Shown here piece after piece: positions 1 to 64,000 of a stretch of DNA of 64,000 bases. The DNA is from an uncultured Verrucomicrobia subdivision 3 bacterium (GTDB lineage: Bacteria > Verrucomicrobiota > Verrucomicrobiia > Limisphaerales > UBA11358): positions 3,625 through 67,624 of the forward strand of contig CAJAQO010000198.1 in the NCBI GenBank assembly GCA_903944085.1, written 5' to 3'. The position numbers were made by a program, and so were the translations under genes. Under the pieces are notes generated by a model. It was not told where the DNA came from. It ran no database searches and was given only the letters and a program-made list of their open reading frames with translations. How positions within the stretch are numbered: position 1 is the first letter of the stretch; the number at the start of each line of letters is the position of its first letter.

Positions 1-2739
1 GGCGCCATTTTTCTGGAGGTCAACCTCGGCATTCCGCGCGGGCCGGTGGATTTTATGAGTCCGCAATGGCAGGAACTGGTCGCGCACGCGATGCGGGAGG
101 CGGATCGTTTGGGCATTCAGATTGCACTGGGCGCCGGACCGGGCTGGTGTGGCACCGGCGGCCCATGGATCACGCCGGAACTCGCGATGCAGGATTTGGT
201 GGCGAGCACCACCAATGTGGCGGGCCCGGAAGTGTTTTCAGCCGAACTGCCGCAACCACAGCCCCGCGAGCCTTTTTTCGGCGAGGGCACGCTGACCCCG
301 GAACTCAAAAAAGAATGGCGCAATTTTTATCGGGATACCGCCGTGCTGGCGTTCCGCACGCCGGACGGCACGAACCGGATTGCCGAGGTGGATGAAAAAG
401 CCCTTTATTATCGCGCCCCATTTTCATCACAACCGGGAGTAAAACCGTTTCTGCCCGCGCTGGCGGAATATCCGGCGCTGCCGGCGGCGGACTGCATCCA
501 ACCGGGCGACGTCGTGGATCTGACGCAACAGCTTACTTCCGCTGGCCAGCTGAATTGGAAGGTGCCTCCGGGCCGTTGGACCATCATGCGCTTTGGTCGC
601 GCGCTGACCGGCCAGACGACGCGGCCCGCGCCGACGCCGGGTCTCGGTTTCGAAAGTGATAAGTTTAATCGCGCCGCACTGGACGCGCATTTTGCTGCTT
701 ATGTTCAGAAGCTGCTGGCCAGGATTGGACCGCGCACCAACGCGAACGGCGGACTGACGATGCTGCATTTCGACAGTTGGGAAATGAGTTCGCAAAACTG
801 GTCGCCCGGATTTCGCGCGGAATTTCGAAAACGCCGGGGTTATGATCCGTTGAAATATTTGCCCGCGCTGACCGGTCGCGTCGTGGGCAGCGAGGAAATG
901 TCGGAACGAGTCCTTTGGGATTTGCGGCGGACCGCCCAGGAACTCGTCGTGGAAAATCATGTCGGCTACTTGAAAATACTGGCCCACCGGAACGGGCTGA
1001 AACTTTCCGTTGAACCTTATGACTTGAATCCTGCCGGCGATCTGACGCTCGGCCGGGTGGCCGACGTGCCGCAATGCGAGTTTTGGCATCTTGGTTTTGA
1101 CACGGTTTACAGTGTCATCGAGGCGGCTTCGATTGCACACACCTGCGGCCGCAATGTGGTTGCCGCCGAAGCTTTCACCAGCAATCCGGGTGAAGATTGG
1201 CAGGCCGATCCGGCTTCCTTGAAAGTGCAGGGCGACTGGGCGTTTTGCACCGGCGTGAACCGTTTAGATTTTCACCGTTTTCAGGCCCAGCCGTGGACCA
1301 ATCGCTGGCCGGGTATGACGATGGGACCTTACGGTGTCCACTGGGATCGCACCCAGACTTGGTGGGATATGGTGCCCGCCTATCACGAATATCTGGCGCG
1401 TTGTCAGTCGCTCCTGCAGCGCGGCGTGACGGTGGCTGATGTTTGCTTTTTGGCAGGTGAAGGCGCGCCCTATGTTTTTCGCCCGCCGGATTCGGCCACG
1501 ACCGGAAATCCACCGGATCACGGCGGCTTTAACTTCGATGGTTGCGCGCCGGAAACCTTGCTTGAACGGGCCGAGGTGAAAAATGGCCAAGTCGTGTTTC
1601 CCGGCGGCACCAGTTACCGCCTGCTCGTGCTGCCGGAGCAACGAACGATGACGCCCGCGTTGCTGGCCAAAATCAAATCGCTCGTCCGCGCGGGCGCAAC
1701 GGTATTCGGCCCGCCGCCGGAAAAATCACCGAGTCTGCAAAATTTTCCAAAATGTGACGCCACCATTCAAAAACTCGCCCGGGAGCTTTGGGGCGGCTGT
1801 GATGGCAAAACCGTTTTCGCACACGCCTTCGGCAAAGGCCAGGTGGTCTGGCGGGAAACAAAAGTCAAACCGCAGGCAGAATATGGCGATTTCGCTGCGG
1901 TCACGTCCGAGCTTGCAGCAATGGGGGTGGTGCCGGATTTTGTCGCGGCTGGTCCCATTCGTTTCACGCACCGGCGCGATGGGGACACGGACATTTATTT
2001 TCTCGCCAATCGGGAAGATCGCGCCGTCGAAACAACCTGCCAGTTCCGCACGGTCGGTCGCCAGCCTGAACTGTGGGATTCGCAGACCGGCAAGACGCGG
2101 GAATTGCCGCAATTCACTTTTGGCGACGGCTGCACCACCATTCCAATGCATCTTGATCCGGAGCAATCGTGCTTTGTCATTTTTCGGAAACCGGTGGCAA
2201 AGGTGGCAACTCAAGAAATAAACTTTCCAAGTTTCCGGGATGCCGGGGTGTCCTTCTCGGGTCCGTGGGAAGTCAGCTTCGATCCTAAATGGGGCGGGCC
2301 GGAAAAAATCAGCTTCGACACGCTGGACAATTGGAGCCGACGCCCGGAGGCTGGCATCAAGTATTACTCCGGCCGGGCAACTTACCGAAAAATATTTACT
2401 TTGCCGACCGCATCGGTGGTGGCGGGCCAAAAATATTTTCTGGACCTGGGCGTGGTGAAGAATCTGGCGCGCGTCCGCCTGAACGGCCACGATCTTGGTG
2501 TCATTTGGTGTCATCCATGGCGAATTGAAGTCAGCGACGCCATTCAGCCAGGGGAAAATCATTTGGAGATCGAGGTGGCCAACCTCTGGCCCAACCGGCT
2601 CATTGGCGACCAGTCGTTGCCGCCGGAGAAGCAATTTACTTGGACCACCCGTAATCCCTACCAGAAAAATTCGCCGCTGCTGTCGTCGGGCCTGCTCGGT
2701 CCGGTGGTGCTCTTGCAGGCAGATCCGGCGACCCATTAG
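1..2739 (+). CDS. GH106 alpha-L-rhamnosidase-like glycoside hydrolase (5' truncated by window edge)
   Basis: Frame open from base 1 (GAIFLEVNLGIPRGPVDFMS...). GH106 motifs GPGWCGTGGPW, LHFDSWE, AAEAFT, GVNRLDFH; C-terminal jelly-roll LDLGVVKNLARVRLNG...EVANLWPNRLIGD. Confidence 0.88.
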   Translation, partial: GAIFLEVNLGIPRGPVDFMSPQWQELVAHAMREADRLGIQIALGAGPGWCGTGGPWITPELAMQDLVASTTNVAGPEVFSAELPQPQPREPFFGEGTLTPELKKEWRNFYRDTAVLAFRTPDGTNRIAEVDEKALYYRAPFSSQPGVKPFLPALAEYPALPAADCIQPGDVVDLTQQLTSAGQLNWKVPPGRWTIMRFGRALTGQTTRPAPTPGLGFESDKFNRAALDAHFAAYVQKLLARIGPRTNANGGLTMLHFDSWEMSSQNWSPGFRAEFRKRRGYDPLKYLPALTGRVVGSEEMSERVLWDLRRTAQELVVENHVGYLKILAHRNGLKLSVEPYDLNPAGDLTLGRVADVPQCEFWHLGFDTVYSVIEAASIAHTCGRNVVAAEAFTSNPGEDWQADPASLKVQGDWAFCTGVNRLDFHRFQAQPWTNRWPGMTMGPYGVHWDRTQTWWDMVPAYHEYLARCQSLLQRGVTVADVCFLAGEGAPYVFRPPDSATTGNPPDHGGFNFDGCAPETLLERAEVKNGQVVFPGGTSYRLLVLPEQRTMTPALLAKIKSLVRAGATVFGPPPEKSPSLQNFPKCDATIQKLARELWGGCDGKTVFAHAFGKGQVVWRETKVKPQAEYGDFAAVTSELAAMGVVPDFVAAGPIRFTHRRDGDTDIYFLANREDRAVETTCQFRTVGRQPELWDSQTGKTRELPQFTFGDGCTTIPMHLDPEQSCFVIFRKPVAKVATQEINFPSFRDAGVSFSGPWEVSFDPKWGGPEKISFDTLDNWSRRPEAGIKYYSGRATYRKIFTLPTASVVAGQKYFLDLGVVKNLARVRLNGHDLGVIWCHPWRIEVSDAIQPGENHLEIEVANLWPNRLIGDQSLPPEKQFTWTTRNPYQKNSPLLSSGLLGPVVLLQADPATH

Positions 2740-2764
2740 GTTTTCAATTTATTAGGCAATAATT

Positions 2765-4585
2765 TTGACAACCCAAATTGAATCGACCGCATTTCCCGAG
2801 CCTGTCGGTTCGGGCAGATTGTCAAAAAGCCTGACCAAAACTAAGTGCAACAAAAATAAAATTATGGCGTCTCTTCTAATAGCCAATAGTTTACTTGGCA
2901 AGTCACTTGCGGCCACGCGTCAAATCATTCAGGCGTCGCTGGGCAACATTATCTACATTCTTATACTTTGCAGTCTTGCCGTGGCGGATAGCCAGACAGC
3001 GGCAGTTGCCAGCGGGCCGCGCATTGTGAACCTTTACAATTTTGTCCGAAACTCCGATTCGCGCCTGGCGAATTCCGAAGAAATTCTTTTTGAAACCACC
3101 CGGCGACAGATAGAGTTGATTAAATCGGCCAATCTGCCGGCGACTTGGGCTTTGCAATATGATGCACTGCTCAATCCCCGCTATCAAAAGCTCTTCAAGG
3201 AACAATTGGGAACCAATGACGAGATCGCGGCTTGGTGGGAACTGCCGCGGCCATTGGTTGAAAAGGCCGGCCTGAAGTGGCGGGGCCGGCACGACTGGGA
3301 TTGGGCGGCGAATGTCGGCTTTTCGCCGGGTTACACTCCGGCCGAACGGCGCAAACTGGTGGACGTTTACATGGCCGATTTCAAAGCGATCTTTGGTTGT
3401 TATCCCCGGACGGTTGGTTCCTGGTATATAGACGAAGTGACCTTGGCTTATATGGGCGAGAAATACGGCATTGTCGCCTCGTGCAACTGCAAAGACCAGG
3501 TTGGCACGGACGGCTATACGCTGTGGGGCGGTTATTGGAATCAAGCTTACTATCCCAGTCGGCTCAACGCCTATATGCCTGCCCAAACCAAGGCCGCGCA
3601 GATTAATGTGCCGATCTTTCGAATGCTGGGCAGCGATCCCATTTATCAACATGGCACCACGCCCGGCATGTTCACCCTTGAACCAGTTTATCCGGCGGCG
3701 GGAGGCTCGGCCGATTGGGTCGCATGGTTTATGAACAACCTAATTCATCAACCTGCGCTGGCGTTCGGCTTTACTCAGGCTGGGCAGGAAAATTCGTTTG
3801 GCTGGGAGGCGATGAAAACGGGGCTGACCCAACAGGTGGCGCTCTTTGCCGCGCAGGCCAAGGCTGGCGAAATTCAGGTCGAGACGTTGGCGCAAGCCGG
3901 GCAATGGTTTCGGAGTCATTATACCCTCACACCGCCCACCTCCGTGGTTTGTCTTGATGATTGGAAACATGAAAACCGCCAAACCATCTGGTATGACAGC
4001 CGTTTTTATCGGGTGAACATTCTTTGGGAAAACGGGACGTTTTTTATCCGTGATATGCACCGCTTCAATGAAAACATGGTCTCGGCAACCCATGACACCG
4101 CGCTGACTACCACCGCTTTGGCTTATGGAACTCTTCCCGTAATGGATGGCGCTCTCTGGTCCGGGTCACAACCGGCGGCCATTTGGCCGGTGTTGCTTGC
4201 GCGCGACGGCAAGAAAACACCACTGTTACCGGAGGGGCCATCTGCTGTCAAGGAACTGAACGCAACTGATTTGAGTATCAGTCAGCCGCTTCGCGGAGGC
4301 GGAACCTTTTCGATTATTTGCAGCGAACGCAATATCACCTGCATCGGGTTGGACGCACGCGGGCGACCTTTGCCTTGGGCTTGGGATATGGTCGGCGGCG
4401 CGCAGCAAAAATCCGCCGTTCAGACGGTCACGTCTACCGCTGTCACTTACATTTGTGCTGCGTTAAAATATCAACTCAAACTGTCCCCGAAGACGGGTTC
4501 CTGCCAGCAATTAACCAATGGGGCCATTCGACTAAGTCCCAATAATTCCGGGAAACTTGTTTTGAACTTAGCTGCAACCCCGTAG
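2765..4585 (+). CDS. Conserved hypothetical exported protein, putative NodB/GH57-like barrel carbohydrate-active enzyme; true start probably downstream (e.g. 2864)
   Basis: 606 aa ORF. Hydrophobic leader IIYILILCSLAVA, then PATWALQYDAL, EIAAWWE, FKAIFGCYPRTVGSWYID, KDQVGTDGYTLWGGYWNQAYYPS. The FGxxP-x-x-x-G pattern resembles deacetylase/GH57-type barrels. Lies in a CAZyme cluster. Confidence 0.6.
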   Translation: MTTQIESTAFPEPVGSGRLSKSLTKTKCNKNKIMASLLIANSLLGKSLAATRQIIQASLGNIIYILILCSLAVADSQTAAVASGPRIVNLYNFVRNSDSRLANSEEILFETTRRQIELIKSANLPATWALQYDALLNPRYQKLFKEQLGTNDEIAAWWELPRPLVEKAGLKWRGRHDWDWAANVGFSPGYTPAERRKLVDVYMADFKAIFGCYPRTVGSWYIDEVTLAYMGEKYGIVASCNCKDQVGTDGYTLWGGYWNQAYYPSRLNAYMPAQTKAAQINVPIFRMLGSDPIYQHGTTPGMFTLEPVYPAAGGSADWVAWFMNNLIHQPALAFGFTQAGQENSFGWEAMKTGLTQQVALFAAQAKAGEIQVETLAQAGQWFRSHYTLTPPTSVVCLDDWKHENRQTIWYDSRFYRVNILWENGTFFIRDMHRFNENMVSATHDTALTTTALAYGTLPVMDGALWSGSQPAAIWPVLLARDGKKTPLLPEGPSAVKELNATDLSISQPLRGGGTFSIICSERNITCIGLDARGRPLPWAWDMVGGAQQKSAVQTVTSTAVTYICAALKYQLKLSPKTGSCQQLTNGAIRLSPNNSGKLVLNLAATP

Positions 4586-4600
4586 GTTGCCAAAATTATT

Positions 4601-7600
4601 GTGAATAAACTGAAATTGTCCAAAATAAAAATCGTTGTAGGTTTTGCTTTTCTGGGTGCATTGATGTTCGTCAATCCCACTTCGGCGCAACTTACTGTCA
4701 TGACGACCAACCAGCAGGGTGCCTTGCCGCTAACCCCGACATGGACTCCGGCCACAGACAGTTTGATCGGCGGTCTGGTTCCCAGCACGGCATTGGGCAA
4801 TTTCAGCGAGGAAGCTATCGGTCGGAATGTCAATTCCCTGACATCTGGCGGCGCTCTCACGATTACTTCGACAATGAACTCAGGAGGTTCAGGAACCACC
4901 GCCGGCACAAACTATGTGACCTGTGGCAATGCGGCCGGTGCCGGAAGCACGGTCATTTATACGCTGCCAGTTTCTATCTATGGATATAATCTAACTAATA
5001 TTACGGTTTACAGCGGCTGGCAAGACAATGGTCGCGACGCCCAGGCCTACACGGTATCTTATGCGACGGTGGTCAATCCAACGGTGTTTACGGTGCTAAC
5101 GTCTGTCAATTACAACCCATCAGTTCCAGGCAGCACCGCGTCAGCCAACCGCGTGATTCTTGCCGATGCGGCGGGCGGATTGATCGCCAGTAACACTGCC
5201 GCTGTGAAGTTTGATTTCACCTCGCCGAGTTCTGAGAATGGTTATTGTGGTTACGGTGCCATTACGGTCGAAGGAATCGCAGCGACAAATGTGACTGGGC
5301 CGATCATTGTCATCACAACCTCAAACCAAAACAGCAGCGTCTCGTTTATCCCCACCTGGACGATTGAAACTAACAATCTGATCGCCGGAAAGATGCCCAG
5401 CAGCATCGGTGCAGGCAACTTCACAATTGAATCTGGAGTGAGCGGCGTAAGCGCGCTGACAGACGGAACCTTTGGCGCAGTTGACAATAAAGCGTCCTAT
5501 GCCACATGCGGTTCGCTTGGCGGGCAGTTGGTCACTTATACCATCGGCGGTGCCACCATTGCCAACATCGTGATTTATAGTGGCTGGCCTGATCAAAATC
5601 GTGATGGCCAATTTTATAATATTACCTATTCGACCGTGTCGGCACCCACGACGTTCATCCCCTTGACGAGCGTTAATTATAACCCCGCTGTCACGGGCAT
5701 TTCTGCCAACCGGGTGGCCATTGCAAACAACAATGGCATGCCGCTTGCCACGAATGTGGCTTTCATTACATTCGACTTTACTCCCCAAGATAGCAGCACT
5801 GATTACGGGTATTCGGGCTATGCTGAAATTGTTGTCGGCGGAGTTGCGCCACCCCAGGTCGCGATCCCCACAGCCTCGCCGTCCACCAATTTTTTTGTCG
5901 GCAGTTTGGTTGTGCTTTCAGAGTCTGCTCAAGGCCTTGCCCCATTCTATTATCATTGGCAAACTAATGGAACAGTCCTGCCTGGCGCCACCAATAGTTC
6001 CCTGACCTTGAGCAATCTCACCTTGGCGGCTTCCGGCAATTATAGTGTAATCGTTAGCAACGATTACGGCGCGGCCACGAGCGCGCCGGTGAGGTTATCA
6101 GTGACACTCGATACAAATCCACCGGTGGTCCTGCGGGTCTTCAACCTAGGCCCGACAAATGTCGAGGTGGATTTTTCTAAAATGATCGAGGCCGCCAGCG
6201 CTACGAATCTGGCAAATTATCATTTTACCAACGGCTTGGCGATTGCGACCGCCGCACTCACGATCAACAACTCGTCAGTTTTGCTGACTATGGCACCGGT
6301 AGTTTATGGAACCAACTACAGCCTTGTCATTAATGGAATTCGTGATCGAGCCATTCCGCCGAATACCATTGTTACAAACACACAAGTCAGTTTTACGGCT
6401 TCGCCGTTTGCGCCGCTGGATATCGGCAATCCGGCCATTGCGTCCGCTGACATTTATACGGGCAGCGGCGTAATCATCAACAGCGCCGGCACCTTGATTG
6501 GCGGCAACAGTGATCAGTTCAATTTTGAATATGAACTCCAGACCGGAAATTTCGACGTCTCGGTCTGCGTTGCTGGATTGGGCTTGTCTGACCTTTGGGC
6601 ACAAGCTGGTCTCATGGCGCGGGCAAGTTTGGATGCCAGCAGTCCTTTCGCCGCTGCGCTAGCCACGCCTAGTTTGAATGGAGAATTCTTTAATGCGCGG
6701 CTTACCACGAACGGTGCCGCCTCCACTTCGGGAAGTTTTCCCGTCAACTATCCCAACACTTGGCTGCGACTAAATCGTGTTGGCAATGTGTTCACTGGCT
6801 TCGGCAGTTACGACGGCACCAACTGGACGCAGTTGGGCAGCGTGACCATTGGGATGCCGGCGCAGATTTATCTCGGCCTGGCGGTGGCCAGTCATAGCTC
6901 CAGCCAACTGACTACGGCACAATTTGTGAATTATGAAAACACGCCCGCCGGTGCAGTGCTGGCGGCAACGGCCAATCCGCACGAACCGTTGGGACCGAGC
7001 AGTCGCAAAACCGGCATAGTCATTTCCGAAATCATGTATAAACCTGCGCCGCGCACTGACAGCAACAATGTGGAGTTTTTGGAGATTTATAACTCCAACC
7101 CATTTTTTCAGGACATCAGCAGTTATCAAGTGACGTGTGCGGACATGAGCTACAAGTTTCCCGCCAACACGCTGATTCCAGGTGGCGGCTTTTTCGTCTT
7201 GGCCGCTTCGCCGCAGGGCATCCAAAATGTTTATGGGCTGACGACTAATGTCTTTGGTCCCTATACTGGCAGCCTCAAGAAAACTGAGACCATTCAAGTG
7301 CTTGATGAGCAAAGCAACGTTTTACTCACGGTGCCTTATGCCAATGTTAATCCGTGGCCGGTGGCGGCGGATGGCACAGGCCACTCCATTGTGCTGGCTA
7401 ATCCTACTTACGGTGAAGAAGACCCGCGCGCCTGGGACATCAGCGACGTCGTGGGTGGTTCGCCCGACCAGATGGAATCATTTCGCCCCAGTCCGCTCCG
7501 AAATGTGGTAATCAACGAAATCCTGCCACACTCGGAAAATCCTGCCCTGCCACAGTTCGTCGAACTCTATAATCACAGCACAAACCTCGTGGATGTGTCG

Positions 7601-10600
7601 GGCTGCATTTTGACGGATGATCCGGCGACCAATAAGTTTGTTATCCCATTCGGCACCGTGATCAGCCCCGCTGGTTTTGTTTCCTTCACGCAACCGCAAT
7701 TGGGTTTCACGCTCAACGGCGCGGGTGAGACGCTTTACTTCATCAAACCGGATCACAGCCGTGTCTTGGACGCCGTTCAATTCGGTCCGCAGGCCAACGG
7801 TGTTTCCTATGGCCGCTGGCCGGATGGTGCGAATGACTTTTATGCCTTGACCACCAATACGCCGGGCACGAACAACAGCGCCATTGTCGTTGGTGATATT
7901 GTCATCAATGAACTGATGTATGACCCGATCAGCGGCAATGACGCCGACCAATACATCGAACTTTACAACAAAGGAACGAACGCCGTCAATTTGGCCGGCT
8001 GGCAGTTCACCGCCGGAGTTACTTTCACTTTTCCCAGCGTGACAATTGCACCGAATGGTTATTTGGTGATTGCTCAAAACATGACCAATTTATTCGCCAA
8101 ATACACCAACTTAAACAGCGGCAACACGGTGGGCAATTACAGTGGCAAGTTATCGCACAGCGGCGAGTTACTGGTGTTAGCCATGCCGCAGACCCTTTAC
8201 ACCAATACAATCATCTTGGTGGCGGAAGACCAGGTGGCTTATGGTGTCGGCGGACGCTGGGGTGAATGGTCTTCTGGCGGCGGCAGCAGTCTCGAATTGG
8301 TTGATCCACATTCCAATCATCGGCTGGCCGCGAATTGGGCGGACAGCGATGAATCCCAGAAATCTGTCTGGGTGGACATTGAAAACACGGGCGTGCTGGA
8401 CAATGGAGCGAATTATGATCCGTCCATTGATTACGCGCAGATTGGCCCGCTGGATGTCGGAGAATGTTTGGTGGATAACATCGAGGTGGATTACAACGGG
8501 AGCAACTATGTTTCCAACGGCACGTTTGAAGGAAGCGCAGGCGTTGCCAACTGGTCGTTCCAAGGCTGCATGGTGCGTTCGAGTTTGGAAAACAGCGGCT
8601 ATGGCGGCGGCGGCCATTCCTTGCATATTCGGTGCAGCGACCGGCTATGGACCGGAGTCAATTCCTGCCAGGTCACTTTGAATGCAAACTCGATGGCAGC
8701 CGGGCAGACGGCGACGCTCCGCTTCAAGGCGCGCTGGCTGCACGGGTGGCCGGAAGCCCTGTTGCGCTTGAATGGCAACTGGCTCGAAGCTGCGGGAGCA
8801 ATGCCGGTTCCGACTAACCTCGGCTCACCGGGCGCTCCAAACAGCCGGTTTTCACCCAATGCCGGACCGGCTATCTACAACGTAAATCATACTCCAAGCC
8901 TGCCGGCAGCCAACCAAGCGGCCGTGGTGAGCGCTCAGGTGCATGACCCGGATGCCATTACCAACCTGACACTTTATTACCGGCTTGATCCGGCGACGAC
9001 TTATACCGCCGTGCCAATGAATGACAACGGCATGGGTGGTGATGCGATTGCCGGCGACGGCGTTTTCAGCGCGGCCATTCCCGGCCAAAGTGCGAATACG
9101 ATTGCCGCGTTTTACATCTCCGCCACGGACACATCGGGAGCGGTGACGCGTTTTCCGGCGATCCGCGCCAATGACAACGAACCGGTGCGCGAAGGCTTGG
9201 TCATGTTTGGCGACGGCACTCCGGGCGGCAGCTTTGGCGTGTATCATTTGTGGATCACGCAATCGAATGCGAACCGATGGGCCAGTTTATCCGACCTAAG
9301 CAACGAGGGAAATGATTGCACCTTCGTGAACGACTCCCGCGTGATTTACAACCTGCAGGGCCGGTTTGCAGGTAGTCCGGCGCATCAGGAGTTTGACACT
9401 CCCACAGGCAACTTGTGCCATTACAAATGGATTTTCAATGACGATGACAAGTTTTTGGGGGCGACATCTTTCAACAAAATTCATCAGCCGGGAAACTCTC
9501 CGGGCGATGATCCCAGCATCCAGCGCGAACAGTTGGCCAACACGTTTCTGCACACGCTGGGGGTGCCCTGGCTCTACAAACGCTACGCGGCGGTCTATGT
9601 CAACGGCAATCGCCGGGGCACTTTGATGGAAGACACCCAGGTGCCGGACGGTGATATCGTGAAAGAACATTTTCCCAATGACACCGGTGGCTTCCTTTAC
9701 AAAATGCAACCCTGGTTTGAAATGGCCCCATTCCCTTCGGGTTCCAGCATCGGCGTTGACCTTCAATCCTGGTGCTGCCTGATGCCTTATACTACCACCG
9801 GAGGCATGAAGAAAGCTTCCCGCTACCGCTACATGTTTGAGCTCCGCCGCGCGCCGGATTCGGACAGCGATTTTACCAATGTCTATTCCCTGGTGGATGC
9901 GGCCAGTTCTTATGGCACACCCAACTATGTGGCCAATATGGAGAATCTGGCGAACATGGAAAATTGGATGCGGGTGTTCGCCGCCAACCACGCGGCGGGA
10001 AACTTTGACGCTTATGGTTCGCAAAACGCCCAGAATCTTTATGGCTACATCGGCACGCTGGGCACAAAATACTCCTTGTTGATGTGGGATTTCAACATTG
10101 TTATTGGTGTCCCTGGCGTCGGTTACTCCGCTTGGGCGCCGGGCCAGAACTTATTCACTGTTAATGGTGCGGATGCCAACACACAGAACATTTACAACGA
10201 GCCAACCTTCCGGCGGATGTATTGGCGAGCATTGCAGGAACTGGTCAATGGACCTCTAAACACAGCCAATAGCGGACCTCTGGTGACGGCCAAATACAAC
10301 GCATTTGTTGCCAACGGACTCAGTGTCGAAAATCCTGCCGTGAACATTGAGCCTTGGCTGTCGCAGGCGCAGAGTAGCATTGCGTTGCAACTGGCGGCCG
10401 TCAATGCCGCCAGTTTCGCCGTGAATACCACCGTGACGACCTGTAACAATATGGCGTATGTTACCGGCCAGGCACCGGTTAATGTGGCCACCGTCTGGAT
10501 CAACGACGTGGCGTATCCTCTAACTTGGATCACGCTGACCAATTGGGTCGTCAAATTGCCTTTGGCCAGCGGAACCAATCAGTTGAGTGTGGTGGGTGTG

Positions 10601-12586
10601 GGACTCAATGGTCTGCCGATCACGGGTGACAGCAACAGTGTCAGCGTCGTCTATAACGGAACTAATTCATCGCCCGTCGGCCAGATTGTCCTCAATGAAA
10701 TCATGTATGCGCCGACGGTTAATAACGCGCAGTTTGTCGAACTTTATAATAGCTCCAGTAACATGATGTTTGACCTGTCGGGTTGGCAATTACAGGGGCT
10801 GGGTTACACTTTCCCGAATGGCTCGACTCTCGCGCCGACCAATTATTTGGTGCTGGCGGCAAATGGCGCGGCGTTCGCTGGCGCGTATGGCGCGACTAAT
10901 CCGGTGTTTGACACTTTTGACGGCACTTTATCCGCCAATGGGGAAACGCTTACGTTGACGACTTCCAGCAATCTGACGGTGACCAAGGTGAGATATGCCA
11001 ATCAACTGCCTTGGCCGACGAACGCCAACGGCACCGGTGCGTCCTTGCAGTTGATGGACTCGCGACAGGACAACTGGCGCGTCGGCAATTGGTCCGCGAC
11101 AACCCGGTCTGCCACGCCCAGTTGGCGGAACAATGGGGCAACTTTGTTGGCTCCATTTCCATCGTTGTGGCTTAATGAAGTGCAGGCCGACAATTTGAAC
11201 GGCATCACCAACCGCATCGGCCAGCACACGGGTTGGCTAGAACTTTACAATCCCGGCACCAATGGCATTTCATTGAACGGACTCTATCTGGCCGATAACT
11301 ATACCAACCTGTTGCAGTGGTCATTCCCGACGAATGCCAGCATCGGCGCCGGCCAGTTCAAGGTGATTTTTGCTGACGCACTCACCAACCTTTCGACGAC
11401 CAACGAATGGCACACCAGTTTTGTGCTGCCGAGTGGCACCGGTTCGCTGGCCTTGACCCGGCTGGCTACCAACGGCCAGCCGCAGGTGCTCGACTATCTG
11501 GACTACCAAAATGTTTATCCGAACGATTCCTATGGTTCGTTTCCTGATGGACAAAGTTTCTACCGTCAGGAATTTTTCCAGCCGACGCCGGGCGCTCTCA
11601 ATAATGCCACCGCCACGCCGCCGGCTTCTTTTATTAATTATACTTCGCCCAGTTCCGTCTATAGTCAAAATTTTGACACGTTGCCCGATCCGGGCGCGGC
11701 TTCGGTAAACAGCGCCAATACGGTGACTATCAATGGTGTCACTTACTCGCTGGCCAATCCTTATGATTTCGCCTTCCCGGCCGTGGTCAGCGGCAGCAGC
11801 GGCGGCCTAGGCATCTCCACGCTGGCCGGCTGGTGTGGTAAGAGTATTTTGGAAACCCGCTTTGGAGCGACGGATGGCGATCAAACCTCGGGAGGGCAGA
11901 TCAGCTTTGGTTTGCCCAGCAGTTCCAACCGGGCCTTGGGTCTGCTGGCGACCAGCACTACGGGCGCCACTGCTTTTGGCGTGCGGATCATCAACGGAAC
12001 CGGCATTACATTGACGCGGATGAACCTTCAGTTTACCGGTGAGGTCTGGCGGCAATCCAATCTGCCCAAGACCCTGCAATTTTATTATTTCGTTGATGTG
12101 ACTGGCACCAACACCTTCAGCACCAACCAGACGGCGGCGATTCCCGCCTTGAATGTGAGCTTGCCCACTGCGTCGGCGGATGTGAACGGCGTGGCCGTGG
12201 ACGGCACTTCGCCGCTCAACCAAACTAATTTGAGCGTGTTGGATCAGCCTATCACCAACTGGTCGCCGGGCGCAGCTTTGTGGCTGGTGTGGCAGATGAG
12301 CGATGCCACGGGGAAGGCCCAGGGTTTGGCTATTGATAATCTCAGCTTCTCCGCCAGCATTCCGCTGTCCGTGCCGCTGAACATCCAAACTTCTGGCACC
12401 AATCTCTGGCTGAACTGGCCGGCGGCGGCAGGTCAAACCTATCAATTGGAATACAAAGACAATCTCGCGTCGCCGGTCTGGACCCCGCTGGGCGGTCCGG
12501 TGACCGGAACGGGTGCGAGCCTGACGCTGACCAACAATTTTGGCGCCTCGCCGCAACGATTTTTCCGGTTGCGGCTGGTGAATTAG
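4601..12586 (+). CDS. Giant secreted protein: 2 novel repeat domains, Ig, beta-sandwich, 5 lamin-tail domains, CotH-like kinase domain, C-terminal FFR domain
   Basis: GTG start and signal peptide. LTD starts VISEIMY/VINEIL/VINELMY/VLNEIMY/WLNEVQ with xVELYN motifs. CotH-like REQLA...VYVNG...MEDTQ...GNFDAY...QNLY...LMWDFN at ~9230-10390. Confidence 0.8.
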   Translation: MNKLKLSKIKIVVGFAFLGALMFVNPTSAQLTVMTTNQQGALPLTPTWTPATDSLIGGLVPSTALGNFSEEAIGRNVNSLTSGGALTITSTMNSGGSGTTAGTNYVTCGNAAGAGSTVIYTLPVSIYGYNLTNITVYSGWQDNGRDAQAYTVSYATVVNPTVFTVLTSVNYNPSVPGSTASANRVILADAAGGLIASNTAAVKFDFTSPSSENGYCGYGAITVEGIAATNVTGPIIVITTSNQNSSVSFIPTWTIETNNLIAGKMPSSIGAGNFTIESGVSGVSALTDGTFGAVDNKASYATCGSLGGQLVTYTIGGATIANIVIYSGWPDQNRDGQFYNITYSTVSAPTTFIPLTSVNYNPAVTGISANRVAIANNNGMPLATNVAFITFDFTPQDSSTDYGYSGYAEIVVGGVAPPQVAIPTASPSTNFFVGSLVVLSESAQGLAPFYYHWQTNGTVLPGATNSSLTLSNLTLAASGNYSVIVSNDYGAATSAPVRLSVTLDTNPPVVLRVFNLGPTNVEVDFSKMIEAASATNLANYHFTNGLAIATAALTINNSSVLLTMAPVVYGTNYSLVINGIRDRAIPPNTIVTNTQVSFTASPFAPLDIGNPAIASADIYTGSGVIINSAGTLIGGNSDQFNFEYELQTGNFDVSVCVAGLGLSDLWAQAGLMARASLDASSPFAAALATPSLNGEFFNARLTTNGAASTSGSFPVNYPNTWLRLNRVGNVFTGFGSYDGTNWTQLGSVTIGMPAQIYLGLAVASHSSSQLTTAQFVNYENTPAGAVLAATANPHEPLGPSSRKTGIVISEIMYKPAPRTDSNNVEFLEIYNSNPFFQDISSYQVTCADMSYKFPANTLIPGGGFFVLAASPQGIQNVYGLTTNVFGPYTGSLKKTETIQVLDEQSNVLLTVPYANVNPWPVAADGTGHSIVLANPTYGEEDPRAWDISDVVGGSPDQMESFRPSPLRNVVINEILPHSENPALPQFVELYNHSTNLVDVSGCILTDDPATNKFVIPFGTVISPAGFVSFTQPQLGFTLNGAGETLYFIKPDHSRVLDAVQFGPQANGVSYGRWPDGANDFYALTTNTPGTNNSAIVVGDIVINELMYDPISGNDADQYIELYNKGTNAVNLAGWQFTAGVTFTFPSVTIAPNGYLVIAQNMTNLFAKYTNLNSGNTVGNYSGKLSHSGELLVLAMPQTLYTNTIILVAEDQVAYGVGGRWGEWSSGGGSSLELVDPHSNHRLAANWADSDESQKSVWVDIENTGVLDNGANYDPSIDYAQIGPLDVGECLVDNIEVDYNGSNYVSNGTFEGSAGVANWSFQGCMVRSSLENSGYGGGGHSLHIRCSDRLWTGVNSCQVTLNANSMAAGQTATLRFKARWLHGWPEALLRLNGNWLEAAGAMPVPTNLGSPGAPNSRFSPNAGPAIYNVNHTPSLPAANQAAVVSAQVHDPDAITNLTLYYRLDPATTYTAVPMNDNGMGGDAIAGDGVFSAAIPGQSANTIAAFYISATDTSGAVTRFPAIRANDNEPVREGLVMFGDGTPGGSFGVYHLWITQSNANRWASLSDLSNEGNDCTFVNDSRVIYNLQGRFAGSPAHQEFDTPTGNLCHYKWIFNDDDKFLGATSFNKIHQPGNSPGDDPSIQREQLANTFLHTLGVPWLYKRYAAVYVNGNRRGTLMEDTQVPDGDIVKEHFPNDTGGFLYKMQPWFEMAPFPSGSSIGVDLQSWCCLMPYTTTGGMKKASRYRYMFELRRAPDSDSDFTNVYSLVDAASSYGTPNYVANMENLANMENWMRVFAANHAAGNFDAYGSQNAQNLYGYIGTLGTKYSLLMWDFNIVIGVPGVGYSAWAPGQNLFTVNGADANTQNIYNEPTFRRMYWRALQELVNGPLNTANSGPLVTAKYNAFVANGLSVENPAVNIEPWLSQAQSSIALQLAAVNAASFAVNTTVTTCNNMAYVTGQAPVNVATVWINDVAYPLTWITLTNWVVKLPLASGTNQLSVVGVGLNGLPITGDSNSVSVVYNGTNSSPVGQIVLNEIMYAPTVNNAQFVELYNSSSNMMFDLSGWQLQGLGYTFPNGSTLAPTNYLVLAANGAAFAGAYGATNPVFDTFDGTLSANGETLTLTTSSNLTVTKVRYANQLPWPTNANGTGASLQLMDSRQDNWRVGNWSATTRSATPSWRNNGATLLAPFPSLWLNEVQADNLNGITNRIGQHTGWLELYNPGTNGISLNGLYLADNYTNLLQWSFPTNASIGAGQFKVIFADALTNLSTTNEWHTSFVLPSGTGSLALTRLATNGQPQVLDYLDYQNVYPNDSYGSFPDGQSFYRQEFFQPTPGALNNATATPPASFINYTSPSSVYSQNFDTLPDPGAASVNSANTVTINGVTYSLANPYDFAFPAVVSGSSGGLGISTLAGWCGKSILETRFGATDGDQTSGGQISFGLPSSSNRALGLLATSTTGATAFGVRIINGTGITLTRMNLQFTGEVWRQSNLPKTLQFYYFVDVTGTNTFSTNQTAAIPALNVSLPTASADVNGVAVDGTSPLNQTNLSVLDQPITNWSPGAALWLVWQMSDATGKAQGLAIDNLSFSASIPLSVPLNIQTSGTNLWLNWPAAAGQTYQLEYKDNLASPVWTPLGGPVTGTGASLTLTNNFGASPQRFFRLRLVN

Positions 12587-12709
12587 CGGAGCAGGCCGGG
12601 CTAACGTGGAGCATTTGCAAGCGGTTTTAATGGAATTATCGGGCAATTTGCCAATGTTATTGCTGCGGATGTGATAACACAAATCAAACCGGCGCGCGTG
12701 GGAGCGAGC

Positions 12710-12753
12710 CTCACCGGTTTCGGTGATGACATTTTAACCATGTTTGGGGATAG
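12710..12753. promoter_or_regulatory. Putative response-regulator operator, copy 1 (tandem 16 bp imperfect palindromes)
   Basis: CTCACCGGTTTCGGTGATG-N8-ACCATGTTTGGGGATAG. The first 19 bp are identical to 25749-25767, and the downstream ACCATGT and ATAG sit at the same offsets. Confidence 0.7.
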
Positions 12754-12955
12754 GCTTTTACCAGTTTTAGCTTACAGTTGTTAAAACTAATAAAAAACGC
12801 AGCCCTCCGAGGGATTTATCCTGAGGATCACTGCGTTTGCCGACAAAACCAAACATTAATCATTGCCAAGCCCGGCCGGTTAGCAGCCATTCAAGAAACC
12901 ACTGCAGAATCAATCAATTACGCAACTCTGACACCCTAATCCGTTAAATTCAAAT

Positions 12956-15900
12956 ATGAAAAAACTAAAGTTACCCAAATGGAAAATCGCAGGCAGCCTG
13001 GCTTGCTTGGCTCTGCTCATCTTGGCCAGTTCCACCTCGGCGGCTTTGGTCGTGACAGGCGCTTACCAAAACCCTGGAACCAGTTCATTTGACCCCACGG
13101 TCACTTGGACCGTCGCCGCGAATAGTTTGATTCACGGCCTGTCCCCCAGCGGTCAGGCGGGTAATTTCACCGGTGAGGGCAATACTCCCGGGGTCTCGGC
13201 GCTGACCGACGGCACAATTGGTCCAGTGTCAGGCAGCCTCAACATCTACGCAGCGGGTGGTCCTAGCGCGGGCACGCAGGTGACTTATACCCTGCCGGCT
13301 CAAACCTATGGATATAACCTCACGAATATCACCGTTTACAGCGGATGGGCGAATGGTGGCCGCAGCGCGCAAGGCTATACCGTTCTTTATTCCACTGTGG
13401 CCAACCCGACGACTTTCATCTATTTGACCAATGTCACTTACACCGCGGGCTTTAGCGGCAATAATCCAGGGACTCCAATTACTTTGCAGGTGCAGTTGGC
13501 CGACTCAGCCGGGGGAGTGATTGCCGCCAACGTCGCCCAAGTGGAATTTCTGTTTAGCTGGCCGACCGCGCCCAACGGTGAAAACAGTGGTTCCGGCTAT
13601 TCTGAAATCACAGTGCAAGGGACGCCGGCGGCGAACGTGGTTTCGCCGGTGGTTTCGATAACGACTTCAAACCAGAGCGGAGCCAGTCCGTTCACGCCCT
13701 CGTGGACGGCGGAAACGCCCGACTTGATTCTCGGAATGACTCCCAGCACTGCCAGCGGCACTTTCACTTTGGAAACTTCGGGTGGCACTCCGGTTTTAAC
13801 GGACGGCACGATTGGAACTTCCGGCACACATAGCACTTTGGCCACCTGTGGCGCCAATGGCGGCACCACGCTCATCTACACGCTCACCAATGTGGTCAAC
13901 GGAACCGATGTGACCAACATCATCACTTACAGCGGCTGGGGTGATAGTGGCCGTGACGGTCAATATTACATCGTTTCCTACGCCACAATCGCCGCTCCCA
14001 ATGCCTTCATCCCCATCACCACCGTCTATTACCTCCCTTCTTTCCCCAACCCCGCCCCGGCGAACCGGGTGGCCATCGCCATGAACAACGGCAGTGCGCT
14101 CGCCAGCGGCGTGGCCAAAATCAAGTTTGACTTTTCCAGCCCTGCCTATGCGAATAGCTTCAATAACGCCTACCAGGGCTATTCTGAAATCATTGTGCAA
14201 GGCCATGACACCGCTACGCCGCCACCGCCGCCGTCGCCGCTCCTGACCCAGGACATCTTGCCCTCTTACGCCGCGACCATCACAGGTGACCAGGTCGTCT
14301 TCACGGCGACTTACAGCAATTTCCCGCCGGTCAGCTTGCAATGGCAGCAAGTCGTCACCGGTCCAGTGACGAATAACATCAGCACCGGGGTGGTCAATGT
14401 CACCAATAACAATGTCGTGACCTCGACGCTGACGCTTAACAACGTGCAAGTGAACAGCTCTGGCACCTACCGGCTGCAAGGCCTTAATGCGACCAACGGT
14501 GCGGCGGCTCCTTCGTATAGCTCGGGTGCCTCGTTGGTGGTCAGCAGCACTCCAGCTGCAGTGGGCAATATCATCTTTGAAACCACCGAGCAATTGGGTC
14601 TTGGTGCCATTGGCTTGGTCAACCTGAACACAAATTTCTATCCCACCTGGACGGTTAACACTGCCAACGACTTGATTTTGAATTCAACCAGTGGAAGCGG
14701 CCTTGGAACTTTTGTTGCCGGGTCGGGCAATTTCGACATGAATATTCCCGTTTATGGCACCGGTGCTGGACCCCTTGATCCAGACCCAACCATTTTGTCC
14801 GACGGCTCGGGTGGTTATCTTACTTACTGGCCGTCCGTCGGCGGCAATTTCACCCAATGCAGTTGCGGCACTGGCGGAGCCGGTGATACCATGACCTATA
14901 CGCTGAATACGAGTCTGGCGACCTACGGCTTTGACATTACCAACATCACGATTTATGGCGGCTGGGGTGACGCGGGTCGCAATGAGCAGAAATACGAGGT
15001 GCTCTATTCCACGGTGGCGAATCCCACGGTCTTCACCAGTCTGGGAATCTTTGATTACAACCCCACTGATCCGAGCGGTTTGCCGACTGCCACTCGCACG
15101 ATGCTGATTCCCGTGTCGGGCGCGCTGGCCCAAAATGTGGCTCAAGTGGAAATCAATTGGAACGTGGCCTCAGCGCCCAAGAATAATTGGGAAGGCTATT
15201 CTGAAGTTGTGGTGCAGGGCGTCCAATCGCTCAACTATCCGATTTTGCTCCAAGACACCTTGCCGGCTACCGCCGCCACGGTCGTGGGCGACCAGATCAC
15301 CTTCGCGGCGGCGTTCAGCAATGCGCCGGCAGCCAGCCTGCAATGGCAGTTCATCAACACGAATGGCATTGTGAGCGACATCACCGGTGCGACCACCGCG
15401 ACGCTGACGCTCAATAATCTGCAATTGACCAACACCGGTTCCTACCAGTTGAAAGCCGTCAGTATTGCCAACAGCGCGGCCATTTCCTATAGCACAGCCG
15501 CGCCGCTGACTGTCAATGCCGTGCCGGCACCGGTGGGCAACATCATCCTCACTACGGCCAACCAGACGTTTCTGGGGGCTGTTAGTGGCGTCAACCTGAG
15601 CACAAATTATACTCCCACTTGGACCGAAAACACCAACAACGACCTGATTCTAGGTGCAACAGATAGTAGTGCTGGCAGTCCGCCTGGAGATCCCGGAACG
15701 GTCTGGGCTGGTGGGGGCAATTACGCTCCGTCAGGATCAGCCTGCAACGGCGATCCGGTCATTTTGTCCGATGGGTCGATTGGTTATCTAAACTATTGGC
15801 CTGGGATTGGCGGCAATTCAACCTTGGATGCCTGCGGCAATTCCGCCGGATTCTCGGTCACCTACACGCTTCCAGCTTCTGCTACCAATGGCTGGAGCCT

Positions 15901-17971
15901 GACCAATATCACGGTTTATGGTGGCTGGGGGAGCAACGGTCGCGATGAACTGAAATATGAAGTGCTCTATTCCACGATCTCCGCGCCCACCACATTCAAC
16001 CATCTGATCAGCGTGGACTATAACCCGGCCGGAGGTTCTCCCAACTTGCCGTCAGCCAGCCGCACCACGCTGGTGCCAGCCGCAGGGGCGATGGCGCAAA
16101 GTGTTTATGCCGTGGAGTTCAACTTTTTCAATGCCGCGTCGGGCAGTGAGAACGGCTGGAGCGGTTATTCAGAAATCGTCGTGGCCGGGCAACCCTCGCC
16201 GCCCGTGCCGGTTTTGACGACAAACGTCACCCCGACCACGGCCGAGGATGTGGTGGGCAGTTCGTTGACCCTCACGGCAAATTTCAGCGGTGCCGACAGT
16301 TTTCAATGGCTGAAAAACGGGACGAATCTGCCGGGAGCCACAAGTCCGACCCTGACGCTCAAAAACCTGAAGTTATCGGATATGGCGACCAACAGTGGTT
16401 ATAGCTTGGTGGCTTCCAATTCCTCTGGCACGAACATGACCACGTTCTGCAAGGTCTTCGTTGACCCGGCCCCGGCGGCGGTCAGCAACATAGTCACGGC
16501 GATCGCCTACCAGACCTCGACCACGGCTGGTTTTACCCCTACATGGGATACGACCATGCTGGGTTTGAGTTTGATTGCCGGACAAAATCCTCCAATTATT
16601 GACTATGATCAAACCGGCAATTTTCAGGATCCGGATACTGGTGTTCAAGCCCATAACTTGGCCGGTGGTCTGCCGGTGCTGACCGATGGCAACTACGGAG
16701 CATTTGACAATACTGGGGCTCATCCGGCTTTCGCCACCTGTGGACCCGGCGGTTCGGCGCCGGGTGCCGGACAATATGTCATCTATCAACTCGGTAACTA
16801 CACTCCCAGTGCCAACGGCTATGACATTACCAACATCCAGATCGCCGGCGGCTGGAATGACAACGGTCGGAACTCGCAATATTACACCGTATCGTATTCC
16901 ACGGTGGCGAATCCCACCCTGTTCTTTCCAATGATCGTGGAGGCAAATAACCTCAGCTCCGGAAATGCCCTCGGTGGCGGCACCGGGGAGGCGGTGCCTG
17001 CTGGCGCGGGCATTCCGACGACCGTCCGCACCACGTTCACGCCCGCGTCCGGCTTGCTCGCGAGCAATGTTTACGCCATCTATGTTGACTACACCGTGCC
17101 GAACAGCGTGCCGAACGGGTATTCCGGCTACAGTGAAATCAGTGTCTTCGGTTCGCCTTCGGCAACGGCACCGCTCGCCGGACCGGTGATCACCACTCAA
17201 CACGAGGAATATACGGACTCGTTTACGCTGGAAACACCCAACCTGATTGCTAATCAACTGCCCAGCAGCTACGGTCCCGGCATCTTCACGGAAGAGGGAT
17301 GCTCTGAGGCCGGCCTGACCGACGGGGTGCTTAGCTTTGGCGGCGACACTAACAGTGCCAGTTGCGGTGATGACGGTATTGCTGTCCCCTGGATTGTCTT
17401 CACGCCCACCAATGGCAGTTGGAACCTCACCAACATCGTGGTTTACACATTATGGCACGATTACGGACGCGATGGTCAGTTCTATAACGTCAGCTATTCG
17501 ACGCTGTCGAGTCCCACGACGTTCCTGCCGCTGGCCAGTGTGGCTTACAATCCGTTTGTAATTCATGATGGGCGCGCTTCCGGTAACCGGGTGGAGATTG
17601 CTCCCCCGGTGGGACAGGCCATGCTCGCCACCAATGTGGCGGCGTTGAAGTTTGACTTCACCCCGCAAGGGGTTCAGGACTTCGGTTGGTCCGGTTATAC
17701 TGAAATCATATTGCAAGGCACCAATCTGCCGTCGACGGTTGTGACGGCGCCGATACTTGGCGCACCCAAGGTTTCGGGCGGCAATCTGATTCTGACGGGC
17801 ACCGGCGGCACGCCGGGCGCAGGTTACACCTGGCTGACCACGACCAACCTGGCATCGCCGATCCTCTGGACGACGAACAGCACCGGCAATCTGGATGGCG
17901 CGGGTGCCTTCAGCAACTCCATTCCGATTGGTGCCAGTCCGGACAGGTTCTTCCGTCTGCGGTTGCCATGA
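12956..17971 (+). CDS. Secreted non-catalytic protein: 6 novel repeat domains, 3 Ig-like domains, C-terminal FFR domain
   Basis: Signal peptide; six copies of L[TS]DG...(G)W-x-x-x-GR...GY[ST]E[IV]xxxG; Ig segments (LQWQ/FQWLKNG...ATxxTLTLxN); no catalytic motif recognised. Confidence 0.8.
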   Translation: MKKLKLPKWKIAGSLACLALLILASSTSAALVVTGAYQNPGTSSFDPTVTWTVAANSLIHGLSPSGQAGNFTGEGNTPGVSALTDGTIGPVSGSLNIYAAGGPSAGTQVTYTLPAQTYGYNLTNITVYSGWANGGRSAQGYTVLYSTVANPTTFIYLTNVTYTAGFSGNNPGTPITLQVQLADSAGGVIAANVAQVEFLFSWPTAPNGENSGSGYSEITVQGTPAANVVSPVVSITTSNQSGASPFTPSWTAETPDLILGMTPSTASGTFTLETSGGTPVLTDGTIGTSGTHSTLATCGANGGTTLIYTLTNVVNGTDVTNIITYSGWGDSGRDGQYYIVSYATIAAPNAFIPITTVYYLPSFPNPAPANRVAIAMNNGSALASGVAKIKFDFSSPAYANSFNNAYQGYSEIIVQGHDTATPPPPPSPLLTQDILPSYAATITGDQVVFTATYSNFPPVSLQWQQVVTGPVTNNISTGVVNVTNNNVVTSTLTLNNVQVNSSGTYRLQGLNATNGAAAPSYSSGASLVVSSTPAAVGNIIFETTEQLGLGAIGLVNLNTNFYPTWTVNTANDLILNSTSGSGLGTFVAGSGNFDMNIPVYGTGAGPLDPDPTILSDGSGGYLTYWPSVGGNFTQCSCGTGGAGDTMTYTLNTSLATYGFDITNITIYGGWGDAGRNEQKYEVLYSTVANPTVFTSLGIFDYNPTDPSGLPTATRTMLIPVSGALAQNVAQVEINWNVASAPKNNWEGYSEVVVQGVQSLNYPILLQDTLPATAATVVGDQITFAAAFSNAPAASLQWQFINTNGIVSDITGATTATLTLNNLQLTNTGSYQLKAVSIANSAAISYSTAAPLTVNAVPAPVGNIILTTANQTFLGAVSGVNLSTNYTPTWTENTNNDLILGATDSSAGSPPGDPGTVWAGGGNYAPSGSACNGDPVILSDGSIGYLNYWPGIGGNSTLDACGNSAGFSVTYTLPASATNGWSLTNITVYGGWGSNGRDELKYEVLYSTISAPTTFNHLISVDYNPAGGSPNLPSASRTTLVPAAGAMAQSVYAVEFNFFNAASGSENGWSGYSEIVVAGQPSPPVPVLTTNVTPTTAEDVVGSSLTLTANFSGADSFQWLKNGTNLPGATSPTLTLKNLKLSDMATNSGYSLVASNSSGTNMTTFCKVFVDPAPAAVSNIVTAIAYQTSTTAGFTPTWDTTMLGLSLIAGQNPPIIDYDQTGNFQDPDTGVQAHNLAGGLPVLTDGNYGAFDNTGAHPAFATCGPGGSAPGAGQYVIYQLGNYTPSANGYDITNIQIAGGWNDNGRNSQYYTVSYSTVANPTLFFPMIVEANNLSSGNALGGGTGEAVPAGAGIPTTVRTTFTPASGLLASNVYAIYVDYTVPNSVPNGYSGYSEISVFGSPSATAPLAGPVITTQHEEYTDSFTLETPNLIANQLPSSYGPGIFTEEGCSEAGLTDGVLSFGGDTNSASCGDDGIAVPWIVFTPTNGSWNLTNIVVYTLWHDYGRDGQFYNVSYSTLSSPTTFLPLASVAYNPFVIHDGRASGNRVEIAPPVGQAMLATNVAALKFDFTPQGVQDFGWSGYTEIILQGTNLPSTVVTAPILGAPKVSGGNLILTGTGGTPGAGYTWLTTTNLASPILWTTNSTGNLDGAGAFSNSIPIGASPDRFFRLRLP

Positions 17972-17996
17972 AGTTAGGCTGAGTTGAAGTTGTAAA

Positions 17997-18030
17997 GCCC
18001 GGGGACGCATTCGTCCCCGGGCAATTTTGT
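17997..18030 (+). terminator. Intrinsic terminator-like hairpin
   Basis: GCCCGGGGACG-CATT-CGTCCCCGGGC perfect 11 bp stem followed by AATTTTGT, 25 bp after the stop at 17971. Confidence 0.7.
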
Positions 18031-18110
18031 TCAGGCGCAGATTGTTTTTGAAGTATTGATAATACAGGGATTGTTGCAGTTCATAAATAAAGCGGCTACA
18101 TTTGCAAATC

Positions 18111-18956
18111 ATGAAAAAACTGAGATCGGCCAAAGCGGTGAAGCGGGCCTTTACCTTGATCGAACTGCTGGTGGTGATTGCCATCATCGCCATTCTCGCG
18201 GCCATGCTCCTGCCGGCGCTGTCCAAGGCCAAAGCGAAGGCGAATGGCATTAGCTGCATCAGCAATTTGAAGCAGCTCACGCTGGGAGCTCATGTGTATG
18301 CGGCCGACTTTCGCGACGCGATCATTATCAACACCTCCAGTTCAACTGCTAACACCTGGGTGTTGGGCAATGTTGGTGGCAGCACATTCACTACAGACTG
18401 GACCAATACCGCGCTCATCAGCGCCTCCCTGCTTTTTCCCTCGTGCAGTTCCCTGGGCTGCTACCATTGCCCGGGAGACAAGGCCTATGTCAACGGAACC
18501 ATCCTGCCACGCGCTCGCAGTTATTCGATGAATGGCATGATGGGGGACAACGGCCCGACCCTCCGGGCGGCGGCAAACAATCCGCATCCGGGGATCATGG
18601 AAAATCTCAAGTTCTCCTCCGTCCGCGATCCAAGTCCTTCGGCGGCGTCACTATTCGTTGACGAACAGACGGATGCTTCTTCGGCGGCAAATAACAGCCT
18701 GGATGACGGCTACTACGCCGTTAATTTCACCGATACTGGCCGGACTTGGCGCAATTGTCCGGCGAGTCGGCATGGTAATTATGGACAATTTTCTTTTGCG
18801 GACGGTCACGCGGGAATAATGAAATGGGTTGAACCGAATACCCGCAATCTGCAAGGGCTGGATGACAGCACCCACGGGCAATTTAAGGACCGGGATCTGC
18901 ACCAGGTATGGTTATCAACTTATTCCGCAAGTGCTCCCGGCAACCCCTGGCCGTAA
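18111..18956 (+). CDS. Prepilin-type N-terminal cleavage/methylation protein with H-X9-DG C-terminal motif (DUF1559-like)
   Basis: [50 protein letters not shown], and [12 protein letters not shown]. Confidence 0.92.
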
Positions 18957-19032
18957 ACAACCGTTTGCTATCGGCGCGATCTCTGCTTCGTCCCCGCTTG
19001 CATGCTGCGGCTGATTTAATGCGCGACATTTC

Positions 19033-22000
19033 ATGAACTTCACCCCCAAAATCATAACTGTGGTGATGGCGATGCTTGCCCTTGCAGTGGGGTTGGCCGG
19101 GCTGACGGCACAAGCCGCATTATTGCCGGTGAATTTGCGCTGCGCGCTACGCGTCAATCCATTGGGCGTGGGCGACGCCATGCCCCGACTTTCCTGGCAA
19201 CTGCAAAGCGGCGGACAGAGAGGCGAGACGCAAAGCGCCTACCAGATCCAAGTCGGTTCGGCGGCTGGTGCGGCGGACTTATGGGACAGCGGTAAAGTCG
19301 CGAGCAGTGCGACAATGGATGTATTGTATGCCGGTCAGCCGTTGACGAGCGGCGAAAAATGTTTCTGGCAGGTGCGGGTGTATGACGGCAGTAACAACTT
19401 ATCAGCTTGGAGCGCGCCGGCGCAATGGTCCATGGGACTTCTGGCGCCAACGGATTGGACGGCGCAATGGATCGGCTATGATGCCGCCTACAATCTGACA
19501 GCGGCCCAAGCCGCAAACAATGCGTTGTTCAACACCACGGGACTTAACTGGATTAGTTATTCAGGGCAAACGCCGCATGGCAATATCTATCAGTCTTCAT
19601 TGCGGAAGCAAGTGATCATGCCATCGGGCAAAACCATCACCAATGCCATCATGGCACTTTATGCCGACAATTTTTGCGGCGTCTTTGTTAATGGGCAGCA
19701 AATGACTAATTCGGCTATGCGCTGGGAAGCTACTGCTTGGATCAATGTGACACCATGGCTGCATCCGGGCACCAACGAACTGGCGCTCGCCGCCACGAAC
19801 AGCGACGCCCAAGAGCTGGCCAGCGTGATCGGACAACTCGTGGTGCAGTTCGCCTCCGGCGGCGTCTCCAATATTCCGGTAGATACTTCTTGGAAGGCCG
19901 CGCAATGGCCGTCAGGCAGTTGGACCCAGACAAATTATAATGATTCGGCCTGGGCCACGCCTGCCAGTGGCGGCAGCCCATGGGGCACGCCCGCGCTCAA
20001 CGATCTGGCACGGGTTCCCGCGCCGTTTTTGCGCAAAAACTTTTCGGTAGGCCAGTCGGTCACGCGCGCGACCGTCTATGTCACCGCGCTGGGTGCTTAT
20101 GAATTGCATCTCAACGGCCAGAAGGTGGGCAACGATGTGCTGACGCCGGGCTGGACACAATTCACAAAACGGGTTTATTACCAGACCTATGATGTCACTG
20201 GCATGGTGCAGAGCGGCTCCAACACCATCAGTGCGATTCTCGGCGATGGCTGGTATGCCAGCGATCTCGCCTTCAAAGGCAGCCGCAACAACTACGGCGG
20301 AAATCCGCGATTTTTAGCGCAGCTTGTCCTGAAACTTGCCGATGGCAGCACGCAAACGGTCGTCAGCGATGGTTCCTGGAAAGCGAGTTACGGCCCGATC
20401 CAATTCGGCGACCTTCTCATTGGCTCAGGTTATGACGCGCGGCTGGAAATGCCTGGCTGGGATACCACGAATTTCATTGACAGCAGTTGGTCGCCGGTCT
20501 TGACTGGCTTAAGCGCCGCCGCTCTCGGCTACTCAAATGTGACGGCCATCGTGGCGGGTTTGGTGACGAACAATCAGCTCAATTTTGTGGCAAGCAATGG
20601 TAATCTCGGCGGTGATCCCGCTTATGGCACCGTAAAGACATTGCAAATTACCTTCCTACTTGGCGGCACGAATCAGACGCTTTCATTCGCGGAAAATGCG
20701 ACCGTGAACATTGGCGGATCGGGACGAACTTTGACGATTCTTCAGGCACTCTATGGCAATGCGGCTCAGTTTCCCGGCGTTGGCGGTCTGCAAGTGCAGG
20801 CTGCCGTTACGGAACCTGCCCGGTGTTTGGAAACATTGGCGGCCACCAATCTTACCCTGCCGAAACCCGGTTGTTATACATTCGATCTGGGGCAAAATAT
20901 GGTCGGCTGGGTGCAGCTAAATATCAGCGGCAGCATCGGCGACCGCATCACGGTGCGCCATGGCGAAATGCTGAATCCCGACGGCTCGATTTACACCGCC
21001 AACCTGCGGGGCGCCAACGCGACGGACTTTTATATTTTTGGCACCAATGGCAACGTGGTCTTCCAACCGCGTTTCACCTTCCACGGTTTTCGCTATGTCG
21101 AGGTGCGTGGACTGTCCGTGCCGCCCACGCTGAATTCGGTGACGGGCATCGTCGTGCATTCGGACATGCCGCTCACGGGTGCTTTCGCTTGTTCGAGTCC
21201 GCTAGTAAACCAGCTCTACCGCAATATTATTTGGGGGCAGAAAGGAAATTATCTCGAAGTTCCTTCGGATTGTCCGCAGCGGGATGAACGCATGGGCTGG
21301 ACGGGCGACACGGAATTTTTCGTGCCGACTGCGGCTTATAACTTCGATGTCCAATCCTTCTTCCGCCGGCACTTAGTCACGTTGTGTGAGGACTCACAGC
21401 ATTCCGATGGTTCTTATGCCGTCGTCGCGCCGGACATGGGGCAAGGAAGCGGCGGGACCGCCTGGGGTGATGCCGGCTGGATCTGCCCATATAACATGTA
21501 TCGCGCCTATGGTGATACAAATGTGATCACCGACCACTATGCCTCGTTTGTGCGCTGCGGACAATTCGACGCCGCCAATGCTGCAAACTTTGTGATTGCG
21601 AGTTTGCCCGGCGATTTTGGCGACTGGTTAAACCTGGGTGGCGGCGCCACTTCTACCGTGATGGACACGGCCTTTTATGCCTACTATGCCCAGGCGATGT
21701 CGGAGATGGCTGCGGCCATTGGCAACAGCGCGGATGCCGCCACTTATTCCACGCTGCATAGTAACATTGTGGCTGCGTTCGCAAATTTCTTCAACGCGGA
21801 CGGCTCGTTTGCCGATGGCAGCGGTCAAACGGGTTACGCGCTGGCGTTCACTTTGAATTTGGTGCCTGCCGGACTGCGCGCGCAAGCCGCCCAACAGTTT
21901 GCCAATTCCATAGCGCAATTTGGCAATCATCTGGCCACGGGCTTCATCGGCACACCACGACTGTTGCCCGCGTTGCACGCCGCCGGCCGAGATGACCTCG

Positions 22001-23364
22001 CCTACACGCTGCTGCTGCAACAAACTTATCCGTCATGGCTCTATCAAGTCACGTTGGGTGCCACGACCATGTGGGAACGCTGGGACGGTTGGACGCCCGC
22101 CGCCGGTTTTGAGAGTGTCGGCATGAATTCCTTCAATCACTATGCCTTTGGTTCTGTCGGACAGTATTTATACGGTGCGGTTGGCGGTATTAACAGCGCC
22201 GGCCCGGGTTATAAGAGTATTCTTATCCAGCCAGTTCCAGGCAATGGTCTGACTTGGGCCAACGCCAGCTACAACTCTACCCGTGGACTTATTTCTAGTG
22301 CATGGACCAATGCCGGAAATATATTCAAACTCGATGTGGTCATTCCGCCGAACACAACGGCGCAAATCTATGTTCCCACCACTAATGCGGCCGCCATCAC
22401 CGAAAGCGGCGTGCCTGCGACGAGTTCACCCGGCGTCAACTATGTCGGCCTGTCCAATAGTTATGCTATTTATGGCGTCGGCTCCGGCCACTATATTTGG
22501 TCATCGCCTTTCTCAATTCCTGTGGCCCCGAGCGTGATCATTACGACCACCAACCAGACGGGCAGCGGCACAGGAACTTTTTATCCGAGTTGGACGGTTG
22601 TGACTAACGGCAGTCTGGTTGCCGGACGACTCCCCAGCACCGCCGTCGGCAATTTTAGTGAAGAGGTGCCCGGAAGAAATGTCAACTCCTTGACAACCGG
22701 CGGCAACTTGGGGCTTACCCAAATACAGGGAACATCCGGCTATACCACTAGCACAAATTATGTGACGTGTGGCAATGGTAACGGCGCGGGTTCGCAGTTG
22801 ATTTACTCGCTCAGCGGTTCCGCCCTCGGCTATGACCTGACCAACATCACGGTCTATGGCGGCTGGGCTGATAATGGTCGGGATCAGCAGGCTTATACGG
22901 TTTATTACTCCACGGTGGCGGCACCGACTAATTTCGTTTCGTTGGCGGTGGTCAATTTTAACCCCTCGATTGCTGGCAGTATCCAATCCGCCACGCGGGT
23001 GATGTTGACTTCTTCAATCGGAGTGCTGGCCACCAACGTGGCCGCCGTGAAATTTGATTTGACCAGTCCGACCTCGGAAAACGGTTATTGCGGCTATGCG
23101 GGCATCACCATGTTTGGGACAGCGAGCCTTCCGCCGGCGGTGCCGGCGAATTTGAGCGCGACGCTGCAGGCGGGGTTGACGGGTTTTATCCTGAATATCG
23201 GGAGTTTGGTGGCTGGCCGGAATTATGCGCTCCAAAGCACAACCGATCTGACCGCCGCCGGTTGGTTCACCGAGACCAATTTTGTCGCACCGCAGGCGAC
23301 GGTCGCCTTGACCAACGCCATCGCGAACGCTCCGCAAAAATTCTACCGCGTGGTTGGAAATTAA
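19033..23364 (+). CDS. GH78 alpha-L-rhamnosidase (secreted), with CBM67-like module, SUEL-like insert, one novel repeat domain and C-terminal FYR domain
   Basis: PRLSWQL...LWDSGKV, TALGAYELHLNG, FDLGQNMVG, FTFHGFRYVEV, DCPQRDERMGWTGD, TTMWERWD, MNSFNHYAFG. Confidence 0.92.
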   Translation: MNFTPKIITVVMAMLALAVGLAGLTAQAALLPVNLRCALRVNPLGVGDAMPRLSWQLQSGGQRGETQSAYQIQVGSAAGAADLWDSGKVASSATMDVLYAGQPLTSGEKCFWQVRVYDGSNNLSAWSAPAQWSMGLLAPTDWTAQWIGYDAAYNLTAAQAANNALFNTTGLNWISYSGQTPHGNIYQSSLRKQVIMPSGKTITNAIMALYADNFCGVFVNGQQMTNSAMRWEATAWINVTPWLHPGTNELALAATNSDAQELASVIGQLVVQFASGGVSNIPVDTSWKAAQWPSGSWTQTNYNDSAWATPASGGSPWGTPALNDLARVPAPFLRKNFSVGQSVTRATVYVTALGAYELHLNGQKVGNDVLTPGWTQFTKRVYYQTYDVTGMVQSGSNTISAILGDGWYASDLAFKGSRNNYGGNPRFLAQLVLKLADGSTQTVVSDGSWKASYGPIQFGDLLIGSGYDARLEMPGWDTTNFIDSSWSPVLTGLSAAALGYSNVTAIVAGLVTNNQLNFVASNGNLGGDPAYGTVKTLQITFLLGGTNQTLSFAENATVNIGGSGRTLTILQALYGNAAQFPGVGGLQVQAAVTEPARCLETLAATNLTLPKPGCYTFDLGQNMVGWVQLNISGSIGDRITVRHGEMLNPDGSIYTANLRGANATDFYIFGTNGNVVFQPRFTFHGFRYVEVRGLSVPPTLNSVTGIVVHSDMPLTGAFACSSPLVNQLYRNIIWGQKGNYLEVPSDCPQRDERMGWTGDTEFFVPTAAYNFDVQSFFRRHLVTLCEDSQHSDGSYAVVAPDMGQGSGGTAWGDAGWICPYNMYRAYGDTNVITDHYASFVRCGQFDAANAANFVIASLPGDFGDWLNLGGGATSTVMDTAFYAYYAQAMSEMAAAIGNSADAATYSTLHSNIVAAFANFFNADGSFADGSGQTGYALAFTLNLVPAGLRAQAAQQFANSIAQFGNHLATGFIGTPRLLPALHAAGRDDLAYTLLLQQTYPSWLYQVTLGATTMWERWDGWTPAAGFESVGMNSFNHYAFGSVGQYLYGAVGGINSAGPGYKSILIQPVPGNGLTWANASYNSTRGLISSAWTNAGNIFKLDVVIPPNTTAQIYVPTTNAAAITESGVPATSSPGVNYVGLSNSYAIYGVGSGHYIWSSPFSIPVAPSVIITTTNQTGSGTGTFYPSWTVVTNGSLVAGRLPSTAVGNFSEEVPGRNVNSLTTGGNLGLTQIQGTSGYTTSTNYVTCGNGNGAGSQLIYSLSGSALGYDLTNITVYGGWADNGRDQQAYTVYYSTVAAPTNFVSLAVVNFNPSIAGSIQSATRVMLTSSIGVLATNVAAVKFDLTSPTSENGYCGYAGITMFGTASLPPAVPANLSATLQAGLTGFILNIGSLVAGRNYALQSTTDLTAAGWFTETNFVAPQATVALTNAIANAPQKFYRVVGN

Positions 23365-23445
23365 GGTCATTAAAATCCCTCGGATCAATTCCGCGAGTTA
23401 TATCGTCCTTGGCGTTTTTGGCGAAAAGGACTAAACTGCGAGGGA

Positions 23446-24975
23446 TTGCAACGATTAGTTAATTTTTTGCACTGGCTTCGATCGTGGTTGAAAGGTTGTC
23501 AAATTGGGTCAACCACGTTGCTGGCCTCAGCTTTATGTTTCGCGGCGCTCATTCCGGTGCCGGCGAAAGGCCAAACTGTTGGCACCCAGCCGATGGTTCA
23601 ACAAAGCCTCGAGCCTTACGTCAGTCCGACCAACGGCCTTGGCTCGTGGATTTGGGCCAGCAACACTTTTGACGGGCAGAAATGTCAACTGTGGAAAACT
23701 TTTGAGATTCCGTCGGGCAGCATGGTTACTAATGCCCGGCTCGTGATGACGGTGGATAACGAATTTACGCTTTTCCTCGACGGACGTGAGTTGGGGCATG
23801 GCGCCGAGTGGCACGAATTGTTCGTTTTTGATTTGTCCCGGATTTTGTCTCCGGGCAGACATATTCTGGCCGTCGAGGCGTTAAACGGTTTTTCTTTCGC
23901 GGGAATGCTCTTTGGATTGCAGGTGGAACTGGCAGATGGACGAGTAATTATAGTCAAATCGGACAATAGCTGGCGGATTGTTCCTGATGGAGTAAGCCGG
24001 TGGCAAAAAAAGAGTGAACTCCAGCCGGGCTGGCCCGCAGCTACGATTATTGCGCCGTTGGGAAGCCTTCCTTGGTGGACGCAGCCGCTAAATGTGGACA
24101 AGATGCCCTCGCTGGAACCCATCAAAGTATTCTTTTGGCAGACCGGCTGGTTTCAGATCACGCTGCTTTTCATCTGTGGCTTGGTGATCTTGATCAGTCT
24201 TCGGCTCATGGCCCAACTGGCGCTGCACCAAAAAGAACGCTGGCTGTTGCAGCGGGAGCGTGCGCGGATCGCCCGGGAGATTCACGACGACATCGGCTCG
24301 CGCATGACGCAACTGCTGCTGCACGGCGAAGTGGCGCAAAGCGGGTTGCCGGCCGGCTCGGAAACGCAGCAACAATTGGTTCAAATCTGCGCTGAAGCGC
24401 GCGGACTGCTCTCAACCATGGACGAAATTCTTTGGGCGGTAAATCCCCGGCGGGACACGCTGCGCGATTTTGCCGCCTATGTTTGCAACTACGCGGAGGA
24501 GTTTCTGGAACCCACGCCCATCCAGTGTTTGTTTGAGGTGGATCCGGAAATGTTGTCCGCGACGTTTACGCTGCCGGTCCGGCGCAGCCTGCTCATGGCC
24601 ATCAAAGAAGCGCTTAATAATGCGGTCAAACATTCGGCCGCCACCGAATTGCGCCTTCAAATCCAATGGCAAAGCTCGCAATTGGTTGTGGTGGTGCAGG
24701 ACAACGGCAAGGGCTTTGACCCGGTGACGATGAAATCGGAGCGCAACGGCCTGCGCAACATGAGCCAGCGCATGACTGAACTGGGCGGCGCTTGTCATAT
24801 CACCAGTCAGCCCGGCAAAGGCTGTCGCGCCGAATTCAGCATTCCATTGAAGCATCCGCAGCGGCGGCTGTGGTCGTGGTTTTGGAATTTGAACGAAGTT
24901 TCGCCGCCGAGCAGCGAACCGAACCCGGTGCCGACCAATGAACCTTCACAAAAACATGACCCCACCCAATGTTAA
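23446..24975 (+). CDS. Sensor histidine kinase (HisKA_3/NarX-DesK type) with extracytoplasmic CBM67-like domain
   Basis: ERARIAREIHDDIGS H-box, EALNNAVKH N-box, DNGKGFD, NGLRNM. One TM helix at ~24135-24210. Start uncertain. Confidence 0.9.
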   Translation: MQRLVNFLHWLRSWLKGCQIGSTTLLASALCFAALIPVPAKGQTVGTQPMVQQSLEPYVSPTNGLGSWIWASNTFDGQKCQLWKTFEIPSGSMVTNARLVMTVDNEFTLFLDGRELGHGAEWHELFVFDLSRILSPGRHILAVEALNGFSFAGMLFGLQVELADGRVIIVKSDNSWRIVPDGVSRWQKKSELQPGWPAATIIAPLGSLPWWTQPLNVDKMPSLEPIKVFFWQTGWFQITLLFICGLVILISLRLMAQLALHQKERWLLQRERARIAREIHDDIGSRMTQLLLHGEVAQSGLPAGSETQQQLVQICAEARGLLSTMDEILWAVNPRRDTLRDFAAYVCNYAEEFLEPTPIQCLFEVDPEMLSATFTLPVRRSLLMAIKEALNNAVKHSAATELRLQIQWQSSQLVVVVQDNGKGFDPVTMKSERNGLRNMSQRMTELGGACHITSQPGKGCRAEFSIPLKHPQRRLWSWFWNLNEVSPPSSEPNPVPTNEPSQKHDPTQC

Positions 24976-24976
24976 A

Positions 24977-25684
24977 ATGACCAAGCCGGTCAAAGGAAAC
25001 CGGCCGGTCGAACCGGCATTAAAACGGCAGCTTAAAGTCGCCCTGGTCGAGGACCAGCCGGAAGTCCGGGAAAGCTGGATCAAACTCATCAATTCGTTTG
25101 CGGACTTCGCCTGCGTCTGCGCCTGCGGCAGTGGCGAGGAAGCGTTGCGGATGATTCCCCAGGAAACACCCGACGTCGTGCTCATGGACATATTTCTCCC
25201 GCGCATGTCTGGCATCGAATGCACCGTGCGGCTCAAGGCGCTGCTGCCGCAAACTCAGATCGTCATCCTCACGGCCATGGCGGATCAGGAACTGGTTTTT
25301 CTGGCGCTGGAAGCCGGGGCCGATGGTTACCTGCTGAAACGGACGAAGCCGGCGGACTTACGGACCGCTTTGCTGGACGTGCTGGGCGGCGGGGCACCGA
25401 TGTCGAGCCAGATCGCGCGCCGCGTGATTGAATCATTTCGACAAAAAGCCAAAATCCGGGATGAATTCGCACATCTTTCCATCCGCGAAGAGCAAATTTT
25501 AATGCTGCTTTCGCAGGGCTATGCAAACAAGGTGATCGCCGACAAACTGGAGTTGAGCATTGACACGGTATGCAGTCATTTGAAGCATGTATTTACGAAG
25601 TTGCAGGTGAGTTCGCGCACCGAAGCCGTGGTCCGTTACATGGCCTCCAAAACCCCGCCGCACAAGCCGGACGATCTGTCTTGA
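24977..25684 (+). CDS. NarL/LuxR-family response regulator
   Basis: LVEDQ, PDVVLMDI-LPRMSG, GADGYLLK receiver; LSIREEQIL...NKVIADKL...KLQVSSRTEAV HTH. Confidence 0.93.
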   Translation: MTKPVKGNRPVEPALKRQLKVALVEDQPEVRESWIKLINSFADFACVCACGSGEEALRMIPQETPDVVLMDIFLPRMSGIECTVRLKALLPQTQIVILTAMADQELVFLALEAGADGYLLKRTKPADLRTALLDVLGGGAPMSSQIARRVIESFRQKAKIRDEFAHLSIREEQILMLLSQGYANKVIADKLELSIDTVCSHLKHVFTKLQVSSRTEAVVRYMASKTPPHKPDDLS

Positions 25685-25748
25685 TAACCGCGCAGAAACC
25701 GGCGAGGCCGCGCACCGCCGCCGCGACCAGCGAGAAACCGCTTGTAAA

Positions 25749-25792
25749 CTCACCGGTTTCGGTGATGCCGGTCTCACCATGTCGGGGCATAG
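25749..25792. promoter_or_regulatory. Putative response-regulator operator, copy 2
   Basis: CTCACCGGTTTCGGTGATG-N8-ACCATGTCGGGGCATAG, matching 12710-12753. Confidence 0.7.
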
Positions 25793-26181
25793 ACGCAAGG
25801 CTGGATCCGAGGTTAAATTAGCCCAATCAAAATTAGCAGACGACTCCATCGTTTAGTCGCATCCGTTGGCGCATTTTTTTTTGCGCAGGTGATTGTTTGC
25901 GCACGCCGGTTGCTGGGTCGTTTGCCAACCGGTTATTCTGCAGACAAAATAGAAAACATGCCGTTGTTGGCCGATGGGACTGACTCTGCGACTGTTCTTT
26001 ACTTGAATCTACTAGCCTTGAAGAGCGCGTTAGGCATCTATGCACATGATTACGACGACGAAAGCACCCACGACTCAGCTTCTGCTGTTAGCTTTGGCCA
26101 GATGGGTGGAACGGTCGGCATGAAAGTAACCATTTGCCATTACATCAATCTTAGTTACAAAAGAATGCCGCCACTCAAATC

Positions 26182-29100
26182 ATGAAAAAGGGATTACTGA
26201 TTGTTCTATGTTCGGTGATTTGCATTGGGGGAATGTTTTGGTGGCATGACTTGCTGTCTCGTGCCGAAGTGGTGCGTCGCGCGTCCGTATCGTTAGCTGG
26301 CTCGGTAACGGCACGAACCAACCTGCCGCCGGTTGTGGCTCAGGCGGCTCGCATTCGGTCCGGATCCCGTGAAATGGACCTTACGGTAAACCCTTATGCC
26401 GGAGGGTTGCGCGACCCCGGCAAATCGAAGCGCAAATGGGAAGCTGATTATATCGAGAGTTTTCTACAGGCAAAAAGCGGCGATGGAGTTCGGTTTGAAC
26501 TCACAGGCGGTGTGATGGCTCTGGGCAGCATTAAGATGATTCAAATTTCAGGCGGCAAGGTAACTTATGTGTCGGGAGAGTTGTCTGCCCCGGAGTCGGG
26601 AAAATTTTTCTTTCTGACACCTCCAATCGGCGGCAAGGCTGGAAGCGCAGTTGGAGTGGCGGAATTTCCAGGAAGCAAAACCGCCTATCGTGTCGAACCA
26701 ACCGGTCCCGGTGGTGCCCCGGAACTATGGCAGCGGCGGCTAGATGAAGTTATTTGCCTGGACATGCCTAAAGTTAATGCGGCGGCCCAAGCAGCAGCCC
26801 AGGCGGCGACTAATCAGACTGAGGACATCCCGCCCTTGCGACCGGACATGGTGTCCGATTATGTGCCAAGTTACAATGCAAACATAGTTTCCTTGCAAAG
26901 TTATCCCGGTTCTTCCGCCGTGCTGCTGTTGGATTTCTTTGGTGGCTACACGCCAACTTGGGGCGGCGTGATCTATGCGCGTCCTCCGGTCGATAACCCC
27001 ACGATCAAAGATATCTGGAAGCGAGTAGCCGAAGATTATATGCCGTTTAACATTAACGTGACCACAGACATCAAAATTTATCAAGCCGCGCCAGCAGCGA
27101 GCCGCCAGCGTTGCTGTTTCACCACGACCCCAATTACTGCAGCTGGCGTTGCGTATGAAGGGTCGTGGAACTGGGGCAATGACACGCCCTGTTGGTCCGT
27201 TTATTATGTTGGTAAACCCGCCGCAGAAGTCGGTGCCCATGAGCCGGGACACACGCTGGGCTTGAGTCACGAGACGCAGGATATTCCCAATGGAACCAAC
27301 GCACCAACCCATAATGAATATTTCACCGGCCAAGGCTCGGGTGCAACCGGCTGGGCACCGATCATGGGTGCTGCTTATTATCAGCCCGTGACCACTTGGG
27401 CGAAAGGGGAGTATCTTTATGCGGGCAATTTACAAGATCAACTAAACATCATCGCCACTGCAAACAATAATGTGACTTATCGAACGGATGACACGGGCAG
27501 CACGCTGGCGACTTCACGTTATTTGGAGGTTTACACGAATAATTCCGCTTTTGCCGAAGGCGTGATTGAACAAACCGCCGACACAGATGCTTTTCAATTC
27601 ACAACCACCGGTGGGGTGGTTAGCTTGACCGCGAATCCTGTTGGCGACTGGGCTGATTTGGCAATGATGGCCACCTTGGCGGACGCGACCGAAACCATTA
27701 TCGCGAGCAATAACTCACAGACTGTTCTTTCCGCAACTATCACGACAAACTTGCCAGCGGGCACTTACACCTTCCGGGTGACTGGTGCCGGGCGTAACGA
27801 TCCAGTGACCAATGGCTTTTCAAATTACGCAAGCTTGGGCTACTATTCCGTCACCGGCACGGTGACCGGCGCGCGGCAACCCACGCGGTTGAGCGTGGCG
27901 GAACATGCGACAAACAATACATTAGTTGGCTCCGTGCCGGCAAATAATCCCAACGGCAGTCCGTTGGCATATGGGATTTCGTCAGGTAATACTGGTGCGA
28001 CGTTTTCCGTTGATAACTCCGGCGTGGTCCGTGTATCCAATAATACGCTGCTGGACTATTACAAGTTGGCGAGCAATACGATGTATGCTATGCAATTTGA
28101 GTTGTTTATGAATATCACCAACGTAAACAATCCGGCACTGACGGAATTGAACCGTCGGGTAGTAATTGCAGTTCTACAACTGTATCCGCCGGTGCCAGCG
28201 GCATTGACGGCTGCCGCGGACAGTAGCTTACGAATCGACCTTTCATGGATGGGAGGACAAGCGGCTACAAGTTACTACGTAAAACGTTCGACAATTCATG
28301 GCGGGCCTTACGCAACGGTGGCCAGTCCCACCGACGTCAACTATACCGACGGAGGACTAACCAATGGCGTCACATATTACTATGTCGTCTCCGCGTTGAA
28401 TGCCGGCGGCGAGAGTAGCAACTCTTTAGAAGCGAGTGCGATGGCCCAGGCAGTGGCGGATTACGGCTTTGAGATTTCGAGCATCGGTTCCGGCAACTAT
28501 TCTTACAACCCGAATGGAAGTTTCTGGACTTTCAGCGGCACCGCTGGGAATGGTTCAGGCATTGTCGCGAACGGCAGCGGCTTTTCCAATCCGAACGCCC
28601 CGGAAGGAACACAGGCGGCATTTATTCAGGAATATGGCTCCGTCACCCAAACGTTGGCTGGTTTCACGCCGGGAACTAATTATACAATTTCTTACTCGGC
28701 TGCCCAACGGTCGGGAGCGGGTCAAAACGGAGGTGAATCGTGGAATGTGGTGATTGATGGCAATGTGATCAAGGCCAACAGTCCGGGATCAACCAGTTAC
28801 TCGACTTATACCGCTACGTTCACCGCCACGGCCACGACGCACACGCTTGCCTTCGTGGGCACAGACTTGGTCGGCGGCGACAACACCGTCTTCATAGACA
28901 ATGTGCGTTTCAGCCCCGTTTTGCAGCCAGCGCCCGCCTCGGTGGTGTTGGCCAGTCCCGCAAATAATGCCGCCTTTGACATTTCAGCGCCTATCAACCT
29001 GACGGCGACCGTGACCACAAATGAAAACATTATTAATGGCGTGCAGTTTTACATGGATACCATCACGTTACTTGGTCAGATTACCAACGCACCTTATACA

Positions 29101-32100
29101 TTCGCGCTGGCGAATATAAGTGCGGGGAGACATAACGTGTTCGCGCGAGTGCTTTTTAACAACGGCAGCGTTGCAAATTCCAGCCCCATCAGTCTAGCTG
29201 TCATCAACCATTATTCTAATTTTGGCTTTGAAGCACCAAGTCTCGGATCTGGCAATTACGCCTACGCACCAATAGGCGGCTCCTGGACTTTCACCAGCAG
29301 CGCAGACGGAAATGGTTCAGGTATTGCCGCCAACGGTAGTGCGTTTGGCAATCCGAATGCTCCAGAAGGCACGCAGGCGGCTATGGTTCAAAGCTACGGG
29401 AGCATCAGTCAGACGCTGACGGGCTTTGCTCCGGGAACGAACTATACCATCACTTATTTTGTTGCACAACGGGGAACGGTGCAAAATGGCGGCGAGTCAT
29501 GGAATGTCGTCATTGACAATACTGTCATTAGTTCCAACAGTCCTGGTGCGACCAACTACACAAGTTACTCGGCCAGTTTTACAGCGGCGGCGGTGACACA
29601 TACCCTTTCCTTTGTTGGCACAGATTTGGCCACCGGCGATAATACCGTTTTCATTGACAACGTGGTTGTCAATCCACCGACCTCGCCCATCCTGATCCCC
29701 AATTTGACCACCAATACTTTGCCGGTAACGGCGGCGGATGTGGTGGGCAGCCAGGTGACCTTTATTGCAGCGTTTAGCAGCACCAATCCGATAACTTATC
29801 AATGGCAGAAAATTGCCAGCGGAATCGTTAATAATATTGTCGGGGCGACAAACACGATGTTGACGTTGACCAACCTGCAACTAATTGATGCCGCTTCCTA
29901 CCGGTTGCAGGCTTCGAATAGTTTGGGTATTGCGGTGAGTGCGGCGAGCCAGCTCATGGTCACCAATGTGCCCGTAGCGGTGAATAATGTCATCATCGCC
30001 TACGCCGCGCAAACTGGGCTGGGCAGCGCGCTCACGAATTTTGCCCCCACTTGGACCGTTGCGCCGGGAAGCCTGATCGCCGGCCAAACACCGAACAGTG
30101 TGGGTAGTGGCAGCTTCAGTCAAAACGTCGCCGTGCTGACCGACGGCGCTTTTGGTTGGCTAAATTACTGGCCGAATGTCGGCAGTAGTCCAACTGAAGT
30201 TACCTGCGGCACGAGTGCCGGCCAGTCGGCCACTTATACCCTGGGCAGTTCTGCCAGCGGCTATATTATTACCAACATCGTGGTCTATGGCGGCTGGGGA
30301 GATGCTGGTCGTGACCAGCAGGCCTATACTATCTTTTATTCTACGGTGGCGGCACCGACGAATTTCGTCTTGCTGGCAAGTGCTAATTTCAACCCCTCGA
30401 ATCCTAACGCCGTCCAGTCCGCGACGCGCGCGACGTTTAGCTCTTCGACCACCGGCCCACTGGCGACCAATGTCGCCGCCTTGATGTTTGATTTTACCAC
30501 GCCGGCGCCGGAAAACGGCTTCTGCGGCTATTCGGAAATTGATGTGTATGGAACGTCAATAAATCCCGCTTTAACCATGAACACGTCGCCGGTGACGGCT
30601 GCGGACGTGGTAGGCAGCCAGATAACATTCACAGCGGCCTTCACGGGCGTTGGTCCCTTGGCTTACCAGTGGCGGAAGATCAGTGGTGGGGTGACAAATA
30701 ATGTGGCTGGGGCGACGAATACAATTCTCACGCTCACTAATTTTACGCTGGCAAATACTGCTGCCTATCAGCTCCAGGCGTCCAATGCCTATGGCGTTGC
30801 CGTCAGCACACCAAGTTCGCTAACGGTATCCAGCGTGCCGGCGGCGGTGAACAATGTGGTTACCTCGATGGCCGCGCAGACTGGGAATGGCAGCGGCACC
30901 TTCACGCCGACTTGGACGGTGACAACTAATAGCAGTCTCATTGCTGGAAAAATGCCGAGCAACACGAATGGCAGTTTCACATTGGAAATTCCTGGGCGCA
31001 ACGTTGGCTCACTGACCGCTGGCGGCAATGGAGCGATCACAAAAATCGCCGGAACTTCAGGCAATACCACCAGCGTTAATTATGTGACCTGCGGAAACGG
31101 TGGTGGGGCAGGTTCATTAATTGTTTATACCTTGAACGGTTCCGCCAGCGGGTTTGACCTTACCAATATAATGGTTTACGGCGGTTGGGCGGATGCCGGT
31201 CGCGACCAGCAGGCTTATACGGTGTATTATTCCACGGTGGCGGCCCCGACGACTTTTATTTTATTAGGCAGCGTTAATTACAACCCTGCGAATCCTGTAA
31301 GGGCGCAATCCGCTACACGGGCGACGCTTACGCCAGCGACCGGCGTGCTGGCCAGCCGGGTGGCTGCCGTGAAATTTGATTTTACTACGCCGACTTCGGA
31401 AAACGGCTATTGTGGCTACGCGGAAATCAACTTAGCCGGGACACCTTCATCGCAGCCAGCAAAATGGGCCGTCGGTAATGGCAACTGGGATACTAATTCG
31501 CTGAACTGGAAGTTGCTGAGCGGCGGGAACGCCGTCAGCTACGTCGAAAATAATCTCGCGTCATTTGATGACAGTGCGACTGGTAGCAGTCCACTCACAG
31601 TGACGCTGACGGGTAATCACGCACCTAGCATCCTTACCAATAACTCGACAAAGAACTACATCTTAGCGGGCGGCTTTGGCCTTACCGATGGCCGCTTGGT
31701 CAAGGACGGTAGCAGCACCTTGGTGCTGGATAACAGTGGCGTCAATGGATTCAGTGGAATACTGATTAACAACGGCACGTTGCAGGTGGGAAGTAATGAT
31801 GCGAACGGCACGCTCGGAACCAGCGGCGTGACCAACAATGGACTGTTAATTTTTACACGCACCGACGCGTTCGCCGTGAACAATATAATTTCCGGCAGTG
31901 GTGCCGTGGTTCAAAATGGTAGCGGCGCGCTGGTTGTGGGTGCGTCTAACACGTATGCCGGCAATACGTTTGTCAATGCCGGCACACTGACGCTGACAGG
32001 ACTTGGCTCGATTTCTACAAGTGCAGTGCTAGTGATTGCCAGCGGCGCGACATTGGATGTGAGCGGGCGGAGCGACCAAACGTTGACGCTGAACATTGGG

Positions 32101-32691
32101 CAGACTTTGAAAGGCGGCGGGAGTATCAATGGAACGGTGAACGCCTTGACCGGTTCGATTCTCAATCCGGGAGATACTATTGGCACGCTGTTGGTGCAAA
32201 GCAACATTACTTTAAGCGGCCTGCTAGTGCTAGAAATAAACCGGACAAACGAACCGGCGAACGACGAACTGGTGAGTGCGGCGGGAACAATAGCCGGCGA
32301 GGGCACGCTCACGGTGACTAATTTGGGTCCGCCGCTACAGGCAGGTGACAACTTCAAGCTGTTCAACCAGCCGGTCAGCGGTTTTACCGTGGTGAACCTG
32401 CCAGAGTTGGGAAGCAACGCATGGGCTAATAATCTGGCGAACAATGGAACATTGACCGTGGTTTCGACTTCATCTCCGAACTTGATGGCGCAGGTGGCTG
32501 GAGGCAATCTGATGACGTTGACTTGGCCAGCGGACCACACGGGCTGGCGATTAGAGATGCAGACCAATGACGTGACGCAAGGTTTGACCACGAATTGGGT
32601 AGAGATTCTTGGCGCAACCACTACTAATCAGATAACCTTTCCCATCAATGCAACCGCAGGCACTGTCTTTTACCGCCTACTATTTCCATAA
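26182..32691 (+). CDS. Secreted multidomain metzincin metalloprotease: PPC, cadherin, FN3, 2 DUF642-like, Ig, 2 novel repeat domains, autotransporter-associated beta-strand repeats, C-terminal FYR domain
   Basis: AHEPGHTLGLSH zinc motif (~27235) plus APIMG Met-turn; YYVVSALNAGGES FN3; two GFE...PEGTQAA...GDNTVFIDNV modules; NTYAGNTFVNAGTL repeats. Confidence 0.8.
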   Translation: MKKGLLIVLCSVICIGGMFWWHDLLSRAEVVRRASVSLAGSVTARTNLPPVVAQAARIRSGSREMDLTVNPYAGGLRDPGKSKRKWEADYIESFLQAKSGDGVRFELTGGVMALGSIKMIQISGGKVTYVSGELSAPESGKFFFLTPPIGGKAGSAVGVAEFPGSKTAYRVEPTGPGGAPELWQRRLDEVICLDMPKVNAAAQAAAQAATNQTEDIPPLRPDMVSDYVPSYNANIVSLQSYPGSSAVLLLDFFGGYTPTWGGVIYARPPVDNPTIKDIWKRVAEDYMPFNINVTTDIKIYQAAPAASRQRCCFTTTPITAAGVAYEGSWNWGNDTPCWSVYYVGKPAAEVGAHEPGHTLGLSHETQDIPNGTNAPTHNEYFTGQGSGATGWAPIMGAAYYQPVTTWAKGEYLYAGNLQDQLNIIATANNNVTYRTDDTGSTLATSRYLEVYTNNSAFAEGVIEQTADTDAFQFTTTGGVVSLTANPVGDWADLAMMATLADATETIIASNNSQTVLSATITTNLPAGTYTFRVTGAGRNDPVTNGFSNYASLGYYSVTGTVTGARQPTRLSVAEHATNNTLVGSVPANNPNGSPLAYGISSGNTGATFSVDNSGVVRVSNNTLLDYYKLASNTMYAMQFELFMNITNVNNPALTELNRRVVIAVLQLYPPVPAALTAAADSSLRIDLSWMGGQAATSYYVKRSTIHGGPYATVASPTDVNYTDGGLTNGVTYYYVVSALNAGGESSNSLEASAMAQAVADYGFEISSIGSGNYSYNPNGSFWTFSGTAGNGSGIVANGSGFSNPNAPEGTQAAFIQEYGSVTQTLAGFTPGTNYTISYSAAQRSGAGQNGGESWNVVIDGNVIKANSPGSTSYSTYTATFTATATTHTLAFVGTDLVGGDNTVFIDNVRFSPVLQPAPASVVLASPANNAAFDISAPINLTATVTTNENIINGVQFYMDTITLLGQITNAPYTFALANISAGRHNVFARVLFNNGSVANSSPISLAVINHYSNFGFEAPSLGSGNYAYAPIGGSWTFTSSADGNGSGIAANGSAFGNPNAPEGTQAAMVQSYGSISQTLTGFAPGTNYTITYFVAQRGTVQNGGESWNVVIDNTVISSNSPGATNYTSYSASFTAAAVTHTLSFVGTDLATGDNTVFIDNVVVNPPTSPILIPNLTTNTLPVTAADVVGSQVTFIAAFSSTNPITYQWQKIASGIVNNIVGATNTMLTLTNLQLIDAASYRLQASNSLGIAVSAASQLMVTNVPVAVNNVIIAYAAQTGLGSALTNFAPTWTVAPGSLIAGQTPNSVGSGSFSQNVAVLTDGAFGWLNYWPNVGSSPTEVTCGTSAGQSATYTLGSSASGYIITNIVVYGGWGDAGRDQQAYTIFYSTVAAPTNFVLLASANFNPSNPNAVQSATRATFSSSTTGPLATNVAALMFDFTTPAPENGFCGYSEIDVYGTSINPALTMNTSPVTAADVVGSQITFTAAFTGVGPLAYQWRKISGGVTNNVAGATNTILTLTNFTLANTAAYQLQASNAYGVAVSTPSSLTVSSVPAAVNNVVTSMAAQTGNGSGTFTPTWTVTTNSSLIAGKMPSNTNGSFTLEIPGRNVGSLTAGGNGAITKIAGTSGNTTSVNYVTCGNGGGAGSLIVYTLNGSASGFDLTNIMVYGGWADAGRDQQAYTVYYSTVAAPTTFILLGSVNYNPANPVRAQSATRATLTPATGVLASRVAAVKFDFTTPTSENGYCGYAEINLAGTPSSQPAKWAVGNGNWDTNSLNWKLLSGGNAVSYVENNLASFDDSATGSSPLTVTLTGNHAPSILTNNSTKNYILAGGFGLTDGRLVKDGSSTLVLDNSGVNGFSGILINNGTLQVGSNDANGTLGTSGVTNNGLLIFTRTDAFAVNNIISGSGAVVQNGSGALVVGASNTYAGNTFVNAGTLTLTGLGSISTSAVLVIASGATLDVSGRSDQTLTLNIGQTLKGGGSINGTVNALTGSILNPGDTIGTLLVQSNITLSGLLVLEINRTNEPANDELVSAAGTIAGEGTLTVTNLGPPLQAGDNFKLFNQPVSGFTVVNLPELGSNAWANNLANNGTLTVVSTSSPNLMAQVAGGNLMTLTWPADHTGWRLEMQTNDVTQGLTTNWVEILGATTTNQITFPINATAGTVFYRLLFP

Positions 32692-32711
32692 ACACAAACT
32701 ATAAAATAAAA

Positions 32712-35654
32712 ATGAACCAATCAAGACACATTCTGATTTTGGGAGCGAGTTTGCTGGCCGGCCTCTGTTCGGCGGCGGTCACCCCGAAAAATCTGCGCTG
32801 CGAATATCTGACCGACCCGCGCGGCCTTGAGGCCGTCAGTCCACGCCTAAGTTGGATCCTGTCCTCGGACCAACGAGGTGAGCACCAGACCGCGTTTCAG
32901 ATTCTGGTAGCTTCCTCGCGTGAATTGCTCTACGCGGACACCGGAGATCTCTGGGACAGCGGCAAGGTGGCGTCCGATGAAAGTTTGCAGATTGGTTATG
33001 CGGGCAAAACCTTGGTTTCGCGGGAAAGCTGCTTTTGGAAAGTGCGGGCTTGGGATCGCGACGGTCATGCCGGCGCCTGGAGTCCCGGCGCGCAATGGCA
33101 GATGGGCTTGCTGGAGCCAGCGGATTGGAGCGCCAAATGGATTGCGCCAAAAGTCCCCGCTGCAACTTTGGCCACGCCGCTGATCATTCACCGGGCAACT
33201 TATGAGGCAATTGCGGAGGGGCGAGCAGCAGATGTGACCGCTGTCTTGACGAATCACGTCGCCCAAGGACGTTTAAAAATTGTGGTCAATAACAAGACCA
33301 TGGGAGTTGATCCCGCTTATAACTTGGTGAAACGTTTGCGAGTAGAATACGAGTATGGCGGGCAGTCGTTCCAAAAAGAAGTGAATGAGAACCAGACTTT
33401 GATGTTGCCGGGAGCATCATCATCCTTGCCGTATCTGCGGAAATCTTTTGAATTGAAAGCCCCGGTGCAACGGGCGGTTCTTTATGTCACGGCGCTGGGT
33501 TTGTATGAAGTGCATATTAATGGCCAGCGGGTCGGAGACCATGTGCTCGCGCCCGATTGGACGGACTATCGTCAACGGGTGCGTTATCAGGCTTACGATG
33601 TCACGACACTGCTGAAACCCGGCGGCAATGCGGTCGCCGCGCTGCTGGCCAACGGCTGGTTCAGTGGCCACATTGGCAATGGCGGCAATGAATTTTTCGG
33701 CAAAGAGCCGGCCTTTCTGGCGCAGTTAGAAGTCACCTACGCGAATGGTCAAACGGATAAAGTTACAACCGATGACACTTGGAAATCGCACGACAGCCCG
33801 ATTCTATCTTCCGATTTCATGTTGGGGGAAGACTATGATTCGCGGTTGGAAGTTAAGGGCTGGGACCGGGTAGGCTTGGACGAAAGCCAGTGGGTCCCGG
33901 TCGGAGTGCGTGATGAATCTTCCCGCAAATTGGAATCGCAAGTGATGGAACCCGTGCGCCAACTCAGCGAATTGAAACCGAAAAAGATTACGGAACCTAA
34001 GCCCGGCTGCTGGGTTTATGATTTGGGCCAGAACATGGTGGGCGTCGTTCGGCTGCAAGTATCCGCACCGGCCGGCACGCGGATAACTCTGCGTCATGCG
34101 GAGATGCTCAATCCTGATGGCACGATTTACACTCAGAATTTGCGCGGGGCGCCGTCCGTGGATCATTATGTCTGCACCGGCACCGGCGCGGAAAGCTGGC
34201 AGCCGCGTTTTACCTTCCACGGCTTTCGCTATGTGGAAATTACCGGACTAACCAAGCCGCCGACATTGAAGACGGTCACGGGAATTGTTATTGGTTCCGA
34301 CAACTCACAGACTGGCGAGTTTGCCTGTTCCGATGCCCGCCTCAATCAGCTTCAGTCTAACATCCAATGGGGGCAGCGCGGCAACTACATCAGCATTCCC
34401 ACCGACTGTCCGCAACGCGACGAGCGCTTGGGTTGGATGGGCGATGCCGAAGTGTTTATCCGCACCGCGACTTACAATGCGGATGTCGCGTCGTTCTTTA
34501 CCAAATGGCTGGTGGATGTGGACGATGGGCAAACCGCCGCCGGATCGTTCAGCGATGTGAGTCCCGATACCGGCGGCAGCGGCGGCGTTCCGGCTTGGGG
34601 CGATGCCGGCGTTATCTGTCCTTGGACTATCTATGAAGTGTATGGTGACAAGCGGATTTTGGAACGGCATCTGCCGGCGATGACTCGGTGGGTGGAATAT
34701 CTGCGCCGGCACAGCAACAACCTGATTCGTGACAAGGATCGCGGGAACGATTATGGAGACTGGCTGTCCATTGGTGCGGATACGCCCAAGGATTTGATAG
34801 GGACGGCATTTTTCGCCTATTCCACTCACTTGCTGGCCAAGTCATGCCACGCACTCGGACGAGTGGAGGAAGCGGATAAATACGACCAGCTCTTTGCGGA
34901 TATCAAGACCTCTTTCAACCAGCGCTATGTGGCGGCTGACGGTCGTATCAAAGGCAATACGCAATGTGTTTATGCTCTGGCGCTGAAATTCGAACTGCTG
35001 CCCGCAGAACTCCGGCCCAAGGCCGCGCAGTATCTCGAAGACGACATCAAGGCCAAAGGTAACCACCTTTCAACTGGCTTTGTCGGTGTCAGCTACTTGC
35101 TGCCGGTGCTCACGGAGGCCGGCAAGGCGGAAACCGCCTATGAACTGCTGCAGCAGGATACTTTTCCGTCCTGGCTGTTCTCCGTGAAACACGGGGCCAC
35201 CACGATTTGGGAACGGTGGGATGGCTGGACGCCTGAAAAAGGATTTCAAGATCCGGGCATGAACTCGTTCAACCATTATTCGCTGGGTTCCTGCGGCGAA
35301 TATTTGTTCGGCGGCATTGGCGGCATCCGGCCAGCCAGTCCTGGCTTCAATACCATTCTCATTGATCCTGCCATTCGCCCTGGCCTGACTTGGGCTAGAA
35401 CCAGCTATGACTCCATTCACGGTAAGATTGCCACCGCGTGGAAACAGGAAGGCAACCGGCTGACGCTGGATGTCGTCGTGCCGGCGAACACGACCGCTAC
35501 CGTCTGCATTCCGGGCAGTGACCTGGCTGACGTCAAGGAAAGCGGCACGCCCGTGGAGCACGCCAAAGGGGTGAAATATTTGCGTTCGGATAATGACCGG
35601 CTCCTGTTCCAAGTTGGTTCCGGAACTTACCGGTTTGTTTTCGAAAAGAAGTAA
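32712..35654 (+). CDS. GH78 alpha-L-rhamnosidase (probably periplasmic) with SUEL-like insert
   Basis: Signal peptide; YDLGQNMVG, FTFHGFRYVEI, DCPQRDERLGWMGD, TTIWERWD, MNSFNHYSLG. Confidence 0.93.
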   Translation: MNQSRHILILGASLLAGLCSAAVTPKNLRCEYLTDPRGLEAVSPRLSWILSSDQRGEHQTAFQILVASSRELLYADTGDLWDSGKVASDESLQIGYAGKTLVSRESCFWKVRAWDRDGHAGAWSPGAQWQMGLLEPADWSAKWIAPKVPAATLATPLIIHRATYEAIAEGRAADVTAVLTNHVAQGRLKIVVNNKTMGVDPAYNLVKRLRVEYEYGGQSFQKEVNENQTLMLPGASSSLPYLRKSFELKAPVQRAVLYVTALGLYEVHINGQRVGDHVLAPDWTDYRQRVRYQAYDVTTLLKPGGNAVAALLANGWFSGHIGNGGNEFFGKEPAFLAQLEVTYANGQTDKVTTDDTWKSHDSPILSSDFMLGEDYDSRLEVKGWDRVGLDESQWVPVGVRDESSRKLESQVMEPVRQLSELKPKKITEPKPGCWVYDLGQNMVGVVRLQVSAPAGTRITLRHAEMLNPDGTIYTQNLRGAPSVDHYVCTGTGAESWQPRFTFHGFRYVEITGLTKPPTLKTVTGIVIGSDNSQTGEFACSDARLNQLQSNIQWGQRGNYISIPTDCPQRDERLGWMGDAEVFIRTATYNADVASFFTKWLVDVDDGQTAAGSFSDVSPDTGGSGGVPAWGDAGVICPWTIYEVYGDKRILERHLPAMTRWVEYLRRHSNNLIRDKDRGNDYGDWLSIGADTPKDLIGTAFFAYSTHLLAKSCHALGRVEEADKYDQLFADIKTSFNQRYVAADGRIKGNTQCVYALALKFELLPAELRPKAAQYLEDDIKAKGNHLSTGFVGVSYLLPVLTEAGKAETAYELLQQDTFPSWLFSVKHGATTIWERWDGWTPEKGFQDPGMNSFNHYSLGSCGEYLFGGIGGIRPASPGFNTILIDPAIRPGLTWARTSYDSIHGKIATAWKQEGNRLTLDVVVPANTTATVCIPGSDLADVKESGTPVEHAKGVKYLRSDNDRLLFQVGSGTYRFVFEKK

Positions 35655-35692
35655 AAGCAAATCCAGCCAATCAAATTGGCCGACACAACTTG

Positions 35693-35721
35693 AGCCTTCG
35701 ATTTAGATCAATCGCAAGGCT
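35693..35721. terminator. Imperfect stem-loop after GH78 gene
   Basis: AGCCTTCGATT-TAGATC-AATCGCAAGGCT; no clear U-tract. Confidence 0.3.
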
Positions 35722-35868
35722 TGGAAACTGGCTGTGTTTTTGATGTGCCATTGGCGCTGAGAACGAAGGACCTGATCTTTCCGTGAATTTATGCGACTAA
35801 CCTGCGAGCCGCTAAATAACTTTTGGCTGAAGTCTTGCATTTATCAAGGCAAAGCTCTACCAAGGGAA

Positions 35869-38187
35869 ATGCGCTTTTGTTACTTGTTGCTTACCGGCCT
35901 GCTTGGAAGTGGATTGAGCGCGGCGGCTGACTCCAATCCGCCGATTGACCGTCATGCGCTGGTCGCCCGGCATGACATTGACTGGCCCAGCCGCAATGGC
36001 CAGATGCCTCTGGGCAACGGCAATTTTGCCTTCAATGCTGACGGCACTGGTTTGGAGACCGTCGGCGGCAATACCATGTGCCATTGGTGCTGGCACAGCT
36101 TTCCGCTTCCGCCGGGCGTGACGCAAAACGAAATCAAGCCGTGGGCGACTCCGGATCGCGGGCGCTTGACAACGATTACCACGCCGGAGTCCCGACCGAT
36201 TTATGATTGGGAGCGCCTGAATCCGCAGCCGCTGAACTTGGGTCGGATCGGTTTCGTCAATCAGGAAGGCGAGCGCTTGACGGCGGCGGATGTGCGGATG
36301 GATTCACGTCGTCTTGAATTATGGTCTGGCATATTGACAAGCCGTTTTACTTACCTCGGCCAGCCGGTTTCGGTGCAAACATGTGTTGATCCCAAAAGCG
36401 ACACCGTGGCGGCGAAGGTAGAATCGGTTTTGTTGCGTGCCGGCCGGTTGCAGGTGATGCTGGATTTTCCGGCGCCGGCGCAAAATGTTGGTGCCTGGGT
36501 AGGAAATTATTCCCAAGCCGCCGGTCATCAGACGAGCATTGTTCGCCAAACTCCTAACCGGCTCCAATTGCACCGCACGATTGATGATGTCCAATATGAG
36601 GTTGTCCTAACTGGTCAAGGGTTTGCCACGAGCCGGCCAATGGCCATTCAACCGGAGATTGAAAGCGCCCGTTATGGTGCCGATGGCGGTGGCTGGACCA
36701 ATGTCACCGCCCAAGTGGCAGGCTCGCTGCGGGACCACGAAACCGTGACCGCCAACAATGAATTGTGCGGCGATCCAGCGTTGAATCACCCCAAACATCT
36801 TGAGATCAAATACCGTGTTGACGGAAATGAGCGGATTAAGAGTCTCTCTGAAAATGAAGCTTGGAACATTGGTTCGTCGCCTCACCGATTTATCCTGACT
36901 CCGAATGCCGGAACTGATGGTATTAATTTTACCTGTTACTTCGGAACCAATGCTGCCGAGGCCGGCACGACTGGTTTTGAGCGGATCAAGTCGGCGTGCG
37001 TTGTTTCATGGCGGGCGTTCTGGAACAGCGGCGGAGCCATTGATCTGTCCGGGAGCCGAGATCCACGCTGGATGGAGTTGGAACGCCGCATCGTGCTTTC
37101 GCAATATGAACTGGCGGCGCAATCGGCGGGCGACAATCCGCCTGCCGAAGTCGGATTGACCGGCACTGACCCTTGGGATGCCAAGTGGCACTTTGAAATG
37201 ATCTGGTGGCATCTGGCGCACTACGCGCTTTGGGACCGGTGGCCAATGGCCGAAAAAGCGCTCTCGATTTATTCGCGCGTGACTCCCGTGGCCAGAGCCA
37301 TCGCGACCAATTTTGATTATCAGGGCTTGATGTGGCCCAAATCCACCGGCCCCAATGGTTACAACGATGGATTTCCTCCCGAGATGGCATTGCTGTGGAA
37401 AGAGCCGCATCCGATCTTCTTCGCCGAACTGGATTACCGGCTGCATCCAACGCCGGCGACTTTGGCCAAGTGGAAGAACATCGTTTTCGGCACCGCTGAC
37501 TTCATGGCGGATTACCCGCAGCGGGATGCGATCACCGGACAATATAATCTCGACCCCGCCTGGCCTGCCAGCGAAGGTCACGTCCGGCCGTTGCGGCGAA
37601 ACACCATTTTCGAACTGGCTTATTGGCGCGTCGGACTCAACCTCGCGCAACAATGGCGGCTGCGCTTGGGACTGCCGCGCGAGCCGCATTGGGATGAGGT
37701 CGTCAGCCAGCTCGCGCCGCTGCCGCAGAAAGATGGTCTTTATATTTTCAGCGATGACCGGCCCGACACGTTCACCACCCGCACCTTTGACCATGTTGAC
37801 AACATCGGCATTGCCGGGATGCTGCCGCCGTTCCAGGGTTTTGATCCCGCGACGGCCCGGCGCACGGTGGAAGAAGTGGGCCGGAAGTGGAACTGGGATG
37901 CGACGTGGGGCTGGGATTTTCCGTGGATGGCCATGGCGGCGGCCCGCGTGGGCGATCCCAAACTGGCGGTGGATGCGCTGCTGAATGCCTCGTTCAAGAA
38001 TCATTACGACGAGCGGGGTATTTGCACCGGTGGCCCCGGACCGTATCTGCCCGGCAACGGCGGTCTGCTTTATGCCGTGGCCATGATGGCCGCCGGCTGG
38101 GACGGTGCGCCCAACCGCAATACGCCAGGCTTTCCCGCCGATGGTTCGTGGACCGTGCGCTGGGAAGACCTGAAACCCGCACCTTGA
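35869..38187 (+). CDS. Unclassified six-hairpin glycosidase-like protein (GH65/GH95-like) with SUEL-like insert
   Basis: Signal peptide from ATG 35869; IDRHALVARH, LGNGNFAFNADGTGL, ELERRIVLSQY, WDAKWHFEMIWWH, TWGWDFP, YLPGNGGLL. Confidence 0.7.
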   Translation: MRFCYLLLTGLLGSGLSAAADSNPPIDRHALVARHDIDWPSRNGQMPLGNGNFAFNADGTGLETVGGNTMCHWCWHSFPLPPGVTQNEIKPWATPDRGRLTTITTPESRPIYDWERLNPQPLNLGRIGFVNQEGERLTAADVRMDSRRLELWSGILTSRFTYLGQPVSVQTCVDPKSDTVAAKVESVLLRAGRLQVMLDFPAPAQNVGAWVGNYSQAAGHQTSIVRQTPNRLQLHRTIDDVQYEVVLTGQGFATSRPMAIQPEIESARYGADGGGWTNVTAQVAGSLRDHETVTANNELCGDPALNHPKHLEIKYRVDGNERIKSLSENEAWNIGSSPHRFILTPNAGTDGINFTCYFGTNAAEAGTTGFERIKSACVVSWRAFWNSGGAIDLSGSRDPRWMELERRIVLSQYELAAQSAGDNPPAEVGLTGTDPWDAKWHFEMIWWHLAHYALWDRWPMAEKALSIYSRVTPVARAIATNFDYQGLMWPKSTGPNGYNDGFPPEMALLWKEPHPIFFAELDYRLHPTPATLAKWKNIVFGTADFMADYPQRDAITGQYNLDPAWPASEGHVRPLRRNTIFELAYWRVGLNLAQQWRLRLGLPREPHWDEVVSQLAPLPQKDGLYIFSDDRPDTFTTRTFDHVDNIGIAGMLPPFQGFDPATARRTVEEVGRKWNWDATWGWDFPWMAMAAARVGDPKLAVDALLNASFKNHYDERGICTGGPGPYLPGNGGLLYAVAMMAAGWDGAPNRNTPGFPADGSWTVRWEDLKPAP

Positions 38188-38250
38188 AAACCCCAAAAAC
38201 TGTCCGATAAATCGGGGGATTAAACGCGGGAAAAAACGGTATCATTTTTA

Positions 38251-38279
38251 TTGACATTGTGATCTAGTTTTCCTAATCT
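38251..38279 (+). promoter_or_regulatory. Sigma70-type promoter candidate
   Basis: TTGACA-N17-TAATCT in the AT-rich spacer upstream of the 38532 gene. Confidence 0.5.
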
Positions 38280-38531
38280 AGGCCGAACCCCGAAAAACAT
38301 TTAAGAAAAACAACAATCATTCCATAACACAAAGAGTTCGCCCATGTCCTTGGTTTTGTGAATGAAGTATGTTGTTTTGCTTGACACGCGACTTCTAATA
38401 AATAGCTGTATGAAAGCGCAATCGTGCCATGGCTGCCGGCGATGGTTCGCTCAAGCGTCTCAGCACCTGCTGGGAGAATTTTACAGCATCCCATCTACAA
38501 TCAACCTAACCTAAACAGCCCACTGAAACTT

Positions 38532-41500
38532 ATGAAAGTAAGCACAGGAACCAAAACAACAATCCTATTCGCTGCTCTCTTGATGGTGTTTGCCACGCCT
38601 TCCTGGTTGCGCGCCCAGAGCGGCACTTGGACCCAGACCACCAGTGGCGGCCTGTGGAGTAATTCCGGCAACTGGTTGGGCGGCATTGTGGCTGACGGCA
38701 GTGGAGCCACCGCCGACTTCAGCCAGATTGATATCACCGCCGACAACAATGTTCACATGGACGCGTCCCATACGTTGACGGCGATCATTTTCGGCAATAA
38801 GGATGCCAGCCCCGCCGCCAATTGGGTTTTGGATGACAATGGCACCGGAGGCGGAAACATCCTGACTCTCGCCGGTTCCTCGCCGAGCATCGCCGTGAAC
38901 AATCTGGGCGCTGGGGAAACCGCGACCATCAGCGCGGCGATGGCGGGCGGTGCGGCTTGGGCCAAAAGTGGACCGGGCAATTTGATCCTTTCCGGCAACA
39001 GCACCCTTAGCAGCAACATCAACATCAGCAGCGGCCAGTTGACCCTGGCCAACGCGGCCAACCTGAATGGCGGCACGATCCGAACCTTTACCATCGGCAG
39101 CGGCACCACCTTGAGCATCGCTTACGGCGGCACGGTTTCGGGAACAACTTTTGCCAATTCGTTTGGCTCCGGCATCACGGTGGTGGGCAACGGCACGCTT
39201 CAATTTGATCCCGGCAGCGGGTTGGGCCTCGGCTTGGTGAATGTGAGCGGCGGGGCCACCTTTTATTTGGGCATGACCGGCGGCCTGATCAATATCAATT
39301 CAGGAATTTTGAACAATGGTGGTTTCACGAGTCAAAACTGGACCACCAACAAGGCGGGGATGAATATTGCTTCCGGTGCGATCTTTGATGTCTGGAATGG
39401 CGCGGTGGTTTATATTGATGCATTGACCGGCGCGGGAACTCTCCGCGATACCGAAACTTCCGGGGACACGCTGAATATCGGCGTGAATAATGGCAGTGGT
39501 GAATTCGATGGACCCATTGGTGGATTGGCCGCCATCGTGATGGTCAAGACCGGCAAAGGCACTGAAATATTTACGGGAGTAGATACCAATCCCGGACCCG
39601 TAAGTGTCAACGGCGGCGCGCTGCTCATTAATGGCAACTTTACCGCGTATGCCAACACCAATGGTTATAGCGTGAATGCGGGCGGCACGTTGGGCGGCAC
39701 TGGCGTGATTGGCCATCCGACTTATATCAATAACGGTGGCACGTTGGGGGCGGGTTTGGGGACCGCCATTGCCACTTTGACTTTCAGTAACAATCTGACC
39801 TTGAATGCCGGCAGCACGAACTTTATGGGCATCACCAAGACCGGCGGCAGCACCACGAATGACGTAATCGTCGGACTCGGTGCCCTGAATTTCGCCGGCA
39901 CATTGGTGGTCACCAACATCACCTCCGACGCCAGCACGCTGGCTGCGGGTGACACCTTCCAACTCTTCAACACCGCCGGAGGCAGTGGCGGCTTTAACAA
40001 CTTCGTCCTGCCCGTTTTGCCAGTCGGATTGAGCTGGGATACTTCGCAATTGGCGGCTTCAGGTTTTATACGGGTGTATGATAATACTACCGTTGCTATG
40101 CCGGTGCTAAGTCCCGGTGCGGGTCAATATGTCGGCGCACAGGTAGTGACGCTTACTTGCATTACCCCGGGTGCGACCATCTATTACACGACGAATGGCA
40201 CCACGCCAACTACCAGTTCACTGTCTGGCCCCAGCGGTCTCACCATTACTTTGCCGTCGAACACGCTCGGCGAGACGATCGAGGCTTTTGGACATGAGAC
40301 GGGCTTTGCGGATAGTGCTTTGGTGATTGCAGCCTACCAGACTGTGCCGACGGCATTCTGGACGAATCCAGCCGGCGGGTCTTGGGCCACTCCGGGCAAC
40401 TGGTTGAATAATGTGATTGGCACCGGGGCTTACGGGACTGCGGATTTCAGCACGCTGACCCTTTCCTCGCTGACTGATGTTACGCTGGATGGCACATGGA
40501 CGATTGCCAATCTGAAGTTTGGGGACGTGGGGAACACCTACGGTTGGGAGATTGATCCCGGCAGCGGCGGACCGTTCACGTTGTCTGGAATCAACTCGAC
40601 CATCACGGTTAGCAACCAGACCGTGAACTTCACCGCCGTGATTGCAGGCACGAACAATTTGACCACGGCTGGCAACGGCACGCTGATTTTCAACGGCGAC
40701 AACACCTTTGCCGGCAACATTAACGTTACGGCTGGCGAACTGAATCTGGCCAATGCGGCGAATCTGGACAGCGGCGTCAGTCGGATCTTCAGTATTGCCA
40801 CCAATTCGATGTTGAGCATCAGCTATGGCAGCCCAACTGAGGGCAACGCCACGAGCGCCGGCTTTGGCGCTGGAATAACGGTGGTGGGCAACGGCACGCT
40901 ACAGTTCGATCCGGGCAGCGGAAATTACATTGGTCTTGTGAGTTTATCAAGCACCCCCTATCTGAATCTGAACATGAGCAATGGCTGGATTAATGTTATT
41001 TCCGGCACGTTGGTGGATGGCGGCTGGCAAAGTCAAAATTGGACGAATAGCAAAGCCGGACTGAACATCGCCTCCGGAGCGCAATTGGATGTTTGGAATG
41101 GGAATTGGCTATATATTGATGCCCTGACAGGGTCGGGGTCAATTATTAATGGTTATCCTAGTGGTGTGGGCAATACCCTGAATATCGGAGTCAACAACGG
41201 CAGCGGTGAATTCGACGGGTCTATTAGTAGCGTCCCCCCCATTAACTTCGTCAAGAGCGGGGCTGGCACCCAGATTTTCACGGGCTCTGATTCCGCGCCT
41301 GGTTCAATCACCGTCAACGGAGGTGCGATGCTTATCAATGGCGACTTTTCCCTCGTCACCGGTAGTTTCACGGCGAATGCGGGCGGCACGTTGGGTGGCT
41401 CGGGCCTGATTGGCGGCGCGGTGACGATCAATAGCGGTGGGACATTGGGTGTGAAGCTGGGCACGGGGGTCGGCACGCTGACCCTCGCCAATTTACTGAC

Positions 41501-44500
41501 TTTCAGCCCCGGCAGCACCAACTTTATGAGCATCACCAAGACCGGCGGCCCCGCCGCCTGCGACTTGATCACCGGATACACCGCCGGGACGACATTCCAT
41601 GGCACATTGGTCGTCACCAACATCACCAGCGACAGTAGCACGTTGGCCGTGGGTGATACTTTCCAGCTTTTCAACGGTTCCGGCGCCCTTGGCGCCTTTG
41701 ATCATCTCGTCCTGCCCAATTTGCCGGTTGGATTGAGTTGGGATGCCTCTCAATTGGCGACCACAGGTTACCTCACGGTGGCCAACACCGCCGCCGTGCC
41801 GATTTTCAATCCGCCTGCGGGTGGCTATGTTGGGGCACAAACGGTAACCATCACTTGCCTGACGCCGGGTGCAACCATTTATTACACGACGAATGGCAGT
41901 GTGCCGACCACCAGTTCCCCGTCTGGCCTCAGCGGGCTTACGGTTGCAGTGCCGGCCAACACAACTGGTCTGACCATCCAAGCCTTCGCCTCGAAGACTG
42001 GCTTTGCTGCCAGCGCGGTGGTGAGTGCGGTGTTCCAAACTATTGCGATACCGACTTGGACAAATCCCAATGGTGGGTCTTGGGCGACGGCGGGTAATTG
42101 GTCCAACAATGTCGTGGGCAACGGAGCCAATGTGGCGGCAGATTTCAGCACGCTGACTCTTCCAAGTCAGCCATATGTCACGATGGATGCCCCATGGATA
42201 ATTGGCAGTCTGAAATTTGGGGACGTGGGCAACACTTACGGCTGGGAGATTGACTCCGGCAGCGGCGGTCCGCTCACTTTGGCGGGCACCAATACGACCA
42301 TCACAGTCAGCAACCAAGCCGCGACCATCACCGCCGTGATTGTGGGCACCAACAACCTGACCACGGCCGGGCCGGGCACCTTGATTCTTTCCGGCAACAA
42401 CACGTTTACCGGCAACATCAATGTCACTAGCGGCCAGTTGACTTTGGCTAACTCGGCGAACCTGAACAGCCAAATCAGCCGGACCTTTAACATCCCCAGC
42501 GGCGCGACCTTGAGCATCGGCTACGGCGGCACGGTTTCGGGAACAACTTTTAGCAAGTCTTTTGGCTCTGGAATAACGGTGACTGGCAACGGCACGCTTC
42601 AATTTGATCCCGGAAGCGGCCTCGGCCTTGGCCTGGTGAACATCAGTGGGGGTGCCAAGTTAAATTTTGGCATGACCGGCGGGGTTATCAATATTAATTC
42701 GGGGATCGTTATTAATGGCGGTAACACGAGTCAAAACTGGACGACCAACCTGGCCGCGTTGAACATCGCCGCCGGCGCGACCTTCGATAATTGGAATGGT
42801 TCTGCGGTTTATGTGGACGCCTTGACTGGTTCGGGAACGCTCAGCGATGGCTACACTTCCGGCACGAGTTTTAATTTCGGGGTCAACAACGGCAGCGGCA
42901 CCTTCAGCGGTAACATCAGTTCTAACAACACAGGAACTGTTACCTTGAACAAACTTGGCACCGGCACTGAGATATTCACGGGCACGGATTCCAACCCCGG
43001 CACGATCAGTGTGAACAACGGCGCATTGTTCATTAATGGTTCGACCACCACGACCGGTCTCGTGTCGGTGGCCAGCGGAGCAATCCTTGGCGGCGTGGGC
43101 ACGATTGGCGGCCGGGTCAATGCGACAGCGGGTGGCTTTCTGGCACCCGGCGCCTCACCGTTCAGCTTAGGCACACTCACGTTAAGCTTCAACGCCACCA
43201 ACACCTTGACCCTTAATGGCAATACGCTTTTCTTTGGCCTTTCAACGGTGGCGAATTCCGACAAAATCGCCATCGCAGGTAATCTGGTTTTGAATGGAGC
43301 GAACATCGTGCAACTAAGTGCTCCCAGTGGATCCATTCCCGCCGGAACCTATACTTTGATGACCTATCCATCCAAAACGGGGAGCGGCACCTTGGCCCTC
43401 CAGGCAGCTTATCCTAACGCCACCCTGACGGTCGGGGCCACGAGCGTGACCTTGAATGTGACTGCCACCACTTATGTGCCCGGGGCGGTGTGGCAAGGTG
43501 CCGTCTCAGGAGTTTGGGACGGAGGTGCCTTGAACTGGACACGCAATGGAACCGGCTCTTCAGCCTATGTGGCGGGTGATAGCGTGACCTTTGACGACAC
43601 CGCCACCGGGAATTTCACGGTAAGCAGTGGCAGCCTGGTTTTGCCCGGCTCCGTCACCTTCAATAACTCCTTCAATAATTACACCGTGTCCGCCGGCATC
43701 GGGGGGGCCGGCCCGTTGGTTAAGAATGGCAGCGGCACGCTGACTCTTTCCGGCGCGAACACTTATACCAACACCACCACCCTCAATTCGGGCATGTTGC
43801 GATTCGCTGGCGGCAGTGCGCTACCGGGCGCGTCGGCCATCAATCTTGGTCCGGGGACGCTCCAGATTCTCAACGACGGCGCTGGCAACGGCGGCACCAT
43901 TGCCCTCGGCAACAGCATTACCCTTAGCGGGGCACTCACCACGGATACCATCAATGTCGGCAACAACGGCAGTGGCCACACCGGCAACATTGTGGCCTTT
44001 GGTTCGTTGAACAATGGCACTCCGGCCAATGCCAATGTGAGCACCATCAACTTCACTGCTGCGAACGGCTATCTGATGAGCTTCGGCGTCTTGGGGCTGC
44101 CGGGCAGCGGCGGTAACACCACCACGCTGAATCCCACCACCACCTCGCTGATTATTACGAATGTCGTGAACCAGGAGACTTCCTTCTCCGGCCATTACGA
44201 TACGGTTACGTTGGGTGGAACGAGCATAGGCAATGTGATTAACGGGGTGATTTCCGACTCCTCTGGCTATACCAGTGTCGGCAATGGTGACACGCGGGTC
44301 ACGATGTCAGGCAATGGCTGGACGCTCTCCGGCACGAACACCTACCACGGCCCCACGAGTGTTACCACTGGCAACTTGACGATTGGCGGCGCGGGTGAGT
44401 TGGGTGCCGGCAATTACACCGGGACCATTTCAATTTCGAGCGGCGCGGCGCTTAATTATGCCAGTTCGGCCAGCCAGATTTTCTCCGGCGTCATCTCCGG

Positions 44501-46802
44501 TGCCGGTAATCTGACCAATGCCGGCTTCGGCACTCTGATACTTTCCGCTACAAACACTTTAACCGGCCTTCTACAGGTTCCGACCGGGGAATTGGTGGGA
44601 GTGGCGGGAGGCGCCTGTTCGAACGCTGCCGTCCTCGTGGCGTCCGGAGCGACCAACGGCGTGCAAGTGCCCGTGTTTGGCGGGCAATGGGCTTGCAGTA
44701 ACTTGACCTATGGTGCCGGCACGACCTATCTGGACATCAATTTTGGCAGTGCTTATCCAAACACCACTAACGCGCCGTTGTTTGTGAACGGCAACCTGAC
44801 TAATAATGGCACCGTGAATCTCATCGTCCGTTCCAGCGTGGGAATTGGTGTTGGCGTCTATCCGCTCGTGAAATACACCGGTGTGACCAACGGCCCGCTG
44901 CCGGCCACGGCCTTTGCGCTCCCGGCGGGAATGGTTGGCAGCCTGAGCAACGATGTGGTCAGAAAATCCCTGGACTTGGTGGTGACGACGGCGGGCACTG
45001 GCCCGATCCCGCTGGAATGGGCCGTTGGCAACGGGACTTGGGATCTTAATACGACCGCCAATTGGAAGGATTTTAATAACGTCACTGGACAATATTATAC
45101 TGGTGGGAATGCCGTGACGTTCGACGACTCCGCAAGCGGCGCGTCGCCGATCACTGTGACATTGAACAGCACGGTCAATCCGGCGAATGTCACCGTGAAC
45201 GCCACCAAGAATTATACGATCAGCGGCACCGGAGGCATTGCTGGGTCAGCCGCACTGACCAAGAACGGCACCGGCACGAACATCTTATCTGGCGTGAACA
45301 CCTACACCGGCACCACCACCGTCAATACCGGCACGTTGCAATTCGCGGGCGGCAATGCGCTGCCGGGCGCGTCGCCCATCAGCCTTGGCGCGGCCACACT
45401 CCAGATTCTCAACGACGGCGCCGGCAGCGGCGGCACCATCTCCCTCGGCAACAGCATCACTCTCAATGTGGCCGCCACCACGGATACCATCAATGTTGGC
45501 AACAACGGGAGTGGCCACACCGGCAACACCGTTGCTTTTGGGGCTTTGAATAATGGAGCTCCGGGAAATGCCTTCGTCAGCACGATCAACTTCACTGCGG
45601 CCAACGGCTATCTGATGAGCTTTGGCGTCTTGGGGTTGCCGGGCTTATCCGGTAACACGACCACGCTGAATCCCACCACCACCTCGCTGATCATTACGAA
45701 TGTCGTCAACCAGGAAACTTTGTTTATCGGCCACTATGATACCGTCACGCTGGGTGGAACGAGCACGGGCAACGTGATCAACGGAGTTATCTCCGACTCT
45801 TCGGGCTATACCAGTGTCGGCAACGGCGACACGCGGGTTACGATGACGGGCATCGGCTGGACCCTCTCTGGAACTAATACCTACCACGGCCCCACGGCCA
45901 TCAGCACCAACACACTGACGATTGGCGGCGCGGGCCAATTGGGTGCCGGCAATTATACGGGGACCATCTCGATCGGGACTAACTCGGCGTTGAACTATGC
46001 GAGTTCAGCCAGCCAGATATTGGCCGGCGTCATCTCCGGTGCCGGTAATCTGACCAATGCCGGCGGCGCGCTTACGCTCACGGCCACGAACACCTACACT
46101 GGCACCACGGCGATTGGAGCAGGCTCGACGCTGGCAATCGGCGGTGCCGGCATGTTGAACAACGGCATCTATGCGGGGCTGATCATCAACAACGGCGCGT
46201 TCAATTATGCCAGTTCAGCCAACCAGACCAACAGCGGCGTCATTTCCGGCACGGGTTCCCTGACGAATGCCGGCCCCGGCATCCTGACTCTGACGGGCGC
46301 GAACACTTACACTGGCAACACCACGGTCAATGGCGGAACGCTGGTCCTCACCTCACCCACGCTGGCCACGAACTCCACCGTGACCGTGGCCAACAATGCC
46401 GTGTTGAAATTGAATTTTGCGGTGACGAACCAGGTGGCCACCCTCGTGCTGAACGGAGCACCGCAGCCCCCGGGCGTTTACAACAGTGGCAACACCCCCT
46501 TGATCGCCGGCACCGGCAGTTTGATGATTGCCTCTTCCGGTCCCATGGGATTCACCAATCCAACTGCCATCACCGGCTTCAGCCTGAACGGAGCGAACGT
46601 GGTCATCAGCGGGACCAACGGACAGGCGGGTGTGGCCTATTATTTGCTGGCCAGCACCAATCTGACTTTGCGGTTGAACCAATGGACGGTAGTGGCTACC
46701 AACGTGCCGGCCAGTTCCGGGAATTACTCGTTCACCGCCACGAATGCGGTGTTCTCCGGTGCTTTGCAGCAGTTCTACATCTTGAGCAATACCAACTTTT
46801 AA
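38532..46802 (+). CDS. Giant secreted adhesin-like protein with autotransporter-associated beta-strand repeats and 2 CHB_HEX_C/FN3-associated domains; no C-terminal beta-barrel
   Basis: ATG 38532 gives a signal peptide ending LRA-Q. Many GxGTLxLSGxNTYTGxTTVNxG repeats; TPGATIYYTTNG twice; C-terminal ...ASTNL...QW...QQFYIL. Confidence 0.85.
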   Translation: MKVSTGTKTTILFAALLMVFATPSWLRAQSGTWTQTTSGGLWSNSGNWLGGIVADGSGATADFSQIDITADNNVHMDASHTLTAIIFGNKDASPAANWVLDDNGTGGGNILTLAGSSPSIAVNNLGAGETATISAAMAGGAAWAKSGPGNLILSGNSTLSSNINISSGQLTLANAANLNGGTIRTFTIGSGTTLSIAYGGTVSGTTFANSFGSGITVVGNGTLQFDPGSGLGLGLVNVSGGATFYLGMTGGLININSGILNNGGFTSQNWTTNKAGMNIASGAIFDVWNGAVVYIDALTGAGTLRDTETSGDTLNIGVNNGSGEFDGPIGGLAAIVMVKTGKGTEIFTGVDTNPGPVSVNGGALLINGNFTAYANTNGYSVNAGGTLGGTGVIGHPTYINNGGTLGAGLGTAIATLTFSNNLTLNAGSTNFMGITKTGGSTTNDVIVGLGALNFAGTLVVTNITSDASTLAAGDTFQLFNTAGGSGGFNNFVLPVLPVGLSWDTSQLAASGFIRVYDNTTVAMPVLSPGAGQYVGAQVVTLTCITPGATIYYTTNGTTPTTSSLSGPSGLTITLPSNTLGETIEAFGHETGFADSALVIAAYQTVPTAFWTNPAGGSWATPGNWLNNVIGTGAYGTADFSTLTLSSLTDVTLDGTWTIANLKFGDVGNTYGWEIDPGSGGPFTLSGINSTITVSNQTVNFTAVIAGTNNLTTAGNGTLIFNGDNTFAGNINVTAGELNLANAANLDSGVSRIFSIATNSMLSISYGSPTEGNATSAGFGAGITVVGNGTLQFDPGSGNYIGLVSLSSTPYLNLNMSNGWINVISGTLVDGGWQSQNWTNSKAGLNIASGAQLDVWNGNWLYIDALTGSGSIINGYPSGVGNTLNIGVNNGSGEFDGSISSVPPINFVKSGAGTQIFTGSDSAPGSITVNGGAMLINGDFSLVTGSFTANAGGTLGGSGLIGGAVTINSGGTLGVKLGTGVGTLTLANLLTFSPGSTNFMSITKTGGPAACDLITGYTAGTTFHGTLVVTNITSDSSTLAVGDTFQLFNGSGALGAFDHLVLPNLPVGLSWDASQLATTGYLTVANTAAVPIFNPPAGGYVGAQTVTITCLTPGATIYYTTNGSVPTTSSPSGLSGLTVAVPANTTGLTIQAFASKTGFAASAVVSAVFQTIAIPTWTNPNGGSWATAGNWSNNVVGNGANVAADFSTLTLPSQPYVTMDAPWIIGSLKFGDVGNTYGWEIDSGSGGPLTLAGTNTTITVSNQAATITAVIVGTNNLTTAGPGTLILSGNNTFTGNINVTSGQLTLANSANLNSQISRTFNIPSGATLSIGYGGTVSGTTFSKSFGSGITVTGNGTLQFDPGSGLGLGLVNISGGAKLNFGMTGGVININSGIVINGGNTSQNWTTNLAALNIAAGATFDNWNGSAVYVDALTGSGTLSDGYTSGTSFNFGVNNGSGTFSGNISSNNTGTVTLNKLGTGTEIFTGTDSNPGTISVNNGALFINGSTTTTGLVSVASGAILGGVGTIGGRVNATAGGFLAPGASPFSLGTLTLSFNATNTLTLNGNTLFFGLSTVANSDKIAIAGNLVLNGANIVQLSAPSGSIPAGTYTLMTYPSKTGSGTLALQAAYPNATLTVGATSVTLNVTATTYVPGAVWQGAVSGVWDGGALNWTRNGTGSSAYVAGDSVTFDDTATGNFTVSSGSLVLPGSVTFNNSFNNYTVSAGIGGAGPLVKNGSGTLTLSGANTYTNTTTLNSGMLRFAGGSALPGASAINLGPGTLQILNDGAGNGGTIALGNSITLSGALTTDTINVGNNGSGHTGNIVAFGSLNNGTPANANVSTINFTAANGYLMSFGVLGLPGSGGNTTTLNPTTTSLIITNVVNQETSFSGHYDTVTLGGTSIGNVINGVISDSSGYTSVGNGDTRVTMSGNGWTLSGTNTYHGPTSVTTGNLTIGGAGELGAGNYTGTISISSGAALNYASSASQIFSGVISGAGNLTNAGFGTLILSATNTLTGLLQVPTGELVGVAGGACSNAAVLVASGATNGVQVPVFGGQWACSNLTYGAGTTYLDINFGSAYPNTTNAPLFVNGNLTNNGTVNLIVRSSVGIGVGVYPLVKYTGVTNGPLPATAFALPAGMVGSLSNDVVRKSLDLVVTTAGTGPIPLEWAVGNGTWDLNTTANWKDFNNVTGQYYTGGNAVTFDDSASGASPITVTLNSTVNPANVTVNATKNYTISGTGGIAGSAALTKNGTGTNILSGVNTYTGTTTVNTGTLQFAGGNALPGASPISLGAATLQILNDGAGSGGTISLGNSITLNVAATTDTINVGNNGSGHTGNTVAFGALNNGAPGNAFVSTINFTAANGYLMSFGVLGLPGLSGNTTTLNPTTTSLIITNVVNQETLFIGHYDTVTLGGTSTGNVINGVISDSSGYTSVGNGDTRVTMTGIGWTLSGTNTYHGPTAISTNTLTIGGAGQLGAGNYTGTISIGTNSALNYASSASQILAGVISGAGNLTNAGGALTLTATNTYTGTTAIGAGSTLAIGGAGMLNNGIYAGLIINNGAFNYASSANQTNSGVISGTGSLTNAGPGILTLTGANTYTGNTTVNGGTLVLTSPTLATNSTVTVANNAVLKLNFAVTNQVATLVLNGAPQPPGVYNSGNTPLIAGTGSLMIASSGPMGFTNPTAITGFSLNGANVVISGTNGQAGVAYYLLASTNLTLRLNQWTVVATNVPASSGNYSFTATNAVFSGALQQFYILSNTNF
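43800..46065 (+). repeat. Intragenic direct repeat, ~730 bp high-identity segments (about 43800-44530 and 45340-46065; offset 1539 bp)
   Basis: CTCCAGATTCTCAACGACGGCGC at 43860 and 45399; the shared peptide NFTAANGYLMSFGVLGLPG...ISDSSGYTSVGNGDTRVTM. Confidence 0.9.
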
Positions 46803-46869
46803 GGATGCCGAAAATCATTCCGCCCAAATTCTGGGGCTGGTGAAATTTTGAGGCCGTGGCACTCAGTCC

Positions 46870-47045
46870 GCCGAATGACAATCGGATTGATGGTCGCTCC
46901 CGACCCAATGAAAAATCATTCGGCGAGTGGTTGCCACTGGGTTGCCATCACCGGCGACGCATCAGAACCGTGTGGATCTGTGACTTCTTTGCGATGAACA
47001 TGGCGCACCGGAATATCTGCGGAGTGACAACGGTTCGGAGCTCAA
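46870..47045 (+). mobile_element. Degraded IS3-family transposase remnant
   Basis: Across frameshifts the DNA reads ...IIRRVVATGLPSPATHQN / VWICDF / EHGAPEYLRSDNGSEL, i.e. the IS3 NxxWxxDF and GxPxxxRSDNGxE DDE motifs with the intervening region deleted. Confidence 0.7.
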
Positions 47046-47069
47046 TGTTGCGTGCGGATCGTATTAACT

Positions 47070-48827
47070 TCACGTTCGCACCAGCGCTTTCATGGTCGCG
47101 CATTCTCGGCCAGCGGAAGGACCGTGCGGACGGATGGTGTAGCGTTCGACTGCGGCTGGGATGATGAAAGTTTCCGCGTAATGAACCACGAACGGCGCGA
47201 ACGCTCCCGTCGGACTTTCCACCAGCGCCTCCTCGCCTTCGACGAGGTTGAGCACATTGACACCACCGCCGGTGTCGTGCGGCACTTTTTTCGTAAACCA
47301 ATGCCGCCGCGTCTCGATGAACTCGCGCTCATGGAGGCCGGTGCGCTCCTCGCGCCAGCCGTCGCCGCGGCCGAGCGGCATGATGCGGTTAACGAGATTT
47401 TGCCGCGTCCATTCCGTCGTGTAATTCCACTGAATATTTTTCAAGCCGTGTTCCAGATGAATCGGCCGCGGCTGGCCGTCGAGGCCGAGCCGGTTCCAGT
47501 CCCACAGCTTAAAGGTGAAAATATAAGGCGTGGCGCTGATTTCAAGCACCATGGATTCCGCGCCGCTGCAATGCACGGTGCCGGCCGGAATCAGAAAGTG
47601 ATCGTGCTTTTTGGCCGGGAATTGATTGGCGTATTTCTCCGCCGGAAATGGAGCGATACCGGTTTGCGCAAGCTGCAAATCGCGCGCCAGGTCCGCCGGG
47701 TTCACGTCATCCTTGATTCCCAAATAAACGCTCGCGCCGGGGCGGGCATCGAGCAGGTAATAACTTTCGTCCTGCGTGTAGTGCATTCCGAAATTATGTT
47801 GAATGTATTCCGTGAGCGGATGAACTTGGAACGACAGATTGCCGCCGCCCATTGTGTCGAGAAAATCGAAACGAATCGGAAATTCATCGCCGAACCGGGC
47901 GTGAACCGCCTCGCCGAGCAGGGCGCGCGGTTGATCGAACACCAGGTCAATTGAGGGAATTTCAAAACGCACGTCGCCAAAGCCGAGCAACAAGCTGTTT
48001 TCTTCTGGCACGCAATCAAAGCACCAGCCGAAGTTTTTCACGTTGCGATCCAAATCACAAACTTCTTTCATCCATTGTCCACCCCACGGCGCGGGATCGA
48101 AAAACGGCACAACGCGAAATGGCCTTGTCACCGCCTGACGCAATCCGCGACGCACGGCTTCGCCACCGGCCAGCTTGGGTTCGCGCGGATTGTTCGTATC
48201 GAGCACGAAATCCCAATTTGCGATGAGCAGGCGTTTCCAGCGGTCGCACACGCGCCAGTCCACGAAGAAGGCGCGTTTGTATTGCAGGCTTGCGGCCAGC
48301 GTGTGGTTTTCGACACCCAAGTTGCTCGCCTCATTTCGACGGAAACGAAGCTGCGCTTCCCAGCGGGCCAGATCGGCATAAACGAAAATGTCCGGCTTGG
48401 CGATCAGACTCGCGCCGCAGCCAACGACCAGCACCAAGCCCGCTGCAATTGCCTCGACTTGCGCACGCAAACGCCCAATTTCCTGGTCATCGAAAAACTG
48501 CGGCAGTGTCAGGCTGCAGAGAAATCCAAATACCGGATCATCCCCGCCCAGAAACGGTTTTACCAGCTCGTCAATGGCTTCCGGCGCGAGCATGGCGTCG
48601 GCCGCGTGCAGTGCCAAAGCTGGCGCGAGCCGCAATTGAAGCTCGTGCAGCACCGAGGGTTCATCCACGCCCGGGTAACATTCCACGACGAGCACCGTTT
48701 TTTTTGCGGATCGTCGGGCTGCGGATTGGAGGAGTCGCGCGGCAATGTCGGCCCAACCTTGGACACAGCTTGTCTCACCGTCGGGAACGGGCACGAACGG
48801 GAATTTGTCGTAGCTCGGATTTCTCAT
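47070..48827 (-). CDS. Class I mannose-6-phosphate isomerase-like cupin protein with long N-terminal extension
   Basis: PWGGQW, FPIRFDFLD, LSFQVHP, QDESYY, IPAGTVHCSG, LEIS. Confidence 0.85.
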   Translation of the reverse strand: MRNPSYDKFPFVPVPDGETSCVQGWADIAARLLQSAARRSAKKTVLVVECYPGVDEPSVLHELQLRLAPALALHAADAMLAPEAIDELVKPFLGGDDPVFGFLCSLTLPQFFDDQEIGRLRAQVEAIAAGLVLVVGCGASLIAKPDIFVYADLARWEAQLRFRRNEASNLGVENHTLAASLQYKRAFFVDWRVCDRWKRLLIANWDFVLDTNNPREPKLAGGEAVRRGLRQAVTRPFRVVPFFDPAPWGGQWMKEVCDLDRNVKNFGWCFDCVPEENSLLLGFGDVRFEIPSIDLVFDQPRALLGEAVHARFGDEFPIRFDFLDTMGGGNLSFQVHPLTEYIQHNFGMHYTQDESYYLLDARPGASVYLGIKDDVNPADLARDLQLAQTGIAPFPAEKYANQFPAKKHDHFLIPAGTVHCSGAESMVLEISATPYIFTFKLWDWNRLGLDGQPRPIHLEHGLKNIQWNYTTEWTRQNLVNRIMPLGRGDGWREERTGLHEREFIETRRHWFTKKVPHDTGGGVNVLNLVEGEEALVESPTGAFAPFVVHYAETFIIPAAVERYTIRPHGPSAGRECATMKALVRT

Positions 48828-49777
48828 GCGAAGGTTGAAGCCTGGTTTTGGCTAAACAGCGCTTCACCGCCGATCAATGCCGCGTCATCACCCAGTGCGG
48901 CAGCGACCACGGGAGTTTGCAATGGCAGACTGGGCATGTGCTGCCGCAGATGTTCTTCCATCGCGGGCAAAACAATGTCAGGACTACGCAAAACTCCGCC
49001 GCCGAGCACCACCAGTTCCGGGTCAAACGCGATCACGGCATTTTGAACCACGACCGCCCAAACCTCGAGGCTTTGCTGAAGCAGAGCTTGAGCACATTCA
49101 TCGCCCTGGGCCGCCAGCGCGAAGATTGTTTCGTAATCAGTTTTCCCCGCGCCGGCCAGTTGGCTGCCGGCGAAGTCGGAGCGTTCCCGCGCCAGCTTCG
49201 CAAGCGTGGCGGTGGAAGCGAGATCTTCGGCACAGCCGATGTTTCCGCAGCGCCCGGCTGAATGTTTGTGGGCGATGGTGCTGTGCCCCAACAACGTCGC
49301 CGCGCGGTTGTTCGCGCCCCGCAAAAGCCGGCCGCTGGAAATCACCGCGCAGCCGATGCCTGTGCCCAGCGCCAGCATCACCACGTCGCTTTTTCCGCGC
49401 GCGGCGCCGGCCGTCCATTCGCCCAGCAACGCCATGCGCAAATCATTTTCCAAGGCCACGGGCAATCCCAGCCGCGCGCGGCTCCACGCGGCGAAGTCAA
49501 TGTCCCCCGCGCCTGGAAATTTTCCGAACTCGCCCCGCACGTGCGGCAATTTTGGGTCCGCCAAAAACGGCAGCGACAAGGCAACGCCCGCACAGTTTTG
49601 AAGAGTGCAGTCGTTCGTTTTCAGCAGCGATTCCCATGCACAAGCAACCGCTTCAAGCCGCTCCGCCATCGGGCGATTGGCGCCGGCGTCGAGCCGGTTT
49701 CGCGCGCGGATGCGGCCAGCGCGCACCAGCCCAAGCTTGATCGTGGTGCCACCGAAATCTGCGGCGAGAATCATCAT
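48824..49777 (-). CDS. ROK-family sugar kinase (atypical motifs)
   Basis: ADFGGTTIK, LENDLRMALLGE, LGTGIG, CGNIGCAE, DPELVVLGGGV, LGDDAALIG; no N-terminal HTH. Confidence 0.85.
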   Translation of the reverse strand: MMILAADFGGTTIKLGLVRAGRIRARNRLDAGANRPMAERLEAVACAWESLLKTNDCTLQNCAGVALSLPFLADPKLPHVRGEFGKFPGAGDIDFAAWSRARLGLPVALENDLRMALLGEWTAGAARGKSDVVMLALGTGIGCAVISSGRLLRGANNRAATLLGHSTIAHKHSAGRCGNIGCAEDLASTATLAKLARERSDFAGSQLAGAGKTDYETIFALAAQGDECAQALLQQSLEVWAVVVQNAVIAFDPELVVLGGGVLRSPDIVLPAMEEHLRQHMPSLPLQTPVVAAALGDDAALIGGEALFSQNQASTFA

Positions 49778-50559
49778 GGCGCTTCCCGTTTCAAATCCAA
49801 CGTCAGCGTGAAACGCGCGCTGACATAGTGGACTTCAGCAAATTCCATCGGTCTTTTGCCCGTGTCAAAAACCGTGTGGCAACGAAGCAACAGCGGTTCA
49901 CCGGTCGGCACTTTCAAGTGCCGCGCCAGCGCGGCGGCGGCAGGCACCGCGGAAAGTTCTTCGCGGGCGCTGTCCGCCACCGAACCGGTTTCCGCCTGAA
50001 TTAATTCATAAAGCGGCTTTGAAAAATCGGCCGCTTCCGCGAGCCGCAGGCGCGGATGAAACCAGGAGCGGGAATGCAGCACCGGACGTTTTGCCCAGCC
50101 ACGCACGCGATCCAGCCGCAGCACTTCGGTTCCCGCCGTGATTTGCAACGCCTGCGCCACGCGGTCGGGCGCGGCGAAACGGCGCGCGTCCAGAAAATAA
50201 CTTTCCACGGAGATGTTGCGCCGCGCCATTTCGCGCGAAAAACTGCGCCATTCGCCAATGCTCGACTCGGCCGGAATGGGCAGCACGCGTGTGCCGACGC
50301 CCGGCTTGCGTTCCAACAGGCGCTGGTTAACCAGTCGCGTGAGGGCCACGCGCACGGTTCCCCGGCTGACGCCAAAGCGGTTGGCCAGCGTCAGTTCATC
50401 GGGAAACAATGCGCCTTTTTGAAACTCCGGCAGCGCCATCATCCGCCGCAATTCACGCTCGATCTGCGCATGGAGTGGAACCGGATCAGCCGCCACCAAG
50501 CCGGGCAGAGATTTTGAGCCGGAGCGCGAAAACCGGCGAAATGGACGGCTAGAATTCAT
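49774..50559 (-). CDS. GntR-family (HutC/UTRA) transcriptional regulator
   Basis: PDELTLANRFGVSRGTVRVAL...ERKPGVGT wHTH plus UTRA-like C-terminus. ATG at 50559; the longer track ORF overlaps the transporter gene. Confidence 0.9.
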   Translation of the reverse strand: MNSSRPFRRFSRSGSKSLPGLVAADPVPLHAQIERELRRMMALPEFQKGALFPDELTLANRFGVSRGTVRVALTRLVNQRLLERKPGVGTRVLPIPAESSIGEWRSFSREMARRNISVESYFLDARRFAAPDRVAQALQITAGTEVLRLDRVRGWAKRPVLHSRSWFHPRLRLAEAADFSKPLYELIQAETGSVADSAREELSAVPAAAALARHLKVPTGEPLLLRCHTVFDTGKRPMEFAEVHYVSARFTLTLDLKREAP

Positions 50560-50573
50560 TTGTCTATACAAAT
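50558..50573. promoter_or_regulatory. HutC-subfamily GntR operator
   Basis: ATTTGTCTATACAAAT, a near-perfect palindrome fitting the GT-x-TA-x-AC consensus, between the divergent regulator and transporter. Confidence 0.8.
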
Positions 50574-50653
50574 AAACAAATAGCTTGCGCCGGTTGGTTC
50601 GGTCAACTAAAAAGTGCCGCATCATGCACGCGCCACCAGCCTCGGAATCTGCC

Positions 50654-52000
50654 ATGACCAGCTCCCATTTGCCTCCCAGCGGCGGCATCCTGCTGCTGAG
50701 TGCGATCGTGGCGGCGCTCGGCTCGCTGTTGTTCGGCTTCGACACCGCCGTGATTTCCGGCACCACGGAAGCGTTGCGCCACGCGTTTGCGCTCAATGAC
50801 AACCTGCTCGGTTTTACGGTTTCGAGCGCGCTCATTGGCACAATGTTCGGTGCGTTTGGAGCCGGACGCCCCGCCGACAGGTGGGGACGGCGGCCAATGT
50901 TGACGTTGCTCGCGGTGCTGTTTCTTATTTCCGCCACCGGCTGTGCCTTGGGGTGGAACTGGTATGCCCTGTTGTTTTTTCGTTTTCTCGGCGGCGTGGC
51001 CGTCGGCGCGGCGTCCGTCATCTGCCCGCTGTATATCACCGAAATCGCCCCGGCCAAAAGCCGTGGTTTGCTGGTGTGCGTGAGCCAGTTGAACATCGTG
51101 GTCGGCATCCTGCTGGCCTATCTCTCAAATTATCTGGTCGCGCATTTTCTTGGGGCGGAAAAGCCGGACGCGTGGCGCTGGATGTTTGGCGTGATGGCGT
51201 TGCCCTCGCTGACGTTTCTGGTCGCCGCACTGGTGATTCCCGAGAGTCCGCGCTGGCTGGTCAAAAAGCACCGGCTAGCCGAAGCGGAAGCCGTGCTGAC
51301 CCGTTTTGGTCACGAAGCACCGGCGCGCGAAACCCGGGAAATTCAGGAATCTCTTTCCGCCGAAACCACCGGCGCGAGCGACCGGCTTTTTCAGCGCAAA
51401 TATCTGAAACCGCTTTTGCTCGTTTGCATGATCGCCGCATTCAACCAGCTCGACGGCATCAATGCCGTCATTTATTACACGACCGACATCTTTCGCATGG
51501 CTGGCGCGGACAAAGCCAGTGCGCTTATGCAATCGGTGATCGTGGGGCTGACTAATCTGGTGATGACGTTTGTCGGCATGGCGCTCATTGACCGCGTCGG
51601 GCGCAAGGCGCTGCTGCTCGTCGGCTCAGTGACGTTCGTGCTTTCGCATGCGTTGGCGGCGTGGGTTTTTGCCACGCACACGCAGGGCTGGATGGTGATT
51701 GCCGCGATGATGGGCGTGGTCGGCTCACACGCGTATTCGCAAGGCGCGGTCGTCTGGGTGATCATCAACGAACTGCTGCCCAACGCCGTCCGTGCCTCCG
51801 GCTCGGCGCTGGCGTGTTTTTTCATGTGGATGCTGTGCGCGGGAATTGGCTGGGGCTTTCCCGTCATCGCCAAGGCTTCGGGCGCGGTGGCTTTTGGATT
51901 TTTCGCGCTGATGATGGTGGCTCAATTCATCCTCGTCGCCAAATTCCTGCCCGAAACCAAAGGCGTGAGCCTGGAGGAATTGCAAAAACGACTTGGTTGA
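50654..52000 (+). CDS. Sugar porter family MFS transporter (start 50624 or 50654)
   Basis: LFGFDTAVISG, DRWGRR, YITEIAP, PESPRWL, GINAVIYY, DRVGRK, PETKGVSLEE. Confidence 0.93.
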   Translation: MTSSHLPPSGGILLLSAIVAALGSLLFGFDTAVISGTTEALRHAFALNDNLLGFTVSSALIGTMFGAFGAGRPADRWGRRPMLTLLAVLFLISATGCALGWNWYALLFFRFLGGVAVGAASVICPLYITEIAPAKSRGLLVCVSQLNIVVGILLAYLSNYLVAHFLGAEKPDAWRWMFGVMALPSLTFLVAALVIPESPRWLVKKHRLAEAEAVLTRFGHEAPARETREIQESLSAETTGASDRLFQRKYLKPLLLVCMIAAFNQLDGINAVIYYTTDIFRMAGADKASALMQSVIVGLTNLVMTFVGMALIDRVGRKALLLVGSVTFVLSHALAAWVFATHTQGWMVIAAMMGVVGSHAYSQGAVVWVIINELLPNAVRASGSALACFFMWMLCAGIGWGFPVIAKASGAVAFGFFALMMVAQFILVAKFLPETKGVSLEELQKRLG

Positions 52001-52152
52001 CTCGTAAACAATTTGGTTTAATGAGCATAGACTCATTTTGCACGCCCCGCCCATGCTGGATTGGGTTTGGCAGAGGGCACAAAGTTCAGCCGCGCGTATT
52101 GGCTAATCTGTTCCTGGGTGATGACGAGCTTAGTGAACGGCTGGCCGTTTAG

Positions 52153-52488
52153 TGCGACCGATTACTGCGTCATCATAAAACAAAGGGTTCTTACATTATC
52201 ATGGATTATCACGGCGGCCTGGCCGCAAACATTGTCCAAGTCATCAACCAGGCTTCCGGAACCAGTCCGCAGATTCAGCCTTTGGTGTTGCTGAAGGGAG
52301 GTGACTCAACGGCATTGATTCGTTTCCACGGTGCGCCGGGACAAACTTGGCGCATTCAAGCCTGCGATGCCATCGGCGGAACTTGGACGACCATTGGAAC
52401 CGCCATGGCCGGATCGGACGGTTTGATTGATGCGACTGATGCCGTCGGAATGTATTCGTTACGATTTTACCGCGCGGTTTCCCCATAG
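52153..52488 (+). pseudogene. Orphan C-terminal fragment of a secreted protein (FYR-type C-terminal domain)
   Basis: ...IRFHGAPGQTWRIQACDAIGGTWTTIG...LRFYRAVSP matches the C-termini of the giant proteins; in-frame TAG at 52150 and no signal peptide. Confidence 0.6.
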
Positions 52489-52992
52489 TAGGCAGCCGTG
52501 GCGAAGGCACTCATTGCTTTCGTTGGCCCGGCCCAACAATTATCGCGAACGACAAAGACTCCGCAGCCTACTCAAAAACGCCAAGCGCATTTTTGCCAGC
52601 ATCTTAGCTGGTGGCGGATATCAAATTATAGGAATTGAAGTGGAGTTGGCTGGTAATGCGTTTAAGGCGCTGATAGCTGGAACTCGTCTGGTTTCGGTCC
52701 CACCTCGCGGCTCAAGTCATCTTCGACGGGAAAAGTGTTGGGGACGTGTTTCACGCCTTCGAGTTGCTCATGGTTAATAACGAGGACTTGCGGTCGTATC
52801 AATATCTGGAACGGCTGACGACGCTGATGAATCTGCTCGCCAGCGGCAGCATCGGTTTTTCCGGTAGGTTAAGAAGTTTGGTCGAGAAATAATCGAACGC
52901 CAGTCGGTCTCCGGCAAAGACGTGGCCAGAATGGGTGGTGGCGCAGTCACAAATCAACCATTCAATTTCCGGCAACTCTTGTTTTTTGCATA

Positions 52993-53721
52993 TTAGCAGC
53001 CATGTTGAATGTCGTATGCATGTTGCCAAGCATGAGTGATATGCGCGGTGATAGCGTCTACGCCGACTCCATGTTTGACCTGTGCAAACACGAATGGCCC
53101 GGCCCCGCGCATTTTTTTTGTGTCGCGTTCCATCACCGCCAAATCGGCACCCACGCCGGCGGCGAGATCGGTCTTGTTGATGACGAGCAGGTCGGACTGC
53201 GTGATGCCCGGACCTCCTTTGCGCGGAATTTTGTCACCGCCGCAGACATCAATCACTTGAATGGTAAAATCAGCCAGTTCACGGCTGAAGCACGCCGCCA
53301 GATTGTCGCCGCCGGATTCGATGAACAGCATTTGTGGTTTGAACTTTTGGTGCAGTTCCTCCAGCGCGAGCAAATTCGCCGAAATATCCTCGCGGATCGC
53401 CGTGTGCGGACACCCGCCGGTTTCCACCGCGCGGATGCGTTCGGCGGGCAGCGCTTCGTGCTTGGTAAGAAACTCAGCATCTTCCTTGGTGAAAATATCG
53501 TTCGTCACGGCGGCAATATTCATGGTGGCGCGCAAGCGTTGACAGAGTTGAAGCAACAACGCCGTTTTGCCACTGCCTACCGGACCACCCACCCCGACAG
53601 TAAAAGCGCGTTTACTGAAATCGCGGTCAAGCGGTTGCTCGCGCTCAGTAAAATGCCCCGCTGAGTCTGCGTGGCCATTGCCACCGTGGGTTTGAAAATG
53701 GAACAGCAAGCTTGAGTTCAT
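52993..53721 (-). CDS. ureG: Urease accessory GTPase UreG
   Basis: [52 protein letters not shown]. Confidence 0.97.
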
Positions 53722-53733
53722 GGCGGTTGTTTT

Positions 53734-54381
53734 TTAGCTCTGAAAAAGTCGGGAGTAAAGCCGGTCTTGCGCGCCTTGCCAGAGGTCGAGCAGCGGCGAA
53801 GTTTGGGCGATTTGATCCAGCGTCAACAAGGCGCAGGCATTTAGAATTATTTCTGCTTTTGGCGACAGCTTATGCTGTAGTATCTGCGCCTCCATCGGCC
53901 CGATGATGTTCAAACGCACCGCCGCCGCCAGCACGCTGCGGAGGTGATTGAATAAAAACAGGCGGGCCGTCGTGGCGCGCGAAACTTCCAACCGGCGCAG
54001 GCCCGCGCCAAGAACTGGCGCGTAATGGGCGAATTCAATTTCCAATTTCAAATTTTCAATTTCCAATTTGAAAATGCGTTCCGCCGCCGTCAGAAAAGCC
54101 CGGCCCTGCGCCCGGCTGGCGCGGTTGGCGACATGGTTCGTCGTGAAAACATCGCAAAGCTGGTCAAACTCAGCGAGTTTTTCCGGCTCATCAAAAGCGG
54201 CCATAGCAAATGGCAGCGCCGCATGACCGAGTTGTTGGAGGCTGGCCTCGAGGAAAGAAAACAGTTCGCTGCGATTGCGGACTTCGCCGTGCTGCCAGGC
54301 GGCTTCGAGTCCGAGTGAATGAGCGAAACCGCCGGTGGGAAACGCCGAATCGCAAAGTTGCCAGAGCAGCCAATCATCCAT
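53734..54381 (-). CDS. ureF: Urease accessory protein UreF
   Basis: WQLCDSAFPTGGFAHSLGLEAA, AAVRL, YSRLFQS; ATG at 54381. Confidence 0.93.
   Translation of the reverse strand: MDDWLLWQLCDSAFPTGGFAHSLGLEAAWQHGEVRNRSELFSFLEASLQQLGHAALPFAMAAFDEPEKLAEFDQLCDVFTTNHVANRASRAQGRAFLTAAERIFKLEIENLKLEIEFAHYAPVLGAGLRRLEVSRATTARLFLFNHLRSVLAAAVRLNIIGPMEAQILQHKLSPKAEIILNACALLTLDQIAQTSPLLDLWQGAQDRLYSRLFQS
54037..54071. repeat. 5 x 7 bp tandem repeat inside ureF
   Basis: AATTTCC AATTTCA AATTTTC AATTTCC AATTTGA, encoding KLEIENLKLEI. Confidence 0.75.
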
Positions 54382-54509
54382 TTTTTTATTTGCCGTTGCA
54401 GGAGCTACCGCACTCAAGTTGAAAACTTTTGAACGGCGAGCGGCCAATTGGATCACAGATTTTCCAGGTTGTTGGCCATGACCGTTGATTTGGGGCGCGC
54501 GTGACACGA

Positions 54510-56225
54510 TTAAAAAAGTTGATACCGCTGCGCCAGCGGCAGCACTTTTGCCGGTTCGCACGTCAGCAGTTCGCCATCCGCACGGACTTTGTAGGTTTCA
54601 GGATCCACCGTGATCTTCGGCATGGCGTTGTTCCATTTTAAATCTTTCTTGCCCACTTTGCGACAACCACGCACGGCTTCGATGCGTTTGGTCAGACCAT
54701 AAGTTTTGCCCACACCTTTTTGTTTCGCGAGTTGGCTGACAAACGCAATGGAACTCATCCCCGCCGTGCGGCCCAACGCGCCGAACATCGGCCGCATGAA
54801 CACCGGCTGCGGCGTGGGAATGCTCGCGTTCGGGTCGCCCATTTGCGCCCACGCGATAATGCCGCCTTTGATCACCATTTCCGGTTTCGCGCCGAACATC
54901 GATGGTTTCCATAAAACAAGATCGGCGAGCTTGCCGACTTCAATCGAACCGATGATGTGCGCCATGCCATGCGCGAGCGCGGGGTTGATCGTGTATTTCG
55001 CGAGGTAACGTTTGATTCGAAGATTGTCGTTGTCGCCTTTTTCACCGGGCAGACGACCACGCTGTTGCTTCATCTTGTCCGCCGTCTGCCAACTGCGCGT
55101 GATGACTTCGCCGATGCGGCCCATTGCCTGCGAATCGGAACTCATCATGCTGATTGCGCCAAGGTCGTGTAAAATATCCTCGGCAGCGATGGTCTCGCCG
55201 CGAATCCGGCTTTCGGCAAACGCCACGTCTTCTGGCAAATTCGGATCGAGATGATGGCATACCATGAGCATGTCGAGATGCTCGTCAATGGTGTTGACCG
55301 TGTAAGGCTTCGTCGGGTTGGTGGAACTTGGCAGCACGTTTGGTTCGCCACAAATGCGGATGATGTCCGGTGCATGGCCACCGCCCGCGCCTTCGCTGTG
55401 ATAAGTATGGATCGTCCGGCCTTTGAACGCAGCGATCGTGCCTTCAACAAATGTGGATTCATTCAACGTGTCTGTGTGAATCGTGACTTGAATATCGTGC
55501 TTGTCCGCCATGCTCAAACAACAATCAATCGCCGCCGGCGTCGTGCCCCAATCTTCGTGCAACTTCAAACCAATCGCACCGGCCTCGATTTGATCGCTCA
55601 AACCTTCTGGCATCGCGGTGTTGCCTTTGCCAGTAAAACCAAAATTGAGCGGCAAGGAATCCACGGCTTGCAACATCGCTTTGAAGTAAAATGGCGCGGG
55701 CGTGCAGGTGGTCGCGCAGGTGCCGACCGCCGGCCCGGTGCCACCGCCAACCATCGTCGTGAGTCCGGCCGCAATGGCTTCGTGCGCCTGCTGCGGACAG
55801 ATGAAATGGATATGCGTGTCGAGTCCGCCCGCCGTGATGATCAAACCTTCGCCTGCGATCACTTCGGTCGTGACGCCGATGATCATTTTTTTGGTAACGC
55901 CCGCCATGACATCGGGATTGCCCGCCTTGCCAATGCCGGAGATCAAACCGTTTTTAATGCCGATGTCTGCTTTGTAAATTCCCGTGTAATCAATGATGAG
56001 TGCGTTGGTGATGACGCAATCCAGTGCGTCCTTTGCCCCGACGCCAGCGGCCTGGCCCATGCCTTCGCGGATGACCTTGCCGCCGCCAAATTTGCATTCG
56101 TCGCCATAAATCGTGGAATCTTTTTCGACTTCGAGAATCAACGATGTATCGCCGAGCCGGACTTTGTCGCCGGTCGTCGGGCCAAACATTTCGGCGTAAT
56201 GCGCGCGTTTCATGGTGTGCGACAT
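54510..56225 (-). CDS. ureC: Urease alpha subunit
   Basis: [58 protein letters not shown]. Confidence 0.98.
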
Positions 56226-56229
56226 AAAT

Positions 56230-57624
56230 TCAGGCTGCGGCCGGCGCGAGGTAACGAATGCGTTTGTTGACGTCGGTGTTGATGGAATGATACGGCTGCG
56301 TCAAATTTCCGGCGGCGAACAAAGTCTGGCGCGTGTGTTCCAGGTCATCATCGCCGATGGCGTCGGTGAAAATGGGTAGCAGATATTCAATGCCCAGTTT
56401 GGAGGGTCGCATGAGTTTCGCATCGTAAAGCGATGGGTGCATGGAACGCGCATGAATCAATCCCCAGCGATCACGCAACCGATTTGCATCGTAGCCTTCA
56501 ACATGAAAGCCTTTCGTTTCGTTATATTGCAAGATTGAAATCGCGTTGTTGCGGCCTTCGATCAGCATCTCGACCGACTTAGCGCCAAGCTGGGCGGCGT
56601 AAAAGCGATCGAACAAAATCGGCCGGCCGCCGCGTTGCGTATGACCGACTTTGCGCGTGAAAATCGCTTCGCGCGCCGTTTCGCTCCGGCGATAGAGCTT
56701 GAAATAATTGTCGCCGATCATCTGGATCAGCTTTGAACGCAAGGCCTCCGCCGCGCCACTCAGTTGGATGTTCCCGGCAGGATCGGAGGATTTTAATTCC
56801 GCGCCCAGCTCGCGACCTTGCGAATCCACGATGCCTTCGCCGCAAACGATCACGACATTTTTCTGCAAGTCGTAAGTATGTTTCACGCGTTCGACGAGAT
56901 GTTCCAGATCGAGCGGCTGTTCGGGCACGAGCAAAATGTCCGGGCGGCCGTAAGCCGTGCCGAGCGCGATGTAACCGGAGTGGCGGCCCATGACCTCGAT
57001 GATGGCAATGCGACGATGACTCTCGGCCGTGGTGCGAATGCGCCCAACGCCTTGCGCAGAAACAAAAACTGACGTGGCATAGCCGGGCGTGGCGTAATTG
57101 ACAATTTGATCAAGTTGAAAAACCGCCCGGGATTCGGCCCGTTTGTAATGGTAGCCGCCCTTTGCGGAAGTATCGTTGACGCGCACGAATTCATCCGGCT
57201 CGCTGGGATAATTCAGGCCGAGGTCGTTATCAATTGTCTTCGGCGCGAGCACAGTAGGCAGGCGTTCGGCCAATGGTTGCAGCCCATTCAGCGTGCCGTC
57301 GCCGCCCACGCAAATCAGTCCTTCAATGCCGAGTTTGGCCAACCGCGACGCAATCATATCCAAATCATCCTTCTTTTCTGGATCAACATAATCGCGCGAA
57401 GAGCCAATCAGCGTGCCGCCTTTGGCCGGATCGAGCTCCGGGATTTCCTGATACAGCGGATTGAGCAGAACGTGCGGGACGCGCGGATTGAACAGGCTGT
57501 TGAAGCCTTTGATAAGACCCACGATTTCCACCTTGAGTTGGTTGGCGCGCGTAACGGCACCCGCGATGGTTGCGTTCAAGGCCGGTGTGTCGCCGCCCGC
57601 TGTCAAAATGCCGATGCGTTTCAT
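56230..57624 (-). CDS. PfkA-family 6-phosphofructokinase
   Basis: [57 protein letters not shown]. Confidence 0.9.
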
Positions 57625-58379
57625 ACAGGTTGATTTGCAAATGACGCTGATTTGATTTTTTTCAAAGCCGCCTTTTTCCCGGCCGGAGAAACTTTGCCGC
57701 TCGCGAGATTGTTGCCACCGCGAATAATTTTTTTTCCGGCAATTTCAACCAACTTCACCGTCTTGGTTTCGCCGGGTTCAAAACGCACGGCGGTGCCGGC
57801 GGGAATATCAAGTCGCTTGCCATACGCCGCGCCGCGATCAAATTGCAACAACGCATTCGTCTCGATGAAATGATAATGACTGCCAACTTGAATCGGTCGG
57901 TCACCGAGATTTGTGACGGGAATTTCCAACGTAGCACGGCCGGTATTGAGTTCGATTTCACCTTCCTTGATTTCGGTTGAACCCGGAACCGGTTCGTCGG
58001 CGATTGCTTTGAACATGGAAATATCCGGCACCGGCAGAAAACTGCCATGCAGCGCGAGCGCGAGATTTCCGTTCTCACTGGCGATGGGATGATGCACGGT
58101 CACAAGTTTGGAGCCGTCAGGAAACGTGCCTTCGACTTGCACGTCATAAATCATTTCCGGCACGCCGGACATCACTTGGTTCCGGCCGAGCAAATGCCGA
58201 CCGAGATTCATCAGTTCGGCGACGCTCTTGCCATCGCGAATGAATTCCAAAATCACCGCTGCGATGAGCGCGACTGCTTCGGGATGGTTCAGTCGCAGGC
58301 CGCGCGCGAGGCGTTTCTGCGCGAGAAAACCGGCGTTGTGCAGCAGCAGTTTGTCAATTTCGCGAGGAGACAGGTGCAT
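57621..58379 (-). CDS. ureAB: Fused urease gamma-beta subunit
   Basis: [11 protein letters not shown]...[16 protein letters not shown] (gamma) joined to [13 protein letters not shown]...[15 protein letters not shown] (beta); ATG at 58379. Confidence 0.95.
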
Positions 58380-58383
58380 AAAA

Positions 58384-59226
58384 TTACCATTTGCGCGCCC
58401 ACGGATCGTCGCCGAGGAATTCCGACACAAATGCCAGACGTCGGTGGAGTTCACGTCCAACGGCTTCGACTTGTTCGCCCGCCACCCGCAGCACCGCGCC
58501 GTCGCGCACAGGGCTGGCGCTGACGACCAACGCCGCGTGGCGTTCCACCGGCGCGGCGGAAATGTTCTGCAGCAATTCACCGGCAACAGCACGCAGCGGC
58601 TCCCCGGCAAGCAACACGGTGGCAAAACAGTTGAATCGTCCGGTTCGCGCCGGCGAGGTCAATGAACCATCGGCCGAATCCAGCAAGATTGATTCGAGAA
58701 AAATTCTTTCACCCGCAACGAAAACTTCGTTGCGCGTTGTAAACTGTGAAAATTGCCAGCGTTCACCGCGTGCGGCGCGGCCGGACGTGAACCAATCAAC
58801 CAGCACCAATCCGGCTCCGGCGGCGAGGTGAAATTCCTGTCGTTGCGAATAGCTGGAGCCGGCAAACGCCTGCACCGGATCGGGCGCGAACACGAGCAGC
58901 GAATTTTCGTCCAGCATGGCCCGGGTTACGTGGCCGCACGGAAGTTGATTGGGATTGCGATAAATTTTTGTGGAAGCCTGCGTGCCGAGAAAACAGCGCG
59001 CGTTTTTGCCGAGGCGGAGGTCGAGCCGGGTCTGGTCGCCAGCGACAAGGCCGCCGCCGAAGCTGCTCGTGCAGGCCCAGACGCTGCGGCCCCGCGCCCG
59101 AGGCGTGAGCAGCTTCAACGGACTGCGGGCCAGCGCGGACGTGACGGCACTCGCGCCGCAAACGGATTCGACTTCGAGCGCCGCGCCGCCGGGTTCCTTG
59201 GAATAATTTTTTGCAAAAGCAACCAC
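58384..59226 (-). CDS. ureD: Urease accessory protein UreD
   Basis: [33 protein letters not shown]. Confidence 0.92.
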
Positions 59227-59228
59227 GC

Positions 59229-59924
59229 TTAAACAGTCAGGTGTTTTTTGACAATGTCATTATTCAGTTGCGAAATCGGGCCGTTGGCCACGATCGCGCC
59301 ACGATCCATGATGTAAAAACTGTCGCCAACACTTAAACAGAAGTCGAGATATTGTTCCACGAGCAGGATGCTGATCTTGCCTTCCTTTTTGATTTTCAAA
59401 AGCGTGTCGCCAATCAAATCAATGATGTTCGGCTGGATGCCTTCGGTCGGCTCGTCGAGAATCAAAATTTGCGGATCGGTCAGCAGCGCGCGGGCGATGG
59501 CGAGTTGCTGCTGCTGGCCGCCGCTCAACACGCCGCCTTTGCGCTGGAGAAATTCCTTCAGGATGGGAAACAATTCCAATACGCGATCCACCTGGCCGTT
59601 GGCCTTGGTGCCGTGGACGACGAGGCTGATCTTCAAATTTTCCCAAACCGTGAGATGCGGGAAAATGTCGCGGCCCTGCGGCACAAAGCCGATGCCTTTC
59701 CGCGCGCGGGCATCGGGCGGAAGTCCCAGGAGTTCCGTTCCAGCGAGTTTCACCGAGCCGGCTTCGGGCTTCACGAGGCCGACGATGGCTTTGAGCGTGG
59801 TGGTTTTGCCGACGCCATTGCGCCCCATCAGGCAGACGAGGCTGTGCTCCGGCACGGTGAGGTTCACCCCGCGCAAAATCCGCGAGCCATCGTAGCTGAC
59901 GTTGATGTTGAGAAGCGAAAGCAT
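59229..59924 (-). CDS. urtE: Urea ABC transporter ATP-binding subunit
   Basis: GRNGVGKTT, VPQGRDIF, LSGGQQQQLAIARAL, LDEPTEGIQP; ATG at 59924. Confidence 0.93.
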   Translation of the reverse strand: MLSLLNINVSYDGSRILRGVNLTVPEHSLVCLMGRNGVGKTTTLKAIVGLVKPEAGSVKLAGTELLGLPPDARARKGIGFVPQGRDIFPHLTVWENLKISLVVHGTKANGQVDRVLELFPILKEFLQRKGGVLSGGQQQQLAIARALLTDPQILILDEPTEGIQPNIIDLIGDTLLKIKKEGKISILLVEQYLDFCLSVGDSFYIMDRGAIVANGPISQLNNDIVKKHLTV

Positions 59925-59928
59925 GGTC

Positions 59929-60007
59929 AACAACAAAGCAACAAAGCCACTAAGACAAAATTGATTATTCCATCCGCCGCACTTTGTTTCTTTGTTCCTT
60001 GGTTGTT
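59929..60007. repeat. Intergenic inverted repeat built from 8 bp units
   Basis: AACAACAAAGCAACAAAGCCACTAAG (59929-59954) versus CTTTGTTTCTTTGTTCCTTGGTTGTT (59982-60007); 21 of 26 positions complementary. Confidence 0.7.
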
Positions 60008-60774
60008 CATTTTTCCTTTTTTTTGCGACCGAGATAAACTTCTTTGACGCGTTCATCGTTTTGCACGTCGTCCACGGTGCCTTCGCACAGAACATGTCCT
60101 TGATGCAGCACGGTGACTTTGCGGGCGATCTGGCGGACGAATGCCATGTCGTGTTCGATGACGATGATGCTGTGCTTGCCTTCGAGGCTCAACAGCAGTT
60201 CACCGGTCTTGTGCGTTTCCTCGTCTGTCATGCCGGCGGCGGGTTCATCCACCAGCAACAATTTCGGGTCTTGCGCGAGCAACATGCCGATTTCGAGCCA
60301 TTGTTTCTGACCGTGCGACAACGAGCCGGCCAATGTTTCAGCCTTATCGCTCAAGCCGATAGTTTTCAAAACGGCTTCGATACGGTCGCGCTGCTCGGCG
60401 GTGGTGCGTGAAAACAACGCGGTGAATACTCCGCGCGGGCCTTTCAGCGAGAGCAGCAGGTTTTCAAAAACGGTGTGGTGAATGTAAACCGACGGCGTCT
60501 GAAATTTCCGGCCAATGCCGAGCCGGTTGATCTCCGGCACGTTCATCGTCGTCAAATCCGTGTTGAAGCCGAACTCCACCTTGCCGGTGTCGGGTTTGGT
60601 GCGGCCGGTGATGATGTCCATCATCGTGCTTTTGCCCGCGCCGTTCGGGCCGATGATCGTGCGCAACTCGCCCTCGTCCATGTAAAAATTCAAATCCGAA
60701 ATCGCCTTGAAGCCGTCAAAATTTTTGTTGACGCCTTCCAGCAGCAGCACAAATTGTTTGGGCGCGTTGGTCAT
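60007..60774 (-). CDS. urtD: Urea ABC transporter ATP-binding subunit
   Basis: [39 protein letters not shown]. Confidence 0.95.
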
Positions 60775-61928
60775 TCGGATTTGGCGGGCAAAGGTTCCTC
60801 GCCGTTGGCGGCAACCGGAGCCGGTTCAACTTTCATTTTTCTAGCAGTTAATTTTTTATACACATCGCGCAATTGTGCCGGCAGGCCGACAATGCCTTTG
60901 GGCATGAATACCGTGACCAGAATGAACATCGTGCCGAGAAAAATCAGCCACATGTCCGGATAGGCACGCGTCGCCCAGCTTTTCATGGCATTCACGGCGA
61001 ACGCGCCGAGGATCGGCCCGATCAGCGTGCCACGCCCGCCGACGGCGACCCACACGACGGCTTCGAGCGATTTGTCCGGCGCCATTTCGCTGGGATTGAT
61101 GATGCCAACTTGCGGCACGTAGAGCACGCCGGCGAGCGACGCGATGACCGATGCGAGCACGAAGATGAAAAGTTTGAAGTTGGCCGTGGAATAACCCGAA
61201 AACATCACGCGGTTTTCGCTGTCGCGAATGGCGCGCTGGACTTTGCCAAATTTCGTTGTCGTGAGCCATTTGCAAACGAGATAAACGAGCAGCAGCGCGA
61301 TGCCGGTGACGATGAACAAACCGCGCTGCGTGGCCGGTTCGCGCGTGTCGTGGCCGAGGATAAATTTGAAATCGGTGAAGCCGTTATTGCCGCCGAGCAG
61401 CAAGCTGTTGCGAAAAAAAAGCAGGCATGCGGCGTAGGTCAGTGCCTGCGTTAAGATCGAAAAATAAACGCCGCGGATGCGCGAGCGAAAGGCGAGGTAG
61501 CCGAAAATTCCCGCCAGCGTGCCGGGCAGCAAAACCGCCATGAACATCGCAAACGGAAAACTGCCAAACGGCTTCCAAAACGCCGGCAGCGTGCTCCAGC
61601 CGAGAAACACAAGAAAATCGGGAATCGGTTGATGATACTGGCCGAGGTCGCCGATCATGCGCATGAGATACATGCCCAGCATGTAACCGCCGAGCGCGAA
61701 GAACAGCGCCTGTCCGAGACTCAACAAGCCGGTGTAGCCCCAGAGCAAATCCACACTGATGGCCAGCATCGCGTAGCAGAGATATTTGCCATAGACCGTG
61801 ATGGTGAAATTGCTGACGTGCAACCAACTGCTTTCAAGCGTGAACGCATTCAAACACGGCAACACTACCAGCATCAACAGCACGGCCGCTCCGACCGCGA
61901 TCAATTCCCATTTGGAAAATAAACGCAT
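60771..61928 (-). CDS. urtC: Urea ABC transporter permease
   Basis: [51 protein letters not shown]. Confidence 0.93.
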
Positions 61929-61939
61929 GTTTTTATTTG

Positions 61940-62043
61940 CGATTTACGATATGCGATTGACGAGTTGTTTGATCATCCGTGAAATTCCAACGTGGCGACG
62001 CGCATAAGAATTTTTGCAACACGTAAATCATAAATCGTAAATC
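61940..62043. repeat. Intergenic inverted repeat built from 7 bp units
   Basis: GATTTAC GATATGC GATTGAC (61941-61961) versus GTAAATC ATAAATC GTAAATC (62023-62043). Confidence 0.65.
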
Positions 62044-63775
62044 AGTCGAGGCTCCGGCTGCGGATTGAGAACAGCCCGCCGGGTTTCCATTGCAAAAACA
62101 AAATGATGCACACGAGCACCACGATCTTGCCCGTGACCGGCGAACCAGTGACCTGTTGCAACACTTGGTCGCTGGTGCCGATGCCTACTGCGGCATAGAC
62201 CGTGCCCACGATGCTGCCGACGCCACCGACCACCACGGTCATGAAACTATCCACGATGTAGCTCTGACCGAGACTCGGACCAACATTGCCAATCTGCGAG
62301 AGAAACGCGCCGGCAAGTCCCGCCAAACCGGAACCGAAGGCGAAGGTCATCATGTTGACGCGCGCGGTGCGCACGCCCATGCACGAAGCCATGTCGCGGT
62401 TTTGCATCACGGCGCGGATCAGCAGGCCAAGCGGCGTTTTCGTCAGCAGCATCCAGGTGCCGATCACAATCAGCACGGCAAAGCCGATAACGAACACGCG
62501 ATTGTAGCCGAGCAGCACGTCGTTCAAGGTGAAATGCCCTTGCAGCCAGCGCGGCGAACTGACCTGCACATTGTTCGCGCCGAAAACCATGCGGAAAAGT
62601 TGTTGCATCACCAGCGAAACGCCCCACGTGGCGAGCAAGGATTCAAGCGGACGCCGATACAGAAAACGTATGACGGAACGTTCCAGCGCCAAGCCGGCGA
62701 GGGCCGCCATCAAAAAACTCAACGGCAGCGCAAAAATAAAATATGTTTCATAAAACCAGCCGGTGGAATTCATGCCCGGAAGATGCAATCCGAAACCCAG
62801 CGGATGGCCAAAGAAGCTGAATGGCAGATTGATGGAAAACGCAAAACCGCTGCCGAACAAATTTTGCACGACATAAGTGGTGTAGGCGCCGACGGCGATC
62901 ATTTCGCCATGAGCCATGTTAATGATGCCCATGAGGCCGAAGGTGATGGCGAGACCGAGCGTGACGACGAGCAAAATTGAGCCAAGACTTAAGCCGCGAA
63001 ATATCGTGCCAAAGAAATTCACGGCGGCAATGTGTTCGCCGATGGTTTCGGCGGACAGCTTCGCGGCCTTGACGATTTCCGGCGCGGCGGTTTTGCTTTC
63101 GGCGAGCGACTTCACCATGTCCAGGCTGCCGATGGATTTGAGCGCGGCGAGTTGTTGCAAAGCGGCGACCTGGACTTTCGGATCGGGGTCGCCGAGTTGC
63201 AGCATGGCGATGGCTTCGTTGATGTTTCTTCTGACGGTTAAATCGTTTTCCTTGGCGAGACGCGCCTGCAAAACAGGAATGTTCTTAAGTTTTTTCGAGT
63301 TGCCAAGTTTGAGCACGGCGTTTTCGCGGGCGTCGGGATCGGGATCGGCCAAGGCGAGTGAATCCAGTGTCTGCTGAATGACCGTGCGCAACGCCGCATC
63401 TGTGTCGGCGGAAGTCAGCTCGGTCGGGGCAAAACGGAGTTCCTGCTTTTTGTCGTCCAGCAGAAATTTGCCATTATCAATGCGGATCGCGCGGGCCTTG
63501 CCGTCGGCGTCGGTCTGGTCTTCGAGCAACACGGGAATTTTTACGGTGTCAGCGTCATAAAGAAAAACATTGTCGCGCGTCCACGCGACCAGCACTTCGC
63601 GGACAATTTTGGAGCCGGTGTCAGACAATTCTCCAACAAGTTTCGGCTGCTCGGCCCCTTCGGCCAGGATTGCGTGCGACAATTTTTCGCGAATGGCGGC
63701 ATCCTGGGCCTGCACGGCCAGGACTGAAAATATCCCGCAGAGCAGGGAAAAAAGAAATTTCAAGGTTCGATGCAT
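62042..63775 (-). CDS. urtB: Urea ABC transporter permease with N-terminal helical (HEAT-like) extracytoplasmic domain
   Basis: GLAITFGLMGIINMAHGE, RPLESLLATWG, IVDSFMTVVVGG; signal peptide from ATG 63775. Confidence 0.92.
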   Translation of the reverse strand: MHRTLKFLFSLLCGIFSVLAVQAQDAAIREKLSHAILAEGAEQPKLVGELSDTGSKIVREVLVAWTRDNVFLYDADTVKIPVLLEDQTDADGKARAIRIDNGKFLLDDKKQELRFAPTELTSADTDAALRTVIQQTLDSLALADPDPDARENAVLKLGNSKKLKNIPVLQARLAKENDLTVRRNINEAIAMLQLGDPDPKVQVAALQQLAALKSIGSLDMVKSLAESKTAAPEIVKAAKLSAETIGEHIAAVNFFGTIFRGLSLGSILLVVTLGLAITFGLMGIINMAHGEMIAVGAYTTYVVQNLFGSGFAFSINLPFSFFGHPLGFGLHLPGMNSTGWFYETYFIFALPLSFLMAALAGLALERSVIRFLYRRPLESLLATWGVSLVMQQLFRMVFGANNVQVSSPRWLQGHFTLNDVLLGYNRVFVIGFAVLIVIGTWMLLTKTPLGLLIRAVMQNRDMASCMGVRTARVNMMTFAFGSGLAGLAGAFLSQIGNVGPSLGQSYIVDSFMTVVVGGVGSIVGTVYAAVGIGTSDQVLQQVTGSPVTGKIVVLVCIILFLQWKPGGLFSIRSRSLD

Positions 63776-63779
63776 TTTT

Positions 63780-63809
63780 AAAAAAGGGCGGGGGTTTTTG
63801 CCCCCGCCC
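63780..63809 (-). terminator. Intrinsic terminator between urtA and urtB
   Basis: Minus strand GGGCGGGGG-CAAAAA-CCCCCGCCC-TTTTTT. Confidence 0.75.
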
Positions 63810-63878
63810 ATGACTTGCGTCAGTGCTGGTTCCCTGCGGCTGAATGGACGCAGCCGAGAAACCGGCACAAATTATTTA

Positions 63879-64000
63879 TCATTTTGCGGCGAGTTTCGCG
63901 TCGAGGTCTTTCAACATGAAGGGTTCGCCGTAGACTTGCGGGAAGGTTTCCAAAATTTTGAACTGGCCGTTGGCCTTGGTCTCGCCGATGAACACGTCCT
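63879..64000 (-). CDS. urtA: Urea ABC transporter substrate-binding protein, C-terminal end only
   Basis: Minus strand reads DVFIGETKANGQFKILETFPQVYGEPFMLKDLDAKLAAK*; expected position upstream of urtB. Confidence 0.75.
   Translation of the reverse strand, partial: DVFIGETKANGQFKILETFPQVYGEPFMLKDLDAKLAAK

Follow-up and report, generated by a model that had tools for sequence, protein, structure and literature searches.

A rhamnosidase gene cluster with a CBM67-like sensor kinase, a locus-specific CBM32-fold module and a recurrent prepilin neighbour in a subdivision-3 verrucomicrobium

The window analysed here, a 64,000-nucleotide stretch of a 78-kb contig (C198), carries at positions 1-46802 a cluster of 12 co-oriented genes on the + strand, as defined by a list of open reading frames (ORFs) and by Pfam and NCBIfam scans (Table 1). 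The cluster begins 195 b upstream of the window and encodes a GH106 and two GH78 enzymes, two unclassified proteins (unk606 and unk798), four secreted giants, a prepilin/H-X9-DG protein and a kinase/regulator pair. These scans bear out the inventory of about 47 kb of co-oriented genes drawn up in an earlier, sequence-only reading of the same DNA. The start of the regulator gene overlaps the stop codon region of the kinase gene (24938 vs 24975). No operator-like word shared among the 8 intergenic regions was found above shuffled controls. Parts of six genes (giant2, giant3, the prepilin, GH78a, the kinase and the regulator) are matched by metatranscriptome contigs of at least 99% identity, a weak hint given that DNA carry-over is possible. 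The host, a Pedosphaera-like, subdivision-3 verrucomicrobium of soil/freshwater, has a 5.8-Mb genome that is 96% complete.

Table 1. Genes of the cluster and their positions in the window
Product	Position	Strand	Basis and remarks
GH106 α-L-rhamnosidase	1..2739	+	PF17132 E 2e-170; NCBIfam rhamnoside_JR domain E 5e-45; 5′ end cut by window
unk606, secreted, unclassified, 606 aa	2765..4585	+	probable ATG 2864
Giant1, 2661 aa	4601..12586	+	Pfam, module profile and C-terminal domain
Giant2, 1671 aa	12956..17971	+	six module HMM matches; FYRL domain
Prepilin, DUF1559/H-X9-DG kind	18111..18956	+	N_methyl (PF07963) E 8e-8
GH78a α-L-rhamnosidase, 1443 aa	19033..23364	+	five GH78 Pfam domains; PDB 3w5m
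Sensor histidine kinase (HisKA_3)	23446..24975	+	HisKA_3 and HATPase_c
NarL/LuxR-type response regulator	24938..25684	+	Response_reg E 4e-25; GerE E 5e-16; NarL model E 9e-41
Giant3, 2169 aa	26182..32691	+	Pfam, module profile and C-terminal domain
GH78b α-L-rhamnosidase, 980 aa	32712..35654	+	five GH78 Pfam domains, core E 2e-118
unk798, secreted, 798-aa ORF	35869..38187 (ORF 35791-38187)	+	predicted fold; no Pfam match
Giant4, 2792 aa	38424..46802	+	PATR and CHB_HEX_C/Fn3_assoc; probable ATG 38532

The full GH106 ORF occupies contig positions 3430-6363, with an ATG at 3430, the N-terminus MKHISLW... and a signal peptide encoded upstream of the window. Its match to PF17132 spans profile positions 56-739 of 743, and thereby covers the catalytic region. 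Both GH78 enzymes are predicted from sequence to contain all five Pfam domains (N-terminal Ig, Bac_rhamnosid_N, concanavalin-like, six-hairpin catalytic and C-terminal), with the catalytic core matched at E 7e-101 in GH78a and 2e-118 in GH78b. Specifically, GH78a consists of a signal peptide, a CBM67-like domain (aa 147-323), the core, one CBM32-fold module (aa 1160-1366) and a C-terminal domain termed FYRL; it matches PDB entry 3w5m at E 1e-228 and, through the CBM67-like domain, the lectin 6t1d at E 2e-11. This enzyme is probably exported or surface-bound. GH78b has a signal peptide and lacks the C-terminal tag, and is therefore probably periplasmic. The rhamnosidase families of the locus are exo-acting, and they are its only catalytic families recognisable with Pfam.

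Neither unclassified protein has a Pfam, NCBIfam or PDB sequence match. An Atlas search with unk606 retrieves only hypothetical clusters of about 555 aa, with weak leads to DUF3863 and GH57 (scores 0.81-0.85); a homolog adjoins a module-array gene (the counterpart of giant2) in one related locus (L093). Although unk798 belongs to no named family by sequence, its predicted fold (AF2 pLDDT 77.7) combines a β-super-sandwich with an (α/α)6 barrel, as in the GH65, GH95 and GH139 families of clan GH-L. Foldseek matches include GH65 (7fe3, E 2e-17), GH95 (8zbv, E 1e-15), 4ufc (E 1e-14) and GH139 (9hyq, E 1e-10), and a paralog adjoins the RhaA and RhaT genes on contig C31. Judged from its model, unk798 probably represents a candidate new glycosidase family that is linked to rhamnose catabolism.

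Eleven copies of the CBM32-fold module, each of about 205 aa, are distributed over four ORFs of this locus (giant1, giant2, giant3 and GH78a), and none is encoded elsewhere in the genome. Giant1 carries a signal peptide, two modules (aa 23-229 and 228-418), an Ig domain, a DUF1349-like domain, five lamin-tail domains, a CotH-like domain and a FYRL domain. The module-array protein giant2 is composed of a signal peptide, six tandem modules (HMM matches at aa 23-226, 225-420, 530-759, 856-1082, 1170-1403 and 1409-1592), Ig spacers and a FYRL domain at aa 1593-1671. In giant3, fn3, three DUF642, Big_7 and Ig domains accompany two modules (aa 1261-1461 and 1550-1757), PATR repeats and a FYRL domain. 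Giant4 contains PATR β-helix repeats, two CHB_HEX_C/Fn3_assoc domains and a FYRL-type C-terminal domain. An autotransporter C-terminal β-barrel is absent from both giant3 and giant4, which have PATR repeats and, at the C-terminus, the FYRL domain, itself without a Pfam match.

No copy of the module has a Pfam match at E ≤0.01, and its profile matches no PDB sequence at E ≤1. The AF2 model (pLDDT 91.4) is a predicted β-jelly-roll that resembles discoidin, CBM32 and F-lectin folds and BT0459 with VIA Z scores of 10-13 (best Foldseek E 9e-4). The module thus shares its predicted fold with CBM32/F5-8 type C (discoidin) domains, and both are found appended to glycoside hydrolases; it differs in its length, its N-terminal extension and the lack of a sequence-level match. 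Among the best 120 of 664 module-bearing database proteins, the enzyme domains are 30 GH78, 2 GH43 and 1 GxGYxYP. The module is probably a new CBM family tied to GH78. The earlier suggestion that the protein encoded at 12956 (giant2) is a multivalent binder gains support from its six tandem modules, the presence of the same module on GH78a and the confinement of the module to this locus, with binding itself being a prediction.

The FYRL domain (about 75 aa) terminates all four giants and GH78a, and in all ends at least 129 ORFs of the genome; in relatives it is additionally found on GH32 and BNR_4 enzymes. Its terminus conforms to (R/K)F(Y/F)R(L/V) plus 1-4 residues, and it has no transmembrane helix. 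Like the T9SS CTD and PEP-CTERM, it is a short domain that forms the very C-terminal end of numerous large secreted proteins and enzymes encoded by a single genome. Unlike these domains, it matches no curated model: none of the five copies at the locus matches T9SS CTD, PEP-CTERM or any Pfam or NCBIfam model at E values up to 10. By analogy with other C-terminal sorting domains, FYRL-tagged proteins may be located on the cell surface.

The kinase and the response regulator carry the domains expected of a HisKA_3/NarL two-component system, and this is what the pair is by predicted domain content. The kinase comprises a hydrophobic segment (aa 18-40), a CBM67-like domain (aa 57-211; window 23614-24078), a transmembrane segment (aa 232-261), HisKA_3 and HATPase_c, which places the CBM67-like domain between two hydrophobic segments. 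This domain matches the CBM67-like lectin of Pleurotus at E 1.4e-15, or 2.4e-17 when the sensor domain is used alone; its aa 66-211 match residues 138-293 of Streptomyces avermitilis Rha78A (3w5m) at E 9.5e-6, or 1.4e-7 for the sensor domain alone. We take these Rha78A residues to coincide with the position of its CBM67. The homology to CBM67 of Rha78A (3W5M/3W5N) and to the Pleurotus ostreatus lectin (6T0Q, 6KBJ) extends over about 155 residues. Of 28 kinase-length homologs, 27 retain a D-N pair that aligns with D179-N180 of Rha78A, presumably ligand residues for calcium or rhamnose, and the remaining one has DD. The neighbouring GH78s likewise carry a CBM67-like domain to which that of the kinase is homologous. 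Rha78A bears a calcium-dependent rhamnose-binding CBM67, which the relevant passage describes without residue numbers (PMC4690510). The ligands of the Pleurotus lectin are Gal, GalNAc, GlcNAc and L-Rha (PMC11186620). By homology, the periplasmic sensor of the kinase appears to be a CBM67-like rhamnose-lectin domain, with rhamnose as the putative ligand; this specificity is drawn from context because the best PDB match also binds Gal and GalNAc. In Rha78A the domain is an enzyme appendage and in Pleurotus a free lectin, whereas here it forms the periplasmic input of a histidine kinase. The titles and abstracts of three genome and metagenome surveys that name both CBM67 and histidine kinases describe no fusion of the two.

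The breadth of the lectin's ligands raises the alternative that the sensor and modules recognise another sugar, such as galactose or GalNAc, and that the target is a galactose-bearing pectic or arabinogalactan glycan for which the rhamnosidases are accessory. The fold relatives of the module, mostly galactose- or fucose-binding CBM32 and F-lectins, and the occurrence of the module on GH43 enzymes agree with such a target. However, the locus has no recognisable catalytic families other than rhamnosidases, GH78 accounts for 30 of the 33 enzyme-bearing proteins among the best 120 module carriers, and the sensor shares both its D-N pair with rhamnosidase CBM67 (the lectin has D-D) and its ancestry with a domain of the adjoining GH78s. 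We therefore consider another target sugar unlikely.

Of 100 genomes from the same family, 35 encode a full-length homolog of the kinase, as does 1 of 300 genomes taken from the rest of the phylum. At all six closest loci, the regulator and GH78/GH106 lie beside the kinase. Within 10 kb on either side of the kinase at 20 more distant loci, we found the regulator in every case, GH78 or GH106 at 14 (absent from the other 6), a tagged protein at 15 and a prepilin at 13, compared with shares expected from host gene densities of 0.04 for GH78/GH106, 0.41 for tagged proteins and 0.16 for prepilins; related genomes are non-independent samples (L089 and G093:C4 are one contig), and binomial figures overstate linkages of this kind. 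The association of the kinase with GH78/GH106, together with its CBM67-homologous sensor, supports the proposal that this is a PUL-like locus dedicated to rhamnosides.

The prepilin carries an AFTLIE cleavage motif, an H-X9-DG motif and a hydrophobic segment (aa 10-45), and it matches TIGR02532 (E 1.5e-7) in addition to N_methyl; against DUF1559 (PF07596) it scores 20.4 bits, where the cut-off is 23.3. Its Atlas clusters carry N_methyl and SBP_bac_10, the latter in 17-30% of the members of the nearest clusters. Of 12 assessable GTDB loci, 9 have a prepilin gene directly 3′ of the module-array gene, and in 7 of these GH78 comes next. A prepilin likewise follows the module-array gene in 4 of 6 close relatives, and the order module-array gene, prepilin, GH78, with the kinase and regulator nearby, recurs among relatives. 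This recurrence, for which the sequence-only reading had proposed a synteny comparison, supports its inclusion of the pilin gene in the system, in which the prepilin/H-X9-DG protein has the module-array protein and GH78a as conserved partners. At the conserved position, prepilins share 28-53% identity with that of the window, and some may therefore be different paralogs. In this genome, 7 of 42 prepilin paralogs lie beside tagged genes, compared with 184 of 4311 other genes (Fisher p 0.002). A paralogous locus (C184) repeats the plan of the cluster and has no prepilin on its 29.5-kb contig, and 35 of the 42 paralogs do not adjoin a tagged gene; the prepilin is therefore not obligatory.

It could be argued that the giants are general adhesins or envelope proteins, that the prepilin is drawn from some 50 paralogs scattered over the genome, and that a small rhamnosidase/kinase unit sits beside them by chance. 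Because the genome encodes 51 prepilin-like ORFs and no fewer than 129 tagged ones, chance neighbours should be common. Moreover, the whole 47-kb gene order was seen in no relative examined, and orthologs of giant1 and giant4 are missing from most loci. Giant3 has a 73% identical ortholog that adjoins GH78b in one genome (G084). Against such a loose neighbourhood, the module is confined to this locus and common to the giants and GH78a, the module-array gene is followed by a prepilin in 9 of 12 loci, and prepilins occur near the distant kinases well above the expected share (13/20 vs 0.16). A chance assembly of this kind seems quite improbable.

Domain scans bear out the reported absence of a TonB-dependent receptor and of rhamnose catabolic genes from the window. 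No such receptor is encoded in the cluster or elsewhere on the 78-kb contig, where the 3.4 kb preceding the cluster contain QueF, QueC and an aldehyde dehydrogenase on the opposite strand. The genome has three PF00593 matches, on contigs C326, C169 and C321, and no match to SusD (PF07980), for which a control matched in B. thetaiotaomicron. RhaA, RhaM and RhaT are encoded on contig C31, with the RhaT symporter gene adjoining RhaA, and microcompartment shell genes are present in the genome. An MFS sugar-transporter gene 3.8 kb past the cluster (50585-52000) is paired with a GntR/ROK unit, and nothing links it to rhamnose. The genome also encodes a prepilin peptidase and has 6 secretin and 15 T2SSE matches.

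The sequence-only reading had gone further and assigned binding and uptake to the multivalent protein and the pilin. In such a capture-and-uptake device, standing in for SusC/SusD, a pilus-like fibre would catch glycan fragments and pull them across the outer membrane. The lack of SusD, the absence of the TonB-receptor matches from this contig and the conserved pairing of the module-array and prepilin genes fit such a device. There is also a precedent among Planctomycetes, where pili-like fibres of crateriform structures bind gold-labelled dextran and, in the relevant passages, the authors speculate on uptake (Boedeker et al., 2017; PMC5394234). Those fibres resemble the present case in tying a pilus-type structure to polysaccharide capture in a PVC bacterium; they are described there by imaging without assigned genes, whereas our association is at the gene level and involves no imaging. 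Against such a device, the rhamnosidase families of the locus are all exo-type and an endo-acting enzyme is absent, and a monosaccharide is therefore the expected product. Furthermore, Pfam scans detect no outer-membrane channel gene in the locus, and RhaT, RhaA and RhaM are encoded elsewhere. The uptake role assigned to the pilin and giant2 is thus unsupported, RhaT accounts for rhamnose import more simply, and we give the capture-and-uptake device little credence.

On balance, we lean toward reading the whole locus as a two-compartment rhamnoside-harvesting regulon that combines export, sensing, periplasmic finishing, RhaT import and a pseudopilin. Outside the cell, GH78a and the four giants would be exported and held at the surface via their common FYRL domain. 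Giant1, giant2, giant3 and GH78a would bind the target rhamnose-bearing glycan through the module, present six times in giant2, twice each in giant1 and giant3 and once in GH78a. In the periplasm, GH106, GH78b and the GH95-like unk798, to judge from signal peptides without a tag, may complete de-rhamnosylation. L-Rhamnose or a terminal rhamnoside would be sensed by the CBM67-like domain of the kinase, as homology and topology suggest, and the kinase would act through the NarL-type regulator to induce the locus. Free rhamnose could then pass via RhaT to RhaA, RhaM and the microcompartment, all encoded elsewhere. The prepilin is most likely a pseudopilin, which would be processed and assembled by a type II secretion or type IV pilus-like machine. 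That it helps to export or display the tagged proteins is the least supported step.

Published precedents exist for parts of this arrangement. SusCD-less PUL-like loci with GH78 and GH106 have already been reported in Verrucomicrobiota (Orellana et al., 2021; PMC8857213). As in our case, the clusters presented there co-locate GH78 and GH106 without SusC/SusD, in a genome with a microcompartment route for rhamnose and fucose. They are marine, sulfatase-rich and described by enzyme content, whereas the locus studied here lacks sulfatases. The relevant passages of that paper make no mention of a lectin-type sensor kinase, locus-specific modules, a common C-terminal tag or a conserved prepilin, and the term 'two-component' has 0 occurrences in its text. 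As in a Bacteroidota PUL, a single locus groups enzymes with surface glycan-binding proteins and a dedicated sensor/regulator. In contrast to such PULs, a SusC-like receptor is absent from the contig and SusD from the genome, and a classical HisKA_3/NarL pair takes the place of a hybrid two-component system or an ECF/anti-sigma pair. The new elements are the CBM67-like kinase sensor, the locus-specific module, the FYRL domain, the GH-L-like unk798 and the recurrent module-array/prepilin/GH78 order.

A broader extension is tentative, and we give it only a small chance of being correct: PVC prepilins of the DUF1559 kind might be cargo-specific pseudopilins, each paired with a large FYRL-tagged protein. 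Together with T2SS/T4P-like machines, they would constitute an undescribed pathway for the export and display of giant binders and glycosidases, with the rhamnose locus as one of its substrate-specific cassettes, under the control of a lectin-domain kinase. If true, the pseudopilin/FYRL pathway would correspond in function to the T9SS/SusCD arrangement.

In marine, freshwater, peat and soil habitats, Verrucomicrobiota rank as major degraders of glycans rich in methyl-pentoses, and we know of no established mechanism by which they bind and process polymers without SusC/D. The locus offers a testable handle on feeding without the Bacteroides-type uptake machinery, and a kinase with a carbohydrate-binding module as its input would directly read out what the cell senses. 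The prepilin/H-X9-DG family, with copy numbers in the dozens to hundreds per PVC genome, has to our knowledge been without an assigned function since the first genomes. Its conserved pairing with FYRL-tagged proteins may offer a route to the function of this large PVC family.

The ~47-kb cluster described by a sequence-only reading of this DNA is real: open reading frames together with Pfam and NCBIfam matches fill window positions 1-46802 with 12 co-oriented genes, all of whose products begin with signal-like sequences. The host contig, C198, is 78,371 b long (the window spans its positions 3625-67624) and belongs to a 5.79 Mb genome of 335 contigs that is rated 96% complete. Homologs of the cluster proteins carry the source labels Pedosphaera sp., Limisphaerales or Verrucomicrobiota, related loci lie in records under Verrucomicrobiia, 'Verrucomicrobia subdivision 3' and Pedosphaera sp., and near-identical DNA to the window occurs in metagenome runs from pond, peat and permafrost.

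Genes of the rhamnosidase cluster and neighbouring features of the window
Feature	Window position	Strand	Length	Content
GH106	1-2739	+		E 2e-170; true start 195 b upstream of window edge
unk606	2765-4585	+	606 aa	no family (Pfam, NCBIfam), no PDB match
giant1	4601-12586	+	2661 aa	Ig, five lamin-tail domains, CotH-like domain
giant2	12956-17971	+	1671 aa	Ig only (Pfam/NCBIfam)
prepilin	18111-18956	+		N-methylation motif, H-X9-DG motif
GH78a	19033-23364	+	1443 aa	
HisKA_3 kinase	23446-24975	+		
NarL/LuxR-type regulator		+		follows kinase
giant3		+	2169 aa	fn3, DUF642, Big_7, Ig, PATR
GH78b		+	980 aa	
unk798	35791-38187	+	798 aa	no assigned family (Pfam/NCBIfam)
giant4		+	2792 aa	PATR, CHB_HEX_C
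tag-only ORF	52201-52488	+	95 aa	
urease cluster and adjacent urea-type ABC permease	52993-59226, 62042-63868	-		

In agreement with the proposal that the system lacks SusC and SusD, no TonB-dependent receptor is encoded on C198 (the three matches in the genome all lie on other contigs), and a whole-genome search for SusD_RagB returned no match. On its upstream side the cluster is flanked by genes for QueF, QueC and an aldehyde dehydrogenase, on the other strand. Downstream are an unrelated GntR/ROK/MFS unit and then a urease/urea-ABC cluster, wherein ureC is separated from a fused ureA/ureB ORF by a phosphofructokinase-family gene; the adjoining urea-type ABC permease carries HEAT repeats at its N-terminus.

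The kinase of the cluster is tied to rhamnosidases. Of 100 sampled genomes of the same family, 35 have full-length homologs that cover its sensor (best E 1e-119 or lower); among 300 others from the phylum, with no more than five candidates scored in each, at least one does. The regulator and a GH78 and/or GH106 accompany all six of the closest orthologs. At 20 more distant kinase loci, 10 kb on each side contained the regulator in every case, GH78 or GH106 in 14, a protein tagged with the C-terminal FYRL domain in 15, a prepilin in 13 and the locus-specific binding module in none. From the gene densities of the source genome, the shares of random 20-kb stretches expected to contain GH78/GH106, a tagged gene or a prepilin are ~0.04, ~0.41 and ~0.16; tail probabilities for this enrichment overstate the case because the relatives are not independent. 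A frequent order in relatives is a rhamnosidase beside the kinase, followed by the regulator, a tagged Laminin_G_3/Ig/PATR protein of 1200-1600 aa and a prepilin. Exact 7-9-mers common to eight intergenic regions, sought as an operator for the regulator, were not above 200 shuffles.

A second, paralogous rhamnose locus of the same plan occupies positions 1-29570 of contig C184 in the source genome (loci L056 and L057). It encodes a GH106, a CBM67-type kinase (E 1e-143), a regulator, three tagged PATR/Laminin_G giants and one or two GH78-like proteins, the last with a variant tag that ends in FFRIRYSVTN. Prepilin is absent from this 29.5-kb contig.

Residues 57-211 of the kinase should face the periplasm, given their position between two hydrophobic segments (residues 18-40 and 232-261). 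This stretch matches residues 138-293 of the Streptomyces avermitilis rhamnosidase 3W5M, which we take to be its CBM67 module (E 9.5e-6; 1.4e-7 with the domain alone), and D104-N105 of the kinase aligns to D179-N180 of 3W5M, presumably ligands of calcium and rhamnose. PMC4690510 describes this enzyme, Rha78A, as bearing a CBM67 that binds rhamnose in a calcium-dependent manner. The same kinase residues match a Pleurotus ostreatus lectin (6T0Q, 6T1D, 6KBJ) with an E of 1.4e-15, or 2.4e-17 for the domain alone. A table in PMC11186620 classes this lectin as CBM67-like and gives Gal, GalNAc, GlcNAc and L-Rha as ligands. Of 28 kinase-length homologs, 27 have D-N at the aligned pair and one has D-D, as does the lectin. 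Furthermore, the same CBM67-like domain is found in GH78a (residues 147-323) and in GH78s beside homologous kinases. These alignments indicate that the kinase sensor is a lectin-type domain. In the literature searched, publications that mention both CBM67 and a histidine kinase were, by title and abstract, genome or metagenome surveys, and the co-mention was judged incidental.

Binding capacity appears to be built into the cluster by a ~205-aa unit of predicted CBM32 fold, present in six copies in giant2, two each in giant1 and giant3, and one in GH78a. A profile search of all ORFs in the genome confines the unit to these four proteins, and neither Pfam models nor PDB sequences match it. An AlphaFold2 model (pLDDT 91.4, 32-row alignment) yielded VIA-align Z scores of 13.2 to IFT25, 12.2 to the BT0459 C-terminal domain, and 10-11.4 to many CBM32s, an F-lectin and a pectin-binding CBM32; Foldseek matches were weak (best E 9e-4). 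The unit recurs, at E 1e-5 or better, in 664 proteins (793-2526 aa) of a large collection. The best 120 of these include 30 GH78, two GH43, one GxGYxYP, two DUF642 and one PATR protein, and the remaining 84 are giant2-like, with Ig domains only. Pedosphaera parvula is among the bacteria that encode a module-array protein. Given its attachment to glycosidases, its tandem array in a non-catalytic partner and its lectin-type fold, the unit would most simply be a carbohydrate-binding module. The six-fold array and predicted fold lend support to the earlier description of giant2 as a multivalent protein, here a predicted binder. In giant1, a CotH kinase-like domain (residues 1632-1900 plus flanks) is located amid the lamin-tail domains, in the same secreted protein as the putative glycan-binding modules.

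The genome contains 51 prepilin-like ORFs at E 1e-5 or better, so the occurrence of one within a 47-kb cluster is unsurprising by itself. (A Pfam DUF1559 search gave only 12 weak matches and missed the window gene, and was replaced by a protein search and our own profile.) What is conserved is where the gene lies. By profile, a prepilin lies directly 3' of the giant2-like gene in four of the six closest loci. When GTDB was scanned separately with the C-terminus of giant2, 14 loci emerged, 12 of which have downstream sequence, and in nine of the 12 a prepilin comes next after the module-array gene. In seven of these nine GH78 follows the prepilin; in L087 the kinase does, and in L085 nothing recognisable does. 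Loci L090, L092 and L093 have no prepilin at this position, and in L082 and L088 the sequence ends at the module-array gene. One of the loci, L089, is the G093:C4 contig. The GTDB records of L089 and L091 bear the title 'uncultured Bifidobacteriaceae bacterium' despite a verrucomicrobial locus, probably a labelling error. This conserved slot supports the proposal that the pilin is a member of the system.

Compared with the prepilin of the window, those in the conserved slot show 28-53% identity, and 27 of 30 locus-linked prepilins are nearest to just three of 44 genome paralogs; with identities of 40-56%, this clustering is suggestive only. Across the genome, 7 of 42 prepilin paralogs are immediately beside a tagged gene, compared with 184 of 4311 other genes (odds ratio 4.5, p 0.002), leaving 35 with no tagged immediate neighbour. 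This gene-neighbour test replaced a random-position null, which had shown a mild excess (8 within 300 b versus a mean of 4.9), because random positions can fall inside giant genes. The genome also encodes a prepilin peptidase and has six secretin and 15 T2SSE-type ATPase matches. Co-folding of the mature prepilin (residues 27-268) with the giant2 C-terminal domain scored 0.00 in two runs without controls, which counts neither way. DUF1559 has few mentions in the literature searched.

Contigs from four metatranscriptome runs partly cover giant2, prepilin, GH78a, the kinase, the regulator and giant3 at 99% identity or more. They represent small shares of the window, are silent on induction, operon structure, strand and level, and leave uncovered parts uninformative; since DNA can occur in such libraries, the coverage is a weak hint only. 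RNA-library contigs pile up at window positions 18145-18230, 48x in one run and with many loose ends, a depth that is uninformative on the prepilin gene because DNA for the N-terminal helix is conserved across many prepilin paralogs and organisms.

A ~75-aa domain (FYRL) forms the C-terminus of GH78a and of all four giants; its last strand has the sequence (R/K)F(Y/F)R(L/V). None of these five copies matches any Pfam or NCBIfam model at E up to 10. An iterated profile locates the tag at the extreme C-terminus of at least 131 genome ORFs (129 with i-E < 1e-5), a lower bound since the C184 giants were missed, and of 300 other genomes from the phylum, at least 81 match a 33-row profile, with no more than 18 candidates scored in each. 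The tag is absent from GH78b, GH106 and unk798. By analogy, we infer that it would serve as a sorting or anchoring signal, splitting an outer protein set from a periplasmic set. A GH32 enzyme and a BNR_4/F5_F8_type_C protein of relatives (L061:2090-5671 and L079:487-3996) have it at their C-termini too, and thus it is not specific to rhamnose loci. The 95-aa ORF directly after the MFS sugar-transporter gene is hardly longer than the tag, ends in RFYRAVSP, and could represent either a remnant or a free-standing tag. Secretin/T2SSE-ATPase genes are located near tagged genes on contigs C266 (~7.6-15.6 kb) and C38 (~27-67 kb), the latter also with a prepilin paralog nearby, which may hint at an export route for tagged proteins.

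For the unclassified protein unk798, which starts at M27 and has a signal peptide, 1729 relatives reach E 1e-10 or better; the best 120 of them all lack a functional name. Its model (pLDDT 77.7) matches structures of GH65 (E 2e-17), GH95 (1e-15 and 1e-14) and GH139 (1e-10), and its sole paralog in the genome adjoins RhaA, RhaT and RhaM on contig C31. Fold and paralog location make unk798 a candidate rhamnose-linked glycosidase.

The general architecture of the locus has already been published: Orellana et al. (2021; PMC8857213) found no SusCD genes in Verrucomicrobiota MAGs. The PUL-like units in that study include contexts with GH78 and GH106, and the authors also describe a microcompartment-based route for rhamnose and fucose. 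In the literature searched we found no account of a kinase with a lectin domain, of this module or this C-terminal tag, of a GH95-like family beside RhaA, or of the conserved triad of module-array gene, prepilin and GH78.

The sequence-only reading had further proposed that the binder and the pilin replace SusC/SusD in uptake. Pili-like fibres of Planctomycetes bind dextran, according to PMC5394234. No channel-like gene was seen in the locus. The genome encodes RhaT, RhaA and RhaM (C31) together with microcompartment shell genes, and the rhamnosidase families present in the locus release monosaccharide, so an uptake role for the two proteins is not needed. The analysis supports the interpretation in part: it upholds a rhamnosidase system with a predicted multivalent binder and a pilin among its members, but not the proposed uptake role, which is unlikely rather than refuted.
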